A stretch of DNA of 39,612 bases, taken from positions 7,032 to 46,643 of the forward strand of contig PMCH01000363.1 in the NCBI GenBank assembly GCA_003154055.1, read 5' to 3'. This DNA is from Acidobacteriaceae bacterium. GTDB taxonomy: Bacteria; Acidobacteriota; Terriglobia; Terriglobales; Acidobacteriaceae. Below are positions 1-39,612 of this stretch, piece by piece. The notes below the pieces were generated by a model that was not told the DNA's origin, made no database searches, and saw only the letters and a program-made list of their open reading frames with translations. Positions within the stretch are counted from its first letter, which is position 1; each line of letters begins with the position of its first letter. The position numbers were made by a program, and so were the translations under genes.

Positions 1-4
1 GGGA

Positions 5-3000
5 ATGAAAAGACTGCAGTTCTGCCTTGCAGTGTTCGCTCTTTTGGCTCTGACCTGTAGCGCATTTGCGCAGATTCAGAACGGCCAGTTTACTGGCACC
101 GTGACCGATCCAACCGGCGCCGCCATCGCGAACGCGAAGATCACGGTTACAAACCCAGCGACCAACCTGAACGTTTCGACAGCCACGAACGCGAGCGGCA
201 ACTACACCGTGAAGGAACTTCCCGTCGGCAGTTACAAGCTGACCGTAGAGGCACCGGGTTTCAAGACGGTCTCGAACACCAACGTGCCCATTAACGCCGG
301 CACCATCGCCCACGTCGACTTCAAGATGACGATGGGCCAGCAGAGAGAAGTGATCGAAGTGAGCGGCGAAGTGGCGCAGGTGAACACGGAAGATTCCAAG
401 TTGGCCAACACTGTCAGCGCCACACAGGTAGAGAACCTGCCGCTGAATGGCCGCAACATTTACGACCTGATCCAGTTGGCGCCGGGCGCAGTCAACGTGC
501 GCGGCGTGGTTTCAGAGGGCGGGGCTAACACGGTGGTAAACGGACTTCGCGAGAACTTCAACGGGTTCCTTATCAACGGTTCCTCGAATAAGGGTCTGAG
601 CGGCGGAGCGATCACGCAGCCGATCGAAGACACCGTGCAGGAATTCCAGCAGCTGACCCTGAATATGTCGGCTCAATACGGCAACAGCGCCGGTTCGATG
701 ACCAACCTGGTGACCAAGTCGGGCACCAATGGATATCACGGCAGCGGCTGGTGGTTTAATCGTAACGATTGGTTTGACGCCAACACCTTCTTCGGCAACC
801 AGACGGAAACGCCGCGCCAGGCTCTGCGCTTCAATCAGTTTGGCGGAACCTTCGGCGGTCCGATCATCAAGGACAAGCTGTTCTTCTTCTTGTCGTATCA
901 GGACAGCCGTTTCCGCGAGTCCAGTCCTCCGACCGTGGTCTCGGTAGAGTCCCCCGAATGGCGCCAAGCGGTCATCGACGGTGTGCCGAATTCAACGGCG
1001 GCCCTGCTGTACAACAATTTTGCGCCGACGGTAATAGGAGCTCCTGTCGATGCCGGCCCCGGCATCGACCCCGACCCCAATTTTCACGGTACGAACCTCG
1101 ACACCTACACGGGCGGTAACTACACCAAGTACCTGTGCGGGGACGGCCAGAACGCTTTCATTTCGCAGCGGCTAGCTCCGCTGATCGGCGTAACGGCTAA
1201 CGATCAAGCCGCCATGTCAGCCGCCGAATGCGTCAATATCCCGGCTATCCAAGACGGGACCTTTCCTCGCACGGGCGTTAATATCCTCAACAATACGATT
1301 GCCATCAACGGATCACAAAACCAGACCTACACCGGTTCCGGCAATCTCTTCAATGGCTGGGAACTGGGCGGGAAGATCGATTGGAACCCGACTTCGAAGG
1401 ATCGTATATCTTACGCGATGAACTGGAATCGTCTGACGGACAGCTTCGGCTTCCCGAACACGTCGAGCAACAGCAATGGTCGCGGACCGGGCTTCCGTAA
1501 TCCTGCAAAAGCAAAATCTCCGAATGGTCAGTTGAGCTGGGTCCACACCTTCAGCCCGAAAGTACTCAACCAGGTAACCGTGGGGTACGCACTGAACATC
1601 ACCGGTGACGTCACTACGGCTCTTCCGGGTGTACCGGACATCCGCTTCGACGACGGTTCGATGGGATTCGGATCATATTCCGGCTATCCCCAGGTGTTCC
1701 ACGAGAACATCTATTCGTACTCGGATATGGTTTCGATCTCGCACGGAAAGCACAACTTCAAAGCAGGTGTGGATTTCCGCCGGAACATCGAAAACAGCGA
1801 GTTCAACGTGGCTCGTCCGTCGTATTACTTCAAGGATTTCCTGGACTTCGCGGCCGACGCTCCGTACACGCAGTCAGCCGGCGTGGACCCGGGAATCCTT
1901 GACGGTGGGGGCGCCCGCCTTTCGAGCAACATTCGCCATTGGCGGAACCTGGAGATGGGGGCATATTTCCAGGACGACTGGAAGGTCACGCAACGTCTGA
2001 CCCTGAACCTGGGCATGCGTTACGACCTGTACAAGCGCCACAACGAGTTGAACAACCAGGTCACGACATTCATCAAGGGTCCGGGCAGCAACTTCATCGA
2101 CAATATTTCCACGGGTGCGGGACAGATCAGGGACGCTAACATCGCTGCTGGACTCGAGGGTTGCGACACTCCTGAACAGATTGCTCAAGCGCAGTTGGCT
2201 GGCGTTTGCGGACCGGGCGGCTTCCAGACGGCAAAATCGCTCGGCAAGGGTGATCACAACAATTTTGGGCCCAGCGTCGGGTTCGCGTGGGATATCTTCG
2301 GCGATGCCAAGACTGCCCTTCGCGGCGGCTTTGGCGTGGCTTATGAAGGCACGCTCTACAACCCGCTTTCCAACTCCCGTTGGAACCTGCCGTTCTACTC
2401 GTTCAACAGCGCTTCCAACTTCCTGGACGGCGACGTCAACACGGTTATTTACGGGCCGTATACCTGCGACGGAACCTGCCTGCCGGACAACTCCGCCACG
2501 CCGACCTACCTTGGCGCAGCGACTAATCCCGGGCAGGGAACTGGCGCACAGGCTGTTGGGAACCTGACCGGCTGGGATGGTCAGAATCCGAACCTCGCGA
2601 CTCTAACCGGAATTGTTTTCCCGGAAGGCATCCGCGACCCCTACGTCTACAACTTCTTCCTGGGCGTTCAGCGGGAGATCATGCCTAAGCTGATTGTCGA
2701 GGCTAACTATGTGGGAACCGCTGGGCACAAGCTGTTCCGCGCGCAGAACATAAACCGCGTTCCGGGTGAAAAGTTACCTGAAGGCACTTGCGCAGTAGAC
2801 AACTTCGGGCGGACGCTGTGCAGCCAGATCTCGGACGTCAACCCTGCCGGGCGTTTGAATCCGAACTTCGGCACGCTGCGTGTCTGGCAGAACGTGGTTA
2901 ATTCGAACTACAACGCACTACAGCTCTCGTTGAAAAAGCAGGCCAGTCACGGCATCACCTTCAACCTGAACTACACCTTAGGTCACGCTATCGATGGCGG

Positions 3001-3778
3001 CTCAACCTGGCACAGTGGCTCGACCAGTTCGAACGGCGCTGGCGCTGGCGAGGGTTATACGACAGACGTAACTATGCCTCAACTGGATCGCGGCAACGCC
3101 ATCTTCGACATCCGGCAACGCCTGGTGGCGAACTACGTGTGGGAACTGCCGTGGTTCAAGGAGCAACACGGCGTCATTGGGCACATCCTGGGCGGCTGGC
3201 AGTACAACGGGATCATCTCGTGGCAGACTGGTGCGCACTGGGAGCCGTGGACCTTCACTAACGGCGGCTCTCCTCAGGGAACGATTATCAATAGTGCTGG
3301 CACGGAGTGTACACAAAACGACATCAACGCCGGAGACTGCCGCAACACCGGCGGCGATTACAACTTGGACGGGGTACGAAACGATCGTCCGAACGTAGCC
3401 GCCAAGAATTTCAACCCGGGCCATGACGGCTGGGCGAATGGTTGGGGATCGGACTACACGTTCAAGGGGAATGGCAGCAGCCCCAACGGGTTCTTCTCTT
3501 CCCCCTGCCTCGGTTGCGTAGGTAACATGGGGCGGAACACGTTTGTCGGTCCGAGCTTCACTTCCTGGGAGACCTCTTTGTTCAAGAACATCAAGATCAC
3601 GGAGAGGGTTAACATGCAGTTCCGTGCGGAGGCGTTCAACATTCTCAACCACACGAACTTCCAGTTGCCGGGTGCGGGCGGAGCTACCAACATGCGCACC
3701 AATTCGGGGAGTTTTGGTCAGGCTGGCGGCACCTTCAATCCGCGGAACCTGCAGTTCGGGTTGAAGATTCGCTTCTAG
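5..3778 (+). CDS. TonB-dependent outer-membrane receptor with an N-terminal carboxypeptidase-regulatory-like domain
   Basis: ATG at 5. Signal peptide MKRLQFCLAVFALLALTCSAFAQ. CarboxypepD_reg-like segment (GTVTDPTGAAIANAKITVTN...YTVKELPVGSYKLTVEAPGFK). Plug-like region (LPLNGRNIYDLIQLAPG). Terminal aromatic residue (...LQFGLKIRF) typical of a beta-barrel C-terminus. 1257 aa continuous ORF. Confidence 0.85.
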   Translation: MKRLQFCLAVFALLALTCSAFAQIQNGQFTGTVTDPTGAAIANAKITVTNPATNLNVSTATNASGNYTVKELPVGSYKLTVEAPGFKTVSNTNVPINAGTIAHVDFKMTMGQQREVIEVSGEVAQVNTEDSKLANTVSATQVENLPLNGRNIYDLIQLAPGAVNVRGVVSEGGANTVVNGLRENFNGFLINGSSNKGLSGGAITQPIEDTVQEFQQLTLNMSAQYGNSAGSMTNLVTKSGTNGYHGSGWWFNRNDWFDANTFFGNQTETPRQALRFNQFGGTFGGPIIKDKLFFFLSYQDSRFRESSPPTVVSVESPEWRQAVIDGVPNSTAALLYNNFAPTVIGAPVDAGPGIDPDPNFHGTNLDTYTGGNYTKYLCGDGQNAFISQRLAPLIGVTANDQAAMSAAECVNIPAIQDGTFPRTGVNILNNTIAINGSQNQTYTGSGNLFNGWELGGKIDWNPTSKDRISYAMNWNRLTDSFGFPNTSSNSNGRGPGFRNPAKAKSPNGQLSWVHTFSPKVLNQVTVGYALNITGDVTTALPGVPDIRFDDGSMGFGSYSGYPQVFHENIYSYSDMVSISHGKHNFKAGVDFRRNIENSEFNVARPSYYFKDFLDFAADAPYTQSAGVDPGILDGGGARLSSNIRHWRNLEMGAYFQDDWKVTQRLTLNLGMRYDLYKRHNELNNQVTTFIKGPGSNFIDNISTGAGQIRDANIAAGLEGCDTPEQIAQAQLAGVCGPGGFQTAKSLGKGDHNNFGPSVGFAWDIFGDAKTALRGGFGVAYEGTLYNPLSNSRWNLPFYSFNSASNFLDGDVNTVIYGPYTCDGTCLPDNSATPTYLGAATNPGQGTGAQAVGNLTGWDGQNPNLATLTGIVFPEGIRDPYVYNFFLGVQREIMPKLIVEANYVGTAGHKLFRAQNINRVPGEKLPEGTCAVDNFGRTLCSQISDVNPAGRLNPNFGTLRVWQNVVNSNYNALQLSLKKQASHGITFNLNYTLGHAIDGGSTWHSGSTSSNGAGAGEGYTTDVTMPQLDRGNAIFDIRQRLVANYVWELPWFKEQHGVIGHILGGWQYNGIISWQTGAHWEPWTFTNGGSPQGTIINSAGTECTQNDINAGDCRNTGGDYNLDGVRNDRPNVAAKNFNPGHDGWANGWGSDYTFKGNGSSPNGFFSSPCLGCVGNMGRNTFVGPSFTSWETSLFKNIKITERVNMQFRAEAFNILNHTNFQLPGAGGATNMRTNSGSFGQAGGTFNPRNLQFGLKIRF

Positions 3779-3795
3779 GTGGGGTTGTTCTTCCG

Positions 3796-3835
3796 GGGGT
3801 CTGTTCCTTTGCGGGAACGGACCCCTTCATTATTT
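3796..3835 (+). terminator. Probable rho-independent terminator after the TonB-receptor gene
   Basis: GGGGTCTGTTCC (3796-3807) pairs with GGAACGGACCCC (3814-3825), with one G-U position and loop TTTGCG. It is followed by the T-rich tail TTCATTATTT. Confidence 0.5.
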
Positions 3836-3846
3836 GGCGGGGCAAC

Positions 3847-4869
3847 ATGAAAAGTCGTTCGCACACATCCGTCCTGTTGGCTCCGGCCCTCCTTCTTCTC
3901 ACCATTCTCACAGTTCCTTCGCATATTTGCGCACAGGCCACAAGCGGGAGTGTACTCGGCGAGGTGCGCGTCAGTCCGGGTAACCCCATCTCCAAACCTA
4001 TCCTCGTGACCCTGCAGGGACGCGGCACCATAGTCGGACAGGCGTACACCGACGAAGAGGGACACTTCTTCTTCAACAATCTCCCCGGGAACGTCTACCA
4101 CATCGTCATCAACGAGGACGGCTATGATCCCGTGAACGAGCAGGTGGTCAGCGATCCGGAAACTTCTCCCATGCGGCTGGTGAATATTTATCTGGTCCCG
4201 CACAATGCGGAGAAGTCACGTGACACTGCCGTTGCCGGTGAGAATGCCTACCTGACCAACGAAGCCGAATACGGGAAGGTCTATCCGAAAGACGCCATAA
4301 GGGAATTCAAGGCAGGCAAAAAGGCTGATCAGAAGGGCAAAGTCGACGAAGCCATCCACCACTACGAAAAGGCCGTCTCTCTGGCGCCCACGTTCTACAT
4401 GGCGCGCAATAACTTGGGAACGCTGTATCTTGGCAAGGCCGATTACACAGCTGCCCAGGGGCAATTTGACAAGGTGATCGGCACGAACCCAAATGACGTA
4501 AGCGCGTATTTCAACCTGGCGAATCTTTATCTTTTGCAGAACCGTTACGATGACGCAGAGCGGTTCGTCGAGAAGGGACTCAGCAAACAATCCAGCTCAG
4601 CGTTCGGTAATTTCCTGCGTGGCTCACTTTATGCCCGGACTGGCAATACCCACCAAGCGGAGGCTTCCCTTCGGCGTTCGCTCGAGCTTGACCCCAAGAT
4701 GGCGCAGACCCACTTGGCGCTGGTGAACTTATTCATGCAGGAAAAGCGCAGCGCCGACGCGATTGCGGAGCTGAAGACCTTTCTGAAGGAATTTCCGGAG
4801 CACCAATTTGCTCCCAAGGCACGTGACGTTCTGAACCGCCTGGAAAACTTGGGCGCGCAACCGAATTAG
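3847..4869 (+). CDS. Secreted CarboxypepD_reg-like domain / TPR repeat protein
   Basis: ATG at 3847. Signal-like N-terminus (LLAPALLLLTILTVPSHICAQA). Ig-like/carboxypeptidase-regulatory-like segment (GEVRVSPGNPI...EEGHFFFNNLPGNVYHIVINEDGYDP). Several TPR-like repeats follow (AIHHYEKAVSLAPTFYMARNNLGTLY..., AEASLRRSLELDPKMAQTHLALVNLF). Confidence 0.7.
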   Translation: MKSRSHTSVLLAPALLLLTILTVPSHICAQATSGSVLGEVRVSPGNPISKPILVTLQGRGTIVGQAYTDEEGHFFFNNLPGNVYHIVINEDGYDPVNEQVVSDPETSPMRLVNIYLVPHNAEKSRDTAVAGENAYLTNEAEYGKVYPKDAIREFKAGKKADQKGKVDEAIHHYEKAVSLAPTFYMARNNLGTLYLGKADYTAAQGQFDKVIGTNPNDVSAYFNLANLYLLQNRYDDAERFVEKGLSKQSSSAFGNFLRGSLYARTGNTHQAEASLRRSLELDPKMAQTHLALVNLFMQEKRSADAIAELKTFLKEFPEHQFAPKARDVLNRLENLGAQPN

Positions 4870-4874
4870 CATAG

Positions 4875-6992
4875 TCAGCGACCGTGGCCTGGCACAAAAC
4901 GGCAGAGCTTGTCGTCGAGCCGACATGCTTGATCGTATTCTTTCCCCGCTTGTTCGGCGCGCCCCAGGCGCTGATACGCGAATCCCAGATTGAGGTGCGC
5001 TTCTGCGTAGTCAGGATCGAGCTTGAGTGCGCGCTGGTACGTGGCGACCGCCTTCTGTAGGCGGTCAGTCCGACTGTAAGAGATTCCCAGAAAATTGAAG
5101 AGCGGTGCCTCGTCCAAGCCAAGGTCGGCGGCCTTTCCCAGATGCTCAGCGGCTTCTGAATAATTCTGCTGCTGAAATTGGAGCATGCCCAAATCGCGAC
5201 GAACAGGGGCGAAGTTGGGCTGAATCGTAATAGCTTTCTCGTAGGCGCGAACGGCTGCCGGTTTGTCCGTCCGTGATTCCAGGTGGCCGAGTTCATACCA
5301 CACCCGGTAATTCTGGGAATTGAATTTCAGGGCCCGATCAAGCCATTGCCGCGCCTCTGAGGGATTCCCCAGTTTGTCCAGAGCGCGTGCCAGGCCTGTC
5401 ATGGCCTGATCGAAATTCGGATTCAATTCGAGACACTTCTTCAGTTCGGTCGCCGCTTCCTCCCAGTTCTGACGGCGGAGAGCGGTCTCTCCCAGCAGGA
5501 ACGCGACGATGTAGATATCCGGGTCCTTCTCACGCACGGCGGCGAGCAGGGCCTTCGCCTTTTCATCATCTCCGATCTGGAAGGCATCGGTAGCTTTCAG
5601 AATTGCGTTGAATTCCCAGAGTTTCTCTTTCGGATCTGCCTGCCCGCTGCCGACGACTGCGTCACCCACCGGCGAGTGATAGGCCATGTACCCGAGGGCG
5701 CGCAGTTTTTCGGCGGCATCGGGGTTTAGCTTGGCGTCGGTCACAGCGGACGTTTTCGCCGCGAACGGATTTACCTTCAATCTCTGTTGCAGCTTTCCTT
5801 CTAAGACTGCGACGGTTGCAGTCTGCTCTCCGGCGCGGTTTGTCTTTTCTTCGGGATCAGCGACCATGTCATACAGTTCCGGTTGCGGCGCCTCAATGTA
5901 GTGGTATCGGCCTGTTTCCAGCGCGCGCAGAGGACTCCACCCGAAGGAACTGAAAGGATAGAAAGTCTCGCTGTACGCCGCGTCTCTGGCGCCAGCGGCG
6001 GCAAACATGCTCGGCGTTTGAAACTGGGTTTGAATCGAATCCTTCACACCAGCGAGTTGCAATAGTGACGGAGCCACCGCCGCGGTTTCGACGGGATCGC
6101 GGCGACGCTGTGCCTGAATGCCGCTCCCAGCAGGCGGTTTCACGATCAGTGGAACGTGCACAGTGGCGTTGTACACGAAGAATCCGTGCTCATCCTCGCC
6201 GTGTTCGCCCAACGATTCGCCATGATCGCTAAGCGCCACGATCACAGAGGAGTCGTAAAGCTTGTTCTGCTTGAGCCAGGCCATCAGCCTGCCGAGTTCG
6301 TGATCGGCGTACGCGATCTCGCCGTCATATGGATGGCTGCGGTACTCGCTGCGGTAAGGCTCCGGCGGATCATACGGGCTGTGCGGGTCGTACAGGTGCA
6401 GCCAGAGGAAGAACGGCCGCCGTGGAGTTTTCTTCAGCCACGCGATGGCATGGTCTATGCTTTCTTCGGCGCGGCGATCCACCAGCCCGATGTCCTTCTT
6501 CTGGAAGGTCTCTGCCGAAAAAGCGTCGTCGTAGAAATCGAATCCGCGTCCCAACCCCCAACTGCGATCGAGCACAAACGCGCTCACCACCGCGCCCGTC
6601 GCATAGCCTGCCTGCTTGAAAGACTGTGCCACCGAGCGGAACTGCGGCGCCAGCGGCTGTCCGGTGAAGTCCTGTACGCCGTTCTGAAACGGATACGTAC
6701 CCGTAAGAATTACCGCGTGCGAGGGCCAGGTCAGCGGAACCTGCGAAATGGCGCGCTCAAACACGACGCCGTCCCGCGCGAGTCCATCCAGCGTGGGAGT
6801 CTTGACGGCCTCCGCGCCGTAGCAGCCCACATGGTCGGCGCGCAGCGTGTCGATCGTGATCAGGATGACACTGGGATGTGGGTTCGACTTAGTCGGTGCC
6901 GCTTTCGCTGGAACAGCATTCGCAAGAGGACCCAGGCCCGCGGCCAGTGCGGCAGCCATCACGTGACGAAAAATGGGGGAGCGGTGAACCAT
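4875..6992 (-). CDS. Alkaline-phosphatase-superfamily (sulfatase-like) hydrolase fused to C-terminal TPR repeats, paralog 1
   Basis: The tracked ORF reaches 7175, but the ATG at 6992 (MVHRSPIFRHVMAAALAA...) gives a signal peptide and sits 4 nt after the stop of the upstream paralog. Metal-site motif ILITIDTLRADHVGCYG. Nucleophile region PLTWPSHAVILTG. DHGESLGEHGE motif. C-terminal TPRs. Confidence 0.8.
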   Translation of the reverse strand: MVHRSPIFRHVMAAALAAGLGPLANAVPAKAAPTKSNPHPSVILITIDTLRADHVGCYGAEAVKTPTLDGLARDGVVFERAISQVPLTWPSHAVILTGTYPFQNGVQDFTGQPLAPQFRSVAQSFKQAGYATGAVVSAFVLDRSWGLGRGFDFYDDAFSAETFQKKDIGLVDRRAEESIDHAIAWLKKTPRRPFFLWLHLYDPHSPYDPPEPYRSEYRSHPYDGEIAYADHELGRLMAWLKQNKLYDSSVIVALSDHGESLGEHGEDEHGFFVYNATVHVPLIVKPPAGSGIQAQRRRDPVETAAVAPSLLQLAGVKDSIQTQFQTPSMFAAAGARDAAYSETFYPFSSFGWSPLRALETGRYHYIEAPQPELYDMVADPEEKTNRAGEQTATVAVLEGKLQQRLKVNPFAAKTSAVTDAKLNPDAAEKLRALGYMAYHSPVGDAVVGSGQADPKEKLWEFNAILKATDAFQIGDDEKAKALLAAVREKDPDIYIVAFLLGETALRRQNWEEAATELKKCLELNPNFDQAMTGLARALDKLGNPSEARQWLDRALKFNSQNYRVWYELGHLESRTDKPAAVRAYEKAITIQPNFAPVRRDLGMLQFQQQNYSEAAEHLGKAADLGLDEAPLFNFLGISYSRTDRLQKAVATYQRALKLDPDYAEAHLNLGFAYQRLGRAEQAGKEYDQACRLDDKLCRFVPGHGR

Positions 6993-6996
6993 GGTT

Positions 6997-8952
6997 CTAT
7001 TGCGGCGACGGCTGTTGCGCCCGGCGCATCTCCTGATCCGCTTCCGCAGCCAGCCCCTTGGCCGCGAGCGCCTTGGAAAGCGACACGTGCATGCTGGGCT
7101 CCTGCGGCGCCAATTCAACCGCCCGGCGCAGCTCTGAAATCGCTTCGTCAACCTTGCCTTGATAGAGCAGAACATCGCCCAGCGCCCGGTGACCGCGCGC
7201 CAGATCGGGATTGATGGTCACGGATCGGCGAAGGGCTTCGACGGCGGGCTCCCACTGCTGCTCTTGTATGTAGGCCACACCCAGATTGTAGGCGGCTTCG
7301 AAGTTTGTGGAATCAAGCTGCAGAGCCCGTTGCAGGCTCACGATCGCAGGATCGAACTGCCCCGCGTGCGCCTGCGCCATTCCCAGATTGAAAATTGCCA
7401 GCGCATAGTCCGGACTCAACTGCACCGCCTTTTGCAGTTCGTCCACCGCTTCGGGGAACATTTTGACGCGATAGTAGTTCTGTCCCTGCAAGTAATGCAC
7501 CGGCACGGATTGCGGCTCAGTCTTTTGCGCGGACTTCAGCTTCTCGATCGACTCGGTAAACCGGCCGTGCTGGCTGTCGGAAATAGCATCCGAGATGAGT
7601 TCGTAAGTCGCCACGCGATCTTTGGGATCGGGCAGATCGCGATTGGTGATGGTCGGGTCGCCGCCCCCGGAAAACCCGGCATACCCCAGAGATTTCAGCC
7701 GTTCCATGAGCGCCGGATCCAGGCCCGTTTTCTCAGCCATCTCTTTGCCAGCGCTGTATTCCCGGATCAGGCCGGCGAGCTTGGCGCGCATTTCATCGCC
7801 CACCGCTTTCTTTTCTGAAAGCAGGTTGTGAACCTCTCCCGGGTCTTTCGCGACATCGTAAAGTTCCGGCCGAGGAGCATCAATAAAGTGGTATTTCGTA
7901 TTTTCCGCCCCCCGCAGTTCGCTCCAATTGAAGTGAAGTCGCGGAAGAAACGTTTCTCCGTAGAGGGTGCGGTCGCGCTCGCCCGCCTTGCCCTGCAGTT
8001 CAGTGAGCAAGCTCTTCCCCTGCGCTTGCGATGGAGACTCCAGCCCGACCTTGGCCAGAATTGTCGGCATCAGATCCACCAGTGACACCGGATTGTCGAA
8101 CGCCTGCCCGCCCGGCTTCCCCGGCAATCGCATGATCAGCGGCACGCGCATGGTGGCGTTGTAAATAAAGAAGCCGTGAGTCTTCTCGCCATGCTCCCCC
8201 AGACTCTCGCCATGATCTCCGCTCAGCACAATCACTGTGTTCTGATAGAGCCCCTTCTCCTTCAGAAAACGCAGCACCCGTCCCAGTTGCTCGTCCGCAA
8301 ATGCAATTTCGCCGTCATACGGCTGCCCGGCATACTCACGCGCATACGGCTCCGGCGGATGGTACGGATAGTGCGGATCGTACATGTGCATCCACAGAAA
8401 GAATTTCTTCCGCGAGTTCTTCCCCAGCCAGTCCAGCGCCACATCGGCGACCACATTTGCCGGACGCTCCATCTCATCCAGGTTCGCTTCGTCCAGACGG
8501 CTGAAGTCGAAGTGGTCATAGTAGAAATCAAATCCTTGATTCAACCCGAATCTGGAATCCAGCACCGCCGCGCCGATCACCGCGCCAGTCGTGTAGCCGG
8601 CCCGCTTCAGCACCGTGGCCAGCGTTGGCTGATCCGCGCTAAGCTTGTTGGCGCTGAAATCGTGCATCCCACTCCGCATCGGATACGTTCCCGTAAGCAT
8701 CGCGCTGTGCGAAGGCAGCGTCACCGGCACCGGCGTGAACGCGCGGTCAAAACGCACTCCGTCCGACGCCAGAGAATCAATGTTTGGAGTCTTGATCTGC
8801 TTGTAGCCGTAGCAACCGACATGGTCGGCCCGCAAAGTATCAATCGTGATCAGGATCACGTTTAGCGCAGGTTTTTCGGGCGTTTGCGCGGCGGACTGAA
8901 GCGCGCTGAGAGCTGCCAGGATGAGGAAAATTCGCCGGAGTTCGCAGAACAT
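6997..8952 (-). CDS. Alkaline-phosphatase-superfamily (sulfatase-like) hydrolase fused to C-terminal TPR repeats, paralog 2
   Basis: ATG at 8952. Signal peptide (LILAALSALQSAAQ). ILITIDTLRADHVGCYGY, PVTLPSHSAMLTG and GDHGESLGEHGE motifs. TPR repeats in the last ~200 aa. Confidence 0.85.
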   Translation of the reverse strand: MFCELRRIFLILAALSALQSAAQTPEKPALNVILITIDTLRADHVGCYGYKQIKTPNIDSLASDGVRFDRAFTPVPVTLPSHSAMLTGTYPMRSGMHDFSANKLSADQPTLATVLKRAGYTTGAVIGAAVLDSRFGLNQGFDFYYDHFDFSRLDEANLDEMERPANVVADVALDWLGKNSRKKFFLWMHMYDPHYPYHPPEPYAREYAGQPYDGEIAFADEQLGRVLRFLKEKGLYQNTVIVLSGDHGESLGEHGEKTHGFFIYNATMRVPLIMRLPGKPGGQAFDNPVSLVDLMPTILAKVGLESPSQAQGKSLLTELQGKAGERDRTLYGETFLPRLHFNWSELRGAENTKYHFIDAPRPELYDVAKDPGEVHNLLSEKKAVGDEMRAKLAGLIREYSAGKEMAEKTGLDPALMERLKSLGYAGFSGGGDPTITNRDLPDPKDRVATYELISDAISDSQHGRFTESIEKLKSAQKTEPQSVPVHYLQGQNYYRVKMFPEAVDELQKAVQLSPDYALAIFNLGMAQAHAGQFDPAIVSLQRALQLDSTNFEAAYNLGVAYIQEQQWEPAVEALRRSVTINPDLARGHRALGDVLLYQGKVDEAISELRRAVELAPQEPSMHVSLSKALAAKGLAAEADQEMRRAQQPSPQ

Positions 8953-9030
8953 CGGGGAGTTGTGATTATCTCACGGACGGCGCGGGAAAACCGCTCAACT
9001 CCTGCGAAAACATTGTGATAGGTTAATTTC

Positions 9031-10908
9031 ATGAGGCGATCTGCTTACCTTTCGTGCGTCATTTTCTTGCTGGCTCCGGCCTGGGGACAAACGGCCCCTC
9101 CGCGGAAATCCCTGCCCGATGTCTTCCTGGTCACGCTCGACACGCTGCGCCCCGACCACATCGCCTGTTACGGCTACAAGCAAATCGAAACTCCAACGCT
9201 CGATGCCCTCGCCGCCGACGGCATTCGCTTCACGCAGGCGTTCACTCACAGCCCAATCACCAACACGTCGCACACCACCATCCTTACCGGACTCCTGCCC
9301 AGCGTTCACGGGGTTACCGACTTCGGCGTTCCGCTCTCCCCGCAGCACACAACCTGGGCGGAGCTGCTGAAGAAGCAGGGATACCACACCGCCGCCTTCA
9401 TCGGAGCCGTGATTCTGGATAGCAACACGCTGGCTCCGGGCCTCGATCGCGGTTTCGATTTTTACGACAACTTTCCCGCCAGGACTGACACCAAAGAGCG
9501 CTGGGGACGCGTCGAGCGCCGCGGCATGGAGGTCGTTCAGCACGCGGAAACGTGGCTCGACAAGCACCGCACCGGCCCGCGTTTTGTGTGGGTGCATCTC
9601 TACGATCCCCATGACCCCTACGAAGCTCCGCCGCCCTATTCGCAGAAGTACAAGGAACCTTACGATGGCGAAATCGCCTATGCCGACTCCGCGGTCGGAC
9701 ACCTGATCGCGTCGCTCAAGAAAGCAGGCGCCTATCAGAACGCGATCATCGTCGTCGTTGCCGATCACGGCGAAGGGCTCGGCGAGCACGGCGAGGAAAC
9801 TCATGGCCTCTTCCTGTATGACTCGACGCTTCACGTGCCTCTGATCCTCAAACTGCCAGCCGAGGCTCAGCACGGAACGGTCATTGAGGCCCAGGTGCGC
9901 ACCACCGACATCCTTCCCACTATCCTTTCCCTCACCAACACCGCCGCGCCTGCCGAGTTGAACGGTGAGTCTCTCGTTCCCCTGATCTCTGATCAAGTGA
10001 CCAAGGGCCAGACCTCGCCCAGCCGTTCGCTCTTCGCGGAAACCGACTATCCTCTGCGCTGGGGATGGGCTTCCCTGCGCGCCCTCCGTGCGGAAAACAT
10101 GAAGTTGATAGAAGCACCCCGGGCCGAACTCTACGATCTCAAGTCCGATCCGCAGGAACTGAAAAACCTCTACGCCGCTGATGTCACCCAAGTGCAAGGC
10201 CTGCGTGGTGAATTGGCGAAATGGAAATCGAAGCTCCCGGCAAGCACTTCGGGCAGCGCCGGAGGAGCTCTGCCCGATCCGAAAGACAAGGTAGAAGTCC
10301 AGAACCTGCTGCACCGCGCGATGCTGGCATCGGACGATGAGCGTGCCAGCGATGCGCTCGGCTTCCTCGAGAAGGCGCTGGAACTCGATCCGGCTTCTCC
10401 CACAGCCCTGCGCCAGCTCGGCGAGCTCGAATTGGCTGCCGGCGATTTCTCCAAAGCCGCCGCTCACCTGAAGCGCGCCCACGACGTCCGTCCGGAGGAT
10501 TCCACCGCGGCTTTCGAACTCGGCCAGACCTTGGAGAAGTCGGGCGATCTCCCGGGCGCCCGCAACGCGCTTGAGGCATGCCTGAAACTGGTTCCCAGCC
10601 AGATGCCCGCCCGCCTGCTTCTAGGACACGTTTATCTGCGTATGAATGACGGCAAGAACGCCGAGGATCAATTCGAAGCCGCGCAACTGGTGGATTCAAG
10701 CAACCTCGAAGCACGACTGGGGTTAGCGGAAGCCCAGATTCAGCAGTCCAAGTTCGCCGACGCCCTGCCCGACCTCGAAGCCCTCGCCAAGGAGCAGCCC
10801 ACGAATGCACCAGCGCTTCACCTGCTCGCGCGAGCCTATCGCGGAGCTGGCAAAGAGCAAGACGCGCAGTCCGCGGAAGCAAAGGCCGCCGCGGCAGAGA
10901 AGAAGTGA
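9031..10908 (+). CDS. Alkaline-phosphatase-superfamily (sulfatase-like) hydrolase fused to C-terminal TPR repeats, paralog 3
   Basis: ATG at 9031. Signal peptide (VIFLLAPAWGQ). FLVTLDTLRPDHIACYGY, PITNTSHTTILTG and ADHGEGLGEHGE motifs. TPR repeats at the C-terminus. Divergent from paralog 2 across a 78-bp spacer. Confidence 0.85.
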   Translation: MRRSAYLSCVIFLLAPAWGQTAPPRKSLPDVFLVTLDTLRPDHIACYGYKQIETPTLDALAADGIRFTQAFTHSPITNTSHTTILTGLLPSVHGVTDFGVPLSPQHTTWAELLKKQGYHTAAFIGAVILDSNTLAPGLDRGFDFYDNFPARTDTKERWGRVERRGMEVVQHAETWLDKHRTGPRFVWVHLYDPHDPYEAPPPYSQKYKEPYDGEIAYADSAVGHLIASLKKAGAYQNAIIVVVADHGEGLGEHGEETHGLFLYDSTLHVPLILKLPAEAQHGTVIEAQVRTTDILPTILSLTNTAAPAELNGESLVPLISDQVTKGQTSPSRSLFAETDYPLRWGWASLRALRAENMKLIEAPRAELYDLKSDPQELKNLYAADVTQVQGLRGELAKWKSKLPASTSGSAGGALPDPKDKVEVQNLLHRAMLASDDERASDALGFLEKALELDPASPTALRQLGELELAAGDFSKAAAHLKRAHDVRPEDSTAAFELGQTLEKSGDLPGARNALEACLKLVPSQMPARLLLGHVYLRMNDGKNAEDQFEAAQLVDSSNLEARLGLAEAQIQQSKFADALPDLEALAKEQPTNAPALHLLARAYRGAGKEQDAQSAEAKAAAAEKK

Positions 10909-11306
10909 CGGAGACCGCCATCGGCATGTTTTCGTCAGTTGAGACGACCTCTGCGCTCTGGAGCTCTTGGGTGGCGCAGCGCTTTTAGCGCTGCGGTAGA
11001 TGCCTCATTTATGATGTCCGGCTTTAGCCGCTGAGGGTCCGCGCTCAAAGCTAGCCCGCCTGCAGCGGATCAGTTGCTGGACAGTGCCGCCTGCCGGTAC
11101 TGTCCTAAAACTGCGTTGATAAAAAATGAGCAAAGGAAACCCGCCATCAAAGGCGGGTTCTAAGCCGTGCGATGCCAAGCCTTGATTGTCACGGCAGAGT
11201 TCACTGCTACAATTAGGACAGTACCCGCCTGCCTTATTTACCCAATTTTCATATTCCTGCTCTATGCTCATGATGTCCGTCAGCGTCCCAAATCGTTCCA
11301 CTTTCC

Positions 11307-12038
11307 ATGGCAAAGAAACGCGCCTCGCGACCGAAGCAATCTAAAACCCCAGCCGTGTCCCTTTCAGCGGAAGCGTCGCCTGCGGCCAGCACTCCCCAAC
11401 CCGCTTCTTCCGATGAACTCCTGGCCCTGGTGCTCAAGGCATGCCTGATTGCCCGCGACTCGGTTTTCAATGTGCGCGACTTTCTCACCAACGGCTCACG
11501 CATGGCTTTTCTAGCCATCAAGGATTGCGAAAAAGAGTTGGACCAGATCGAGCGAAAAGTGGACGAGCGACTCCCCGGCGCTATCACTCGGGTTGGCCAG
11601 GTGAAGGCCCGCCAGTTGCTGGCCTGCCTGAAATTCATCACCGATCTCGAACGCATCGGAGACCTTGCCTACAGCGCTGTAATGCAACTGCACGCGCGGC
11701 GCGAAAAACTTTCCACCACTGATTCCCGCCAGTTGATCGAGATGTCTTCCCTGTTATGCGAGATGCTGGAACAAGTCCACCTGGGCTTTCAGGAGCCCGA
11801 CGTCCAGGGCGCCCGCAAAATTCTGCGAGTGGATCCGGAGGTCGACCGGGTGTGCCACGCCTTGTTCCAGAGGCACTTAGCCGACACCACCGCCGGGGCC
11901 CAGAACTTCGATATTCTCCTGATGGCCCAAGCCTTGGAACGCATCGGAGACCACGCCAAGAACCTGGCCGAGGAACTGATTGGCCTGGCCGAAGGCCGCT
12001 CCCTCCGGCACACTGCCAAGAAGCTCAATTACGCCTGA
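11307..12038 (+). CDS. PhoU-family protein (two PhoU repeats)
   Basis: Two copies of the PhoU signature: ...FITDLERIGDLAYSAV... and ...AQALERIGDHAKNLAEEL... Low-complexity N-terminal extension of ~40 aa. Confidence 0.7.
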   Translation: MAKKRASRPKQSKTPAVSLSAEASPAASTPQPASSDELLALVLKACLIARDSVFNVRDFLTNGSRMAFLAIKDCEKELDQIERKVDERLPGAITRVGQVKARQLLACLKFITDLERIGDLAYSAVMQLHARREKLSTTDSRQLIEMSSLLCEMLEQVHLGFQEPDVQGARKILRVDPEVDRVCHALFQRHLADTTAGAQNFDILLMAQALERIGDHAKNLAEELIGLAEGRSLRHTAKKLNYA

Positions 12039-12136
12039 AGTCCCGAAATTAACCCGGCCTTAACAGTCCAGCAACACTCCAGCAACATTTCCAACCTACT
12101 CTCAGAACAAGACTTACTGGGAACATTCAGGCAGTC

Positions 12137-12874
12137 GTGTGCTCCCCCATGGATTCGCTGGCAGTCCAGGACAACTCGCGTTCCCGGAACCTGATCTTCG
12201 TGGTCGAAGATGATCTGGATATTTCCCGCCTGATCGAGCACAACCTCCACTCCGCGGGATACCAGGTTTCCACCTTTCTCACCGGAGCATCGGTGGTTCC
12301 GTCGGCAACGCGCATGCAACCCGCACTCTTCCTCCTCGACATCATGTTGCCCGAGATGAATGGGTTCGACCTCTGCCGCCAGATTCGCCAGCACGAGCAG
12401 TTGGCCAAGACGCCGGTGATTTTTCTTTCCGCCAAGACCGGCGAGCCCGACCGCGTCAAGGGCTTCGAGATGGGCGGCGACGATTACATCACCAAGCCCT
12501 TCAGTCCTCGGGAACTGGTGGCGCGCGTGCGCACAGTCTTGCGTAGCCAGCCCGATGTCCCGCCTCTGGACGTGATCCAGTTCGAAGAACTGGAAATTGA
12601 TGTCTCGTCCATGACCGTACGCGTGCAAGGGCGCACTGTGCTCACCACCGTCCGCGAGTTCCGCTTGCTCGAGTACCTGGCGCGCCATCGCGGCCGCGTC
12701 TTTACCCGCGACCAGTTGCTTGATGCCGTCTGGAAAGAAAGCGCATTCGTGACCCCGCGCTCGATCGATGTGTACGTCCGCCGGCTGCGGGAAAAAATCG
12801 AGCCGGATGCGCGGCACCCCCGCTATCTCAAGACCCTGCGCGGAATCGGCTACCGGTTCGAAGCCGGACGTTAG
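12137..12874 (+). CDS. OmpR/PhoB-family two-component response regulator
   Basis: Receiver domain (IFVVEDDLDISRLI..., LFLLDIMLPEMNGFDLC, phospho-acceptor Asp in LLDIMLP, KPFSPRELVARV) plus a winged-helix output (EFRLLEYLARHRGRVFTRDQLLDAVW...LKTLRGIGYRF). Position 12137 is a GTG; the ATG at 12149 is an alternative start. Confidence 0.85.
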   Translation: MCSPMDSLAVQDNSRSRNLIFVVEDDLDISRLIEHNLHSAGYQVSTFLTGASVVPSATRMQPALFLLDIMLPEMNGFDLCRQIRQHEQLAKTPVIFLSAKTGEPDRVKGFEMGGDDYITKPFSPRELVARVRTVLRSQPDVPPLDVIQFEELEIDVSSMTVRVQGRTVLTTVREFRLLEYLARHRGRVFTRDQLLDAVWKESAFVTPRSIDVYVRRLREKIEPDARHPRYLKTLRGIGYRFEAGR

Positions 12875-13150
12875 CCGCTGCACGTTCTCCATTTCCGGCG
12901 TGTCGCTCCCGCCGCTCGGCTCCCCCAGTTCAATTTCGGGTTGTTTTTTTTACTTAGGCGAAAAACACCTGTTGATCAATGGCGGCCCGCAACCATGTTC
13001 CCCTCAATAACTCATCAGAGGGCGTACTCTTGATAGGAGGCTCGGCGGTCGATTCAGGGGTGCTTGGCGTTTCGCCGGACAATGGACGGCGACTCTGCTG
13101 ATTCTGGGTGCCCGCGACAAGGCCGCGCGACTCGTCAGGTAAGTACTCGG

Positions 13151-13714
13151 ATGACTGGACCCCTGCAAAAGGTATGGCTGAGGCACCTCAGCTTGTTATT
13201 TTTCACTCTCACGGTAGCTGCCATGGCGAATGGTTCAGAGGCTCCTCTCCCCACTGTTTCATCGGTTGACCTTCAGCGTTACGCCGGCAAGTGGTACGAA
13301 ATTGCCCGCTACCCAAACTGGTTTGAGCGGAATTGCGTTTCCGATGTAACCGCCACGTATTCCGTGCTGCCGGATGGCAAGATTCGTGTCGTGAACGCTT
13401 GCAAGGGAAAAGACGGAAAGCTGAATGAGTCAAAAGGGAAGGCCAAGAGTGCCGATCCGCGAACCAACGCCAAGTTGAAAGTGACATTCTTCTGGCCGTT
13501 TTACGGCGACTACTGGGTGATTGATCTCGCGCCCGATTATTCCTACGCGGTAGTGAGCGAGCCCAAACGGGAATATCTTTGGATCCTGAGCCGCTCGCCG
13601 CAAATGAATCAAGCCGATTACGATCGCGTCATCGGGAAGATTCAGTCTCTCGGTTTCGATCCTGCCAGGCTCGTGAAGCCCCAGCACTCGGCAGCGGCGC
13701 GGCCCGGAAACTAG
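13151..13714 (+). CDS. blc: Bacterial lipocalin (Blc family)
   Basis: VDLQRYAGKWYEIARYPNWFE...YWVIDLAPDYSYAVVSEPKREYLWILSRSP matches the Blc lipocalin signature. The ATG at 13151 gives a signal-like N-terminus (LSLLFFTLTVAAMANG); the tracked ORF start at 13064 is probably too far upstream. Confidence 0.85.
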   Translation: MTGPLQKVWLRHLSLLFFTLTVAAMANGSEAPLPTVSSVDLQRYAGKWYEIARYPNWFERNCVSDVTATYSVLPDGKIRVVNACKGKDGKLNESKGKAKSADPRTNAKLKVTFFWPFYGDYWVIDLAPDYSYAVVSEPKREYLWILSRSPQMNQADYDRVIGKIQSLGFDPARLVKPQHSAAARPGN

Positions 13715-13717
13715 CGG

Positions 13718-16700
13718 CTAGTGAAAATCATGCGACACCGTCTCCGCCTGGGTTACGCGCAGCGGCGCAACTTTCTCCGCCCGGACGTGGATCACATTGT
13801 CCTGGTTCTGCAGAATTCCTTCGACCATCAAAAAGCGCTCGGAAATCAATAAGACGCGGTTCTTCTGGAGAAGGTCGGGGGCGATGATCGTATTCGCGAT
13901 TCCCGTTTCATCTTCCAGGCTCATGAACATCATTCCCTTGGCCGTCCCCGGACGCTGGCGGGCTATCACGCATCCCCCGATCCGCAACCGCCGCCCGTTC
14001 GGTACCTGCGCCAGATCGGAAGCGCGATAAATACCCATCTTCTTCATTTCCGCGCGGCGGTATTGCATCGGATGCGGCCCAACCGTCAGCCCAGTACCCC
14101 GGAAATCCGCCATCAGGCGTTCTTCGTGAGTCATAACTTCGAGCGGCGAGCCGGCGTCCAGTTCAGAAAGCTCATCCAGCAAAGGCCCTGACCAGCGCAC
14201 CGCCCGCTCCACCTGCCACAACGCATCACGGCGGTGAAACTGCTTTGTACTGGCCACTAACCACTGACCACTAGCCACTGAATTCAGCGCCCCAATTTCC
14301 GCCAGCGTCGTCAGTTCATCCTCGCGCAACTCCGGCACCCGCCGCGCCAGATCCTGAATCGATATAAACGGCGCCAGGCTGCGCTCCCGCACCAGCGCCT
14401 GCCCCGCAGGCTCCCGCACCCCACGCGCGTAGTTCAACCCCAACCGGACAGCAAACTCAGTCTTGTTCTCATTAGTAACCTCCTTATGCTTGTCATCCTG
14501 AACGGAAGCCTCAGTTTCGCGAAGCGAAACTGAGGCTGGAGTGAAGGATCTCTGTATTTGTTTTTTGCCACTGCCGCTCTCACTGGCTACTGGCCACTGG
14601 CTACTGGCTGCTGTTTCTAACGTACATTTCCAGTCCGACTTCGTCACATCCATCGGCAGCACCTTCAACCCATGCCGCTGCGCGTCTTTCACGAGCGTTG
14701 CCGGATGGTAGAACCCCATGGGTTGATTGTTCAGCAGCGCCGCCGTGAACGCCGCCAGGTAGTGGCATTTCAAGTAAGCGCTGGCATAGGCAATCAGCGC
14801 GAAGCTGGCGGCGTGCGACTCCGGAAATCCATAAAGTGCGAACGATGTAATCGACTGGATGATCTGCTCCTGTGTCTCGCCGCGGATTCCATTGCGTGTC
14901 ATGCCGGCACGCAGTTTCTCTTCAATGGTCTTCATCCGGGCTTCGGAGCGCTTGAATCCCATGGCGCGGCGCAGTTCCTCGGCTTCGCCTCCGGTGAAGT
15001 TCGCGGTGATCATCGCCATGCGCAGCAATTGCTCCTGGAATAGCGGCACGCCCAATGTGCGTCCGAGCACGGTTTCGAGCGACGGGTGCGGATAGGTGAC
15101 TTCTTCTCTGCCCTGCCGCCGCTTGAGGAACGGATTCACCATGTTGCCCACAATCGGCCCGGGCCGAATAATCGCGACCTGCACCACAATGTCGTAAAAC
15201 TTCCTGGGCCGCAGCCGCGGCAGGCACGACATCTGCGCCCGGCTTTCCACCTGGAACATACCGACCGTGTCCGCCTTTTGCAGCGCGGAATACACCGCGG
15301 GATCATCGGGTGGAAGATGTGCCAGATCCACTTCTTCTTTGTTGTGATCGCGGATCAGTTCGATCGAGTCTTTCAGCACCGCCATCATGCCCAGGCCGAG
15401 CAGGTCAACCTTGATGATCTTCATGTCCGCGCAATCTTCTTTATCCCACTGCACCACCACGCGCCCCGGCATGGACGCCGGTTCCAGCGGCACAACCGAA
15501 TCCAGCCGTCCCTGGCAGATGACCATGCCGCCCGAGTGCTGGCCCAGGTGTCGCGGCAAATCCTGGGCCGAGAGACACAGCTCGAAATATTTGCGGATGC
15601 GCGGATGGGTAAGATCGAGCCCGGCGTCGCGCAGGCGCCGGTCGAGCGCATCGTGCTCATCGCGGAATTCCCAGGTCGCGACCGCCGTCGAGATACGTTT
15701 CAAAGTGTCGGCGTCAAAGCCGATCGCTTTGCCCATTTCGCGCGCCGCCATGCGGTTGCGATACGTAATGACATTCGCCGTCATCGCCGCCCCGCGCTGG
15801 CCATAGCGCTGGTAGAGATACTGAATGACGCGCTCGCGCTCGTTGCCGCTGGGCAGGTCGAGATCAATATCGGGCCACTCGCCCCGCTCTTCGGAAAGAA
15901 AGCGCTCGAACAGCAGTTCCATGGCGATCGGATCCACCGCCGTGATGCCAAGCGAATAACAGACTGCGCTGTTGGCGGCCGATCCGCGGCCCTGCGCCAG
16001 GATGTTCTGCTCGCGGCAGAAGCGCACCAGGTCCCACACAATCAGGAAATATCCTTCCAGGCCGAGCTTCCCGATCAGCGTCAGTTCGCGCTCAATCTGG
16101 CGGCGGGCACGGCTTTTCAGCTCCTGCGTTGCCCGGCCATATCGAGTTTGAAACCCTTCCCGCGTGCGCTCGCGAAGAAACGAAACCATGGTCTCGCCCT
16201 CCGGCACCGGATAGCGCGGGAATTCGTATCCCAAATCGTCCAGCGTGAATTCGAGCCGCGAGGAGAGCTCCGCAGTATTCGCGATTGCTTGTGGAAGGTC
16301 GGCAAAGAGAGCGCGCATCTCGCGCGGCGACTTGAGATACCGTTCTGAGTTGCGCGCCAGCAACCGCCCGGTGGTGGCCAGCGTGCGGTGATGGCGGAGC
16401 GCGGTAAATGCGTCCGCCAGTTCCCGCTCGCGCGGCACGGCGTAGTTCACGCCGTTGGTGGCCAGTAACGGCAGCCCGAGCGCTTGCGCGATCTCGATCG
16501 CAACCCGGTTGCGATATTCTTCGTCCCGGTGAAAATGCCGCTGGAGTTCGATATAAACATTTTCTCGGCCGAATATTTCCGTTAGCCTCTGAACTGATTT
16601 CAATGCCGACTGTGCCCCGCCCCGCGCCAGCGCAGCCGCCAACGGCCCCTCATCTCCGCCCGTCAGGCAGATTAATCCTTCCGCGTGCTCGGAAAAATCC

Positions 16701-17098
16701 TGACCCTGCGCCGTCCCACCTTCTTTCTGCCCCGCGCGCAGCTTCATCTTCGTGATCAGCCGGCAAAGGTTTTGATATCCAGTACGCGATGCGACTAACA
16801 GCGGCAGACGGCAAGCACCCTCGCCAAAGTGAAATTGACTTTCATTTTCAACTCGTGTTCCACGTGGAACATTTTTGGACGCAAACAAAGGACTTAGGCT
16901 CACTTCCGCCCCGATATGTGCCTTGGTCCCCGCCTTCTGAGCCGCCAGGTGAAAACGAGGCGCCCCATACACTCCATCGCGATCCAGCAGCGCCATCGCC
17001 GGTATTCCAAGGCCGGCACACACTTCGACAAGTTTCTCTGGAAGCGATGCCCCTTCGAGAAAACTGAAGGCGGAGCGGAAGTGAAGTTCGATGTACAC
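13718..17098 (-). CDS. dnaE2: Error-prone DNA polymerase III alpha-type subunit DnaE2 (ImuC)
   Basis: GTG start at 17098. N-terminal PHP motif (YIELHFRSAFSFLEGAS). Pol III alpha core motifs (PDIDLDLPS, GLLKVDLLGLGMM-like KVDLLGLGMMAV, GVPLFQEQ, PMGFYHPATLV). Last gene of an imuA-imuB-dnaE2 arrangement. Contains repeat-derived in-frame insertions (see findings). Confidence 0.9.
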   Translation of the reverse strand: MYIELHFRSAFSFLEGASLPEKLVEVCAGLGIPAMALLDRDGVYGAPRFHLAAQKAGTKAHIGAEVSLSPLFASKNVPRGTRVENESQFHFGEGACRLPLLVASRTGYQNLCRLITKMKLRAGQKEGGTAQGQDFSEHAEGLICLTGGDEGPLAAALARGGAQSALKSVQRLTEIFGRENVYIELQRHFHRDEEYRNRVAIEIAQALGLPLLATNGVNYAVPRERELADAFTALRHHRTLATTGRLLARNSERYLKSPREMRALFADLPQAIANTAELSSRLEFTLDDLGYEFPRYPVPEGETMVSFLRERTREGFQTRYGRATQELKSRARRQIERELTLIGKLGLEGYFLIVWDLVRFCREQNILAQGRGSAANSAVCYSLGITAVDPIAMELLFERFLSEERGEWPDIDLDLPSGNERERVIQYLYQRYGQRGAAMTANVITYRNRMAAREMGKAIGFDADTLKRISTAVATWEFRDEHDALDRRLRDAGLDLTHPRIRKYFELCLSAQDLPRHLGQHSGGMVICQGRLDSVVPLEPASMPGRVVVQWDKEDCADMKIIKVDLLGLGMMAVLKDSIELIRDHNKEEVDLAHLPPDDPAVYSALQKADTVGMFQVESRAQMSCLPRLRPRKFYDIVVQVAIIRPGPIVGNMVNPFLKRRQGREEVTYPHPSLETVLGRTLGVPLFQEQLLRMAMITANFTGGEAEELRRAMGFKRSEARMKTIEEKLRAGMTRNGIRGETQEQIIQSITSFALYGFPESHAASFALIAYASAYLKCHYLAAFTAALLNNQPMGFYHPATLVKDAQRHGLKVLPMDVTKSDWKCTLETAASSQWPVASESGSGKKQIQRSFTPASVSLRETEASVQDDKHKEVTNENKTEFAVRLGLNYARGVREPAGQALVRERSLAPFISIQDLARRVPELREDELTTLAEIGALNSVASGQWLVASTKQFHRRDALWQVERAVRWSGPLLDELSELDAGSPLEVMTHEERLMADFRGTGLTVGPHPMQYRRAEMKKMGIYRASDLAQVPNGRRLRIGGCVIARQRPGTAKGMMFMSLEDETGIANTIIAPDLLQKNRVLLISERFLMVEGILQNQDNVIHVRAEKVAPLRVTQAETVSHDFH
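14249..14283. repeat. Heptanucleotide tandem array (5 units, ACTNNCC) inside dnaE2
   Basis: ACTGGCC ACTAACC ACTGACC ACTAGCC ACTGAAT read directly. On the coding strand it encodes NSVASGQWLVAS. Confidence 0.9.
14508..14536. repeat. Perfect 13-bp-stem hairpin inside dnaE2 coding sequence
   Basis: GCCTCAGTTTCGC gaa GCGAAACTGAGGC. Flanked by GTCATCCTGAAC... and ...GTGAAGGATCTC, and lies in the atypically long TLE...AVRLGL segment of DnaE2. Confidence 0.9.
14582..14609. repeat. Heptanucleotide tandem array (4 units, ACTGGCY) inside dnaE2
   Basis: ACTGGCT ACTGGCC ACTGGCT ACTGGCT. Encodes SSQWPVAS on the coding strand. Confidence 0.9.
16856..16871. repeat. 16-bp perfect palindrome inside dnaE2 (PHP-domain region)
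   Basis: TGTTCCACGTGGAACA. Encodes NVPRGT within an extra segment (SPLFASKNVPRGTRVENESQFHFGEG). Confidence 0.85.
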
Positions 17099-17106
17099 AG
17101 AAAACA

Positions 17107-17186
17107 GTTTCTGGTTTCTAGTTGCTGGTTTCTATTCGCCATAGCTCTTAATTTCAGAAGACAAGAAACCAGCAACCAGAAACTAG
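17107..17186. repeat. Inverted pair of heptamer arrays (GTTNCTN units) filling the imuB-dnaE2 spacer
   Basis: Left arm GTTTCTG GTTTCTA GTTGCTG GTTTCTA (17107-17134). Right arm AGAAACCAGCAACCAGAAACTAG (17164-17186) is its reverse complement: a 13-bp perfect pairing plus 7 bp after a 7-nt bulge. The right arm overlaps the imuB stop; the left arm ends 8 nt from the dnaE2 GTG start. Confidence 0.85.
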
Positions 17187-18619
17187 TCGTACGTTCCTTC
17201 CACCAGCCACTGCACATTCAATTTGTCCTGTGCCAGCCGGTACAGCACGAGGCTGTTTTCAGAGGACACGGCGATGTCCCATTCTTCGCGCGACCAGCCT
17301 TCCTGCTCCGACCAGTCGCCGGAAGAACGCCACGGGCCCGCGCTCCACACAATCTCTCCGGCAATTTCCGGACGGTGAATGCATTTCATTCGCACCGGCC
17401 TGCCCTCACGCACACTCACCACCGCACGCAACGGCGGGCGAAACAGGCGCAATGCGATCACCGTGCTCATTCGTTCTTCCGCGTTCGCGGTCGCTTCGAG
17501 TACGTCGTCTTGTTCTTGCACGGCCACATCCTTCTTCTGTTTTCCAGGCGGCTTGGTTTCAGGCTCGACTGGCGCAAAGTGCCGCATCTCGAATGCGCCT
17601 TCGCGATGCGTGTCCAGCAGTTGCGCCGACCCGACTCTTTCCTCGCCGACGATTCCAGCAATACGTGCCAGCGTGAGTTCCAATTTTTCCGGCTCCGGAA
17701 AAATTGGCTGGAACAACCCGCTCTGCGTGGCCCGCGGCCGCGCCGGCTCCGCCGAAAGATGGACCTTCACAATCGGCGCTCCCGGCGGATGCGCCTGCAA
17801 ATCCAGTTGCAGCAGCTTGAGGAAGACCTTTGCATCCAGCATGGGCAACGGCAGACGCAACGTGCGCGTGAATGTGGAGGTCTGCGTCGGATCGCAATCT
17901 TCATGCCTCTGGGTGAGTTCCAGTTTCAAACGCAATTCCTGTGCAGCCAGCGCACGCTCTCCTAATCGCGCGCACACCTGTTCCAACATGCGGTTCAGCA
18001 GAAACGCCAGCGAGCGCAGGTTGCGGACACCCCAGCGATCAAACGTCTCCAGCCAGCGCCTCGCCTGTTCTGCATCGGAAGAAAAGCTCTCGAACAAAAC
18101 ATCCACGGTCAAATTTCCCAGACGTTGCGCTTCGTGCCCTTCGGGAATCAGAGTGACTCCGGGGAACCCGCGCGCCGCGAGCAGAGCGGCATCCGGATTC
18201 GCAGCCACGGCGACATTCGTTGCCAGCCCCATCTGTGAACAGCGCTGCGCCAGGCCGCGCGCAATTTTCGGCAGCGGGCCAAGCAGCGGTTCGAGTCCGA
18301 AAAGATTCAGAAGCACGGTGTCGGGCGCGGTGTCCTCCACCTCCGGAGAGAACGACTGCGCGCAATCGAGCAGCGCGGCGTGAGCGGACGCCTCCTGCGC
18401 CTCCGATCGTGCGCGCAGTACCAATACCTCCCACGCTTCCAGTTGCGCTTTCGTCGCTCCCATCTCGACGTCCATCTGGCGGGCGTGTTCATTCATGGCC
18501 ATCACTCTCTCCAGCGGAGGGCGGCCGGCAAGTACAGCTAACGCCCGCGTGCGAAGATCCGGCTCACAGCGGATGATCGCTTCGGCAGGAAAGTCGGGAA
18601 TGAAGACGCAGGAAAACAT
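17183..18619 (-). CDS. imuB: ImuB, Y-family-polymerase-like mutasome subunit
   Basis: N-terminus MFSCVFIPDFPAEAIIR is typical of ImuB. 478 aa. Positioned between imuA and dnaE2. Confidence 0.8.
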   Translation of the reverse strand: MFSCVFIPDFPAEAIIRCEPDLRTRALAVLAGRPPLERVMAMNEHARQMDVEMGATKAQLEAWEVLVLRARSEAQEASAHAALLDCAQSFSPEVEDTAPDTVLLNLFGLEPLLGPLPKIARGLAQRCSQMGLATNVAVAANPDAALLAARGFPGVTLIPEGHEAQRLGNLTVDVLFESFSSDAEQARRWLETFDRWGVRNLRSLAFLLNRMLEQVCARLGERALAAQELRLKLELTQRHEDCDPTQTSTFTRTLRLPLPMLDAKVFLKLLQLDLQAHPPGAPIVKVHLSAEPARPRATQSGLFQPIFPEPEKLELTLARIAGIVGEERVGSAQLLDTHREGAFEMRHFAPVEPETKPPGKQKKDVAVQEQDDVLEATANAEERMSTVIALRLFRPPLRAVVSVREGRPVRMKCIHRPEIAGEIVWSAGPWRSSGDWSEQEGWSREEWDIAVSSENSLVLYRLAQDKLNVQWLVEGTYD

Positions 18620-18626
18620 GGGGAAC

Positions 18627-18682
18627 CAGTAGTCAGTAGTCAGTCGCTGGTTGCTAGCCGCTAGGAGCTAGAAGCTAGTGGC
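18627..18682. repeat. Heptanucleotide tandem array (8 units) filling the imuA-imuB spacer
   Basis: CAGTAGT CAGTAGT CAGTCGC TGGTTGC TAGCCGC TAGGAGC TAGAAGC TAGTGGC. It occupies 56 of the 63 intergenic nt. Confidence 0.9.
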
Positions 18683-19621
18683 TTATCCTGCCCACTTGGC
18701 ATGGCTCGCAAAACTCACGACTGCCTGCGGCTGCTTGCGCTCCAGACGCGAACGCAACAACTCTGCCGTGATTTCGAATTGGTCCAGCAATTCCGCATGT
18801 CCCGGCCGGCCTGCTGAGAGCTGACAGCTGACAGCTGACAGCTTTTCCCTCGCAACCTGTGACCTGTGACCCGTGACCTTTACCAGCACCGACGAACAAC
18901 TTCCCGCAATCGGCTGTTGTTCCAGGACCAGCAGCACCGTCGGCGTATGCTCAATGGCGCGCCGAAAACGGAACCATGACGCCAAGGAAATTCGCCGCGC
19001 GCTCCGCACCGGGATGTCTCCCAGATCGAGCACGATCATTCCGAAACCATTGCTCTGCAGCAGCAGATCGGTCACTTTGAGCACCTGTTCGATCCGCGAC
19101 TCCCAACCCCGTCGCTGGTTGGCTTCTCTTTGGATCTCTACCTGAATTTTTCCCTGATGAAAATTTCGGCCACTGCATTCTCCGACTGGACTGAGAACCG
19201 GGGACCGAGAACTGAGAACTGTTTTCTTGCACCGCACCCAAAGCAAACGCTCCATGGCGATCTGCGCCGCCATCGCCGACCCAGGATCCAGCGCGTCGCT
19301 CGCATCCACCAGCGCGCACACTTCTCCGCGTTGCGTGGCCTGGGCAAGCGCGGAGAGCAGAATGCTGGTCCTTCCCGACGATGCCGCCCCACAAATTTCC
19401 GTCAGACAGCCGCGAGGCAAACCGCCGGTGAGCGCGTCCAGTTCGCGAATGCCACACGAAACCATCTCCGGCGCGGGACGAACATCCAGGCGCGAAGCGG
19501 GAGCAACCGCCGCCAGTTTCGGCAGCGCGCTCAACTGCGCCAGCAACGCTGCACTGGAGCGGAGAGGAAAAATAAAAGGGCGGCCAACGGCCGCCGATGA
19601 GAACACCGGAGAAGCAGACAT
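18683..19621 (-). CDS. imuA: ImuA, RecA/SulA-like mutasome subunit
   Basis: GIRELDALTGGLPRGCLTEICGAASSGRTSILLSALAQAT (degenerate RecA-like P-loop region) and LLWVRC. SD GAGGAAG upstream of the ATG at 19621. First gene of the cassette. Confidence 0.75.
   Translation of the reverse strand: MSASPVFSSAAVGRPFIFPLRSSAALLAQLSALPKLAAVAPASRLDVRPAPEMVSCGIRELDALTGGLPRGCLTEICGAASSGRTSILLSALAQATQRGEVCALVDASDALDPGSAMAAQIAMERLLWVRCKKTVLSSRSPVLSPVGECSGRNFHQGKIQVEIQREANQRRGWESRIEQVLKVTDLLLQSNGFGMIVLDLGDIPVRSARRISLASWFRFRRAIEHTPTVLLVLEQQPIAGSCSSVLVKVTGHRSQVAREKLSAVSCQLSAGRPGHAELLDQFEITAELLRSRLERKQPQAVVSFASHAKWAG
18813..18879. repeat. Two adjacent heptamer arrays inside the 3' part of imuA
   Basis: GCTGAGA GCTGACA GCTGACA GCTGACA (18813-18840) and CCTGTGA CCTGTGA CCCGTGA CCT (18856-18879). 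They encode ...VKVTGHRSQVAREKLSAVSCQLSAG... Confidence 0.9.
19191..19221. repeat. Heptamer array inside imuA
   Basis: CTGAGAA CCGGGGA CCGAGAA CTGAGAA CTG. Encodes part of KKTVLSSRSPVLSPV. Confidence 0.85.
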
Positions 19622-19680
19622 ACTTCCTCAAAATTTCAGGGAACTCAGAGAGGCCGATCAGCCCCGGCGAGATAATTAAT

Positions 19681-19697
19681 ATTCGCTTTTTATTCGC
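19681..19697. promoter_or_regulatory. Candidate SOS (LexA) operator upstream of imuA
   Basis: Direct repeat ATTCGC-N5-ATTCGC (= ATTC-N7-ATTC), 60-76 nt upstream of the imuA start. It resembles the GTTC-N7-GTTC direct-repeat LexA box of Alphaproteobacteria, also reported for Acidobacterium capsulatum, with one mismatch per half-site. Confidence 0.25.
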
Positions 19698-19813
19698 CTT
19701 TATGGATTCTGATCCCAGGACTGGAAGTTGTCAAGGCTGAGCCGTTAAAAAATGGGGAATTCCGGTAATCCATAGATACTACCTATACTTACACCGTTTT
19801 CTCGTTATTGGTG

Positions 19814-19832
19814 ACTTCAATATTATTGAAGT
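19814..19832. promoter_or_regulatory. 19-bp perfect palindrome, candidate operator upstream of the DUF2089-like HTH gene
   Basis: ACTTCAATA T TATTGAAGT ends 40 nt upstream of the ATG at 19872, in an AT-rich stretch. Confidence 0.4.
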
Positions 19833-19871
19833 GATCTTTACTTTTATTGATATCCGCCATAATCTCCCCAC

Positions 19872-20216
19872 ATGATCGCCTCCGAAAACAAGCGCGCCAG
19901 CCAACCCGGATGGCAACATCCCTTGCTGGCGCTGGCTGAGGAGGAACTGGATCTGGTGCTGCAACTGGTGCTGGCTTCAGGGTCGTTGAAAGATCTGGCG
20001 CAGGTCTACCAGGTCAGTTATCCGACGATCCGGCTGCGCGTGGATCGCGTCATCGAGCACCTCCGGCAGTTGGGGAACGGCACCAAGCCGGATCCGATGA
20101 TGCAGTTGCTGGCCGAACTGGTCGAGCGTGGAGAAGTTACGGTCTCCGCGGCACGGTCGGTGCGCGACCTCTACCGGCAGAAGGAGAACTCAAATGATGA
20201 TGGAACCGTGGTTTGA
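19872..20216 (+). CDS. DUF2089-like helix-turn-helix protein (lacks the N-terminal zinc ribbon)
   Basis: LAEEELDLVLQLVLASGSLKDLAQVYQVSYPTIRLRVDRVIEHL resembles the DUF2089 HTH core as remembered (...GNIKEVEKELGISYPTVRNRLD...). ATG at 19872. Confidence 0.6.
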   Translation: MIASENKRASQPGWQHPLLALAEEELDLVLQLVLASGSLKDLAQVYQVSYPTIRLRVDRVIEHLRQLGNGTKPDPMMQLLAELVERGEVTVSAARSVRDLYRQKENSNDDGTVV

Positions 20217-20556
20217 TCCAATCAAGTTTGGAATGTTGTATGGCGGCATCGGAGGGGGACTGCTCGGTACACTCGGTGGTGTGCTGGGAGCCGCGGCAGG
20301 GGCTCTCGCGCCCAAAGGCAAGGGCCGTGGCTTCGTGCTGGGCGCCTTCACCGTATTCATGCTGATCGGGATTTTGAATCTGGTGTTCGGGATCTACGCA
20401 GTGGCGACCGGCCAGCCCTACGGCATCTGGTATCCGCTGGTATTGATCGGAGTGCTGTTGACAGTGTTATTCGCCGCGCTGAAGCCGGTAGTCCGCAAGC
20501 GCTACGATGAAGCCGAAGCGCGGCGCATGGACGCCGCCGCTTTCCGGCGCACCTAG
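20194..20556 (+). CDS. Small integral membrane protein (three predicted TM segments, glycine-zipper-like first helix)
   Basis: ATG at 20194 preceded by AAGGAGA (20181-20187). Overlaps the 3' end of the DUF2089-like gene by 23 nt. GGIGGGLLGTLGGVLGAAAGAL, FVLGAFTVFMLIGILNLVFGIYAV and WYPLVLIGVLLTVLFAAL segments. Confidence 0.6.
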   Translation: MMMEPWFDPIKFGMLYGGIGGGLLGTLGGVLGAAAGALAPKGKGRGFVLGAFTVFMLIGILNLVFGIYAVATGQPYGIWYPLVLIGVLLTVLFAALKPVVRKRYDEAEARRMDAAAFRRT

Positions 20557-20640
20557 ATCGCGATGTCCCACGATACCTCGCGGAGGCCGCAGAACCTGCC
20601 TTTCCGCCCTCCCCATCATGGGCCCGAGGCTGCGGAGCTT

Positions 20641-20649
20641 TGTTATAAT
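20641..20649 (+). promoter_or_regulatory. Extended -10 promoter element for tRNA-Glu
   Basis: TGTTATAAT (TGnTATAAT) sits 22 nt upstream of the mature tRNA 5' end. No good -35 element was seen. Confidence 0.4.
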
Positions 20650-20670
20650 CAGTCTCTTGCACACCTCAGT

Positions 20671-20745
20671 GGCGCTATCGTCTAGGGGTTAGGACGGAAG
20701 ATTCTCAATCTTCAAACCCGGGTTCGATTCCCGGTAGCGCTACCA
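20671..20745 (+). tRNA. tRNA-Glu (anticodon CUC)
   Basis: Manual cloverleaf. Acceptor GGCGCTA/TAGCGCT (first pair G-U). D arm TC GTCT AGGGGTT AGGA C, as in E. coli tRNA-Glu. Anticodon stem GAAGA/TCTTC with loop TT-CTC-AA. T arm CCGGG TTCGATT CCCGG. Encoded discriminator A plus CCA. Confidence 0.9.
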
Positions 20746-20855
20746 AATCTTCCACTTAGCTAGAATACTCAATGTTTATATGGTATTTCTGAATTTCTGG
20801 CGACATTCTTTTAGGTCTCGCCTGTTCCCGGATGTCGCTCTGGTTCTTTCTGTTC

Positions 20856-20876
20856 ATGGACAGTAAATGGACAGTA
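20856..20876. repeat. Tandem 10-bp direct repeat just downstream of the tRNA
   Basis: ATGGACAGTA a ATGGACAGTA, 111 nt past the tRNA 3' end, in a ~450-bp stretch without a convincing gene. Confidence 0.8.
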
Positions 20877-21195
20877 TGGAGGGGTGGGGGATGGCAAATC
20901 CCCAAGAAAGGCTGGCCGCTATTGTGGGCTGGCCCCTCTGTTGAAACCACGGTCAGCTCCACCACACCACCCAGCGGTTCACGGACGCGATTCAATTCGA
21001 GAGTATCTGAAGGCGCCGCTCGGCCATGGCGTGTCCGACCTCGCTTTTGACGGCATCTTGGGTCTCGGAAAAAAAGAACTCATGGCACGGTGCGTCGCGT
21101 AATCAGGAGCCGGTCCTGGCACATCAGGAGGCCCGCTCCTGCTGGTTCGCCCGGCACCAACATCCGGAACGGCAGCCGGAGAAAAGGAGGCGGCC

Positions 21196-21396
21196 ATGCT
21201 CTGCGCAGAACTTGAGCGGATGGAAGCACAGTTCGATGACATTCTTACCGCTCTGGAGAATCCGGACCTGACGGAGCAGGAACGACGGTCTCTGCAGGAC
21301 GCTTATGCCCGGCTGAGCCGTACCATCCTGGATCATCAGAGGTCAGGTCACGAAGGACGTCCAACTCTCCCCTTCGGACCCACCCTTCATCAGTAA
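21196..21396 (+). CDS. Hypothetical small protein (66 aa)
   Basis: ATG at 21196 preceded by AAAAGGAGG with 6-nt spacing. Predicted helical N-terminal part (AELERMEAQFDDILTALENPDLTEQERRSLQDAYARL). No family recognised. Confidence 0.4.
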   Translation: MLCAELERMEAQFDDILTALENPDLTEQERRSLQDAYARLSRTILDHQRSGHEGRPTLPFGPTLHQ

Positions 21397-21426
21397 TGGG
21401 CTCAACCATAGTAAGGGGCACAACCA

Positions 21427-22128
21427 TCAAACATGCTGGTTCGTGGGCTGAGCGGACACGACCGGCACTGTCAGGAAAAACTCTTTTACCAGTCTGTTTC
21501 GTAGTTCTGTCGAAACCCGGCTCAAAAGGCCTGTGAGCGGGGGACCTCCATCCTGTGCCAAGGCAGCTGACTGCGAACACGTCTCGCGAAGCAGCACAAT
21601 GCTGTTTCGCATCCAGGGTGCCACCATCGCTCCTTGCATAAGGTTCTTCTGGTCAGTAGCGTAGCAATGTGACTTGATCACCGCGATCCAACCTTCACAA
21701 AACGGGTCAGTTGTAACCAGCTCCGGATTTTCCAGTGCTGCTCGGTTCACCGCAGTCAGGGCACCCTCGACGGGCGAAGGCAAGTCCACCGAAATACCGG
21801 CGACGGTAATGGTCATCAGCTTCTGCCCCTGTCGGACCCAACGATACAGTCCAACGACGTCGATGTGCTCGATCTTGCCAAACAGGTTGACAGCAAATCT
21901 GTCCACCCCAACCCGGATCAGTTGCCATCCCTCGTCTACTGCCCAGGTGTGGCAGGGATGGAAGCAATACCCTGTGGGGACATCCGTTCCGAACTTGGTC
22001 TCGATGCGAGGTCGAAGCCGAGGCAGAGTCTCTACCGGACCTGCTGTGGAGGGCTGCGCCCGGCGCTTGAGCAGGCGGCCGAGTGTCATCACTAGCGCAA
22101 ACATCAGTAATACAAGCAGCACTGACAT
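21427..22128 (-). CDS. Membrane-anchored glycine-cleavage-H-like (GcvH fold) protein lacking the lipoyl-lysine
   Basis: N-terminal TM helix (MSVLLVLLMFALVMTLGRLL). GcvH-like core (HTWAVDEGWQLIRVGVDRFAVNLFGKIEHIDV...SPVEGALTAVNRAALENPELVTTDPFCEGWIAVIK). By my alignment to E. coli GcvH, the ESVKA lipoylation position reads TVAGI. SD GGGGAGGG upstream of the ATG at 22128. Confidence 0.65.
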   Translation of the reverse strand: MSVLLVLLMFALVMTLGRLLKRRAQPSTAGPVETLPRLRPRIETKFGTDVPTGYCFHPCHTWAVDEGWQLIRVGVDRFAVNLFGKIEHIDVVGLYRWVRQGQKLMTITVAGISVDLPSPVEGALTAVNRAALENPELVTTDPFCEGWIAVIKSHCYATDQKNLMQGAMVAPWMRNSIVLLRETCSQSAALAQDGGPPLTGLLSRVSTELRNRLVKEFFLTVPVVSAQPTNQHV

Positions 22129-22223
22129 ATACCCTCCCCGTGATCGTGCGATCTGGAGGCGTTCCGGGTTCGCCGGGCCTTGCGTCGTCCCGGAGCGTTC
22201 ACTCCTCGAGGCTTGTACCCCTC

Positions 22224-23330
22224 CTAGGGTCCAAGAAACAGCGGCAACCGCTTCGCCATCAAGCTAAATGCGGCAACACCCAAGGCAACGATGCTGTATG
22301 CAACGAGGAACTCGTTCCAGTCGGGCAGGTATTTCGAGTTCATAGCGGCTTCCACGGAAGTGATGCACGTGTTCAGCCGGTTGGTGATGAGTCCAGCCAG
22401 AACCATCCCGGAGCAGAGGTAAACCATTCTCGGACTCTGCAGGTTCCTCTCGTTGATCAGGATAACTATGGGTAACAGGATCAGGCCCATTTCAAGTCCC
22501 AGAAGCATGTTTTCAGGATTGTTTTTCCAGACCAACAGCGGAATGCCGCGATAGACCAAGTCGGCGATGCGCACGCCCAGATAGAGAAACAACAGAGCTG
22601 CCAGCACTTTGCCCAGGCCTGCTACCCTCTCAGGCGACAACCCCTTATCCGAGGCGACGTTCATGTGCCAGGAAGCGAAGATGATGACCGCCAGGCCCGC
22701 ACAAACCGCAGAGACAAAGAAGAGAAACGGTAACTGTGGAGTCGACCAGAGCGGAGAAACCCTTTCGGGCACAGATTGCAGGAGATCGGCCAGACTGGTT
22801 TGGTACAGCACTGAGAAAACTACTGCCACAAACAATAAAGGCATGTTCAAGAAACGCACCCAGTGCGGCGGCGTGCGGCCACCGAAACGCTTCCACAGAT
22901 CAGGAGCAAATTCCAGGATCAGGACTGCACCAAAAAGAATGAAAGCCCATGCGATTCCACAGAGAATCGAGTTCGATTTCCGCGCGCCCATCTGCAACGC
23001 TATTCGTCCCGGCGACGAAACTAGCCCCAGAACAGCCACGAGGTAGCCCAAGAAACTCAATACCAGACTGGCTCGGACGATAGGCCGGTAGCCTTCGAGA
23101 TTTAACACATAAATGGTGGCTGCTATCGTGAAACCTCCCGCTGCAATTGCGATCCCGCAAAGCACATTCAGACCGGTGATCAGGCCCCAGGGGAACACAT
23201 TGCCAAGGGAGCCGGAGTGATCTATTCCGTGCACGAGACGTACGTAGGAGGCGCAAATCCCCCCTGTCATTAGAAGCGCGAAGCACCAGACCCAGAAACT
23301 CCATCGAGGAAAGTGAAGTGTTCGTTTCAT
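22224..23330 (-). CDS. HybB-like (NrfD/PsrC family) integral membrane subunit
   Basis: The ATG at 23330 (MKRTLHFPRW...) is preceded by GGAGGAGGG. Blocks collinear with E. coli HybB as remembered: FPWGL..., GYRPIVRASLVLSFLGY, LEFAP, SPLWSTPQLPFLF, YLPDWNEFLVAYSIVA...RLPLF. About 10 TM helices. Confidence 0.8.
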   Translation of the reverse strand: MKRTLHFPRWSFWVWCFALLMTGGICASYVRLVHGIDHSGSLGNVFPWGLITGLNVLCGIAIAAGGFTIAATIYVLNLEGYRPIVRASLVLSFLGYLVAVLGLVSSPGRIALQMGARKSNSILCGIAWAFILFGAVLILEFAPDLWKRFGGRTPPHWVRFLNMPLLFVAVVFSVLYQTSLADLLQSVPERVSPLWSTPQLPFLFFVSAVCAGLAVIIFASWHMNVASDKGLSPERVAGLGKVLAALLFLYLGVRIADLVYRGIPLLVWKNNPENMLLGLEMGLILLPIVILINERNLQSPRMVYLCSGMVLAGLITNRLNTCITSVEAAMNSKYLPDWNEFLVAYSIVALGVAAFSLMAKRLPLFLGP

Positions 23331-23403
23331 AAACCCTCCTCCGGGCTGCCGGGCAGCAATTACGCACTGAGAGGCAACCGCCCTTCGAGAATTCCAAAGT
23401 TGT

Positions 23404-23964
23404 TTATGCCGCGATCTCTTTCTTGTTTGGCGCGATGTCGCCAACGCCCGCACTCATCCTGTCGCGTACCATCTTGATCAGGACCGGTATCGCGGCCACA
23501 ACTGCGGGGTGCATGTTTTCACCAACGGTGGAACAATCCCTCGCCTCCACCGCCAAGATGAGCACCTGTTCCGCTGCCGGGAGGCGAAGATGCCTCGCCA
23601 CGGCAAGAGCCTCGAACAGTCCGACGTAGTGTGGGGAGCTTCCCGGAAGTGAATTCAGATCGGTGTCACGAAATTCGTAGATTGTTCCCGGCGGAGCGGA
23701 GCCCGTCACCACGGTATCTACTACGATGAGACGAGTTGCGTTGAGTGCGTAGTCGAGCAGGTGAAGGCCTGTCTCTGGAGTGCTAACGACTTCCACGTTT
23801 GCCGGCGCAAATTGCCGGACGTGCGCCGCAACCATGCTGCCCAGCGAATCATCGCCCAGCAAATCGTTTCCCAGGCACAGGACTCGGATGTCGCATTTCT
23901 GCGCAGCAGATCCCGACGGATCCACCTCGGAACTCGAGGTACTACTCACGATGCACACTCCCAT
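23404..23964 (-). CDS. [NiFe] hydrogenase maturation endopeptidase (HyaD/HybD/FrhD family)
   Basis: IRVLCLGNDLLGDDSLG...LIVVDTV...SSPHYVGLFEAL are typical motifs. The start is uncertain: ATG at 23964 or GTG at 23949, both overlapping the large-subunit 3' end. Confidence 0.8.
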   Translation of the reverse strand: MGVCIVSSTSSSEVDPSGSAAQKCDIRVLCLGNDLLGDDSLGSMVAAHVRQFAPANVEVVSTPETGLHLLDYALNATRLIVVDTVVTGSAPPGTIYEFRDTDLNSLPGSSPHYVGLFEALAVARHLRLPAAEQVLILAVEARDCSTVGENMHPAVVAAIPVLIKMVRDRMSAGVGDIAPNKKEIAA

Positions 23965-25501
23965 CGAAGTCGCGACGCAATAAAGCCAGCGTCTTTCCGC
24001 TTTGGTTACGTACTCGAACCAGTAGCGGCATGCTCCCCGGGAGCGAGTGGGTGGCGCACCCGTGACACGGGTCATAAGCTCGGAACGCCATCTCCACTCG
24101 GTTGAGGACACTCTCAGGAACGTCCGCGCCGGAGATCAGTCCTTTGGCAGCTTTTTCCACGCTCATCGCCATGCGGGCAGAGTTGTTTTGTGTGGCAACG
24201 ATCAAGTTGGCCTTTTGGATCAGTCCATTTTCGTCCGTCTGGTAGTGGTGGACGAGTGTTCCGCGCGGCGCTTCCACCACCCCGATCCCTTCCCGGGGCT
24301 TCTCTGTCGGCAGAACGCGTATAGCCGGGTCTGTCAGTTGCGGGTCAACAGCCAGTTCCTTCATGCGTTCCGTGGCGTAGAGCAATTCCACCAAACGCGC
24401 CCAGTGGTTTGCGAGCGTGTAATGCACCGGCTTGCCTCCCAGAGTCGAGAAGAACTTCTGATAGGCCTCGTGGGCGAGCGGCGTGGTCATACCGTCGCTG
24501 ACATTTAGGCGCGCCAAAGGTGCCACGCTGTAAATGCCGCTGTCGATGCCCTCCCGGAAGCCATTCCACCCGACTTGCTTGAGGTAACAGAACTTCACAT
24601 AACTCCAGGGCTCGACGTGTTCCGCGATGTGTTCCAGGTATTGCTCGGGTGGGAACCTCTTCCATTCCTTTCCGTCGGGCGTGACGACGCGGATCGGACC
24701 GTCGTAGAAATTGACCCGATTACAGTCGTCCACCATGCCCATGTAGTAGGTACGGTGCGTATAAACATCGGCGAGGATCAGGCTCACATAATCCGTGTTC
24801 TTGAGAACTACATCTTCGAACAGCTGGAGCGTGAACTTCGCAAATTCGACGCCCTCCGCGGCTACCTCCTGAAATTGTCTCTGCATGTCGGGAGTCACGC
24901 GCTTCGCCACGCCACCGGGCAAGCCGAAGACCGGATGTACAGCTTTCCCGGCAACGAGTGCGATCAGTTCGCGCCAGCGCCGACGCATCGCGATCACTTT
25001 TTTGCCGGTTTCGACTCCAACTTTTCCGATCACGCCGAGCACGTTTCGTTCGGTAGGAGGCGCGTCCGGGCCCACGACGAAGTCCGGCCCACCCAGAAAG
25101 TAAAAGTGAAGAGCATGATCCTCGGCCATGAAGGTGTTGTAGACGAGTTCCCGGATTTTCTTTGCAGCCGGCGGCGGATCCACGCGATACAGGCTGTCGA
25201 GAGCCTTGGTCGCCGCCATGTGGTGCGCGGTGGGACAGACGCCGCAAATACGCGAAGTGATCTGCGGCATCTCCTCAGCGGGACGGCCTTGCACGAACTT
25301 TTCGAAACCGCGCAGCTCGGGCACCTGGAAATAGGCTCGTTCGACCTGTCCGGCTTCGTCCAGGAAAATGTCAATCTTGCCGTGTCCCTCCAGACGAGTG
25401 ATCGGATCAATCGTGATGCGCCGGCGCGTATAGCCGGCGTTGGCTTTTGCAGCACCTTCTTGCCACGTATGGTGCAGGATTTGTTCCTTCTCTTCGGGCA
25501 T
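23942..25501 (-). CDS. mvhA: [NiFe] hydrogenase large subunit (group 3c / MvhA-like by context)
   Basis: N-terminal Ni-binding motif RICGVCPTAHH. C-terminal DPCHGCATH followed by a 34-aa extension that would be removed by the adjacent endopeptidase. The ATG at 25501 is preceded by GAGGTG (the tracked start at 25507 is a GTG). Confidence 0.9.
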   Translation of the reverse strand: MPEEKEQILHHTWQEGAAKANAGYTRRRITIDPITRLEGHGKIDIFLDEAGQVERAYFQVPELRGFEKFVQGRPAEEMPQITSRICGVCPTAHHMAATKALDSLYRVDPPPAAKKIRELVYNTFMAEDHALHFYFLGGPDFVVGPDAPPTERNVLGVIGKVGVETGKKVIAMRRRWRELIALVAGKAVHPVFGLPGGVAKRVTPDMQRQFQEVAAEGVEFAKFTLQLFEDVVLKNTDYVSLILADVYTHRTYYMGMVDDCNRVNFYDGPIRVVTPDGKEWKRFPPEQYLEHIAEHVEPWSYVKFCYLKQVGWNGFREGIDSGIYSVAPLARLNVSDGMTTPLAHEAYQKFFSTLGGKPVHYTLANHWARLVELLYATERMKELAVDPQLTDPAIRVLPTEKPREGIGVVEAPRGTLVHHYQTDENGLIQKANLIVATQNNSARMAMSVEKAAKGLISGADVPESVLNRVEMAFRAYDPCHGCATHSLPGSMPLLVRVRNQSGKTLALLRRDFDGSVHRE

Positions 25502-25508
25502 AGCCACC

Positions 25509-26498
25509 TCACATGGAAGCTTGCACCTCGTTCGATCTTTTTCGCCGTAAGAACGATCCTGGCAAGCCGTAGCGATAGAAGGTTCCCACCGGATCCGGAA
25601 TCGTATTCAGGACCCGATCAATTTCAGCATCTTCCTTGCTCTCCACCAGGGACGCGAGGCAGGAAAGGATTTTTGCACCCTGGTCGCGGACGCGGCTGGT
25701 GGGACCGCAGCAACCCGTACACGGCATATTGCCCCGGATGCACGCGGCCTCGCAGCCAGAGCGCGTCGCTGGACCCATGCAAACCAACCCTTGGGCCAGC
25801 AGGCAAGTCTGCTCATCGATGATCAGATCCTGGGTCCGTTTAAATTCTGCGATGGATAACGTTTCTGGCTTCGTGTCCTTGCGTGGGCATTCGTCACACA
25901 ACGCACAATCGGGAGCAAACACCGTGCCCTTGGCTGGGAGATCGCCGCCCAGTAGAGTCTGCAGTGCGGTGCGGAGTATCCGTGGCGGCGGCGGACAGCC
26001 GGGGACGTAGTAATCAACGTCCACGATCTGGTCGAGCGTCCTCACAGTGTTATGAAATCCAGGCAGCACCACGGTGTGCCCGTCATCGTGGTGAGACGTC
26101 ACCGGAAGAACACTCTCGGGATTCACCGTGCTGGGTGATTCGAGATAAACCGTCCGCAAGATGCTTTCCCGGTCGAACAGATTGGCCAGACCGGGAATTC
26201 CGCCCAAGTGCGAACACGATCCGAACGCCACCAGCAATTCGGACTTGCTTCTCAACAGCCGTGCCATCTCCTCTTGTTCTGTCGTCCGAACGGCGCCGTT
26301 CAAGAAGGTTGCCGTGATCGAGCCATCCGGCATCGCCTCGACATCCTTTCGTTTGAAGTCGAGAGCTACGGGCCAGAAGACAATCTCCACGGCAGCAATG
26401 ACGTCCAGAAGGCCTTCGGCTAGATCGACGACGGTCTCGTCGCAGCCGCCGCAAGACGAGCACCAGTAGAAGGCGATTCTTGGCTTCGTCGCTAGCAC
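25509..26498 (-). CDS. mvhG: [NiFe] hydrogenase small subunit, no Tat signal (MvhG-like)
   Basis: AFYWCSSCGGCDE proximal-cluster motif right at the N-terminus, with no twin-arginine leader. GSCSHLGGIP. C-terminal Cys clusters (CALCDEC, CMGPATRSGCEAACIRGNMPCTGCCGP). GTG start at 26498 preceded by GAGGAGG. Confidence 0.85.
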   Translation of the reverse strand: MLATKPRIAFYWCSSCGGCDETVVDLAEGLLDVIAAVEIVFWPVALDFKRKDVEAMPDGSITATFLNGAVRTTEQEEMARLLRSKSELLVAFGSCSHLGGIPGLANLFDRESILRTVYLESPSTVNPESVLPVTSHHDDGHTVVLPGFHNTVRTLDQIVDVDYYVPGCPPPPRILRTALQTLLGGDLPAKGTVFAPDCALCDECPRKDTKPETLSIAEFKRTQDLIIDEQTCLLAQGLVCMGPATRSGCEAACIRGNMPCTGCCGPTSRVRDQGAKILSCLASLVESKEDAEIDRVLNTIPDPVGTFYRYGLPGSFLRRKRSNEVQASM

Positions 26499-26974
26499 AC
26501 AGCCACCTCCTCGCGGATGTCCTCCGTCTCCGCGTCCAGCTGAAGGGGACCAAGCGCGCGGACTTTCTCGACCATGTCGTTGATGACGCTCCGCACCCGG
26601 TCACCCTCGGCCGCGGAAATCCATTCCAGGCGGAAACGCTCTTCCTCGATTCCCATCTGCCGCAGTACGCACTTGAGCAGGTGATAGCGCCGAAGAGTCT
26701 TGTAATTGCCTTCCTGGTAGTGGCAGTCGCCGGGATGGCAGCCGCCAATCAGCACGCCATCTGCTCCTTGCGCAAAGGCATCCAGCACAAACTGCGGATC
26801 CACCCGACCGGAGCACATCAGGCGGATCACACGCACATTGGGGGCGTACTTCATGCGCGAAGTACCGGCCAGGTCCGCGGCAAGATACGTACACCAGTTG
26901 CAGAAGAACGCCACGATTCGAGGCTCAAATGCTGCTTGCAACAACGGGGCGCGACTGAGTTGGCGATTACGCAT
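26492..26974 (-). CDS. mvhD: MvhD-like hydrogenase delta subunit ([2Fe-2S] linker to HdrA)
   Basis: IVAFFCNWCTYLAADLAG...VIRLMCSGRVDPQFVLDAFAQGADGVLIGGCHPGDCHYQEGN is the MvhD/FlpD signature. The ATG at 26974 overlaps the hdrA stop by 8 nt; the tracked ORF start at 27226 lies inside hdrA. Confidence 0.85.
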   Translation of the reverse strand: MRNRQLSRAPLLQAAFEPRIVAFFCNWCTYLAADLAGTSRMKYAPNVRVIRLMCSGRVDPQFVLDAFAQGADGVLIGGCHPGDCHYQEGNYKTLRRYHLLKCVLRQMGIEEERFRLEWISAAEGDRVRSVINDMVEKVRALGPLQLDAETEDIREEVAVC

Positions 26975-28985
26975 AGGCCAGGACTCCTTCGATCTCCTCG
27001 AAAATCTCCTCATCCTCAAAGAAATTCTGCTGGATTGAGCCCGACGGGCACCCGGCCACGCAGGTTCCGCAGCCCTTGCACAGCACCTCGTTGATCGTGG
27101 CTTTCTTCTTCTCCTCCGCAAACGAGATCGCCTGGTAGGGACAGAGCGGAATGCAGCTCCTGCAACCGGAGCACGCATCTTCGGAGATGAACGCCGTGTA
27201 GGGTTCCAGTTCCACGAACTGCGCATCGATCAGCGCCATCGCCTCCGCTGCCGCCGCCCCCGCCTGAGCCACTGTGTCGGGAATGTCCTTGGGGCCCTGA
27301 CACGCTCCGGAGATGAACACCCCCTCGGTAAACGTACTGACCGGCGCGAGTTTCGGATGCCGCTCCAGGAACCACCCCTCACTCGAGCAACTGATGTTGA
27401 ACATCCGGCGAACTGCCTGCGCATCGGGCTGCGGCTCCATTCCAACCGAAAGCACGACCATGTCCACCGGAATACGGCGTACGAACGCCGCCAAGGTGTC
27501 TTCCGCGCGGATCACCAGCCTGCCTTTCTCAGAGGGATGGGCCGCCCAGTCCGTGACTTCCGCCACGCGCCCGCGCACGAAATGCACGCCTTCATCGAGC
27601 AGCCGGTCGTAGAACTCTTCGTACCCTTTCCCCGGCGTCCGCATATCAATGTAGAAGTTGTAGACTTCGGCGCCGGTCCGCTCCTTAACAAGGTGCGCCA
27701 GTTTGAGCGAGTACATACAGCACACCTTCGAGCACCAGCGGTTCGTGTTAGCGTCGCGGGACCCGACGCAGTGGATAATTCCGACCGCTTTGGGCCGCTT
27801 GCCGTCGCGCAGGACTAGCTCTCCGGCGGTCGGCCCAGCGGCATTGATCAGGCGCTCCACTTCCAGCGATGTGTACACGTTCGGATAGCGCCCGTAACCG
27901 TAATAAGGATTGCGGACGGGATCGAAAGTCTTGAACCCGGTAGCCAGGATGATGGTTCCAACCTCGATGTCCTCCAGCGTCTCCTTTTGGGTGAAGTCAA
28001 TGGCCTGGCGGTCCCCACATGCTTCCACGCAAGTTTTCTTACACTTCTTTGACTTGAATTCGATGCAGGTTTCGGGATCAATCACGACTTTCTGCGGCAC
28101 GGCCTGAGGGAACGGCAAGTAAACCGGCTTCCTCTTGCTCAAGCCCAGGTTGAATTCGTCGGGAGTCTTGCCTTCCTTGTAGACGCAAGCGGTGACGCAC
28201 TCCTGGCATCCGAGGCAGAGGTCTTCATGTATGTAGCGCGGTTTGCGCTTCACTTTGACCCGGTAGTTGCCCACATAGCCAGCGACTTTGACCACTTCGG
28301 AGTAGGTCCAAAGAGTGATGCCGGGATGTGATCCCACGGCGGTCATCTTCGGTGTAAGAATGCAGGCCGCGCAATCTAGCGTGGGAAAGGTCTTGTCGAA
28401 CATGGCCATGTGTCCGCCGATGGTGGGTTCGCGTTCGACAAGGTAGACGCGCTTGCCGGCCTCTGCGAGCGTCAGTGCAGCGTGAATTCCGGCGATTCCA
28501 CCACCCACGACTAACACGTTGGTATTGATAGGAACACGCCTCTTCTGCAATGGTTTGTGCAGGGAAACACGCCGCACTGCCGCCCGAACCAGGTCATTCG
28601 CCTTAGCCGTTGCTGCTTGCTTGTCCAGATGAACCCACGAAACATGTTCGCGAATGTTCACCATCTGGAGCAAAAACGGATTCAAACCGGCGCGGTCTAT
28701 GGTCCGGCGAAACGTGGGTTCGTGCAGTAGGGGTGAGCAGGAAGCAACGACGATGCGATTCAGACTGTGCTCCCGCACATCTTGCTGGATGAGTGCCTGC
28801 CCCGGGTCGGAGCACATGTACTTGTAATCCCGCGAGACAACTACGCCCGGCAACTCGGCCGCATATTCCGAGACCGCTCTAACATCCACCGTCCCGGCGA
28901 TGTTCGTTCCGCAATGACAGACGTATACTCCAACGCGCGCGCCGCCGGCGTTCGATCCGTTTGTCGGAGTGCGGGTCTCAGGCAT
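26967..28985 (-). CDS. hdrA: Heterodisulfide reductase subunit A-like flavoprotein (HdrA)
   Basis: N-terminal VYVCHCGTNIAG cluster motif. FAD fold VLVVGGGIAGIHAALTLAEAGKRVYLVE. Inserted and C-terminal ferredoxin motifs (CLGCQECVTAC, CSGCRSCIPLCP, CKGCGTCVAGCP). The ATG at 28985 is preceded by GAAGGAGA and lies 4 nt after the hdrB stop (tracked start 29006). Confidence 0.9.
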   Translation of the reverse strand: MPETRTPTNGSNAGGARVGVYVCHCGTNIAGTVDVRAVSEYAAELPGVVVSRDYKYMCSDPGQALIQQDVREHSLNRIVVASCSPLLHEPTFRRTIDRAGLNPFLLQMVNIREHVSWVHLDKQAATAKANDLVRAAVRRVSLHKPLQKRRVPINTNVLVVGGGIAGIHAALTLAEAGKRVYLVEREPTIGGHMAMFDKTFPTLDCAACILTPKMTAVGSHPGITLWTYSEVVKVAGYVGNYRVKVKRKPRYIHEDLCLGCQECVTACVYKEGKTPDEFNLGLSKRKPVYLPFPQAVPQKVVIDPETCIEFKSKKCKKTCVEACGDRQAIDFTQKETLEDIEVGTIILATGFKTFDPVRNPYYGYGRYPNVYTSLEVERLINAAGPTAGELVLRDGKRPKAVGIIHCVGSRDANTNRWCSKVCCMYSLKLAHLVKERTGAEVYNFYIDMRTPGKGYEEFYDRLLDEGVHFVRGRVAEVTDWAAHPSEKGRLVIRAEDTLAAFVRRIPVDMVVLSVGMEPQPDAQAVRRMFNISCSSEGWFLERHPKLAPVSTFTEGVFISGACQGPKDIPDTVAQAGAAAAEAMALIDAQFVELEPYTAFISEDACSGCRSCIPLCPYQAISFAEEKKKATINEVLCKGCGTCVAGCPSGSIQQNFFEDEEIFEEIEGVLAYA

Positions 28986-29853
28986 ACGCGATCTCCTTCG
29001 CTTCAAGCACCGGTTCGACTGGGACCAGACTCCGCTGTAGCCCGATCGTCGCCGCGGATGCGCCCAGCGCTAGCGCCATCAGTTGCGTGAAGTAGAGGAC
29101 CGGAATCGACAAGGGATGGCGAATGCTCCCAGCCTCCTTCTGAAAGCACTCCAGGTTGAACTGGCAAAGTGGACAAACGGTCGCGATGACATCCGCGCCG
29201 TTCATTTGCGCCTCCGCGATCAAGTAGCGGATGAGATGCAGCCCGATCTCGGGCAGCGTGCCCTTCTGGCTTCCCCCACAACAGCGGGTCTTAAGAGGGT
29301 AGGGGGCAACGGTCGCTCCGCAGGCCGCCAGGAGCTGGTCCATGGAGGTTGGGTTACGCTGGTCGTCGAACGTGGCGTAGGGCCTGACAATCTGACAACC
29401 ATAGTAGGGTGCGACCTTCAACCCCTTGAGAGGTCTCACTACCTTGGCAGCAATGGCTTCTAGCCCGATGTCGTTCAGGAAGACATCCAGCGGGTGGCGC
29501 ACCCGGACGCGATCGTGGTACTCAAGGCCGATCGCGCCCAGCGCTCGACTGACCACGGTTTTGATATCGGGATAGTCTCGGATGTAGCGCTGGGTCTTGT
29601 TGAGAACCAGGTAACAGGCAGCACAGGGAGCGATGATATCCATGCGCTCGCGTTCCGCCAGAGCCAGGTTCCGCGCTGCCAGTGCATAGGACGTCAGCTC
29701 ATCGACAGACAGATAGGTAGTGGCGCCACAGCAGTTCCAGTCGTCTAGTTCCTGAACCTCGATCGCCAAGGACCGGAACACCGCGAGCAATGACTCTTCG
29801 TAGGCCCGTCCCGTTCCCCGAAGCGAGCAACCGGGATAGTAGGCGTATTTCAT
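28978..29853 (-). CDS. hdrB: Heterodisulfide reductase subunit B-like (two CCG domains)
   Basis: MKYAYYPGCSL..., WNCCGAT and TRCCGGS CCG motifs, and CPLCQFNLE. The ATG at 29853 is preceded by GGAAGGAG and forms an ATGA overlap with the hdrC stop. Confidence 0.85.
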   Translation of the reverse strand: MKYAYYPGCSLRGTGRAYEESLLAVFRSLAIEVQELDDWNCCGATTYLSVDELTSYALAARNLALAERERMDIIAPCAACYLVLNKTQRYIRDYPDIKTVVSRALGAIGLEYHDRVRVRHPLDVFLNDIGLEAIAAKVVRPLKGLKVAPYYGCQIVRPYATFDDQRNPTSMDQLLAACGATVAPYPLKTRCCGGSQKGTLPEIGLHLIRYLIAEAQMNGADVIATVCPLCQFNLECFQKEAGSIRHPLSIPVLYFTQLMALALGASAATIGLQRSLVPVEPVLEAKEIAYA

Positions 29854-30440
29854 AACGCCAACTCCTTCCTGGTCTCCGCAACCGAATCCAGCAACGCTAC
29901 GATCTCGTCCTGGCGCTGAATCTTCTCTTTCTTCGCGGGCATCCTTCCGGCTAGGAACAGCTTCCAGCCCAAACCGCTCATGCTGAGTAGTCGCCAGATG
30001 GCGGTACGCAGGAACACCCGTACGATCAGCCAGCTTTCCGTAATTCGTCCCGAGCCCCGGACCATGCGACAAAACTGCTGCGCCATGACTGGGATGGGAA
30101 AACGTTTGGGATAGAAGCGCTCCTCGATCGCTCGCTCTTTCAACGCATACATCAGGTGGGTGATATTGATCTTTTTCGGGCACTCGACCATGCACGCGTA
30201 GCAGGCGGTGCACAGCCAGATCGAAGAGCTACTGAGGACTTCCTCTTTGAAGCCCTCGCGCGAAAGATGCATCAATCGGCGGGGAGTGTAGTCCATGTAC
30301 AAAGAGAGTGGGCAACTGGCGCTGCACAACCCGCATTGCAGGCAATGACGGATCCTCTCGCCGCCGACCGTATGGCTGATCCAACGGGCGAATTCAGGGT
30401 CACGGTCAGCCTCGAACTTCACAGTGCGTTTCAGTTCCAT
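29850..30440 (-). CDS. hdrC: Heterodisulfide reductase subunit C-like (2x[4Fe-4S])
   Basis: CLQCGLCSASCP and CTACYACMVECP motifs. ATG at 30440 preceded by GAGGTG. C-terminal amphipathic/hydrophobic extension. Confidence 0.8.
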   Translation of the reverse strand: MELKRTVKFEADRDPEFARWISHTVGGERIRHCLQCGLCSASCPLSLYMDYTPRRLMHLSREGFKEEVLSSSSIWLCTACYACMVECPKKINITHLMYALKERAIEERFYPKRFPIPVMAQQFCRMVRGSGRITESWLIVRVFLRTAIWRLLSMSGLGWKLFLAGRMPAKKEKIQRQDEIVALLDSVAETRKELAL

Positions 30441-30527
30441 TGCGCACCTCGGTGCGGAGGCGGACTGTTTTCGGGGCGCCACCGCACTCAGCTCTCTGCT
30501 GCCCGGCCGCGTCCTGCTGTGTTCCTT

Positions 30528-30974
30528 TCAGGCGACCGCGGGAGTGGTCAACGAAACCATCTTGGCCCTGCAAACGAGATCTAGTTTCAAGGCGGCTGCA
30601 ATTGGGCACTCACGGCGCGCAGATTCCACGGCCTCCTGAAATCGACTGGACTGAGATTCCGTCGTGCGGACGGTGATTTCCAAGTGAGAGTTCGTGATCC
30701 GCCACTTCTCGTTGGCGTTGTCCAACGTCAGGACGGCATAGGTATCCACAACCGCCGGTTTTATGCCGACCTTGGCCATTTCGATGGCTACGGTTGTCGC
30801 CATACAGGAAGCAATTGCGGCGGCAAGCATTTCACAAGGAGAAGTGAGCCGCTCAAATCCGGCCAGTGATCCAAAGGCATAAGTCGCATTGTTTAGAACG
30901 CCACTGGGCGTAGAAACCGCCCCCTCTCCGGCATAAGGTCCACCCCTCCAGATTGCATGTGCTTCACGAAACAT
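30528..30974 (-). CDS. OsmC/Ohr-family peroxiredoxin-like protein
   Basis: SPCEMLAAAIASCMATTVAIEM...ECPIAAAL pattern with the two conserved Cys regions. ATG at 30974. 87 nt upstream of hdrC on the same strand. Confidence 0.7.
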   Translation of the reverse strand: MFREAHAIWRGGPYAGEGAVSTPSGVLNNATYAFGSLAGFERLTSPCEMLAAAIASCMATTVAIEMAKVGIKPAVVDTYAVLTLDNANEKWRITNSHLEITVRTTESQSSRFQEAVESARRECPIAAALKLDLVCRAKMVSLTTPAVA

Positions 30975-31283
30975 TGCGGACCTCCCAGACCTGCAGGTGA
31001 AGTCGTGCCGTTGTCTCACTTAAGCCCCGTGTTGCGAGTCGGGCACATTCAGCTCTGGTCGGCTTTGGCACCCGAAACAGCACCCACTCACAGGCTGTGC
31101 ACAACCGCTGCAAGTATCCCGTTTGCCCCGGAACCTGTCGCTTATCTATGGGTTACCTCTGGATTACCAAAGGATTCCGTGGCTCGGGCTGAACCGCCCG
31201 TAAAATGTGATACTTGGCGGTACCACGAATTTCGTCACTTCGATTCTCCAACGGTGGTAGAGTTCGGCTGTGCGGGGGCGTCC

Positions 31284-33035
31284 ATGGCAGAGACGCCAAA
31301 GTCGAACCGTCTTCGTTTCGGGGAGTTTGTAGCGAACCTGGCTAGCGGCGAACTCTTCAAACATGGTGTGAAGGCACCGCTGCAAGACAAGCCATTCCAG
31401 ATACTCGCTCTCCTACTATCGCGACCGAAGCAGCTGGTCTCGCGGCAAGAGATCATCCGGACAATCTGGCCAGACACTTTTGTCGAAGGAGACTTGTGTC
31501 TGAATGTGGCGATTCGGAGGCTGCGCGCCGCCTTGCACGACGACGCAGCCAACTCCCGCTTCATCGAAACTGTGGGAAGCCACGGATATCGCTTTGTCGG
31601 AACTGTGCACGGCATGCCCGCCCTAGCGACCCTGCCCTACGACCGGGATCGTCCGCGCCTTGCGGTATTTCCCTTGAAGACCTTTTCCGGATCGGAATCT
31701 GGTTCCTTCGGTCCTTGCATGACGGAGCAGTTGATCATTCAACTCCGACGAATGAATCCGGCGTTCGTCGTCATCACGCCTGAGTTCACCACCGAACGCG
31801 CTCACAAAGGAAGGAGCACGCTGTCACTGTGCCGTGATGTCTCAGCTGACTACGTGCTGGTAGGCGCGGTATCTGAAGCTGCCGGAGAGGTACGCGTTAC
31901 GGTCAGGCTCTTGGATTGCCACGCGCAAGCATGCGTCTGGGCGGAAAGCTATGTCGAGCAAGGCAACCATCTCTTTGCGAAACAGGAGGAAATCGGCCAC
32001 AAGATCGCCGGTTCGGTCATTCAATCGATCCCCATTGCGTTGCGTCCGTCGCACTTCGAGTCTGTGCCTCCGAATGCGCACGACAACTACCTGCACGGTT
32101 TCTATTACCTATCCAAGCTTACCGAGGCGGCGGTCGATCGGAGTATCCTCCTGTTCGAAGATGCGGTACGCGAATGCCCGCAGTTTGCGATGGCGTGGGC
32201 TGCGCTTGCTAATTCTCATTGTGCGCGGGCGAGGCTGGGAATTGTTCCTTCCCGCAAAGCATTCCCTGAGGTAAAACGCTGTGCCGAAAGGGCGCTGGCA
32301 ATCGAAGATCTGGCGGAGACCAGGACTGCCCTCGCTTACTATCACTTTCTCTATGAGCACGATTGGAATGCGGCCGAGGCCGGGTTCGTGCGCGCATTGG
32401 CGATCGATTCTGGTTGTCCGCTGGCGCTCGGCGGATATGCTCAGCTGCTGGCAGCAATCGGCAGGCATCAGGACGCGGTCGCAATGACGCATCGGGCCTG
32501 TGATCTGGATCCTTTTTCGGGCTATGCAGGGATCATGCTGGGGTGGGCCTTGTATTACGCTCAAGATTATGCAGGCGCGCGCTCCCAACTCAGGCATGCT
32601 ATGGAGCTTGATGCATCGTTATGGGTTGGTCACACCATCACAGGCATGGTCCTTGAGCGCATAGGGGAGTTGGATAAGGCGGTAGCTGAATTTCGGCTGG
32701 CGGCGGAACATTCGGATAACAGTTCTCTAGCCAAGGCACATTTGGCGTACGGCCTGGCACGGCACGGCGACAGGGCAGGCGCAACTGAAATCCTGAATTC
32801 GCTGTTGAAGCTCCGACAGAAGCGTTACTTCAGCCCATATTGGGTAGCAGTGATTCACGCGGCTCTAGATTCGGAGGCCCTGAAGTGGCTGGAGATCGCT
32901 CGCGAGGAACGCTGCAGCTGGTTTGTGTTTGCACGCGAAGACCCCAAATTCGCCGTTCTGCATTCCGATCCACGATTCCGGCAACTGGCGGAGGCGGCAA
33001 AATTCTCGGGTTCGGCTCAGCAGCTTCTGCACTAG
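31284..33035 (+). CDS. CadC-like winged-helix transcriptional regulator with central TolB-N-like and C-terminal TPR regions
   Basis: RLRFGEFVANLASGELFKHGVKAPLQDKPFQILALLLSRPKQLVSRQEIIRTIWPDTFV...NVAIRRLRAAL...IETVGSHGYRFVG (Trans_reg_C), then RLAVFPLKTF... and TPR-like repeats. ATG at 31284; the tracked ORF starts 327 nt further upstream. Divergent from the osmC/hdr genes. Confidence 0.75.
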   Translation: MAETPKSNRLRFGEFVANLASGELFKHGVKAPLQDKPFQILALLLSRPKQLVSRQEIIRTIWPDTFVEGDLCLNVAIRRLRAALHDDAANSRFIETVGSHGYRFVGTVHGMPALATLPYDRDRPRLAVFPLKTFSGSESGSFGPCMTEQLIIQLRRMNPAFVVITPEFTTERAHKGRSTLSLCRDVSADYVLVGAVSEAAGEVRVTVRLLDCHAQACVWAESYVEQGNHLFAKQEEIGHKIAGSVIQSIPIALRPSHFESVPPNAHDNYLHGFYYLSKLTEAAVDRSILLFEDAVRECPQFAMAWAALANSHCARARLGIVPSRKAFPEVKRCAERALAIEDLAETRTALAYYHFLYEHDWNAAEAGFVRALAIDSGCPLALGGYAQLLAAIGRHQDAVAMTHRACDLDPFSGYAGIMLGWALYYAQDYAGARSQLRHAMELDASLWVGHTITGMVLERIGELDKAVAEFRLAAEHSDNSSLAKAHLAYGLARHGDRAGATEILNSLLKLRQKRYFSPYWVAVIHAALDSEALKWLEIAREERCSWFVFAREDPKFAVLHSDPRFRQLAEAAKFSGSAQQLLH

Positions 33036-33067
33036 TCGTTGGCACGATGTCACGAATCGATTGACTT

Positions 33068-34360
33068 TTAGACGCAATACCAGTCTTCCCGCGTCAGCGG
33101 CAAACCGCTCCTCCCGTTCGATAGCTTGGCGAGCAGCGTCTGGTACACATTCAGACGACCACTCCGCAATCGGTGCACGGCGCCAGCCATGTAGAGACGC
33201 CATATCCGGTAGGTTGTATCATCCGTGATCCTTCGCGCCTCTTCTGAATGTGCCTCCAGTCGCTGCACCCACTGGTGAAGTGTCAAGGCATAGTGCTCGC
33301 GTAGGCTTTCCACATCTCTGACCTCAAAGCCACTCAGTTCCGCGGCCCGAATGGTAGCGTTGATCGGCACCAACTCGCTATCGGGAAAGACGTAGCGGTC
33401 GCTAAAGGACTGGTCCCGACGGTGGTAAGTGGCGGAATAGGAAATGCCGTGATTCAGGAATACCCCGCCCGACCGCAATAGTTCGTACGCTCGATTGAAG
33501 TATTCCGGCAGGGATGCTTCGCCCACGTGTTCAAACATCCCCACGCTGACAATCTTGTCATACAACTGACCATGCTCAATGTCACGGTAATCTGAAACCT
33601 CCACGCGGCAGCGGTCAGTCAGGCCTGCTTCGTGCAGGCGTTGCCGGGCTAATTCCGCCTGCGGCACACTCAGAGTGATTCCTACCGCTTCCACGCCATA
33701 GTGAGCGGCGGCGTGCATGATTAATCCGCCCCAGCCGCAACCAATGTCCAAGAGACGTTCGCCACGGCGGAGCCGCAGTTTTCTGCAGATGTAATCCAGC
33801 TTGCGCTCCTGGGCCGAATCCAGATCTTCTTCCGGCGTGGAAAAGTACGCGCAGGAGTACACCATCCGCCGATCTAGCCAGAGCGCGTAGAACTCGGCCG
33901 GAAGGTCGTAGTGATAAGTGACGGCTTGCCGATCACGATCTCGAGAATGAACGGAGCCGCTGAAATTAGCTGGTCGCCGGTTCTTATGAGCACCGCTGTT
34001 CTCCGGCAACTTCTGCAATCGTTCAGCAAGATCAAGACTCTTCCCCAGGCTGCCTTCCTGCTCAAGCAGATAATCTGCGAACTCGAAGGCTGCTTCAATG
34101 TCACCCTCGATGTCGAAGTCGTTGTAGATGTAAGCTTCTCCCAGTGTGAGTTCACTGGGCCGAGAACACATCGTACGCAGAGCTCCCGGATGCTTGAGGA
34201 CCAACGTGAAATGCGGTCGCTGTACCGCTCCCCAAGTTGTGCCATCACACAACCGAACCTGAAAATCTCGCTTGGGATAGTCTGCCAGTAGAGCGTCCAG
34301 GAACTCGGCGTCGGCCAGGGAAGATGTCTTTCCGAACAGAGACTTCGCCAATGCTGCCAT
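33068..34360 (-). CDS. Cyclopropane-fatty-acyl-phospholipid synthase family SAM-dependent methyltransferase
   Basis: MVYSCAYF...LDSAQERKLDYICRKLRL..GERLLDIGCGWGG...FDKIVSVGMFEHVG-like (YDKIVSVGMFEHVG) motifs. ATG at 34360 preceded by GGAGGT. Confidence 0.85.
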   Translation of the reverse strand: MAALAKSLFGKTSSLADAEFLDALLADYPKRDFQVRLCDGTTWGAVQRPHFTLVLKHPGALRTMCSRPSELTLGEAYIYNDFDIEGDIEAAFEFADYLLEQEGSLGKSLDLAERLQKLPENSGAHKNRRPANFSGSVHSRDRDRQAVTYHYDLPAEFYALWLDRRMVYSCAYFSTPEEDLDSAQERKLDYICRKLRLRRGERLLDIGCGWGGLIMHAAAHYGVEAVGITLSVPQAELARQRLHEAGLTDRCRVEVSDYRDIEHGQLYDKIVSVGMFEHVGEASLPEYFNRAYELLRSGGVFLNHGISYSATYHRRDQSFSDRYVFPDSELVPINATIRAAELSGFEVRDVESLREHYALTLHQWVQRLEAHSEEARRITDDTTYRIWRLYMAGAVHRLRSGRLNVYQTLLAKLSNGRSGLPLTREDWYCV

Positions 34361-34470
34361 GCGCACCTCCAGGCACTTATGCGGTTCGCGCCTTCGCCGA
34401 CAATCCAGCGTACCTTGCTTCCAGCAATCCAAAACGTACGCGGACCGTTCGGGCACGTCCATTTTCCAAT

Positions 34471-34635
34471 CTATTGCAGCGTGCTGGCCACGCTCGAGAA
34501 TGCATTGTTGGCGTTTCCGCCGATCAGCCTTACGGTGCCAACCACGAGCACCAGGATCACTGCCAGCATTACTGCGTATTCAGCGATGTCTTGCCCTTCT
34601 TCCGCGGTCCAGAACCAGCGTTCAGAATTAGTCAT
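34471..34635 (-). CDS. flp: Flp/Fap-family type IVb pilin (orphan)
   Basis: EEGQDIAEYAVMLAVILVLVVGTV matches the Flp G/xxxEY processing and hydrophobic motif. 54 aa from the ATG at 34635 (60 aa from the tracked start). Confidence 0.7.
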   Translation of the reverse strand: MTNSERWFWTAEEGQDIAEYAVMLAVILVLVVGTVRLIGGNANNAFSSVASTLQ

Positions 34636-34915
34636 ACGTTCTCCCAGCGACAAGTTGGTTGCGCCCCTAAGTTACTGTCGTAGAGTCCGTCGCCACTGAA
34701 GTACTCCGGCACTGAGGACTCGTTTCGTATTGGTCCACGCTCTTCCGCAGAGTTGCAGATCAACTGTCGAGAAGAGCGTTCGAAAAGGACCCACCGCGCG
34801 AAAGCATTTAGGATGACCTCCACTCATCGAGGTACTTTGAACCTCTCACTCAAGCCGCGGTTCCGATCTTCTTGGCAGCTTTGGGAAGCTCAAATTTCAA
34901 TACTCCTGCCTGCAA

Positions 34916-35368
34916 TTAGACGACTGCGAGATCCGGCGTCACGTCCGTTGCGAGGTCGATCAGCTGCAGGATCTGATCGGGATACCAATCGATGTGCTCG
35001 AGTTTGCCTCCCTCAGTTTCGGTTGTATTCACCTGCTTCCTACCTAGAATCGTGATGCGTCGCGGCTCAAGGCCGACTCTAAGCTCATTCTCTTCAAAGC
35101 CGAAGACGTTAGCTCGAACACTGATCCGATCGTCTGATTCCAGCATGGAAACGGGGACTGGGCGCAGCAGCTCTGATTCTGCCCGGAACCAGTCTTCCCA
35201 GTCGTGACCGTGTTCACTGCCACGCGCCTCAAACAGCTCGTAGGCGCGGCGCACGATCGCAAGCTGTACCTCTTGCATCTCCCAGTGGAGATCCTCGATG
35301 TTGCGCAAATTTAACGATGTGCTGGCTGGGCCAGATTGCTGTGGTTGGAACGCCCTTGTGGACTTCAT
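34916..35368 (-). CDS. DUF2934-like N-terminus fused to an Hsp20/alpha-crystallin-like domain
   Basis: VRRAYELFEARGSEHGHDWEDWFRAE (DUF2934-like), followed by a beta-rich segment (ISVRANVFGFEENELRVGLEPRRITILGRK...). ATG at 35368 preceded by GAAGGAGGA. Confidence 0.55.
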   Translation of the reverse strand: MKSTRAFQPQQSGPASTSLNLRNIEDLHWEMQEVQLAIVRRAYELFEARGSEHGHDWEDWFRAESELLRPVPVSMLESDDRISVRANVFGFEENELRVGLEPRRITILGRKQVNTTETEGGKLEHIDWYPDQILQLIDLATDVTPDLAVV

Positions 35369-35493
35369 AACATCCTCCTTCGGATGTCGCAGAAGGAGCA
35401 ACGCTCGGCCTTTAGTCGCTGGCACAGGCCAGGGCACCCTATGAGAGACGGGGCGCGCTCAAACCGGCCCCAAACAAACTTTTCTCACCGTTC

Positions 35494-35631
35494 CTACTTC
35501 GCCGAGACTGTAAGAATCAACACAGCGAAGACTACCAAGACGAAACTTACGACAAGAGAAAGTAGGTTGTGGAACGGATGTGCGTGGAAGAAGCTATCGC
35601 CGGACCTCCTAAAATGCATTAGGAGGTTCAT
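35494..35631 (-). CDS. Candidate unannotated 45-aa hydrophobic peptide
   Basis: Hand translation: MNLLMHFRRSGDSFFHAHPFHNLLSLVVSFVLVVFAVLILTVSAK, stop TAG at 35494-35496. GGAGG lies 6 nt upstream of the ATG at 35631. Below the 60-aa cutoff of the ORF track. Confidence 0.35.
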   Translation of the reverse strand: MNLLMHFRRSGDSFFHAHPFHNLLSLVVSFVLVVFAVLILTVSAK

Positions 35632-35838
35632 GATCAACCTCCTGCGACGATCAGGCAGCAGACTCGTTTTCAATCTCTGGCCTGCAGTTCCCTACCTTTT
35701 ATTAAACACTTTTCGATCCGATGTTGCAGTGATCTCGGCGATTTTGTTCCTCGCACCCGCGTCAGGTGTTTGTAGTGTCACATCTGATCCTTGATGGTAC
35801 GGCTCACCCGCCTAACGCCTTTCCCAGAGTTCTCCGGC

Positions 35839-36330
35839 CTACCAAGTGAGCCCGCCCGAGGGAGGCGGCCATTTCCCGAGCAGTTGTCTCAATATGACGA
35901 CCTGTCCGCTGTGGTAGCTGGTGTGGGAGGCGATGCTATGAAACACTCGCAAACGGCTCGTTTTGCCAATCTTTCCGAGGAGATCTCCCTCACGAGATCT
36001 ACTCTTCAGCTGGTCGAGGCCCACGCGAAAATCCCGAACCGCACGTTTCCATTCTTGGGGGCTTGCCGGGCCTAGATCGCTTGGCCAACTGCCCGCCGCA
36101 TGTTTGGGAACAGCAGGGTCTTGGCCGTTGAGCCACCGCAACACCCAGTTCTGCCAGTAGCTGGTGTGCGCCAGCAGCTGGAAAATGGAATGCAGAGCTC
36201 CGGGCGGTCGCATAGCAGCGGTTTTCCAGTCCAGCCCGTCGAAAACACATTGCGTCCCTGCATGCGCACCCTGTCCTGATAAAGCGTGCCCGACGATTTG
36301 GCTGAGGACTTTATCATTGTTGCCCTTCAT
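35839..36330 (-). CDS. DinB-family (DinB_2/YfiT-like) four-helix-bundle protein
   Basis: HSIFQLLAHTSYWQNW... and ...HSIASHTSYHSGQVVILRQL carry the His-containing DinB motifs. ATG at 36330 preceded by AGGAGG. Confidence 0.7.
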   Translation of the reverse strand: MKGNNDKVLSQIVGHALSGQGAHAGTQCVFDGLDWKTAAMRPPGALHSIFQLLAHTSYWQNWVLRWLNGQDPAVPKHAAGSWPSDLGPASPQEWKRAVRDFRVGLDQLKSRSREGDLLGKIGKTSRLRVFHSIASHTSYHSGQVVILRQLLGKWPPPSGGLTW

Positions 36331-36549
36331 GGCCCGCCTCCTTTTGGCATTTCGGTCAACAAGACCCGTGCACCCGGATTGGGTCTTATATTCTTTCAGG
36401 AAGACAAAATCAGTAATGGCAGCCGCAAACTGTGAAAGAGTTGCGAAATTTGCCCGTACTGGCTGCGATCTCCCGCAGTCCCGAAATGGAACCCAGTGTC
36501 ACTGACTTTTCGGTTGTGGGCGGAGGAACATGGTCGGCGGGAGGTTACT

Positions 36550-36942
36550 ATGTTTCAACGATTTGCCGCTGGTACTGCCATCGCTTCGATTCCCATTGCT
36601 ATCGCTGCCCTCATCTTGGGCTTCACACCGAGTCTGACGTTCGAGAAGATCTATCCCCTCACCATTTTCTGGTGTTGCGCACCGCTGGCGTGGGGAGTCT
36701 GGGCGCTGCTGACACCCTCGGCATGGATGCCGAAACGACTGCCGCTTTGGGGAGCACTTCTAGGACTCTTCGCGGGATCGATGGCGGCTTTCGTGCTGAA
36801 CCTGCCTTCTCGGTTTCTAGGAGGACCAACGCCGATCCTGGTGCGCGTGGTGGCGGTTCTGGTCATGACGTTGTTCTATTACATGATGTGGATGCTGGTG
36901 CGCGGAGCTTGCCGATGGCTGACAGGCGCAACCTCCGCATGA
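36550..36942 (+). CDS. Small integral membrane protein (4 predicted TM helices)
   Basis: ATG at 36550 preceded by GGGAGGT. Hydrophobic segments AIASIPIAIAALILGF, LTIFWCCAPLAWGVWALL, LWGALLGLFAGSMAAFVL and VRVVAVLVMTLFYYMMWML. Confidence 0.55.
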   Translation: MFQRFAAGTAIASIPIAIAALILGFTPSLTFEKIYPLTIFWCCAPLAWGVWALLTPSAWMPKRLPLWGALLGLFAGSMAAFVLNLPSRFLGGPTPILVRVVAVLVMTLFYYMMWMLVRGACRWLTGATSA

Positions 36943-37088
36943 CGTCTCTGCCACTGTGCGGTGAATCACAGACAAGGAGGACGTGTGATCGCTAGCCTAG
37001 GACTGTAAACACCGTGCCCGAGCTCGGGCCGACCGCAGGCCTGATCGGTGTTGTGGCGACCGCCGGGCCACACAAGAGGAGGTGTCTC

Positions 37089-38219
37089 ATGCCTCTCGAT
37101 CCTCTGGAATCCCGTCCTTCCCTCCAAAAACTCCTTGCAGGACTCATGCTGATTCTCGTTCCCGTGACGGTTTTTGGCTTCTATGTTGCGTTGCAGGGGG
37201 ATAGCTATGTTCGCCACGTGAGTGGAGACCATTTCCGTACCCTCACTCGAATATCAGCAGAGACCACCTCCCGCTTCGTGGGAGAGTTCGTGAAAGATGT
37301 GGGCGCGATCGCAAACAGCCCCAGCGTTGTGCAGGCCGTCACTTCCGCGAATCGGCCTTACGAACACCTCAGCGAAGAAGCGGTTCGCAGCAAAGTGGAC
37401 GCGATCGAAAATAAATGGAATACGTCGGAGGCCGATGCCCTGTCTCGGGGTATTCTGACCTCCGATCTGACGCGCGAATTGCGCCGGGCGCGCGAGTTGA
37501 ATGCAAAACTGCTGAAGATCACCGTGGTTGACATCAGCGGGGCAACCGTCGCCGCAACCGACAAACCGTTGCATTACTTCCAGACCGACCGCGAGTACTG
37601 GCGTTTGCTCTACTCACAGGAACAGGGCGCCATCCACGTATCGGACGTGCGCTACGACGAGCAGAACCGCCTGTACTATGTCAGCGTCGCCTATCCGATT
37701 CTGCAGGAAGGCACGGGGCGGTTCATTGGTGCGGTCACGGCGCTGGTAGACCTGTCGCCACTGTTCGCACAATTGAATGGGCATCAGATCGGGCGCACGG
37801 GACGTCTGTTCCTAGTGCGCGACGACGGGGTGGTGATCCAGGCTCCGAGCGTGACTCCCGGCATGAAAATCAAATCCGAGGAATTTGCCGCGATCCGGGA
37901 CGCGCTGGGAACGCTACGAGGTCGGGAAGTGGGATATATCTACGCTACCCTACCCAAGGGCGAATTGTACTTGATCGGTTTCGCCGATACCGGGCTGCGA
38001 GAGGCCTATCCCAATCTGCCCTGGATTGTGCTGGCAAGCCAGGAGGATCGGGAGGTGGTTGGCCCCGTTCGAGGAATGGCTGGTTTCGCGTTGTTGATGT
38101 TGATCCTGGCGCTGTTGATGATGACGCTGCTCGGTGCGTACGTGTTCCTGCATCGCAAGCAGAAACTGGAGGACATCGAGACACCACCGGAAGACAACCA
38201 GCGCCCGGCAGCGCCGTAA
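37089..38219 (+). CDS. Membrane protein with a periplasmic Cache-like sensor domain between two TM helices and no cytoplasmic output domain
   Basis: ATG at 37089 preceded by AGAGGAGG. TM1 is LLAGLMLILVPVTVFGFYVAL. The ~300-aa extracytoplasmic region has Cache-like hallmarks (ITVVDISGATVAATDK...YFQTDREYW...IHVSDVRYDEQNRLYYVSVAYPI...GAVTALVDL). TM2 is FALLMLILALLMMTLLGAYVFL, followed by only ~25 aa. Confidence 0.6.
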   Translation: MPLDPLESRPSLQKLLAGLMLILVPVTVFGFYVALQGDSYVRHVSGDHFRTLTRISAETTSRFVGEFVKDVGAIANSPSVVQAVTSANRPYEHLSEEAVRSKVDAIENKWNTSEADALSRGILTSDLTRELRRARELNAKLLKITVVDISGATVAATDKPLHYFQTDREYWRLLYSQEQGAIHVSDVRYDEQNRLYYVSVAYPILQEGTGRFIGAVTALVDLSPLFAQLNGHQIGRTGRLFLVRDDGVVIQAPSVTPGMKIKSEEFAAIRDALGTLRGREVGYIYATLPKGELYLIGFADTGLREAYPNLPWIVLASQEDREVVGPVRGMAGFALLMLILALLMMTLLGAYVFLHRKQKLEDIETPPEDNQRPAAP

Positions 38220-38305
38220 GGCGGCCCAGCGCGGGTAGTCGGGTGTCGTGCGATGGTGAGGGAAGAAAGGCAGAGTGGGGTCTGTTGCTTAGGGAGAGGA
38301 TTCCT

Positions 38306-38887
38306 ATGCTGGTCGCGTCTGAATTAAAAGCAGGGATGGTCATCCGAATGGAGGGCCAGATTTACAGAGTTCTCGAAGTGGAGAGCCGGGCGGGAGCGGC
38401 GAAACTGGGCGGTGTTGTCAAGGCCAAGCTGAGTAACGTGCGGAGCGGCCGGATATGGGAGCCGCACCTCCGCCCGCAGGAACGAGTGGAAGAGCTGCAG
38501 GTGGAGCGGCAACTGATGGAATTCCTGTTTCGTCAGGGGAGCACCTGTACATTTATGAACCCCAACACCTGCGAACAGATTGAGGTATCAAGCGAGATTC
38601 TGGGGCCGGCCGAGCAATTTCTTCAGGCCGGGATGCAAATGCCGGTGGAGTTCTTCGAAGGCGTCCCCATCAGCGCCGTTCTGCCGGACATCATGGAGGC
38701 TCGGGTTGCGGACACGGCGCCGGCCGCGCGTTCGCAACAAGACAGCGCCTGGAAAGAAGCCAGACTCGACAATGGTCTCGTGATCCGCGTTCCGCTCTTC
38801 ATTGCTCCCGGGGAAAGTGTCCGGGTTGATCTGCGCACTGGCCAGTACGTGGAACGGGCGCACCCGGATCGAAAACGGATCGCATAA
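38306..38887 (+). CDS. Elongation factor P-like protein (EfpL/YeiP-like paralog)
   Basis: ELKAGMVIRMEGQIYRVLEVES...VVKAKLSNVRSG...VIRVPLFIAPGESVRVDLRTGQYVERA is collinear with EF-P. The loop reads SRAGAAKLGG instead of the canonical KPGKGQA. ATG at 38306 preceded by GGGAGAGGA. Confidence 0.8.
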   Translation: MLVASELKAGMVIRMEGQIYRVLEVESRAGAAKLGGVVKAKLSNVRSGRIWEPHLRPQERVEELQVERQLMEFLFRQGSTCTFMNPNTCEQIEVSSEILGPAEQFLQAGMQMPVEFFEGVPISAVLPDIMEARVADTAPAARSQQDSAWKEARLDNGLVIRVPLFIAPGESVRVDLRTGQYVERAHPDRKRIA

Positions 38888-38923
38888 CACCTTGCTCCGT
38901 CGAGCGCGGGGCGGAGGAGAGCT

Positions 38924-39409
38924 ATGCTCGAAATGACGGCTATTCGCATGGAGTTTCCGGCCGATGCCAACATCATCGTCGGCCAGTCGCACTTTATCAA
39001 AACGGTGGAAGACCTCTATGAAGCGGTCGCGACCACGGTGCCGCAGGCCAAGTTCGGTCTGGCGTTCAATGAAAGCTCCGGGGCATGCCTGACGCGGTCG
39101 GAAGGAAATGACCAGGCGCTGCGGGAGACTGCCGTACGCAATGCCCAGGCAATCGGTTCGGGTCACACGTTTGTGGTCGTGATCCAGGACGCCTACCCCA
39201 TCAATGTACTGAACGCAATCCGAAATGTTCCCGAGGTTTGCACGATTTTTTGTGCGACCGCCAACCCGGTCGAGATCGTCGTGGCCCGGAGTGAGCAAGG
39301 TCAGGGGGTGCTAGGGGTGATCGACGGCAGTTCTCCGAAGGGCGTGGAGGGGCCCACCGACGTTGCTTGGCGTCACGACCTACTGCGCAAGATCGGCTAC
39401 AAACGATAA
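38924..39409 (+). CDS. PF04008-like protein ('adenosine-specific kinase' family)
   Basis: GQSHFIKTVEDLYEA...FGLAFNESSG...GHTFVVVIQDAYPINVLNAIRNVPEVCTIFCATANP...GVLGVIDG matches my recollection of this ~160-aa archaeal/bacterial family. ATG at 38924 preceded by GGAGGAGA. Confidence 0.6.
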   Translation: MLEMTAIRMEFPADANIIVGQSHFIKTVEDLYEAVATTVPQAKFGLAFNESSGACLTRSEGNDQALRETAVRNAQAIGSGHTFVVVIQDAYPINVLNAIRNVPEVCTIFCATANPVEIVVARSEQGQGVLGVIDGSSPKGVEGPTDVAWRHDLLRKIGYKR

Positions 39410-39561
39410 GGCCGCACACCCGTTGCAACCTGATCCTGAAGCATGGCGCAAGCCTCGCTGACTTTCGGTCATTGCCTCGAGCGGCCGCTAAAAGAATCGC
39501 CTCGTATTCCTGAGACGCGAGAGTCTATATGGTCTGTCCGTTCTTTTCTGTCTATGTAGGT

Positions 39562-39612
39562 CGGAAGATTCTCAATCTTCAAACCCGGGTTCGATTCCCG
39601 GTAGCGCTACCA
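39562..39612 (+). repeat. Perfect 51-bp direct repeat of the 3' part of tRNA-Glu (att-like)
   Basis: CGGAAGATTCTCAATCTTCAAACCCGGGTTCGATTCCCGGTAGCGCTACCA is identical to 20695-20745. The upstream 24 nt cannot form the acceptor or D arm, so this is not a second tRNA gene. Confidence 0.9.

Follow-up and report, generated by a model that had tools for sequence, protein, structure and literature searches.

Short tandemly repeated repetitive (STRR) heptanucleotides have been described for cyanobacteria (Mazel 1990; cited in PMC2858038) and also occur within the gene for RNase P RNA (Vioque 1997; cited in PMC2858038). Many bacteria have an excess of heptamer SSRs, for which polymerase slippage was proposed as the cause (Rehm 2015, PMC4692102); for such repeats between the genes of Xanthomonas (GGGAATC) and Nostoc, the proposed origin is slippage at the polymerase footprint (PMC4692102). 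Palindromic repeats, i.e. the Rickettsia RPEs and the GTAG/CGTC REPs, are inserted in frame into genes including dnaE2, uvrA and recB (Di Nocera 2013, PMC3733652), with REP insertions in dnaE2 of Opitutus terrae (aa 934-971) and Sphingomonas wittichii (aa 166-246), and such intragenic elements are biased to DNA synthesis and repair genes (PMC3733652). In mutL of Salmonella and E. coli, a 6-bp tandem repeat of three copies acts as a mutability switch (Chen 2010, PMC2955026), where unit loss or gain by slipped-strand mispairing yields a defective but revertible allele that is found in nature (PMC2955026). Heptanucleotide contingency loci are reported for neuO of E. coli K1 (PMC13001214) and the HMW1A promoter of H. 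influenzae (PMC8262952).

We found a pronounced accumulation of heptamer arrays in the imuA-imuB-dnaE2 mutasome cassette (13718-19621) of an acidobacterial contig. This cassette makes up 15% of the window, i.e. of the whole 39,612-base stretch of DNA that was analysed, and profile matches hold for all three genes as an earlier note had named them (Table 1). The earlier note had counted at least seven arrays in the cassette and nothing comparable in the rest of the window. TRF now reports nine period-7 arrays, all of them inside the cassette and none elsewhere in the 39,612 bases, and a separate periodicity scan likewise places 7 of 7 period-7 runs within 13718-19621, while mononucleotide shuffles yield 0.045 runs per window. 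In the periodicity scan of the window, period 14, which is twice seven, is the only other one between 4 and 15 to cluster in the cassette. The heptamer-array observation is real and stronger than first reported; the strict 7-bp periodicity claimed for it does not hold, with matches of 73-100% in the TRF arrays.

Table 1. Genes, heptamer arrays and other elements of the mutasome cassette and its upstream region (positions within the window).
Feature	Positions	Strand	Details
dnaE2, error-prone Pol III alpha	13718-17098	-	1126 aa, GTG start; NF004225 1237 bits (cut-off 939 bits); PHP, DNA_pol3_alpha, finger and HHH_6 matched
Heptamer array, dnaE2 hot spot 3	14249-14281	-	sense YAGTGGY x4.7 (TRF); encodes VASGQWLVAS
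MITE-like palindromic element, dnaE2 hot spot 2	14455-14560	-	in frame; fold z -3.8
Heptamer array	14582-14613	-	sense CAGTRGC x4.6 (TRF); adjoins MITE-like element; encodes SSQWPVAS
dnaE2 hot spot 1, 24-aa low-GC insertion	16823-16894	-	PHP-domain loop, aa 69-92; palindrome GTTCCACGTGGAAC
imuB-dnaE2 spacer	17099-17182	-	almost all two inverted heptamer arrays, 17107-17134 and ~17155-17186 (TRF: 17107-17133 and 17155-17183)
imuB-like Y-family gene	17183-18619	-	478 aa; IMS and IMS_C matches
imuA-imuB spacer	18620-18682	-	degenerate heptamer arrays: 18627-18644 CAGTAGT, 18660-18678 GCTAGAA (TRF)
imuA-like gene	18683-19621	-	312 aa; RecA-fold and ImuA matches
Polymorphic imuA array	18813-18843	-	sense AGCTGTC x3 + AGCTCTC; 4.4 copies, 95% matches (TRF); encodes LSAVSCQLSAG
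Heptamer array	18855-18879	-	sense GGTCACR x3.6 (TRF); encodes VTGHRSQV
Heptamer array, first ImuA insertion	19190-19221	-	sense CAGTTCT x4.6 (TRF); encodes VLSSRSPVLS
Operator-like direct-repeat site, candidate SOS box	19680-19701	-	sense GCGAATAAAAAGCGAATA; conserved; without arrays
Putative promoter	19680-19734 region	-	TTGACA at 19734, CAGAAT ending 19706 (promoter scan)

The enrichment in the cassette recurs far beyond the window. Among 160 related Acidobacteriota loci (80 from genomes, 80 from metagenomes), the density of period-7 arrays is 11.4-fold higher in the cassettes than in their 6-10 kb flanks, which served as background. Both collections give this same value per base, with 204 cassette and 41 flank arrays in the genome set and 179 and 14 in the metagenome set (pooled 383 vs 55; binomial p ~2e-103), and the cassette is denser than its flanks in 57 of 63 informative loci; TRF on locus L045 is consistent with this result. 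Arrays are present in 99 loci, the pattern recurs in about 100 related species, and the arrays occur throughout Terriglobia and Blastocatellia at few permissive sites of the mutasome operon. Period 8 is enriched in the cassettes as well, and periods 6, 9 and 12 are not in the 160 loci; the enriched periods are exclusively non-triplet ones (7, 8 and 10). In about 1.5 Mb of flanking DNA (~1,400 genes), tgt of L143 has the one clear pair of in-frame arrays, compared to 287 arrays lying in frame in imuA, imuB and dnaE2.

The permissive sites comprise three positions in DnaE2 (one PHP-domain loop and two around the HhH domain), two each in ImuA and ImuB, and the junctions on either side of imuB. 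Arrays in the 99 positive loci use the same few protein positions, and none lies in the DnaE2 catalytic core (aa 130-780). They are translated in frame as additional peptide loops, and in-frame stop codons are removed by unit variants, e.g. by the A/G variation that avoids an in-frame TAG in the 14582-14613 array. The earlier proposal that the repeat-encoded residues are insertions was corroborated by alignments with DnaE2 and ImuA orthologs and with E. coli Pol III alpha: array-bearing segments are lineage-specific and missing from repeat-free orthologs. Among DnaE2 orthologs of 79-100% identity, the three variable sites cause lengths of 1056 to 1214 aa. Compared with E. coli Pol III alpha (5fku), the hot spot 1 segment is an insertion, and it falls in a variable block at columns 115-230 of the DnaE2 alignment; its counterparts in orthologs hold heptamer arrays or MITEs, with an array cluster at aa 60-110 across loci. 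Hot spot 2 carries the MITE-like element GTCATCCTGAAC...GTGAAGGATCT, whose inner stem measures 14 bp; its peptide (...QIQRSFTPASVSLRETEASVQDDKHKE...) belongs to a family present at this site in P0005, P0008, P0010, P0024 and P0059 as well and missing in many others. DnaE2 residues 810-942 map to 84 positions of the Pfam HHH_6 profile. The hot spot 3 array, at columns 1100-1200 of the DnaE2 alignment, is a solo arm without an unusual fold (z -1.3), and orthologs pair its counterpart with an inverted TTDHWPL-type array.

The imuA arrays lie in two inserted segments (aa ~131-175 and 249-272), both of which are missing in repeat-free ImuA orthologs. In the imuA-imuB spacer, where we counted 20 arrays across loci, the arrays of the window begin directly after the imuA stop codon, and the spacer shows no unusual fold (z -0.2). 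The window's imuB lacks 168 bp (56 aa) that are found in three near-identical strains, an in-frame deletion at ~18013 between 9-nt direct repeats (CGCTGGCGT), which suggests that the operon may be only weakly constrained. Upstream of imuA, 29 of 114 loci contain GAAY-N7-GAAY, for which the background is 0.02 per 250 nt; about 25 of these have one common sequence there, GAAYAAAARGCGAAY, located at -54 to -124.

At the imuB-dnaE2 junction, the spacer RNA of the window folds into a 20-bp stem (-41.2 kcal/mol, z -5.2) that none of 200 shuffles matched in stability. The inverted array pair and the long hairpin expected from the sequence thus exist, but the partner reaches further than the assumed 17164-17186, and the stem, which had been thought to stop 8 nt before the GTG start, ends at ~17114: in the minimum-energy fold the imuB UAG sits at the 5' base and the dnaE2 GUG is itself paired at the 3' base. 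imuB and dnaE2 abut or overlap in 45 of 142 loci, and the junction of repeat-free lineages is a stop/start overlap; the other spacers measure 34-398 nt, and about two-thirds of these fold with z <= -3. A 62-nt hairpin lies exactly at this junction in L003 and is missing in L088. The CAGTTCT unit of the first ImuA insertion also builds the spacer hairpin in L003 and L007.

Inverted partners accompany 39% of coding and 59% of spacer arrays, compared to 2.5% in the control. Perfect runs are short: 3 units are the most common length and 6 the maximum in coding sequence. Unit sequences, 46% of which contain CAG/CTG, vary between genomes and recur within one genome; L045, for instance, contains one 125-nt element (arms and loop) twice, at two dnaE2 sites. 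Whole elements are present or absent between genomes of 88-90% identity. Other foldback elements use the same hot spots, namely an octamer-armed (CACAGAGN)n element with 33-fold cassette enrichment and a GTCATCCTGAGC-type element with 1.9-fold enrichment.

The arrays evolve by slipped-strand mispairing, and their units change in concert, e.g. from AGCTGTC to AGCATTC in L082. Changes of three units create loop-length variants, as in the 18855-18879 array, where related lineages differ by 21 nt in frame (L172 vs L171) and the counterparts in P0307, P0314 and P0376 show 7-aa indels, whereas changes of one or two units lead to frameshift alleles segregating in nature. L163 and L164, two contigs with over 99.5% identity to the window, lack exactly one AGCTGTC unit (18837-18843) of the polymorphic imuA array. 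This -7 nt allele, seen as P0246 and P0247 in the alignment, alters the reading frame so that the final 45 residues are replaced. Of the 46 contigs in the species cluster, 4 carry it (~9%); two of these were read, from two different samples and with near-identical surrounding DNA. A second lineage gained two units (+14 nt), which also frameshifts imuA. An apparent variant, L162, was rejected, as it consists of runs of N. The predicted frameshifting by slippage therefore applies to imuA; for dnaE2, no unit change was found in the arrays of the species cluster. The earlier note had held an absence of length variation against its own idea of a switch; such variation between strains was found.

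Slippage-prone heptamer SSRs, STRR-like in form, may have colonised permissive mutasome sites, and their 11-fold concentration could mainly reflect biased supply and retention rather than a purpose-built switch, an explanation we consider about evenly balanced between right and wrong. Roughly half of the arrays stand in inverted pairs and so are foldback or hairpin elements. As the operon is probably transcribed only during SOS and otherwise dispensable, insertions and occasional null alleles would cost little, and in-frame insertions in a gene under some selection might escape the imprecise deletions that clear intergenic repeats. The consequence would be that mutasomes within a population differ, at a low rate and reversibly, in ON/OFF state and in length. 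Several features fit supply and retention poorly. Tolerance and shielding do not readily explain the specificity of the in-frame arrays for the mutasome genes over the flanks, hot-spot array density exceeds that of ordinary intergenic DNA, and the restriction to non-triplet periods is likewise unaccounted for. Degeneracy is no higher in coding than in non-coding arrays, which is unexpected if slippage nulls are selected against, and the frequency of the null allele in one species cluster is high for a deleterious variant.

Alternatively, the arrays could be kept for the reversible off and on switching of the mutasome in populations by unit slippage, which we regard as possible though rather unlikely. 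The analogy here is the three-copy 6-bp mutL repeat, applied to an error-prone polymerase complex instead of an anti-mutator, and in mutL three copies are enough for switching (PMC2955026). The arrays single out the three genes of one functional unit, in two classes and with unrelated units, only non-triplet periods are enriched, and the arrays persist without decay through concerted evolution. Natural frameshift alleles arose by exact unit loss or gain in two lineages, and the imuA frameshift removes the invariant ELLDxFEITAELLRSRLERK motif; the -7 and the 4-unit allele each occur with F68 and L68, and since all four combinations exist, recurrence or recombination is implied. However, the perfect runs are short (about 3 units) and the arrays are in frame in nearly all 160 representative genomes, so that a dedicated high-rate contingency switch, as the earlier note had speculated, is no more than a possibility despite the natural imuA alleles. 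The dnaE2 arrays are invariant in the species cluster, and two near-identical locus pairs (99.3-99.7% identity) show no unit change either. Many arrays fill spacers or 3' regions where slippage cannot frameshift, and non-repeat MITEs and other foldbacks occupy the same hot spots, which argues against a selected high-frequency switch. An operator, moreover, probably already represses the operon tightly, and the benefit of a second off-switch is therefore doubtful.

It is improbable that the inverted arrays are retained because long mRNA stems damp or gate expression, be it via double-strand-specific RNase cleavage, ribosome stalling at stop-proximal hairpins or start masking that couples dnaE2 to imuB translation. 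The very stable spacer hairpin holding both the imuB stop and the dnaE2 start, the folding of most long spacers and a 4.6-fold cassette enrichment of perfect hairpins of at least 14 bp would suit such regulation, as would the sharp end of the arrays at the operon boundaries: of the 383 cassette arrays a single one precedes imuA, 10 follow shortly after dnaE2 and the promoter has none. Most coding arrays, however, have no inverted partner, 5 of 6 tested array regions of the window fold no better than shuffles, the cassette has no Rfam family match, the close relatives L087 and L088 have spacers of just 4 and 9 nt without a hairpin, and RNA regulation gives no reason for stems built of 7-nt units. 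Slightly less probable still is self-scarring, i.e. slippage or template-switch errors, or ssDNA-targeted insertions, arising preferentially in DNA under heavy transcription during SOS and mutasome activity. The transcription unit sets the limits of the array distribution, a period of 7-8 nt agrees with the polymerase active-site footprint proposed for heptamer slippage (PMC4692102), and palindromic repeats of other phyla favour SOS and repair genes, namely uvrA, uvrB, uvrD, recBCD, polA and dnaE2 (PMC3733652). Yet the divergently transcribed DUF2089 gene, which shares the mutasome control region, contains no arrays, and no array gradient into the flanks was found. The mutasome is known for base substitutions and -1 frameshifts and is not known for short duplications. 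Chance or an assembly artefact is effectively refuted: although many loci are metagenome-assembled and indel errors affect the nanopore data behind some of them, the pattern recurs in two independent collections and in 99 loci from many studies, shuffles hardly ever create arrays, and the two contigs read among the four with the -7 allele come from different samples.

The error-prone mutation machinery of soil Acidobacteria thus carries built-in slippage points, which resemble several known systems in part. Like the mutL switch, the mutasome arrays are very short tandem repeats in a gene setting the mutation rate, but the mutL unit of 6 bp stays in frame and alters the protein lid of an anti-mutator, whereas the 7-bp units shift the frame of an inducible mutator. 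They share with contingency loci a non-triplet unit whose repeat-number change alters expression or frame. Classical contingency tracts are long and perfect, with tens of units; they switch surface structures at high rates, while the mutasome arrays have 3-5 imperfect units in a DNA-damage-tolerance operon. Intragenic RPE and REP palindromes likewise form hairpins and translated extra loops at permissive sites, but the mutasome arms are built up from 7-nt or 8-nt tandem units, no GTAG/CGTC tag or RAYT association was noticed, solo arrays without a palindrome are numerous, and all three operon genes and both junctions are affected in ~100 species. The Xanthomonas and Nostoc SSRs are also heptamers of typically ~4 units, with some inverted pairs and with length and sequence varying between close relatives; they are, however, G-rich, able to form quadruplexes, intergenic and genome-wide, unlike arrays lying in frame in the genes of one operon. 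The STRR likeness drawn in the earlier note is one of form (7-nt units, often with an ACTG/CAGT core) and does not extend to shared sequence or lineage. The STRR units CCCCAGT and CAACAGT contain the CAGT core too, and STRR are few-copy tandem 7-nt units that can occupy tolerated sites within functional genes; the acidobacterial phylum, the other unit sequences, the concentration in one operon and the in-frame protein-coding position set the present arrays apart. The mutasome arrays are STRR-like, slippage-prone repeats concentrated in one operon.

We found that heptanucleotide tandem arrays are concentrated in the imuA-imuB-dnaE2 mutasome cassette of the window (13718-19621), where TRF detected nine period-7 arrays with copy numbers of 2.6-4.7 (see table) and none in the other 33 kb. 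A second, independent periodicity scan placed all of its period-7 runs (7/7) in the cassette, where no further period clustered except 14 (2 x 7), and the shuffled sequence control gave 0.045 period-7 runs per window. Both scans agree with the earlier note, which had described heptamer arrays confined to the cassette and nothing comparable in the remaining ~33 kb. The three minus-strand open reading frames named there as dnaE2, imuB and imuA were likewise borne out by profile matches, the ImuA_translesion match having 40.8 bits, under the model cut-off of 150. Judged by the source names of homologs, the organism belongs to Acidobacteriota, order Terriglobales. With the order imuA, imuB, dnaE2 on one strand, which is common to ~140 related loci, the window locus has, judged from its sequence, the DnaE2-type polymerase and the upstream ImuB and ImuA that characterize a mutasome cassette. 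No Rfam family matched within the cassette.

Features of the cassette and its surroundings in the window
Feature	Position	Strand	Evidence or remark
dnaE2	13718-17098	minus	NF004225 (error-prone DNA polymerase), 1237 bits against a cut-off of 939, residues 2-1126 covered
imuB-like Y-family gene	17183-18619	minus	IMS and IMS_C matches
imuA-like RecA-fold gene	18683-19621	minus	RecA and ImuA_translesion matches
Promoter-like TTGACA/CAGAAT, then direct repeat GCGAAT-N5-GCGAAT	19680-19734	minus	upstream of imuA
DUF2089 helix-turn-helix gene	19872-20216	plus	divergent from imuA
tRNA gene	20671-20742	plus	Rfam RF00005, 63.6 bits; ~1 kb upstream of the cassette
MITE	14455-14560		
Perfect 14-nt palindrome GTTCCACGTGGAAC	16836-16849		within dnaE2
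Period-7 array	14249-14281		TRF
Period-7 array	14582-14613		TRF
Period-7 array	17107-17133		TRF
Period-7 array	17155-17183		TRF
Period-7 array	18627-18644		TRF
Period-7 array	18660-18678		TRF
Period-7 array	18813-18843		TRF
Period-7 array	18855-18879		TRF
Period-7 array	19190-19221		TRF

The same concentration was found in two sets of 80 loci each, one from one-genome-per-species contigs and one from metagenomes, every locus comprising a dnaE2 with up to 6-10 kb of flank. Measured against these flanks, and with most sequences being metagenome assemblies, period-7 arrays were enriched 11.4-fold per base both in the genome set (204 cassette versus 41 flank arrays) and in the metagenome set (179 versus 14); the pooled counts are 383 versus 55 (438 arrays in 160 loci, binomial p 2e-103). 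Arrays were denser in the cassette than in the flank in 57 of the 63 loci whose flank reached 8 kb or more, and TRF on the Pyrinomonadaceae locus L045 was concordant with this enrichment. Period 8 was enriched as well (10.7-fold in the genome set, 6.5-fold in the metagenome set), and periods 6, 9 and 12 showed no cassette enrichment in either set (about 0.6-1.4-fold). Array-positive loci (99/160) include Terriglobales, Acidobacteriaceae, Ca. Sulfotelmatobacter, some Ca. Angelobacter and Pyrinomonadaceae; most Bryobacterales, Solibacteraceae, Acidiferrales and Polarisedimenticolia and one Methylomirabilota locus were array-negative. In two acidobacterial classes, slippage-prone heptamer repeats, often foldbacks, cluster in the mutasome operon. 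The flanks hold 0.036 arrays per kb, mostly in intergenic regions or 5' leaders, and the only clear in-frame case among ~1,400 flank genes is an inverted pair inside tgt of locus L143. These inverted GGGAGTT / CCCTACT arrays (L143 10967-11077) lie in frame in the queuine tRNA-ribosyltransferase (TGT) gene, 1.5 kb downstream of dnaE2, in a locus whose flank arrays are unusually numerous.

Within the cassette, more than half of the arrays (202 of 383) lie in dnaE2, where they are confined to amino acids 60-110, 800-890 and 900-960. The imuB-dnaE2 spacer holds 62, imuA 43 (amino acids 120-160 and 240-280), imuB 42 (240-280 and 360-450) and the imuA-imuB spacer 20; ten lie just downstream of dnaE2, one upstream of imuA and three elsewhere in the cassette. 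Units vary widely among genomes (AGTTCTC, AAAGTCC, CCCGTTT, AAATCGA, CAGAGGT, ACCGAGT, AACTGAG, ACTGGCC) and recur within a single genome, in locus L007 both inside and outside the cassette; 46% contain CAG/CTG. A HutP-like protein binding NAG-N4 repeats was considered, as all sense arrays of the window carry YAG at period 7, and was rejected on the strength of units elsewhere that do not (CCCGTTT, AAATCGA). Perfect runs have a mode of 3 units and reach at most 6 in coding sequence and 8 in spacers, and coding arrays are no more degenerate than non-coding ones.

Many arrays are arms of foldbacks. An inverted partner, defined as at least 12 of 14 positions matched no more than 200 nt away, accompanies 39% of coding and 59% of spacer arrays (control 2.5%), and perfect hairpins of at least 14 bp are 4.6-fold enriched in cassettes. 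In locus L045 the same 125-nt element, arms and loop included, occupies each of the two C-terminal dnaE2 sites, so whole elements can be copied. An octamer-armed foldback, (CACAGAGN)n / CCTCTGTG, is 33-fold enriched (70 cassette hits versus 3 in flanks) and occurs in L088 (cassette coordinates about 5776-5890) and 37 other loci; its translation, ...SPQRHRDTEK...SSVPLCLCGEK, gives rise to the SPQRHRDTEK peptides, and a large part of the period-8 signal is probably due to it. The GTCATCCTGAGC-type MITE shows a cassette enrichment of only 1.9-fold.

The earlier note had read the repeat-encoded segments of ImuA and DnaE2 as extra loops, and ortholog alignment confirms that they are insertions translated in frame. 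The 28 aligned DnaE2 orthologs (79-100% identity) are between 1056 and 1214 aa long, and they differ in length wholly in three blocks: one after AHIGAEV in the PHP domain, and two, after DWKCTLE and after EIGALN, that flank the HhH domain. These blocks contain heptamer-coded peptides (SGQWPVAS, or TTDHWPL in the opposite orientation), MITE-coded peptides (VILSEAKDLC...QMHRSFTPASVSLRE...; YSPQRHRDTEK...SSVPPCLRGEK) or, in some orthologs, no insertion at all, and the two repeat-bearing ImuA segments are missing from repeat-free ImuA orthologs. Residues 69-92 of the window DnaE2 are a PHP-domain insertion relative to E. coli Pol III alpha (5fku), as judged by sequence alignment, which was used in place of an unusable AlphaFold model (mean pLDDT 39). 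The low-GC 24-aa insertion at this first site includes the palindrome GTTCCACGTGGAAC and is common to close relatives; in more distant ones its place is taken by heptamer arrays or MITEs. Variant units such as CAGTGGC amid CAGTAGC occur exactly where an in-frame TAG would otherwise fall, which argues for selection that keeps the arrays open. The idea that translation skips the insertions by bypass or hopping was rejected, because none contains a stop and every length is divisible by three. The heptamer arrays sit at permissive sites, are kept in frame and evolve in concert.

This concerted change is visible at single ImuA sites, where variants have all units altered together (LSAVSSQLSA / PSAVSSQPSA / HSAFSTQHSV), one imuA site reading AGCTGTC x4 in the window, L001 and L003 and AGCATTC x4 in L082. 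Same-site arrays therefore evolve in concert at the DNA level, which is not protein conservation. At 88-90% identity, the hot spots gain or lose whole hairpins or MITEs, and 21-nt differences occur in coding arrays. At >99% identity, no array indels were found in L161, L085/L086 or L017/L120, and the dnaE2 arrays are invariant across the 13-member species cluster.

In nature, heptamer arrays occasionally give frameshift alleles. Loci L163 and L164 stem from separate samples (ENA analyses ERZ27248486 and ERZ27249111) and match the window at >99.5% identity across 7 kb; both have lost one AGCTGTC unit (window 18837-18843) of the imuA array at 18813-18843, and the sole other indel in this alignment is a deletion in the window's imuB. 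The loss replaces the last 45 residues of ImuA, including columns invariant across 28 orthologs, and the resulting allele is predicted to be null. In the ImuA cluster of the window species (15 sequences, 46 contigs), 299-aa forms (P0246, P0247), frameshifted from LSAVSSQ onward, occur on 4 contigs, a count based on consensus contigs, which hide minority alleles. The three-unit and four-unit states each occur with F68 and with L68, and these four combinations imply recurrence or recombination; they are the sole, indirect hint of reversible ON/OFF switching. A search of ten more 90% clusters for further ImuA C-terminal variants yielded a +14 nt difference (two units) at the polymorphic array with a frameshift (L165 vs L166), an in-frame +21 nt difference in the C-terminal region (L172 vs L171), and in-frame 7-aa indels in that region in the ImuA proteins P0307, P0314 and P0376. 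Two candidates for unit slippage were rejected: P0294 (L168) has a 1-nt deletion beside the array, and P0311 (L170), with more divergent sequence, a 26-nt deletion spanning it. Apparent deletions in L162 are runs of N. Frame breaks are few among the 160 representative loci, and were not taken as evidence of switching, most being away from arrays and in nanopore-derived MAGs.

Two further differences among close relatives concern sequence outside the units. Compared with the window, the ImuA of L161 (P0248) has six substitutions within 12 nt (19174-19185; SPVGECSG to SPAAKRGG), just downstream of the 19190-19221 array, in a gene otherwise almost identical; P0245 carries the same peptide change. 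These clustered substitutions resemble a small patch of conversion or template switching beside the array. The window imuB lacks, at about 18013, 168 bp (56 aa, SLPEVPVSERLGQQGIRLQKLARG...LLEPLA) that are present in L161 (2712-2879), L163 and L164 at >99.5% identity and bounded by a 9-nt direct repeat, CGCTGGCGT. This gap looks like a microhomology deletion of a conserved Y-family segment; either a naturally crippled allele or a collapsed assembly could account for it. No entry of the protein collection matches the window ImuB exactly.

At the imuB-dnaE2 junction, where the earlier note had proposed a long stem, the window spacer is indeed predicted to form a hairpin (-41.2 kcal/mol, z -5.2), with the imuB UAG at its 5' base and the dnaE2 GUG paired at its 3' base. 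Folds of the remaining window arrays were no better than those of shuffles, the MITE being the exception among the window regions folded (z -3.8). In 45 of 142 loci this spacer is shorter than 30 nt, most of these genes abutting or overlapping by 1-2 nt; the other spacers measure 34-398 nt, and about two thirds of them fold with z <= -3. In L003, a 62-nt heptamer hairpin lies exactly between the imuB stop and a 9-nt pre-start segment and is missing from the 89%-identical L088. We infer from the modelled fold that a ribosome finishing imuB could expose the dnaE2 start and so keep the ancestral coupling, and the GTG start, which has no obvious Shine-Dalgarno sequence, would fit such translational coupling. 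On identical DNA, the records of the window, L161, L163 and L164 variously call DnaE2 starts giving 1126 aa (GTG), 1092 aa (M35) or 1009 aa (M118). Only the GTG start retains the N-terminal residues YIELH...SFLEGAS common to all aligned orthologs, and the shorter forms were rejected as frameshifts, being alternative start calls. Annotators should note this variation, and that frameshifted imuA alleles are easily misread.

Upstream of imuA, a GAAY-N7-GAAY direct repeat follows a promoter-like sequence in the window and is present in 29 of 114 related loci (background 0.02 per 250 nt), about 25 of which carry GAAYAAAARGCGAAY at -54 to -124. The alphaproteobacterial LexA box is GTTC-N7-GTTC, and by its similar layout the GAAYAAAARGCGAAY repeat is a candidate SOS operator for the clade. 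The divergent DUF2089 gene, whose position is kept in L161-L164, L168, L169 and L171, is a possible local regulator of the cassette or a partner regulated together with it.

For the enrichment itself, we give about even chances to biased supply combined with retention: arrays would be preferentially supplied to and retained in this operon, taken to be expressed only under SOS and dispensable otherwise, and ON/OFF polymorphism of the mutasome would follow from their slippage. We favour this account because arrays fill the spacers too, other foldback elements use the same sites and the tracts are short; the 168-bp in-frame imuB deletion is consistent with weak constraint on the operon. Supply and retention explain poorly, however, why ~1,400 flank genes hold one clear in-frame case, why only non-triplet periods are enriched and why degeneracy is no higher in coding than in non-coding arrays. 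A selected mutability switch, which these same three observations support and for which the three-copy 6-bp repeat of mutL (PMC2955026) is a direct precedent, thus stays a serious rival, even if we hold it to be rather unlikely. Its boldest form is similarly doubtful, namely that second-order selection keeps heptamer and octamer arrays in all three mutasome genes, across much of Acidobacteriota, as a reversible genetic fuse. Were it true, slippage to OFF would lower mutational load and slippage to ON would restore inducible mutagenesis, with populations always holding both states, a contingency system for evolvability itself rather than for surface structure. Regulation at the RNA level, for which the spacer hairpins could speak and the unremarkable folds of the other window arrays do not, appears improbable, and an SOS-linked mutational signature a shade more so.

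Error-prone polymerase cassettes are central to stress-induced mutagenesis, resistance acquisition and bacterial adaptation. Repeats within mismatch-repair genes were already known to switch mutation rate up and down, and palindromic repeats to have a curious preference for repair genes. New here are the phylum-scale, statistically overwhelming enrichment, the non-triplet tandem repeats in frame in every mutasome gene, and wild strains that differ by an exact unit gain or loss that breaks a gene. Our literature search turned up nothing on heptamer arrays in Acidobacteria, on an enrichment spanning a mutasome cassette or on unit-slippage imuA alleles. If the enrichment is selected, it would represent a new mode of evolvability regulation in a phylum that ranks among the most abundant in soil; a by-product would instead point to a hitherto unrecognised bias by which short repeats are targeted to, or retained in, SOS-expressed DNA, and such a bias could also explain the older observations of REPs in repair genes.

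The arrays share features with several known repeat systems. Like contingency loci, they place a non-triplet unit inside open reading frames (7 nt, in frame; imuA and dnaE2 in the window, all three mutasome genes across loci) and differ between close strains by frame-changing units (-7 nt in L163/L164, +14 nt in L165 vs L166), but they lack the long perfect tracts that give high switching rates. The slippage switch raised by the earlier note has partial support: natural unit loss and gain do shift the imuA frame, and long perfect tracts are missing. Tandem heptanucleotide units are shared with the STRRs of heterocystous cyanobacteria, classic heptamer arrays that are present even inside the RNase P RNA gene (work cited in PMC2858038), but the host here is acidobacterial and no common unit equals an STRR unit. 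Heptamers are the over-represented class of long SSRs in many bacteria, with an origin in polymerase-footprint slippage proposed (PMC4692102). In-frame insertion is also on record for palindromic REPs/RPEs, which favour DNA-repair genes, among them the dnaE2 of both O. terrae and S. wittichii (PMC3733652); the present elements resemble them as in-frame hairpin insertions at tolerated sites, in a few loops only, and no obvious GTAG/CGTC tag or target duplication was seen at their ends. For comparison with the mutL-type mutability switch and its three-copy 6-bp repeat (PMC2955026), a natural one-unit variant was observed in imuA; it removes 45 C-terminal residues and would be expected to abolish function.

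What the first reader, a model, noticed from the sequence alone, without database searches (positions are those of the whole stretch)
20671..39612. An 18.9-kb segment bracketed by tRNA-Glu and a perfect 51-bp copy of its 3' end: island-like structure without an integrase
The full tRNA-Glu(CUC) at 20671-20745 and the 51-bp perfect duplicate of its 3' portion at 39562-39612 have the geometry produced by site-specific integration into the 3' end of a tRNA gene (attL/attR). The bracketed DNA carries the hydrogenase/Hdr operon plus stress and adaptation genes (OsmC, a CFA synthase-like enzyme, Hsp20-like, DinB, an EF-P paralog). No tyrosine or serine recombinase is detectable. The ~450 bp next to the tRNA (20746-21195) has only short junk ORFs and a tandem ATGGACAGTA repeat (20856-20876) that could be a relic arm-type site. 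This looks like a fixed or fossil genomic island that delivered an H2-metabolism module. The window ends exactly at the repeat, so what follows cannot be seen.
Basis: seen in the sequence. Interest (0 to 1): 0.68.

Follow-up and report, generated by a model that had tools for sequence, protein, structure and literature searches.

The report
Integrase-less island-like segment at tRNA-Glu hotspot
An 18.9-kb stretch carrying a hydrogenase operon in an uncultured peat acidobacterium is bracketed by a tRNA-Glu gene and a copy of that gene's 3' end, the scars of site-specific integration, but it has no recombinase and its genes look native, so it is a decayed island at an integration hotspot, not a newly imported H2 module.

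Summary
tRNA-Glu(CUC) lies at 20671-20745. A 56-nt copy of its 3' part (51 nt perfect) lies at 39557-39612. Between them are about 20 genes and no recombinase. Nine independent metagenome contigs read through the copy into a common flank, so it is not an end artefact.

The site is a proven integration hotspot in Terriglobia (Acidobacteriota). A near-identical conspecific contig (99.95%) carries a 5.4-kb integrase/Z1/AbiE element with its own 47-nt repeat, between the same two flanks, in place of the 18.9 kb. About 20 of 122 copies of this tRNA 3' end in soil metagenomes are partial, att-type copies.

The ~135 nt after the tRNA, ending in the tandem GGACAGTAA repeat, recurs after tRNA-Glu in at least 17 other genomes, each time followed by different cargo.

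The cargo, however, is native-like. The Hdr-Mvh operon and the DinB/EfpL/AdoK neighbourhood sit in ordinary chromosomal contexts in sister species. Their divergence (84-90%) matches that of the flank (90%), and composition barely shifts.

Best reading: a non-autonomous, CIME-like att-bracketed unit that is strain-variable. It is not fixed and not shown to have delivered H2 metabolism. Interest is modest.

The parts
20671..20745 (+). Intact tRNA-Glu(CUC) with encoded CCA. Its 3' 51-56 nt (20690/20695-20745) form the attL-side copy of the repeat.
   Evidence: ARAGORN; Rfam tRNA 63.6 bits; repeat D2.
20746..20895 (+). Conserved post-tRNA block ('class 2'), read as a P'-arm-like sequence. It contains the invariant TTCT...GTCT motif (about 20806-20818). 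Similarity to other genomes stops 10-30 nt after the tandem repeat.
   Evidence: Aligned with 15 other loci from metagenomes and GTDB Terriglobia MAGs. No Rfam family matches.
20856..20877 (+). Tandem ATGGACAGTAA / ATGGACAGTAT with an 11-nt period, 112 nt from the CCA. GGACAGTAA.TGGACAGTA is invariant in all 16 aligned loci. Candidate arm-type protein-binding sites.
   Evidence: The same layout (core, about 100 nt, tandem repeat) occurs in a phage attP next to an integrase, L170.
20896..21426 (.). Junction DNA specific to this species. It holds only a 66-aa ORF (21196-21396, +) with no family match. Homology to sister-species chromosomes begins at 21366-21417.
21427..30440 (-). Nine-gene operon: HdrC (29850-30440), HdrB (28978-29853), HdrA (26967-28985), MvhD (26492-26974), MvhG (25509-26498), MvhA (23942-25501), HycI (23404-23949), NrfD-like (22224-23330), GcvH-like (21427-22128).
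   Evidence: Pfam; gene calls on conspecific contigs; 84-87% nt identity to L163/L166 in other genomic contexts.
30528..38219 (.). Mixed cargo: OsmC (30528-30974, -), OmpR-TPR regulator (31179-33035, +), CFA synthase (33068-34360, -), DUF2934 (34916-35368, -), DinB_2 (35839-36330, -), unknown 130-aa ORF (36550-36942, +), dCache protein (37089-38219, +).
   Evidence: Pfam; gene calls. DinB and the dCache gene have orthologues in sister chromosomes: L181/L182 (DinB) and L183/L184 (dCache).
38306..39409 (+). EfpL/YeiP-type EF-P paralogue (38306-38887) and PF04008 adenosine-specific kinase (38924-39409).
   Evidence: Pfam; translation. AdoK is 84-96% identical in thousands of Terriglobia proteins. 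The EfpL-AdoK pair is 90% nt identical to L181/L182, which have no att site.
39473..39556 (+). Right-junction DNA (P-arm-like, about 85 nt) not shared with sister chromosomes. It ends in GTCTATG-TAGG, a degenerate D-arm-like stretch that shares a 4-nt gap with the right end of island L159.
   Evidence: Homology to L181/L182 ends at 39472; right-end alignment.
39557..39612 (+). attR-side partial copy of the tRNA-Glu 3' part: 56 nt with 1 mismatch, 51 nt perfect from 39562. In nine other contigs it is followed by AACCCTTTCCTCTCC..., then a 5'-truncated OMP gene.

Best explanation
The two repeats are attL and attR, left by tyrosine-integrase recombination between the 3' end of tRNA-Glu(CUC) and an element of one particular family, which I call 'class 2'. 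This family has three marks: a ~56-nt tRNA-identical core that starts at TAGGAC of the D stem; a ~135-nt P'-side block that ends in tandem GGACAGTAA repeats; and a short P-side stretch.

The element has lost, or never had, its own recombinase and any transfer genes. What remains is a non-autonomous unit flanked by att sites. This matches the published definition of a cis-mobilizable element (CIME): no integration or transfer genes, attL and attR retained.

The unit sits in a slot that several element families use in Terriglobia, and it is present or absent among near-clonal strains.

Its cargo (the Hdr-Mvh operon, stress genes, EfpL, AdoK) is DNA native to this lineage that became enclosed between the att sites. 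It is not a module imported from a distant donor.

Shown: the repeats; the conserved left block; the absence of a recombinase; the alternative occupant in a conspecific strain; the native-like cargo.

Inferred: that an integrase made the repeats; that the block is an att arm; that the unit can still be excised or moved by an integrase supplied in trans or by an element that integrates next to it.
For: Geometry and sequence:
- Full tRNA plus a 56-nt direct copy, 51 nt perfect.
- Nine independent contigs read through attR into one common flank.

Alternative occupant:
- L016 is 99.93-99.96% identical upstream. It diverges exactly after the CCA.
- It carries 5,426 bp holding a Phage_integrase catalytic domain, Z1, AbiEii and AbiEi. 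This is followed by a perfect 47-nt repeat and then a flank 100% identical to the one after the window's attR.

Hotspot:
- Of 122 exact 47-nt cores in JGI metagenomes, about 20 are partial copies.
- Two integrase families lie next to them. Family A is found next to the tRNA; family B (384 aa) lies next to attR.
- Tandem arrays also occur.

Conserved block:
- It follows intact tRNA-Glu in L043, L052, L096, L143 and in 13 loci from 12 GTDB Terriglobia MAGs. Different cargo follows each time.

Other islands with class-2 or class-2-like ends and no integrase:
- L159: 2.9 kb, with a right end related to the window's.
- L160: 7.3 kb.
- L175/L176: 2.5 kb, with a degenerate ~56-nt copy.

Direct precedents:
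- Decay: L173 has both ends of family B (terminator-class P' and the ATAGCTACGTAGCA P arm) but only a 1.4-kb TPR gene and no integrase.
- Architecture: IMG/VR contig L170 has an integrase, then the core, then a terminator and a tandem TGGTACACA repeat about 100-125 nt out.

CIME definition: PMC5704250, PMC6323972.
Against: - No class-2 element with an integrase was found, so the parent element is hypothetical.
- The GGACAGTA motif does not recur on the right-hand side above chance. No protein is known to bind it.
No mobility gene is present.
- AdoK looks like a near-universal Terriglobales gene. It is odd for such a gene to sit on a dispensable unit.
- Tetranucleotide composition inside differs only mildly from outside: r=0.93, against 0.96 between the two flanks and 0.80 for the L016 element.
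- Neither an empty site nor a circular attP junction was found.
- The L016 state could have arisen by simple deletion between the 51-nt repeats.
Confidence: 0.55

Rival explanations
1. The segment is trapped chromosome, not a unit that ever moved. The att scars come from one or more small integrative elements at the hotspot. The 18.9 kb is ancestral chromosomal DNA that ended up between them through rearrangement, internal replacement or deletion. The minority variant is then a secondary deletion between the 51-nt repeats, followed by a new integration.
For: - Cargo orthologues sit in non-island contexts in sister species, at the same divergence as the flank.
- The AdoK-to-Hdr linkage also exists in L163 without att sites.
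- AdoK is highly conserved across Terriglobia.
- Composition is near-native.
- Almost no element-specific DNA is left: about 620 nt on the left and about 85 nt on the right.
- The locus is rearranged relative to four sister species, which share a Pkinase/AP_endonuc_2/GMC anchor downstream of tRNA-Glu.
- The downstream OMP gene is truncated.
Against: - No simple series of events places native DNA precisely between a P' arm and a P arm in direct orientation.
- Both ends resemble those of another class-2 island, L159.
- No IS elements or repeats mark the inner junctions.
- No alternative locus for these exact proteins appeared among 46 contigs read.
Confidence: 0.28
2. There were two native tRNA-Glu(CUC) genes 18.9 kb apart. 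The downstream one lost its 5' half. No integration was involved.
For: - Weak similarity continues upstream of the perfect 51 nt (GTCTA..TAGG).
- One MAG has two tRNA-Glu+block loci.
Against: - A pseudogene would decay evenly, not keep 51 perfect bases beside a scrambled 5' half.
- The 5' remnant shares a 4-nt gap with the right end of island L159, so the two have a common origin outside the local tRNA.
- Relatives have no tRNA after AdoK.
- L016 has its own 47-nt copy in the same slot.
Confidence: 0.07
3. The terminal copy is an assembly artefact at a contig end.
For: The window stops at the very last base of the repeat.
Against: Nine contigs from different samples and assemblers contain the copy internally, with identical sequence on both sides. 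The window's end is better explained as an assembler stopping at a repeat that has two different continuations.
Confidence: 0.01

Closest known systems
Cis-mobilizable elements (CIMEs), e.g. the ICESt1/ICESt3-related CIMEs of Streptococcus thermophilus (definition in PMC5704250 and PMC6323972)
   Same: - attL and attR are retained.
- There are no integration or transfer genes.
- The unit sits at the 3' end of a conserved gene that related elements also use.
- Tandem accretion occurs at the same site in relatives (L140, L133).
- The family-B remnant L173 shows decay of an integrase-bearing family directly.
   Different: - No intact parent element is known for this class.
- Neither cis-mobilisation nor excision has been shown.
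- The cargo is lineage-native, partly core-like DNA, not typical accessory genes.
- The host is an uncultured acidobacterium.
tDNA integration hotspots that hold alternative genomic islands, e.g. the Klebsiella pneumoniae asparagine tDNAs (PMC4891358)
   Same: - Different islands occupy the same tRNA gene in different strains.
- Each is bounded by a direct repeat of the tRNA 3' end.
   Different: Those islands carry their own P4-like integrase next to the tDNA. This one carries none.
Vinyl-chloride respiration islands at ssrA in Dehalococcoides (PMC3146451)
   Same: A respiratory/energy-metabolism operon lies in a unit bounded by direct repeats of the 3' end of a small RNA gene, at a site used repeatedly.
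   Different: Judged from the title and abstract only, those islands are horizontally acquired and mobilised site-specifically. Here there is no recombinase, and the operon appears to be vertically inherited.
Temperate-phage attP for the same tRNA-Glu (IMG/VR UViG_3300048796_000198, locus L170)
   Same: The layout matches: tRNA-identical core, then about 100 nt, then a tandem 11-12-nt-phased repeat.
   Different: - The repeat sequence differs (TGGTACACA).
- A terminator follows the core.
- A 392-aa integrase lies directly upstream, and phage structural genes are present.

Membership tests
tRNA-integrated genomic island | Intact tRNA gene at one end and a direct repeat of its 3' part at the other | tested here: met
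tRNA-integrated genomic island | Integrase gene inside the island, usually next to one att site | tested here: not met
   Pfam on about 20 ORFs; tblastn with three integrases; PHROGs.
tRNA-integrated genomic island | Present or absent among close relatives between conserved flanks | tested here: met
   L016 has another element between the same flanks at 99.95% flank identity. No empty site was found.
tRNA-integrated genomic island | Composition or phylogeny that indicates foreign origin | tested here: not met
   - GC is 0.576 inside against 0.587 outside, and tetranucleotide r is 0.93.
- Cargo orthologues in sister species diverge as much as the flank does.
Cis-mobilizable element (CIME) | Has lost integration and transfer genes | tested here: met
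Cis-mobilizable element (CIME) | Retains functional attL and attR | tested here: inconclusive
   - The core repeat is perfect over 51 nt, and the left block is conserved.
- The right arm is only about 85 nt and only weakly related to L159.
- The arm motif is not found on the right side.
- Function cannot be tested here.
Cis-mobilizable element (CIME) | Derived from, and mobilisable by, a related integrase-bearing element | tested here: inconclusive
   - No class-2 element with an integrase was found in 180 loci or in IMG/VR.
- Other families at the same tRNA do have integrases.
Prophage / ICE / IME | Phage structural genes, or a relaxase/T4SS, plus an integrase | tested here: not met
HdrABC-MvhADG (group 3c [NiFe]-hydrogenase/heterodisulfide-reductase-type) module (the cargo) | MvhA, MvhG, MvhD, HdrA, HdrB and HdrC domains in one operon, with a maturation protease | tested here: met
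   Pfam PF00374, PF01058, PF02662, FAD/4Fe-4S, CCG x2, Fer4 and HycI. The hydrogenase subgroup was not assigned by phylogeny.

The most novel reading that the evidence does not exclude
Terriglobia may harbour a family of integrase-less cassettes flanked by att sites. Its marks would be the conserved ~135-nt block with tandem GGACAGTAA repeats and a 56-nt tRNA-Glu duplication. Such cassettes would be moved in trans or in cis by integrases of unrelated elements that share the tRNA-Glu core. They could enclose and shuttle whole native operons (here a complete Hdr-Mvh hydrogenase; elsewhere defence genes, transporters and a group-4-like hydrogenase) between strains. That would be a route for reshuffling core metabolism in a slow-growing soil phylum.
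Probability: 0.2. Interest if true: 0.55.

Novelty: new member of a known kind. Interest (0 to 1): 0.33.

Why it matters
The finding shows that in abundant but uncultured peat Acidobacteriota one tRNA-Glu gene is a busy integration slot. Strain-level gain and loss at this slot can involve an entire H2/heterodisulfide energy module together with well-conserved genes such as AdoK. If the unit is still mobilisable, it is a mechanism for strain-to-strain variation in hydrogen metabolism in peat. If it is not, it is a caution: att-like brackets around metabolic operons do not by themselves show horizontal import.

Tried and rejected
- **Empty-site search.** The exact pattern (intact tRNA D-arm through CCA, plus the AACCC flank) gave 0 hits in JGI metagenomes.
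- **Circular attP junction.** None among the fetched loci.
- **Known RNA in the conserved block.** Rfam finds only the tRNA.
- **Integrase or excisionase remnants near either end.** Pfam at E<=1, PHROGs at E<=0.1 and tblastn at E<=10 found nothing.
- **GGACAGTA motif in IMG/VR.** 0 hits.
- **Arm motif on the right-hand sides of four islands.** Not above shuffled expectation.
- **Is the truncated OMP downstream the same gene as the OMP next to the operon in L164?** No.
- **Is the operon in L166 bracketed by copies of its neighbouring tRNA-Val?** No.
- **Tn7-like insertion downstream of a tRNA.** Considered and rejected, because that mechanism does not duplicate 50 nt of the tRNA (my own knowledge).
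- **Composition as a test of foreignness.** Too weak to decide. The first 6 kb of the window, outside the segment, is as atypical as the inside.
Full report
**1. Observation**

ARAGORN finds a single tRNA in the window, tRNA-Glu(CUC) at 20671-20745 on the + strand, with CCA encoded. Rfam's tRNA model scores it 63.6 bits.

The longest inter-genic direct repeat in the window pairs 20690-20745 with 39557-39612. It is 56 nt with one mismatch, so 51 nt are perfect from 39562. The second copy is not a tRNA by ARAGORN or Rfam.

Between the copies, Pfam identifies:
- a nine-gene operon: HdrC, HdrB, HdrA, MvhD, MvhG, MvhA, HycI, NrfD-like, GcvH-like;
- OsmC, an OmpR-TPR regulator, a CFA synthase, DUF2934, DinB_2 and a dCache protein;
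- an EF-P paralogue with an EfpL-like loop, and a PF04008 adenosine kinase.

No recombinase, relaxase or phage protein is present. tblastn with three integrases that use this tRNA, and PHROGs on the small ORFs, find no remnant.

**2. The copy is not an end artefact**

The exact AdoK protein occurs on many metagenome contigs. Nine of them (L001-L009, from different samples and assemblers) contain the partial copy internally. They continue identically into AACCCTTTCCTCTCC..., about 280 nt of non-coding DNA and an OMP_b-brl_4 ORF.

That ORF covers only profile positions 460-817 of 838, so it is a 5'-truncated gene. Further on lie tRNA-Pro, an amidohydrolase and pyruvate dehydrogenase.

The window most likely stops at the last shared base because an assembler could not choose between the two continuations of the repeat. 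This is an inference.

**3. The slot is variable within the species**

Of 23 contigs that carry the upstream DUF2089 protein, 22 look like the window. One, L016, does not.
- L016 is 99.93-99.96% identical to the window over 10.7 kb upstream. That is the same level as the other conspecific contigs.
- It diverges exactly after the CCA.
- It then carries 5,426 bp that encode a Phage_integrase catalytic domain (231 aa at most, apparently N-terminally truncated), a Z1 protein, AbiEii and AbiEi.
- It then has a perfect 47-nt repeat of the tRNA end.
- It ends with 94 nt that are 100% identical to the flank that follows the window's attR.

The contig ends exactly 141 nt (the assembler's k) after the shared sequence begins. 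I read this as a graph branch, meaning both variants are in that sample. This too is an inference.

So two near-clonal strains have different DNA between the same two flanks, each bounded by its own tRNA-end repeat.

**4. The tRNA is a general hotspot**

Of 122 matches, about 100 are intact tRNAs and about 20 are partial copies.

About 30 loci keep the upstream dnaE2-imuB-imuA(-DUF2089) synteny at 70-80% nt identity. None has the window's cargo or its downstream genes after the tRNA.

Two integrase families are attached to this site:
- Family A is L016-like. The gene is on the minus strand right after the tRNA.
- Family B is 384 aa. The gene is on the plus strand just upstream of an attR whose P arm ends ...ATAGCTACGTAGCA.

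Tandem arrays occur (L140, L133).

An IMG/VR contig (L170) shows a phage attP for this tRNA. It has a tape-measure-like gene, a 392-aa integrase and the core, followed by a terminator and a tandem TGGTACACA repeat about 100-125 nt out.

**5. The left end belongs to a recurrent family**

The ~135 nt after the window's tRNA, ending in ATGGACAGTAAATGGACAGTA, aligns with the DNA after intact tRNA-Glu in four metagenome loci (L043, L052, L096, L143). It also aligns with 13 loci from 12 GTDB Terriglobia/Terriglobales MAGs found with a tRNA-gap-motif pattern.

In a 16-sequence alignment the tandem repeat and a TTCT...GTCT motif are invariant. Similarity stops 10-30 nt after the repeat. What follows differs in every genome: a group-4-like hydrogenase, SelO, TIR and AbiE-like defence genes, a solo Cas1-like ORF, transporters. 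No integrase is seen.

Other post-tRNA sequence classes show the same design of tandem 11-12-nt-phased repeats 50-130 nt from the CCA:
- GGGGCACA x3 in 'class 3';
- TGTGGCC x2 in family A;
- TGGTACACA in the phage and family-B class.

This is why I read the block as a P'-type att arm. It is an inference: no binding protein is known, and the motif does not recur on the right-hand side above chance.

**6. Other integrase-less bracketed units**

- L159: tRNA, block, 2.9 kb (two ORFs, one with a PD-(D/E)XK-like motif as read by eye, untested) and a partial copy.
- L160: tRNA, block, 7.3 kb (SulP and others) and a partial copy.
- L175/L176, a sister species: a divergent block (GGACACCAACTGGACACAA), a 2.5-kb FG-GAP gene and a degenerate ~56-nt copy.

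The window, L159 and L175 all duplicate about 56 nt starting at TAGGAC, whereas families A and B duplicate 47 nt. The window's and L159's right ends also share a D-arm-like stretch with the same 4-nt gap.

L173 is a direct example of decay. It has both family-B ends but only a 1.4-kb TPR gene and a degenerate copy, with no integrase.

These structures match the published definition of a CIME: an element that has lost integration and transfer genes but kept attL and attR (PMC5704250, PMC6323972).

**7. The cargo looks native**

- *Operon.* Window 21366-30440 is 86.7% identical to L163 and 84.1% to L166. In L163 it lies between AdoK-MarR and MTTB-OMP. In L166 it lies between tRNA-Val-MarR and RapZ-YicC-Gmk-RpoZ-CoaBC-PriA. 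Neither has tRNA-Glu, the block or bracketing repeats.
- *Right-hand genes.* DinB, part of the next ORF, and EfpL-AdoK are 85-90% identical to L181/L182. dCache-AdoK are 84% identical to a 5.2-Mb genome (L183). Again there is no tRNA or att copy. Homology to L181/L182 runs to 39472, which leaves only about 85 nt of junction-specific DNA.
- *AdoK.* It is 84-96% identical in thousands of Terriglobia proteins.
- *Flank.* The closest sister for the flank (L180) is 89.9% identical. Cargo and flank are therefore about equally diverged from sister species.
- *Composition.* GC is 0.576 inside, 0.587 outside and 0.537 for the L016 element. Tetranucleotide correlation is 0.93 for inside against outside, 0.96 between the two flanks, and 0.80 for the L016 element.

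I therefore do not accept that the unit 'delivered' H2 metabolism from outside the lineage.

**8. The locus is rearranged relative to sister species**

Four sister species (DUF2089 86-89% identical) have 1.4-7 kb of variable DNA after tRNA-Glu. They then share a common Pkinase / AP_endonuc_2 / GMC-oxidoreductase anchor. The window's species lacks that anchor within 10 kb.

**9. Verdict**

Best reading (0.55): the segment is a non-autonomous, CIME-like unit bracketed by att sites from a 'class-2' tRNA-Glu element. It is strain-variable, and its interior is lineage-native DNA.

Main rival (0.28): the same scars, but the interior never moved as a unit.

The two-tRNA-gene reading (0.07) and the artefact reading (0.01) are poorly supported or refuted.

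This is a new member of a known kind, of modest interest. The open puzzle is a widely conserved att-arm-like block for which no integrase has yet been found.

Noticed in passing
window 18000-18012 (imuB, 17183-18619, - strand): The window's imuB lacks 168 nt (56 codons, in frame) that are present in all conspecific contigs compared (L010-L014, L016). The gap lies between 13-nt direct repeats. It is either a strain-specific deletion or an assembly collapse.
   Followed up: partly
L043 5430-6884 (- strand): A 484-aa ORF that by eye resembles Cas1 (no family search was run), with no CRISPR array in view. It sits in the variable DNA after tRNA-Glu plus block in a related metagenome contig.
   Followed up: no
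L150 and L158 (MAG JAIQFO01, Terriglobia SRVP_8): One MAG has two loci with tRNA-Glu(CUC) plus the class-2 block. They are 86% identical over the tRNA and about 230 nt, but the upstream and downstream DNA is unrelated. One tRNA has D-arm changes. This could be a tRNA copy carried by an element, or a mixture introduced by binning.
   Followed up: partly
L003 2142-3712 (downstream of the window's end): The first gene after attR is only the C-terminal 45% of an OMP_b-brl_4 / TonB-dependent-receptor-like protein. The first ~45 nt after attR resemble the start of the 'class 3' post-tRNA block. This suggests an older, eroded insertion at the same tRNA.
   Followed up: partly
L040, L089, L060, L100, L149, L033, L129 and others (first ~140 nt after tRNA-Glu): A third conserved post-tRNA block ends in GGGGCACAGTAG...GGGGGCACAATTTGGGGCACAG. 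It is also followed by unrelated cargo with no integrase. L089 and L033 share a ~170-aa Cys-rich ORF right after it.
   Followed up: partly
L160 7834-8000: Directly after this island's attR-like copy, an ORF fragment begins that by eye resembles a serine recombinase/resolvase (no family search was run). This hints at a second, different element in tandem.
   Followed up: no
window 13718-19621 (- strand): An imuA-imuB-dnaE2 mutagenesis cassette lies just upstream of DUF2089 and tRNA-Glu. The linkage is conserved in about 30 related loci. One sister (L179) lacks the cassette but keeps PhoU-DUF2089-tRNA-Glu.
   Followed up: partly
window 21427-23330 (- strand): The Hdr-Mvh operon ends with a membrane NrfD-like protein and a 233-aa GcvH-like protein with an N-terminal hydrophobic stretch. 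This nine-gene order is conserved at 84-87% identity in two sister lineages (L163-L165 and L166). The role of the lipoate-type carrier in the complex is unexplained.
   Followed up: no

Follow-up and report, generated by a model that had tools for sequence, protein, structure and literature searches.

The window, a stretch of 39,612 nucleotides from an uncultured soil acidobacterium, contains nine co-directional ORFs on the minus strand between positions 21427 and 30440. Using Pfam and NCBIfam model scores, we assigned their products as HdrC, HdrB, HdrA, MvhD, a [NiFe] hydrogenase small subunit without a Tat signal, a group-3 [NiFe] large subunit, an endopeptidase, an NrfD/HybB-family protein and a GcvH-fold protein. 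The genes are tightly coupled: as read from the sequence, an ATGA is common to hdrC and hdrB, while hdrB and hdrA overlap by 8 nt (hdrA having its ATG at 28985), hdrA and mvhD by 8 nt, and mvhD and mvhG by 7 nt (mvhG having a GTG at 26498). Gaps of 73 nt and 95 nt lie 5' of nrfD and of the gcvH-like gene, respectively, each ending in a strong GGAGG Shine-Dalgarno motif, which is the sole strongly conserved element in either; no promoter or terminator signals above chance were found in these gaps. Both the gene identities and this arrangement agree with what the sequence-only reading had described.

HdrC (29850–30440, minus strand as for all features below; 196 aa) has two [4Fe-4S] motifs (Pfam Fer4_8; NCBIfam CoB_CoM_SS_C, 77 bits). 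Its residues 11–108 align with HdrC of 8RVV and 5ODC, its FeS domain also matches QmoC (67 bits), and its last 80 residues resemble a type-E SdhB/MfrB C-terminus (NCBIfam). HdrB (28978–29853; 291 aa) has two CCG domains (Pfam CCG, two hits), aligns end to end with 5ODC_B (1e-41) with both CCG cluster motifs retained, and scores 180 bits on the HdrB model versus 168 bits on that of the quinone-linked MfrE/SdhE anchor. HdrA (26967–28985) is a flavoprotein with FAD and FeS domains (NCBIfam HdrA2, 850 bits; Pfam Pyr_redox_2 and Fer4), 672 aa long from the ATG at 28985, a length also called for its homologues, and is followed by MvhD (26492–26974; 160 aa; Pfam FlpD, 186 bits; VhuD, 135 bits). The MvhG-like small subunit (25509–26498; Pfam Oxidored_q6; VhuG, 198 bits) starts VLATKPRIAFYWCSSCGGC and its N-terminus goes directly into the CxxC motif, so that it has no Tat signal, as had been claimed.

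The MvhA-like large subunit (23942–25501; 519 aa; VhuA, 416 bits) has a C-terminal extension past DPCHGCATH, and its best PDB matches were 7T2R_D, 9SFI_g and 5ODC_F, the last at 2e-108. E-values ran from 1e-108 to 1e-122 against group-3 enzymes versus 1e-41 or worse against group 1, and its homologues carry the source name 'F420-non-reducing hydrogenase large subunit'. Judged by these matches it belongs to group 3 (Mvh/Vhu-like) and not to the HybB-partnered group 1, which upholds the placement made in the sequence-only reading. Next to it lies a HycI/HybD-type maturation endopeptidase (23404–23964; Pfam HycI; TIGR00072, 95 bits, over its cut-off). As far as their sequences indicate, the six canonical MvhADG-HdrABC subunits and the maturation protease are all present and look intact. 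A tblastn search of the window with Hyp and HybA-like proteins of acidobacteria, and a Pfam scan of its other large ORFs, found no hyp genes and no HybA-like gene, again as stated earlier.

The NrfD/HybB-family protein (22224–23330; 368 aa) scores 185 bits on the HybB model, 161 bits on HmcC and 27.9 bits on Pfam NrfD, for which the cut-off is 25.8 bits, a threshold that many members of the Hdr-linked NrfD clade do not reach. About 10 TM helices are predicted, with an N-in/C-in topology from the K/R distribution, and its AF2 model, only moderate at pLDDT 66, matched ActC/ActF of alternative complex III with TM scores of 0.65–0.72. The last gene encodes a single-pass membrane-anchored GcvH-fold protein (21427–22128; 233 aa; Pfam GCV_H, 56.8 bits), modelled by AF2 at pLDDT 85 as a TM helix (4–24), a barrel (42–160) and helices at 166–183 and 207–218. 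The best Foldseek matches of this model were H-proteins (TM 0.9, rmsd 1.6 Å), but the protein has no Lys in the lipoylation column and is therefore not a lipoate carrier. It has a K/R-rich stretch after the TM helix and a 65-residue C-terminal extension, and His57 and His60 are invariant.

We compared the neighbourhood with related loci, all of them from uncultured MAGs or metagenome contigs, whose record titles point to peat, bog, fen and wetland. In 27 loci, the window included, hycI is followed directly by nrfD; in L112, where mvhDGA-hycI has undergone inversion, nrfD still lies directly 3' of hdrA, and L119 has hdrC following a divergent nrfD. Altogether nrfD adjoins hdr/mvh genes in 28 of 29 informative loci, with differing flanks, and the NrfD proteins at linked loci are 51 to 100% identical. 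The exception, L111, shows neither hdr nor mvh genes in the 8.8 kb upstream of nrfD, where KatG, LysR and PRTase genes are found; its contig ends 170 nt past the gcvH-like gene, however, and hdr genes may follow beyond that point, on the downstream side, as they do in L119. The association of nrfD with the hdr/mvh genes is thus conserved rather than a matter of chance proximity, and its product is a divergent, heme-less membrane protein of the NrfD/HybB family. A gcvH-like gene lies 3' of nrfD in 28 loci but is missing from seven of 35 informative loci with hdrCBA and nrfD retained (L088, L102/L103/L120, L112, L123 and L115, the last retaining only a remnant). The GcvH-like protein is accordingly a frequent but dispensable companion of the Hdr-linked NrfD; its presence in the operon stands, its constant membership does not.

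A paralogous module of gcvH-like gene, HybA/HmcB-like FeS protein gene and nrfD occurs in about 77 of 78 Terriglobia genome loci, scoring 246 bits on HmcB and 246 bits on HmcC, and one MAG can hold both paralogues (L007 with L017; L006 with L047). Since this module is so widespread, a GcvH-like protein is the usual partner of the NrfD subfamily. The NrfD/GcvH-like pairing in the operon derives from the module. Its FeS protein begins at the first cluster motif without a Tat signal and is probably not exported. In two sister clusters (L122 and L124), with MvhA 77–83% identical, nrfD is absent and EtfAB and a protein of 653–660 aa are found instead. The C-terminal part of this protein is HdrD-like (Fer4 and CCG). 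Its N-terminal part, which no family model matched, comprises about five hydrophobic helices containing His and, judged by sequence, we read it as NarI/HdrE-like; the same soluble core is thus combined with another predicted membrane module.

The soluble core has the same six subunit families as MvhADG-HdrABC of hydrogenotrophic methanogens (5ODC; group 3c [NiFe] with heterodisulfide reductase), sharing the full-length HdrB, the adjoining mvhD and hdrA and the Tat-less small subunit. It differs in forming a single operon, in the order hdrCBA-mvhDGA, in a bacterium without CoM and CoB, neither of which bacteria are known to have, and in having conserved NrfD-family and GcvH-fold membrane proteins attached, whereas the methanogen complex is soluble. 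HybB is the membrane subunit of E. coli hydrogenase-2 (HybOABC), together with the FeS protein HybA; NrfD is its homologue (25% identity), with 10 TM helices in common and R89, Y99, E148, R265, E291 and R329 conserved between the two, yet the operon lacks a group-1 large subunit and its hydrogenase is cytoplasmic. QmoABC and HdrDE also connect HdrA-type flavoproteins, or CCG and FeS modules of the HdrB/HdrC type, to the membrane quinone or methanophenazine pool, but through a di-heme cytochrome b (HdrE/NarI-like) rather than a heme-less NrfD-family protein; an HdrD-like C-terminal domain with a His-containing membrane domain is found in the sister clusters instead. DsrMKJOP and HmcABCDEF of sulfate reducers combine an NrfD-like DsrP/HmcC with a cytoplasmic CCG HdrD-like subunit acting on DsrC, a small protein with redox-active cysteines. 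Despite the HmcC match, the window has no cytochrome c, cytochrome b, periplasmic FeS subunits, DsrC or dsr genes, and its CCG subunit is part of a complete HdrABC-Mvh set. Lastly, a GcvH-fold gene accompanies hdrCBA in the sHdr-LbpA systems of sulfur oxidisers (Hdr-like with lipoate-binding GcvH-like proteins) as it does here, although those have neither the TM anchor and extension nor an attached hydrogenase, and no hdrC2B2, lipoate ligase or radical-SAM gene lies nearby here.

We favour, at a probability of roughly 0.45, a membrane-docked Mvh-Hdr in which HdrCB passes high-potential electrons to menaquinone through NrfD. MvhAG would oxidise H2 in the cytoplasm and MvhD would carry the electrons to the HdrA flavin, from which the low-potential electron would reduce ferredoxin, while the high-potential electron would travel along HdrC and HdrB and enter the menaquinone pool at NrfD or by way of it. 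Summed over both branches, this would amount to 2 H2 + Fd(ox) + MK -> Fd(red) + MKH2 + 2 H+, with the reverse possible. This would split the electrons of a low-potential donor between ferredoxin and the quinone pool as in EtfABCX/FixABCX, although those proteins are unrelated (Etf flavin versus HdrA flavin) and use NADH instead of H2. NrfD would offer its partner a docking site at the cytoplasmic face. The GcvH-like protein, anchored in the membrane by its TM helix and with its domain on the cytoplasmic side, as the K/R-rich stretch suggests, would serve as an adaptor or stabiliser of the junction.

This reading is favoured because all subunits are present, the nrfD linkage is conserved across differing flanks and the intergenic gaps show only Shine-Dalgarno motifs, and because the paralogous module pairs the NrfD subfamily with a GcvH-like protein and an FeS protein that probably stays in the cytoplasm. 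That the sister clusters put another predicted membrane module on the Mvh-Hdr core, that HdrB scores nearly as well on MfrE/SdhE and that the HdrC C-terminus matches SdhB/MfrB argue in the same direction. In methanogens the high-potential electron from HdrC/HdrB reduces CoM-S-S-CoB (about -140 mV), to which menaquinone (about -74 mV) is close in potential, and the CCG-domain proteins GlpC and SdhE pass electrons to quinones; with CoM and CoB lacking, these points also favour menaquinone as acceptor. Solved NrfD-family complexes, however, have their FeS partner and quinone site on the periplasmic side, so a cytoplasmic dock needs a new interface. A membrane/quinone-coupled variant had been proposed from the operon; its membrane part is supported by the conserved NrfD partner, while the quinone chemistry of NrfD we infer. 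The searched literature contained no description of Mvh-Hdr with an NrfD/HybB-type membrane protein, in keeping with the sequence-only reading, which had not recognised the architecture as a described one, and a normally soluble bifurcating complex beside a conserved NrfD suggests an undescribed link to the membrane quinone pool.

NrfD, with or without the GcvH-like protein, might instead be only a tether or ion-translocating stator, placing the complex near respiratory enzymes or coupling the exergonic branch to proton movement, while Mvh-Hdr reduces a soluble disulfide. We consider this unlikely. Four of the six quinone-site positions proposed for HybB are changed in the Hdr-linked clade (D58N, D109S, E133G, S190D), positions taken from homology models and not from experiment (PMC8076601). 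Proposed proton-path residues are also replaced (H184Y, H200S, E155K), so that the His/Ser channel is affected as well; R86, Y96, E140, R254, D257, E280 and R318 are kept, and the FeS-linked paralogue retains most of the proposed residues of both kinds. With these changes NrfD could have lost quinone chemistry, and the sub-threshold Pfam scores of many clade members and the two CCG motifs of HdrB, which fit some other disulfide substrate, point the same way. Conversely, characterised NrfD-family subunits are all quinone-interacting, and the sister clusters have their different predicted membrane module, with its HdrD-like domain, at the equivalent place.

Rather doubtful, too, is a thiol-disulfide relay like DsrC/DsrMKJOP, in which the GcvH-like protein would be the substrate of HdrB and NrfD the link to the quinone pool. 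Cys59 (HPCHTW) is invariant and Cys184 nearly so among Hdr-linked GcvH-like proteins, and could form a redox-active pair or, with His57 and His60, a metal site, whereas the HybA-linked clade has Gly for Cys59 and Leu, Ala or Val for Cys184; this pattern is, however, confounded by phylogeny. HdrB is the disulfide-reducing catalytic subunit and GcvH-like proteins are known to serve Hdr-like complexes of sulfur oxidisers, but here the protein has no lipoyl lysine and its gene is absent from a fifth of the informative loci.

We give little weight to the same architecture running in reverse, with menaquinol and reduced ferredoxin confurcated to H2 for reductant disposal during fermentation in anoxic, acidic peat. 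The wetland origin of the relatives and the established reversibility of flavin-based bifurcating enzymes would suit it, but the mean potential of MKH2 and Fd(red) lies well above that of H+/H2 unless H2 pressure is very low. That nrfD and the gcvH-like gene are an independent two-gene unit, derived by degeneration from the gcvH-like/HybA-like/NrfD module and functionally unconnected with the hydrogenase, is highly improbable, since the two gaps, the free-standing paralogous module and L111 speak for it but nrfD stays beside hdr/mvh despite changed flanks, the L112 inversion and gcvH-like loss, and the L111 contig is truncated.

Upstream of the operon, 87 nt from hdrC, lies a gene for an OsmC-family peroxiredoxin (30528–31019, minus strand; TIGR03562 OsmC, 97 bits, over its cut-off), which may be where the transcription unit starts. 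The loci L102/L103, L122 and L123 likewise have an OsmC gene immediately 5' of hdr, and in other loci a MarR gene occupies this position.

The nine minus-strand open reading frames that the sequence-only reading had placed at 21427-30440 were recovered by ORF reading, and the identities it gave them held when the operon proteins were run against Pfam and NCBIfam models. The genes, all within these coordinates, encode HdrC, an HdrB with two CCG domains, HdrA, MvhD, an MvhG/VhuG-like small subunit, a [NiFe] large subunit, a HycI/HybD-type endopeptidase, an NrfD/HybB-family membrane protein and, at 21427-22128, a GcvH-family protein that starts with a TM helix. The six genes hdrA, hdrB, hdrC, mvhD, mvhG and mvhA are all present and contiguous with overlapping junctions; the ATGA common to hdrC/hdrB and the overlaps of 8 nt at hdrA/mvhD and 7 nt at mvhD/mvhG are as first described, and hdrB/hdrA also overlap by 8 nt. 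The gaps of 73 nt before nrfD and 95 nt before the gcvH-like gene were likewise confirmed, each closed by a GGAGG-type ribosome-binding site. Alignment of these gaps showed the Shine-Dalgarno sequence and the ATG alone to be conserved, while a consensus scan for promoters and terminators within them did no better than shuffled expectation and their RNA folds gave z-scores near 0, both of which are uninformative on co-transcription. The window is a chromosomal segment with a GC content of 57-60%, and its closest relatives are MAGs of Terriglobia (Acidobacteriota) from peat, bog and wetland soils. The absence of any hyp or HybA-like gene from the window was upheld by tblastn and by Pfam analysis of the other large ORFs. 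Upstream of hdrC, separated from it by 87 nt and co-directional, is an OsmC-family thiol peroxidase gene (30528-31019, minus strand), which recurs upstream of the hdr genes in related loci (L102/L103, L122 and L123), with a MarR regulator in that position in others; this neighbour may connect the operon with thiol or peroxide stress.

Judged from sequence matches, the large subunit is of the group-3 Mvh/Vhu type, an assignment made at group-3 level and spanning 3c and 3d alike. Its best NCBIfam model is VhuA (416 bits), its homologues carry the source name 'F420-non-reducing hydrogenase', and its top match in the PDB is the large subunit of the bifurcating NiFe-HydABCSL (7T2R_D, 4.5e-122), with a Vhu-type subunit in 9SFI at 3e-113 and Mvh 5ODC_F at 2e-108, whereas periplasmic group-1 enzymes match no better than 1e-41 and along part of the sequence only. 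A group-1, HybB-partnered hydrogenase was rejected because group-3 matches in the PDB are better by ~70 orders of magnitude, which disposes of the objection, allowed for in the sequence-only reading, that the large subunit might cluster with a group whose normal partner is HybB. The small subunit opens directly at its first Cys motif and thus has no Tat signal, and the lack of an RR motif at its N-terminus bears out its description as Tat-less. Three features of HybOABC, namely HybA, a Tat-exported small subunit and a group-1 large subunit, are absent from the operon.

HdrB aligns over its whole length with its methanogen counterpart (5ODC_B), with the cysteines aligned and both CCG motifs kept, which ligate non-cubane [4Fe-4S] clusters in HdrB. 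It scores 168 bits on the model for the quinone-linked anchor MfrE/SdhE against 180 bits on the HdrB model. In HdrC the two-cluster domain aligns, while the last 80 residues are divergent and match the extension at the C-terminus of type-E SdhB/MfrB. In L088 and L112, the two Hdr-linked loci that diverge most and both without a gcvH-like gene, HdrC and HdrB are just 46-51% identical to the window proteins and HdrA, MvhD and MvhA are still 68-83% identical; the HdrCB pair there may have been exchanged, or may be co-evolving with the membrane module. The six subunits, group-3 large subunit and two-CCG HdrB are all shared with the group 3c complex MvhADG-HdrABC, but that complex, which reduces CoM-S-S-CoB and ferredoxin with H2, is soluble and cytoplasmic and has no membrane subunit, whereas the operon, as far as genes alone tell, includes a conserved nrfD.

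To assess this linkage, related loci were collected by exact-protein look-ups, a one-genome-per-species scan with the GcvH-like alignment and a metagenome scan with the NrfD-clade alignment, and all were annotated by tblastn. Counting the window, 27 loci have nrfD directly after hycI, with NrfD proteins 51 to 100% identical to that of the window, while the flanks vary, with MarR or OsmC upstream and MTTB, an epimerase, a permease, a ProC-like gene with hypCDEABF, or IS elements downstream. L112 keeps nrfD immediately after hdrA although its mvhDGA-hycI genes form an inverted, divergent block, and on L119, a short contig, hdrC comes after an nrfD that has diverged further; the locus pattern thus ties nrfD to the hdr genes and not to the hydrogenase genes. 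The sole locus with nrfD and gcvH-like genes but no hdr/mvh genes within 8.8 kb upstream is L111, where the contig stops 170 nt beyond the gcvH-like gene. Altogether, a conserved nrfD is attached to hdr/mvh genes in 28 of 29 informative loci, so the co-occurrence search supports the membrane gene as their conserved partner, and we regard this genomic association as robust.

The window NrfD scores 27.9 bits on the Pfam NrfD model (cut-off 25.8) and has ten predicted TM helices, in keeping with the NrfD/PsrC family fold of 8-10 TM helices in two four-helix bundles. By sequence it had no PDB match at E ≤ 1, and it was placed by fold search alone, with Foldseek returning ActC and ActF of ACIII (probability 1.0, TM 0.65-0.72). 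On the HybB model it reaches 185 bits, under the equivalog cut-off of 450, and it is 25% identical to E. coli HybB. Against the six quinone-site positions listed for E. coli HybB, which are model-derived and not experimental (PMC8076601), one is identical in the window protein (S129) and four are changed in its clade (D58N, D109S, E133G and S190D). Several proposed proton-path residues are also replaced in this clade, while the FeS-linked paralogue described below keeps most residues of both sets. NrfD and the GcvH-like protein are the only two of the nine operon proteins with TM helices.

The AF2 model of the GcvH-like protein (pLDDT 85) shows, besides the H-protein barrel, a TM helix at residues 4-24 and two additional helices at the C-terminus. 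Its top 22 Foldseek matches are all H-proteins (TM 0.9, rmsd ~1.6 Å), with TM(target) of 0.90-0.92 and rmsd of 1.6 Å against 1ONL and 3AB9. By the positive-inside rule, a K/R-rich stretch after the TM helix would put the domain on the cytoplasmic side. The H-protein fold is common to GcvH and lipoate-binding proteins, including LbpA of the sHdr system, but the lipoylatable Lys (K65 in the ESVKA motif hairpin of E. coli) is absent: the window protein reads TVAGISVD at this site and the column is Gly, Ala or Asp in 19 of 19 relatives, so the protein cannot carry lipoate. Likewise, sHdr-LbpA loci combine hdrC1B1A-hyp-hdrC2B2 with lipoate-maturation genes, whereas the window has a single hdrCB pair and, by ORF reading and Pfam, no lplA or radical-SAM gene. 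The missing Lys and the single hdrCB pair together rule out a lipoate system of this type.

The membership of the gcvH-like gene in the operon stood in part, as it follows nrfD in 28 informative loci but is missing from seven with hdrCBA and nrfD (L088, L102/L103/L120, L112, L123 and L115), which makes it an accessory component. In L115 a 34-residue remnant of its C-terminus (568-669) directly follows a 90%-identical nrfD, which suggests recent decay of the gene. Within the Hdr-linked clade Cys59 (HPCHTW) is invariant and Cys184 nearly so, while the other clade has Gly in place of Cys59 and Leu, Ala or Val in place of Cys184; His57 and His60 are invariant in both. An orphan gcvH-like gene in L086 (10001-10696) encodes Cys59 and not Cys184 and has no nrfD or hdr neighbours; it is flanked by a cation-efflux gene and a gene for a giant Ser/Thr kinase, a third context for the family.

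That other clade belongs to a widespread paralogous module. In ~77 of 78 loci from other Terriglobia genomes a gcvH-like gene is followed by a HybA/HmcB-like FeS gene and then an NrfD gene, which makes NrfD and the GcvH-like protein an established pair in the lineage, and the same three genes occur in Bryobacterales. The pairing noted in the operon thus also occurs with a HybA-like protein. The FeS protein (250 aa, four-cluster, HmcB 246 bits) starts at its first cluster motif and has a C-terminal TM helix and no Tat signal, and this partner of the pair is probably not exported. The module NrfD (HmcC 246 bits, HybB 231 bits) is 32% identical to that of the window. A PsrB/HybA-type FeS partner was found in this module and neither in the window nor in any Hdr-linked locus. 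Both forms occur in single MAGs (L007 with L017, L006 with L047) and are therefore paralogues; from its gene content, the Hdr-linked form looks like the module with the gene order reversed and HdrCBA-Mvh substituted for the FeS protein. In ~55 loci the module is followed by genes, convergent with it, for a sigma-54 response regulator and a histidine kinase. The module spans L008-L085 as well as, for example, L003 (10001-12615), with no catalytic subunit nearby.

Two sister clusters without nrfD, L122 (Acidobacteriota, 529-11077) and L124 (Armatimonadota, 301-11140), encode an MvhA 77-83% identical to that of the window. Their order is hdrC/B (or a fused HdrD-like protein), etfB, etfA, a gene for a 653-660 aa protein, hdrA, mvhDGA and hycI. 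The C-terminal part of the 653-660 aa protein is HdrD-like (Fer4 and CCG), while its N-terminus has ~5 hydrophobic, His-containing helices with no family-model match, which we read, on sequence alone, as NarI/HdrE-like. With nrfD in the window and a predicted membrane/HdrD-like protein in the sisters, one soluble core appears with alternative membrane modules, which supports the idea of a general membrane wiring in this family of bacterial Mvh-HdrA complexes.

Beyond gene content we infer every functional step. Our best reading, to which we give somewhat less than even odds (about 0.45), is an Mvh-Hdr complex in which H2 would be oxidised in the cytoplasm and HdrA would split the electrons, with the low-potential electron passing to ferredoxin and the high-potential electron through HdrC and HdrB to menaquinone at NrfD, while the GcvH-like protein would be an optional adaptor. 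CCG proteins such as GlpC and SdhE pass electrons to quinones and the potential of menaquinone is near that of the methanogen heterodisulfide, both of which we count as support. Quinone-linked Hdr-type or bifurcating systems have precedents in QmoABC, HdrDE and EtfABCX, although the membrane subunit of Qmo and HdrDE is a di-heme cytochrome b (HdrE/NarI-like), for which there is no gene in the window.

The main counter-evidence is the replacement of the HybB quinone-site and proton-path residues, and in solved NrfD complexes the partner is on the periplasmic side, which counts against a cytoplasmic dock. Of the quinone-coupled variant first proposed, the membrane gene linkage is thus upheld while the quinone coupling is weakened by these changes, which would suit an NrfD that is purely a tether or an ion-coupling part. 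The Cys pair of the GcvH-like protein could alternatively form a relay resembling DsrC with DsrMKJOP, as its clade-specific conservation would allow, but the absence of the gene from seven loci speaks against it. A combination of these ideas, a new class of energy-converting hydrogenase in which Mvh-HdrABC bifurcation reduces menaquinone via a heme-less, cytoplasm-docking NrfD, with Cys59/Cys184 (beside His57 and His60) linking HdrB to the membrane as a redox relay or a protein-disulfide substrate, seems to us unlikely. The same complex might also run in the H2-evolving direction, a rival that shares the gene content of menaquinone reduction at NrfD. Finally, nrfD and the gcvH-like gene as unrelated neighbours of hdr/mvh would suit L111, but chance adjacency is hard to reconcile with the locus pattern.

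The high-potential acceptor of bacterial HdrABC-MvhADG is a long-standing question because bacteria have no CoM-S-S-CoB, and synthesis of CoM or CoB is not known from Acidobacteriota. With a conserved membrane subunit of a quinone family, the complex offers a concrete candidate, the menaquinone pool. If menaquinone reduction at NrfD is correct, H2 would join the donors bifurcated between ferredoxin and quinone, an NrfD-type subunit would be able to serve a cytoplasmic partner other than SoeAB, the widespread non-lipoylated, membrane-anchored GcvH-fold proteins of Terriglobia would gain a first role, and it would bear on how the abundant Acidobacteriota of peat and wetlands cycle H2. The sequence-only reading did not recognise the architecture as described, and we found no description of it in the full-text literature on Mvh or Hdr with NrfD or HybB, on GcvH-like proteins with NrfD or on group 3c in Acidobacteria, outside which lie many subscription papers. 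A review of the NrfD family lists no Hdr-, Mvh- or GcvH-associated member (PMC8076601). What appears new here is that an otherwise canonical Mvh-Hdr has a conserved membrane subunit of the NrfD family, a combination that the sampled loci confine to a narrow set of uncultured Terriglobia.

Elsewhere in the window, a minus-strand trio at 13718-19621 encodes imuA-like (RecA fold), imuB-like (IMS/Y-family) and dnaE2-like (pol III alpha) proteins, which we take to be the classic SOS-inducible mutagenesis cassette. Two adjacent minus-strand genes at 4875-8952 encode sulfatase domains with long TPR arrays fused at the C-terminus, and adjoin a gene for a TonB-dependent-receptor-like outer-membrane barrel (5-3778).
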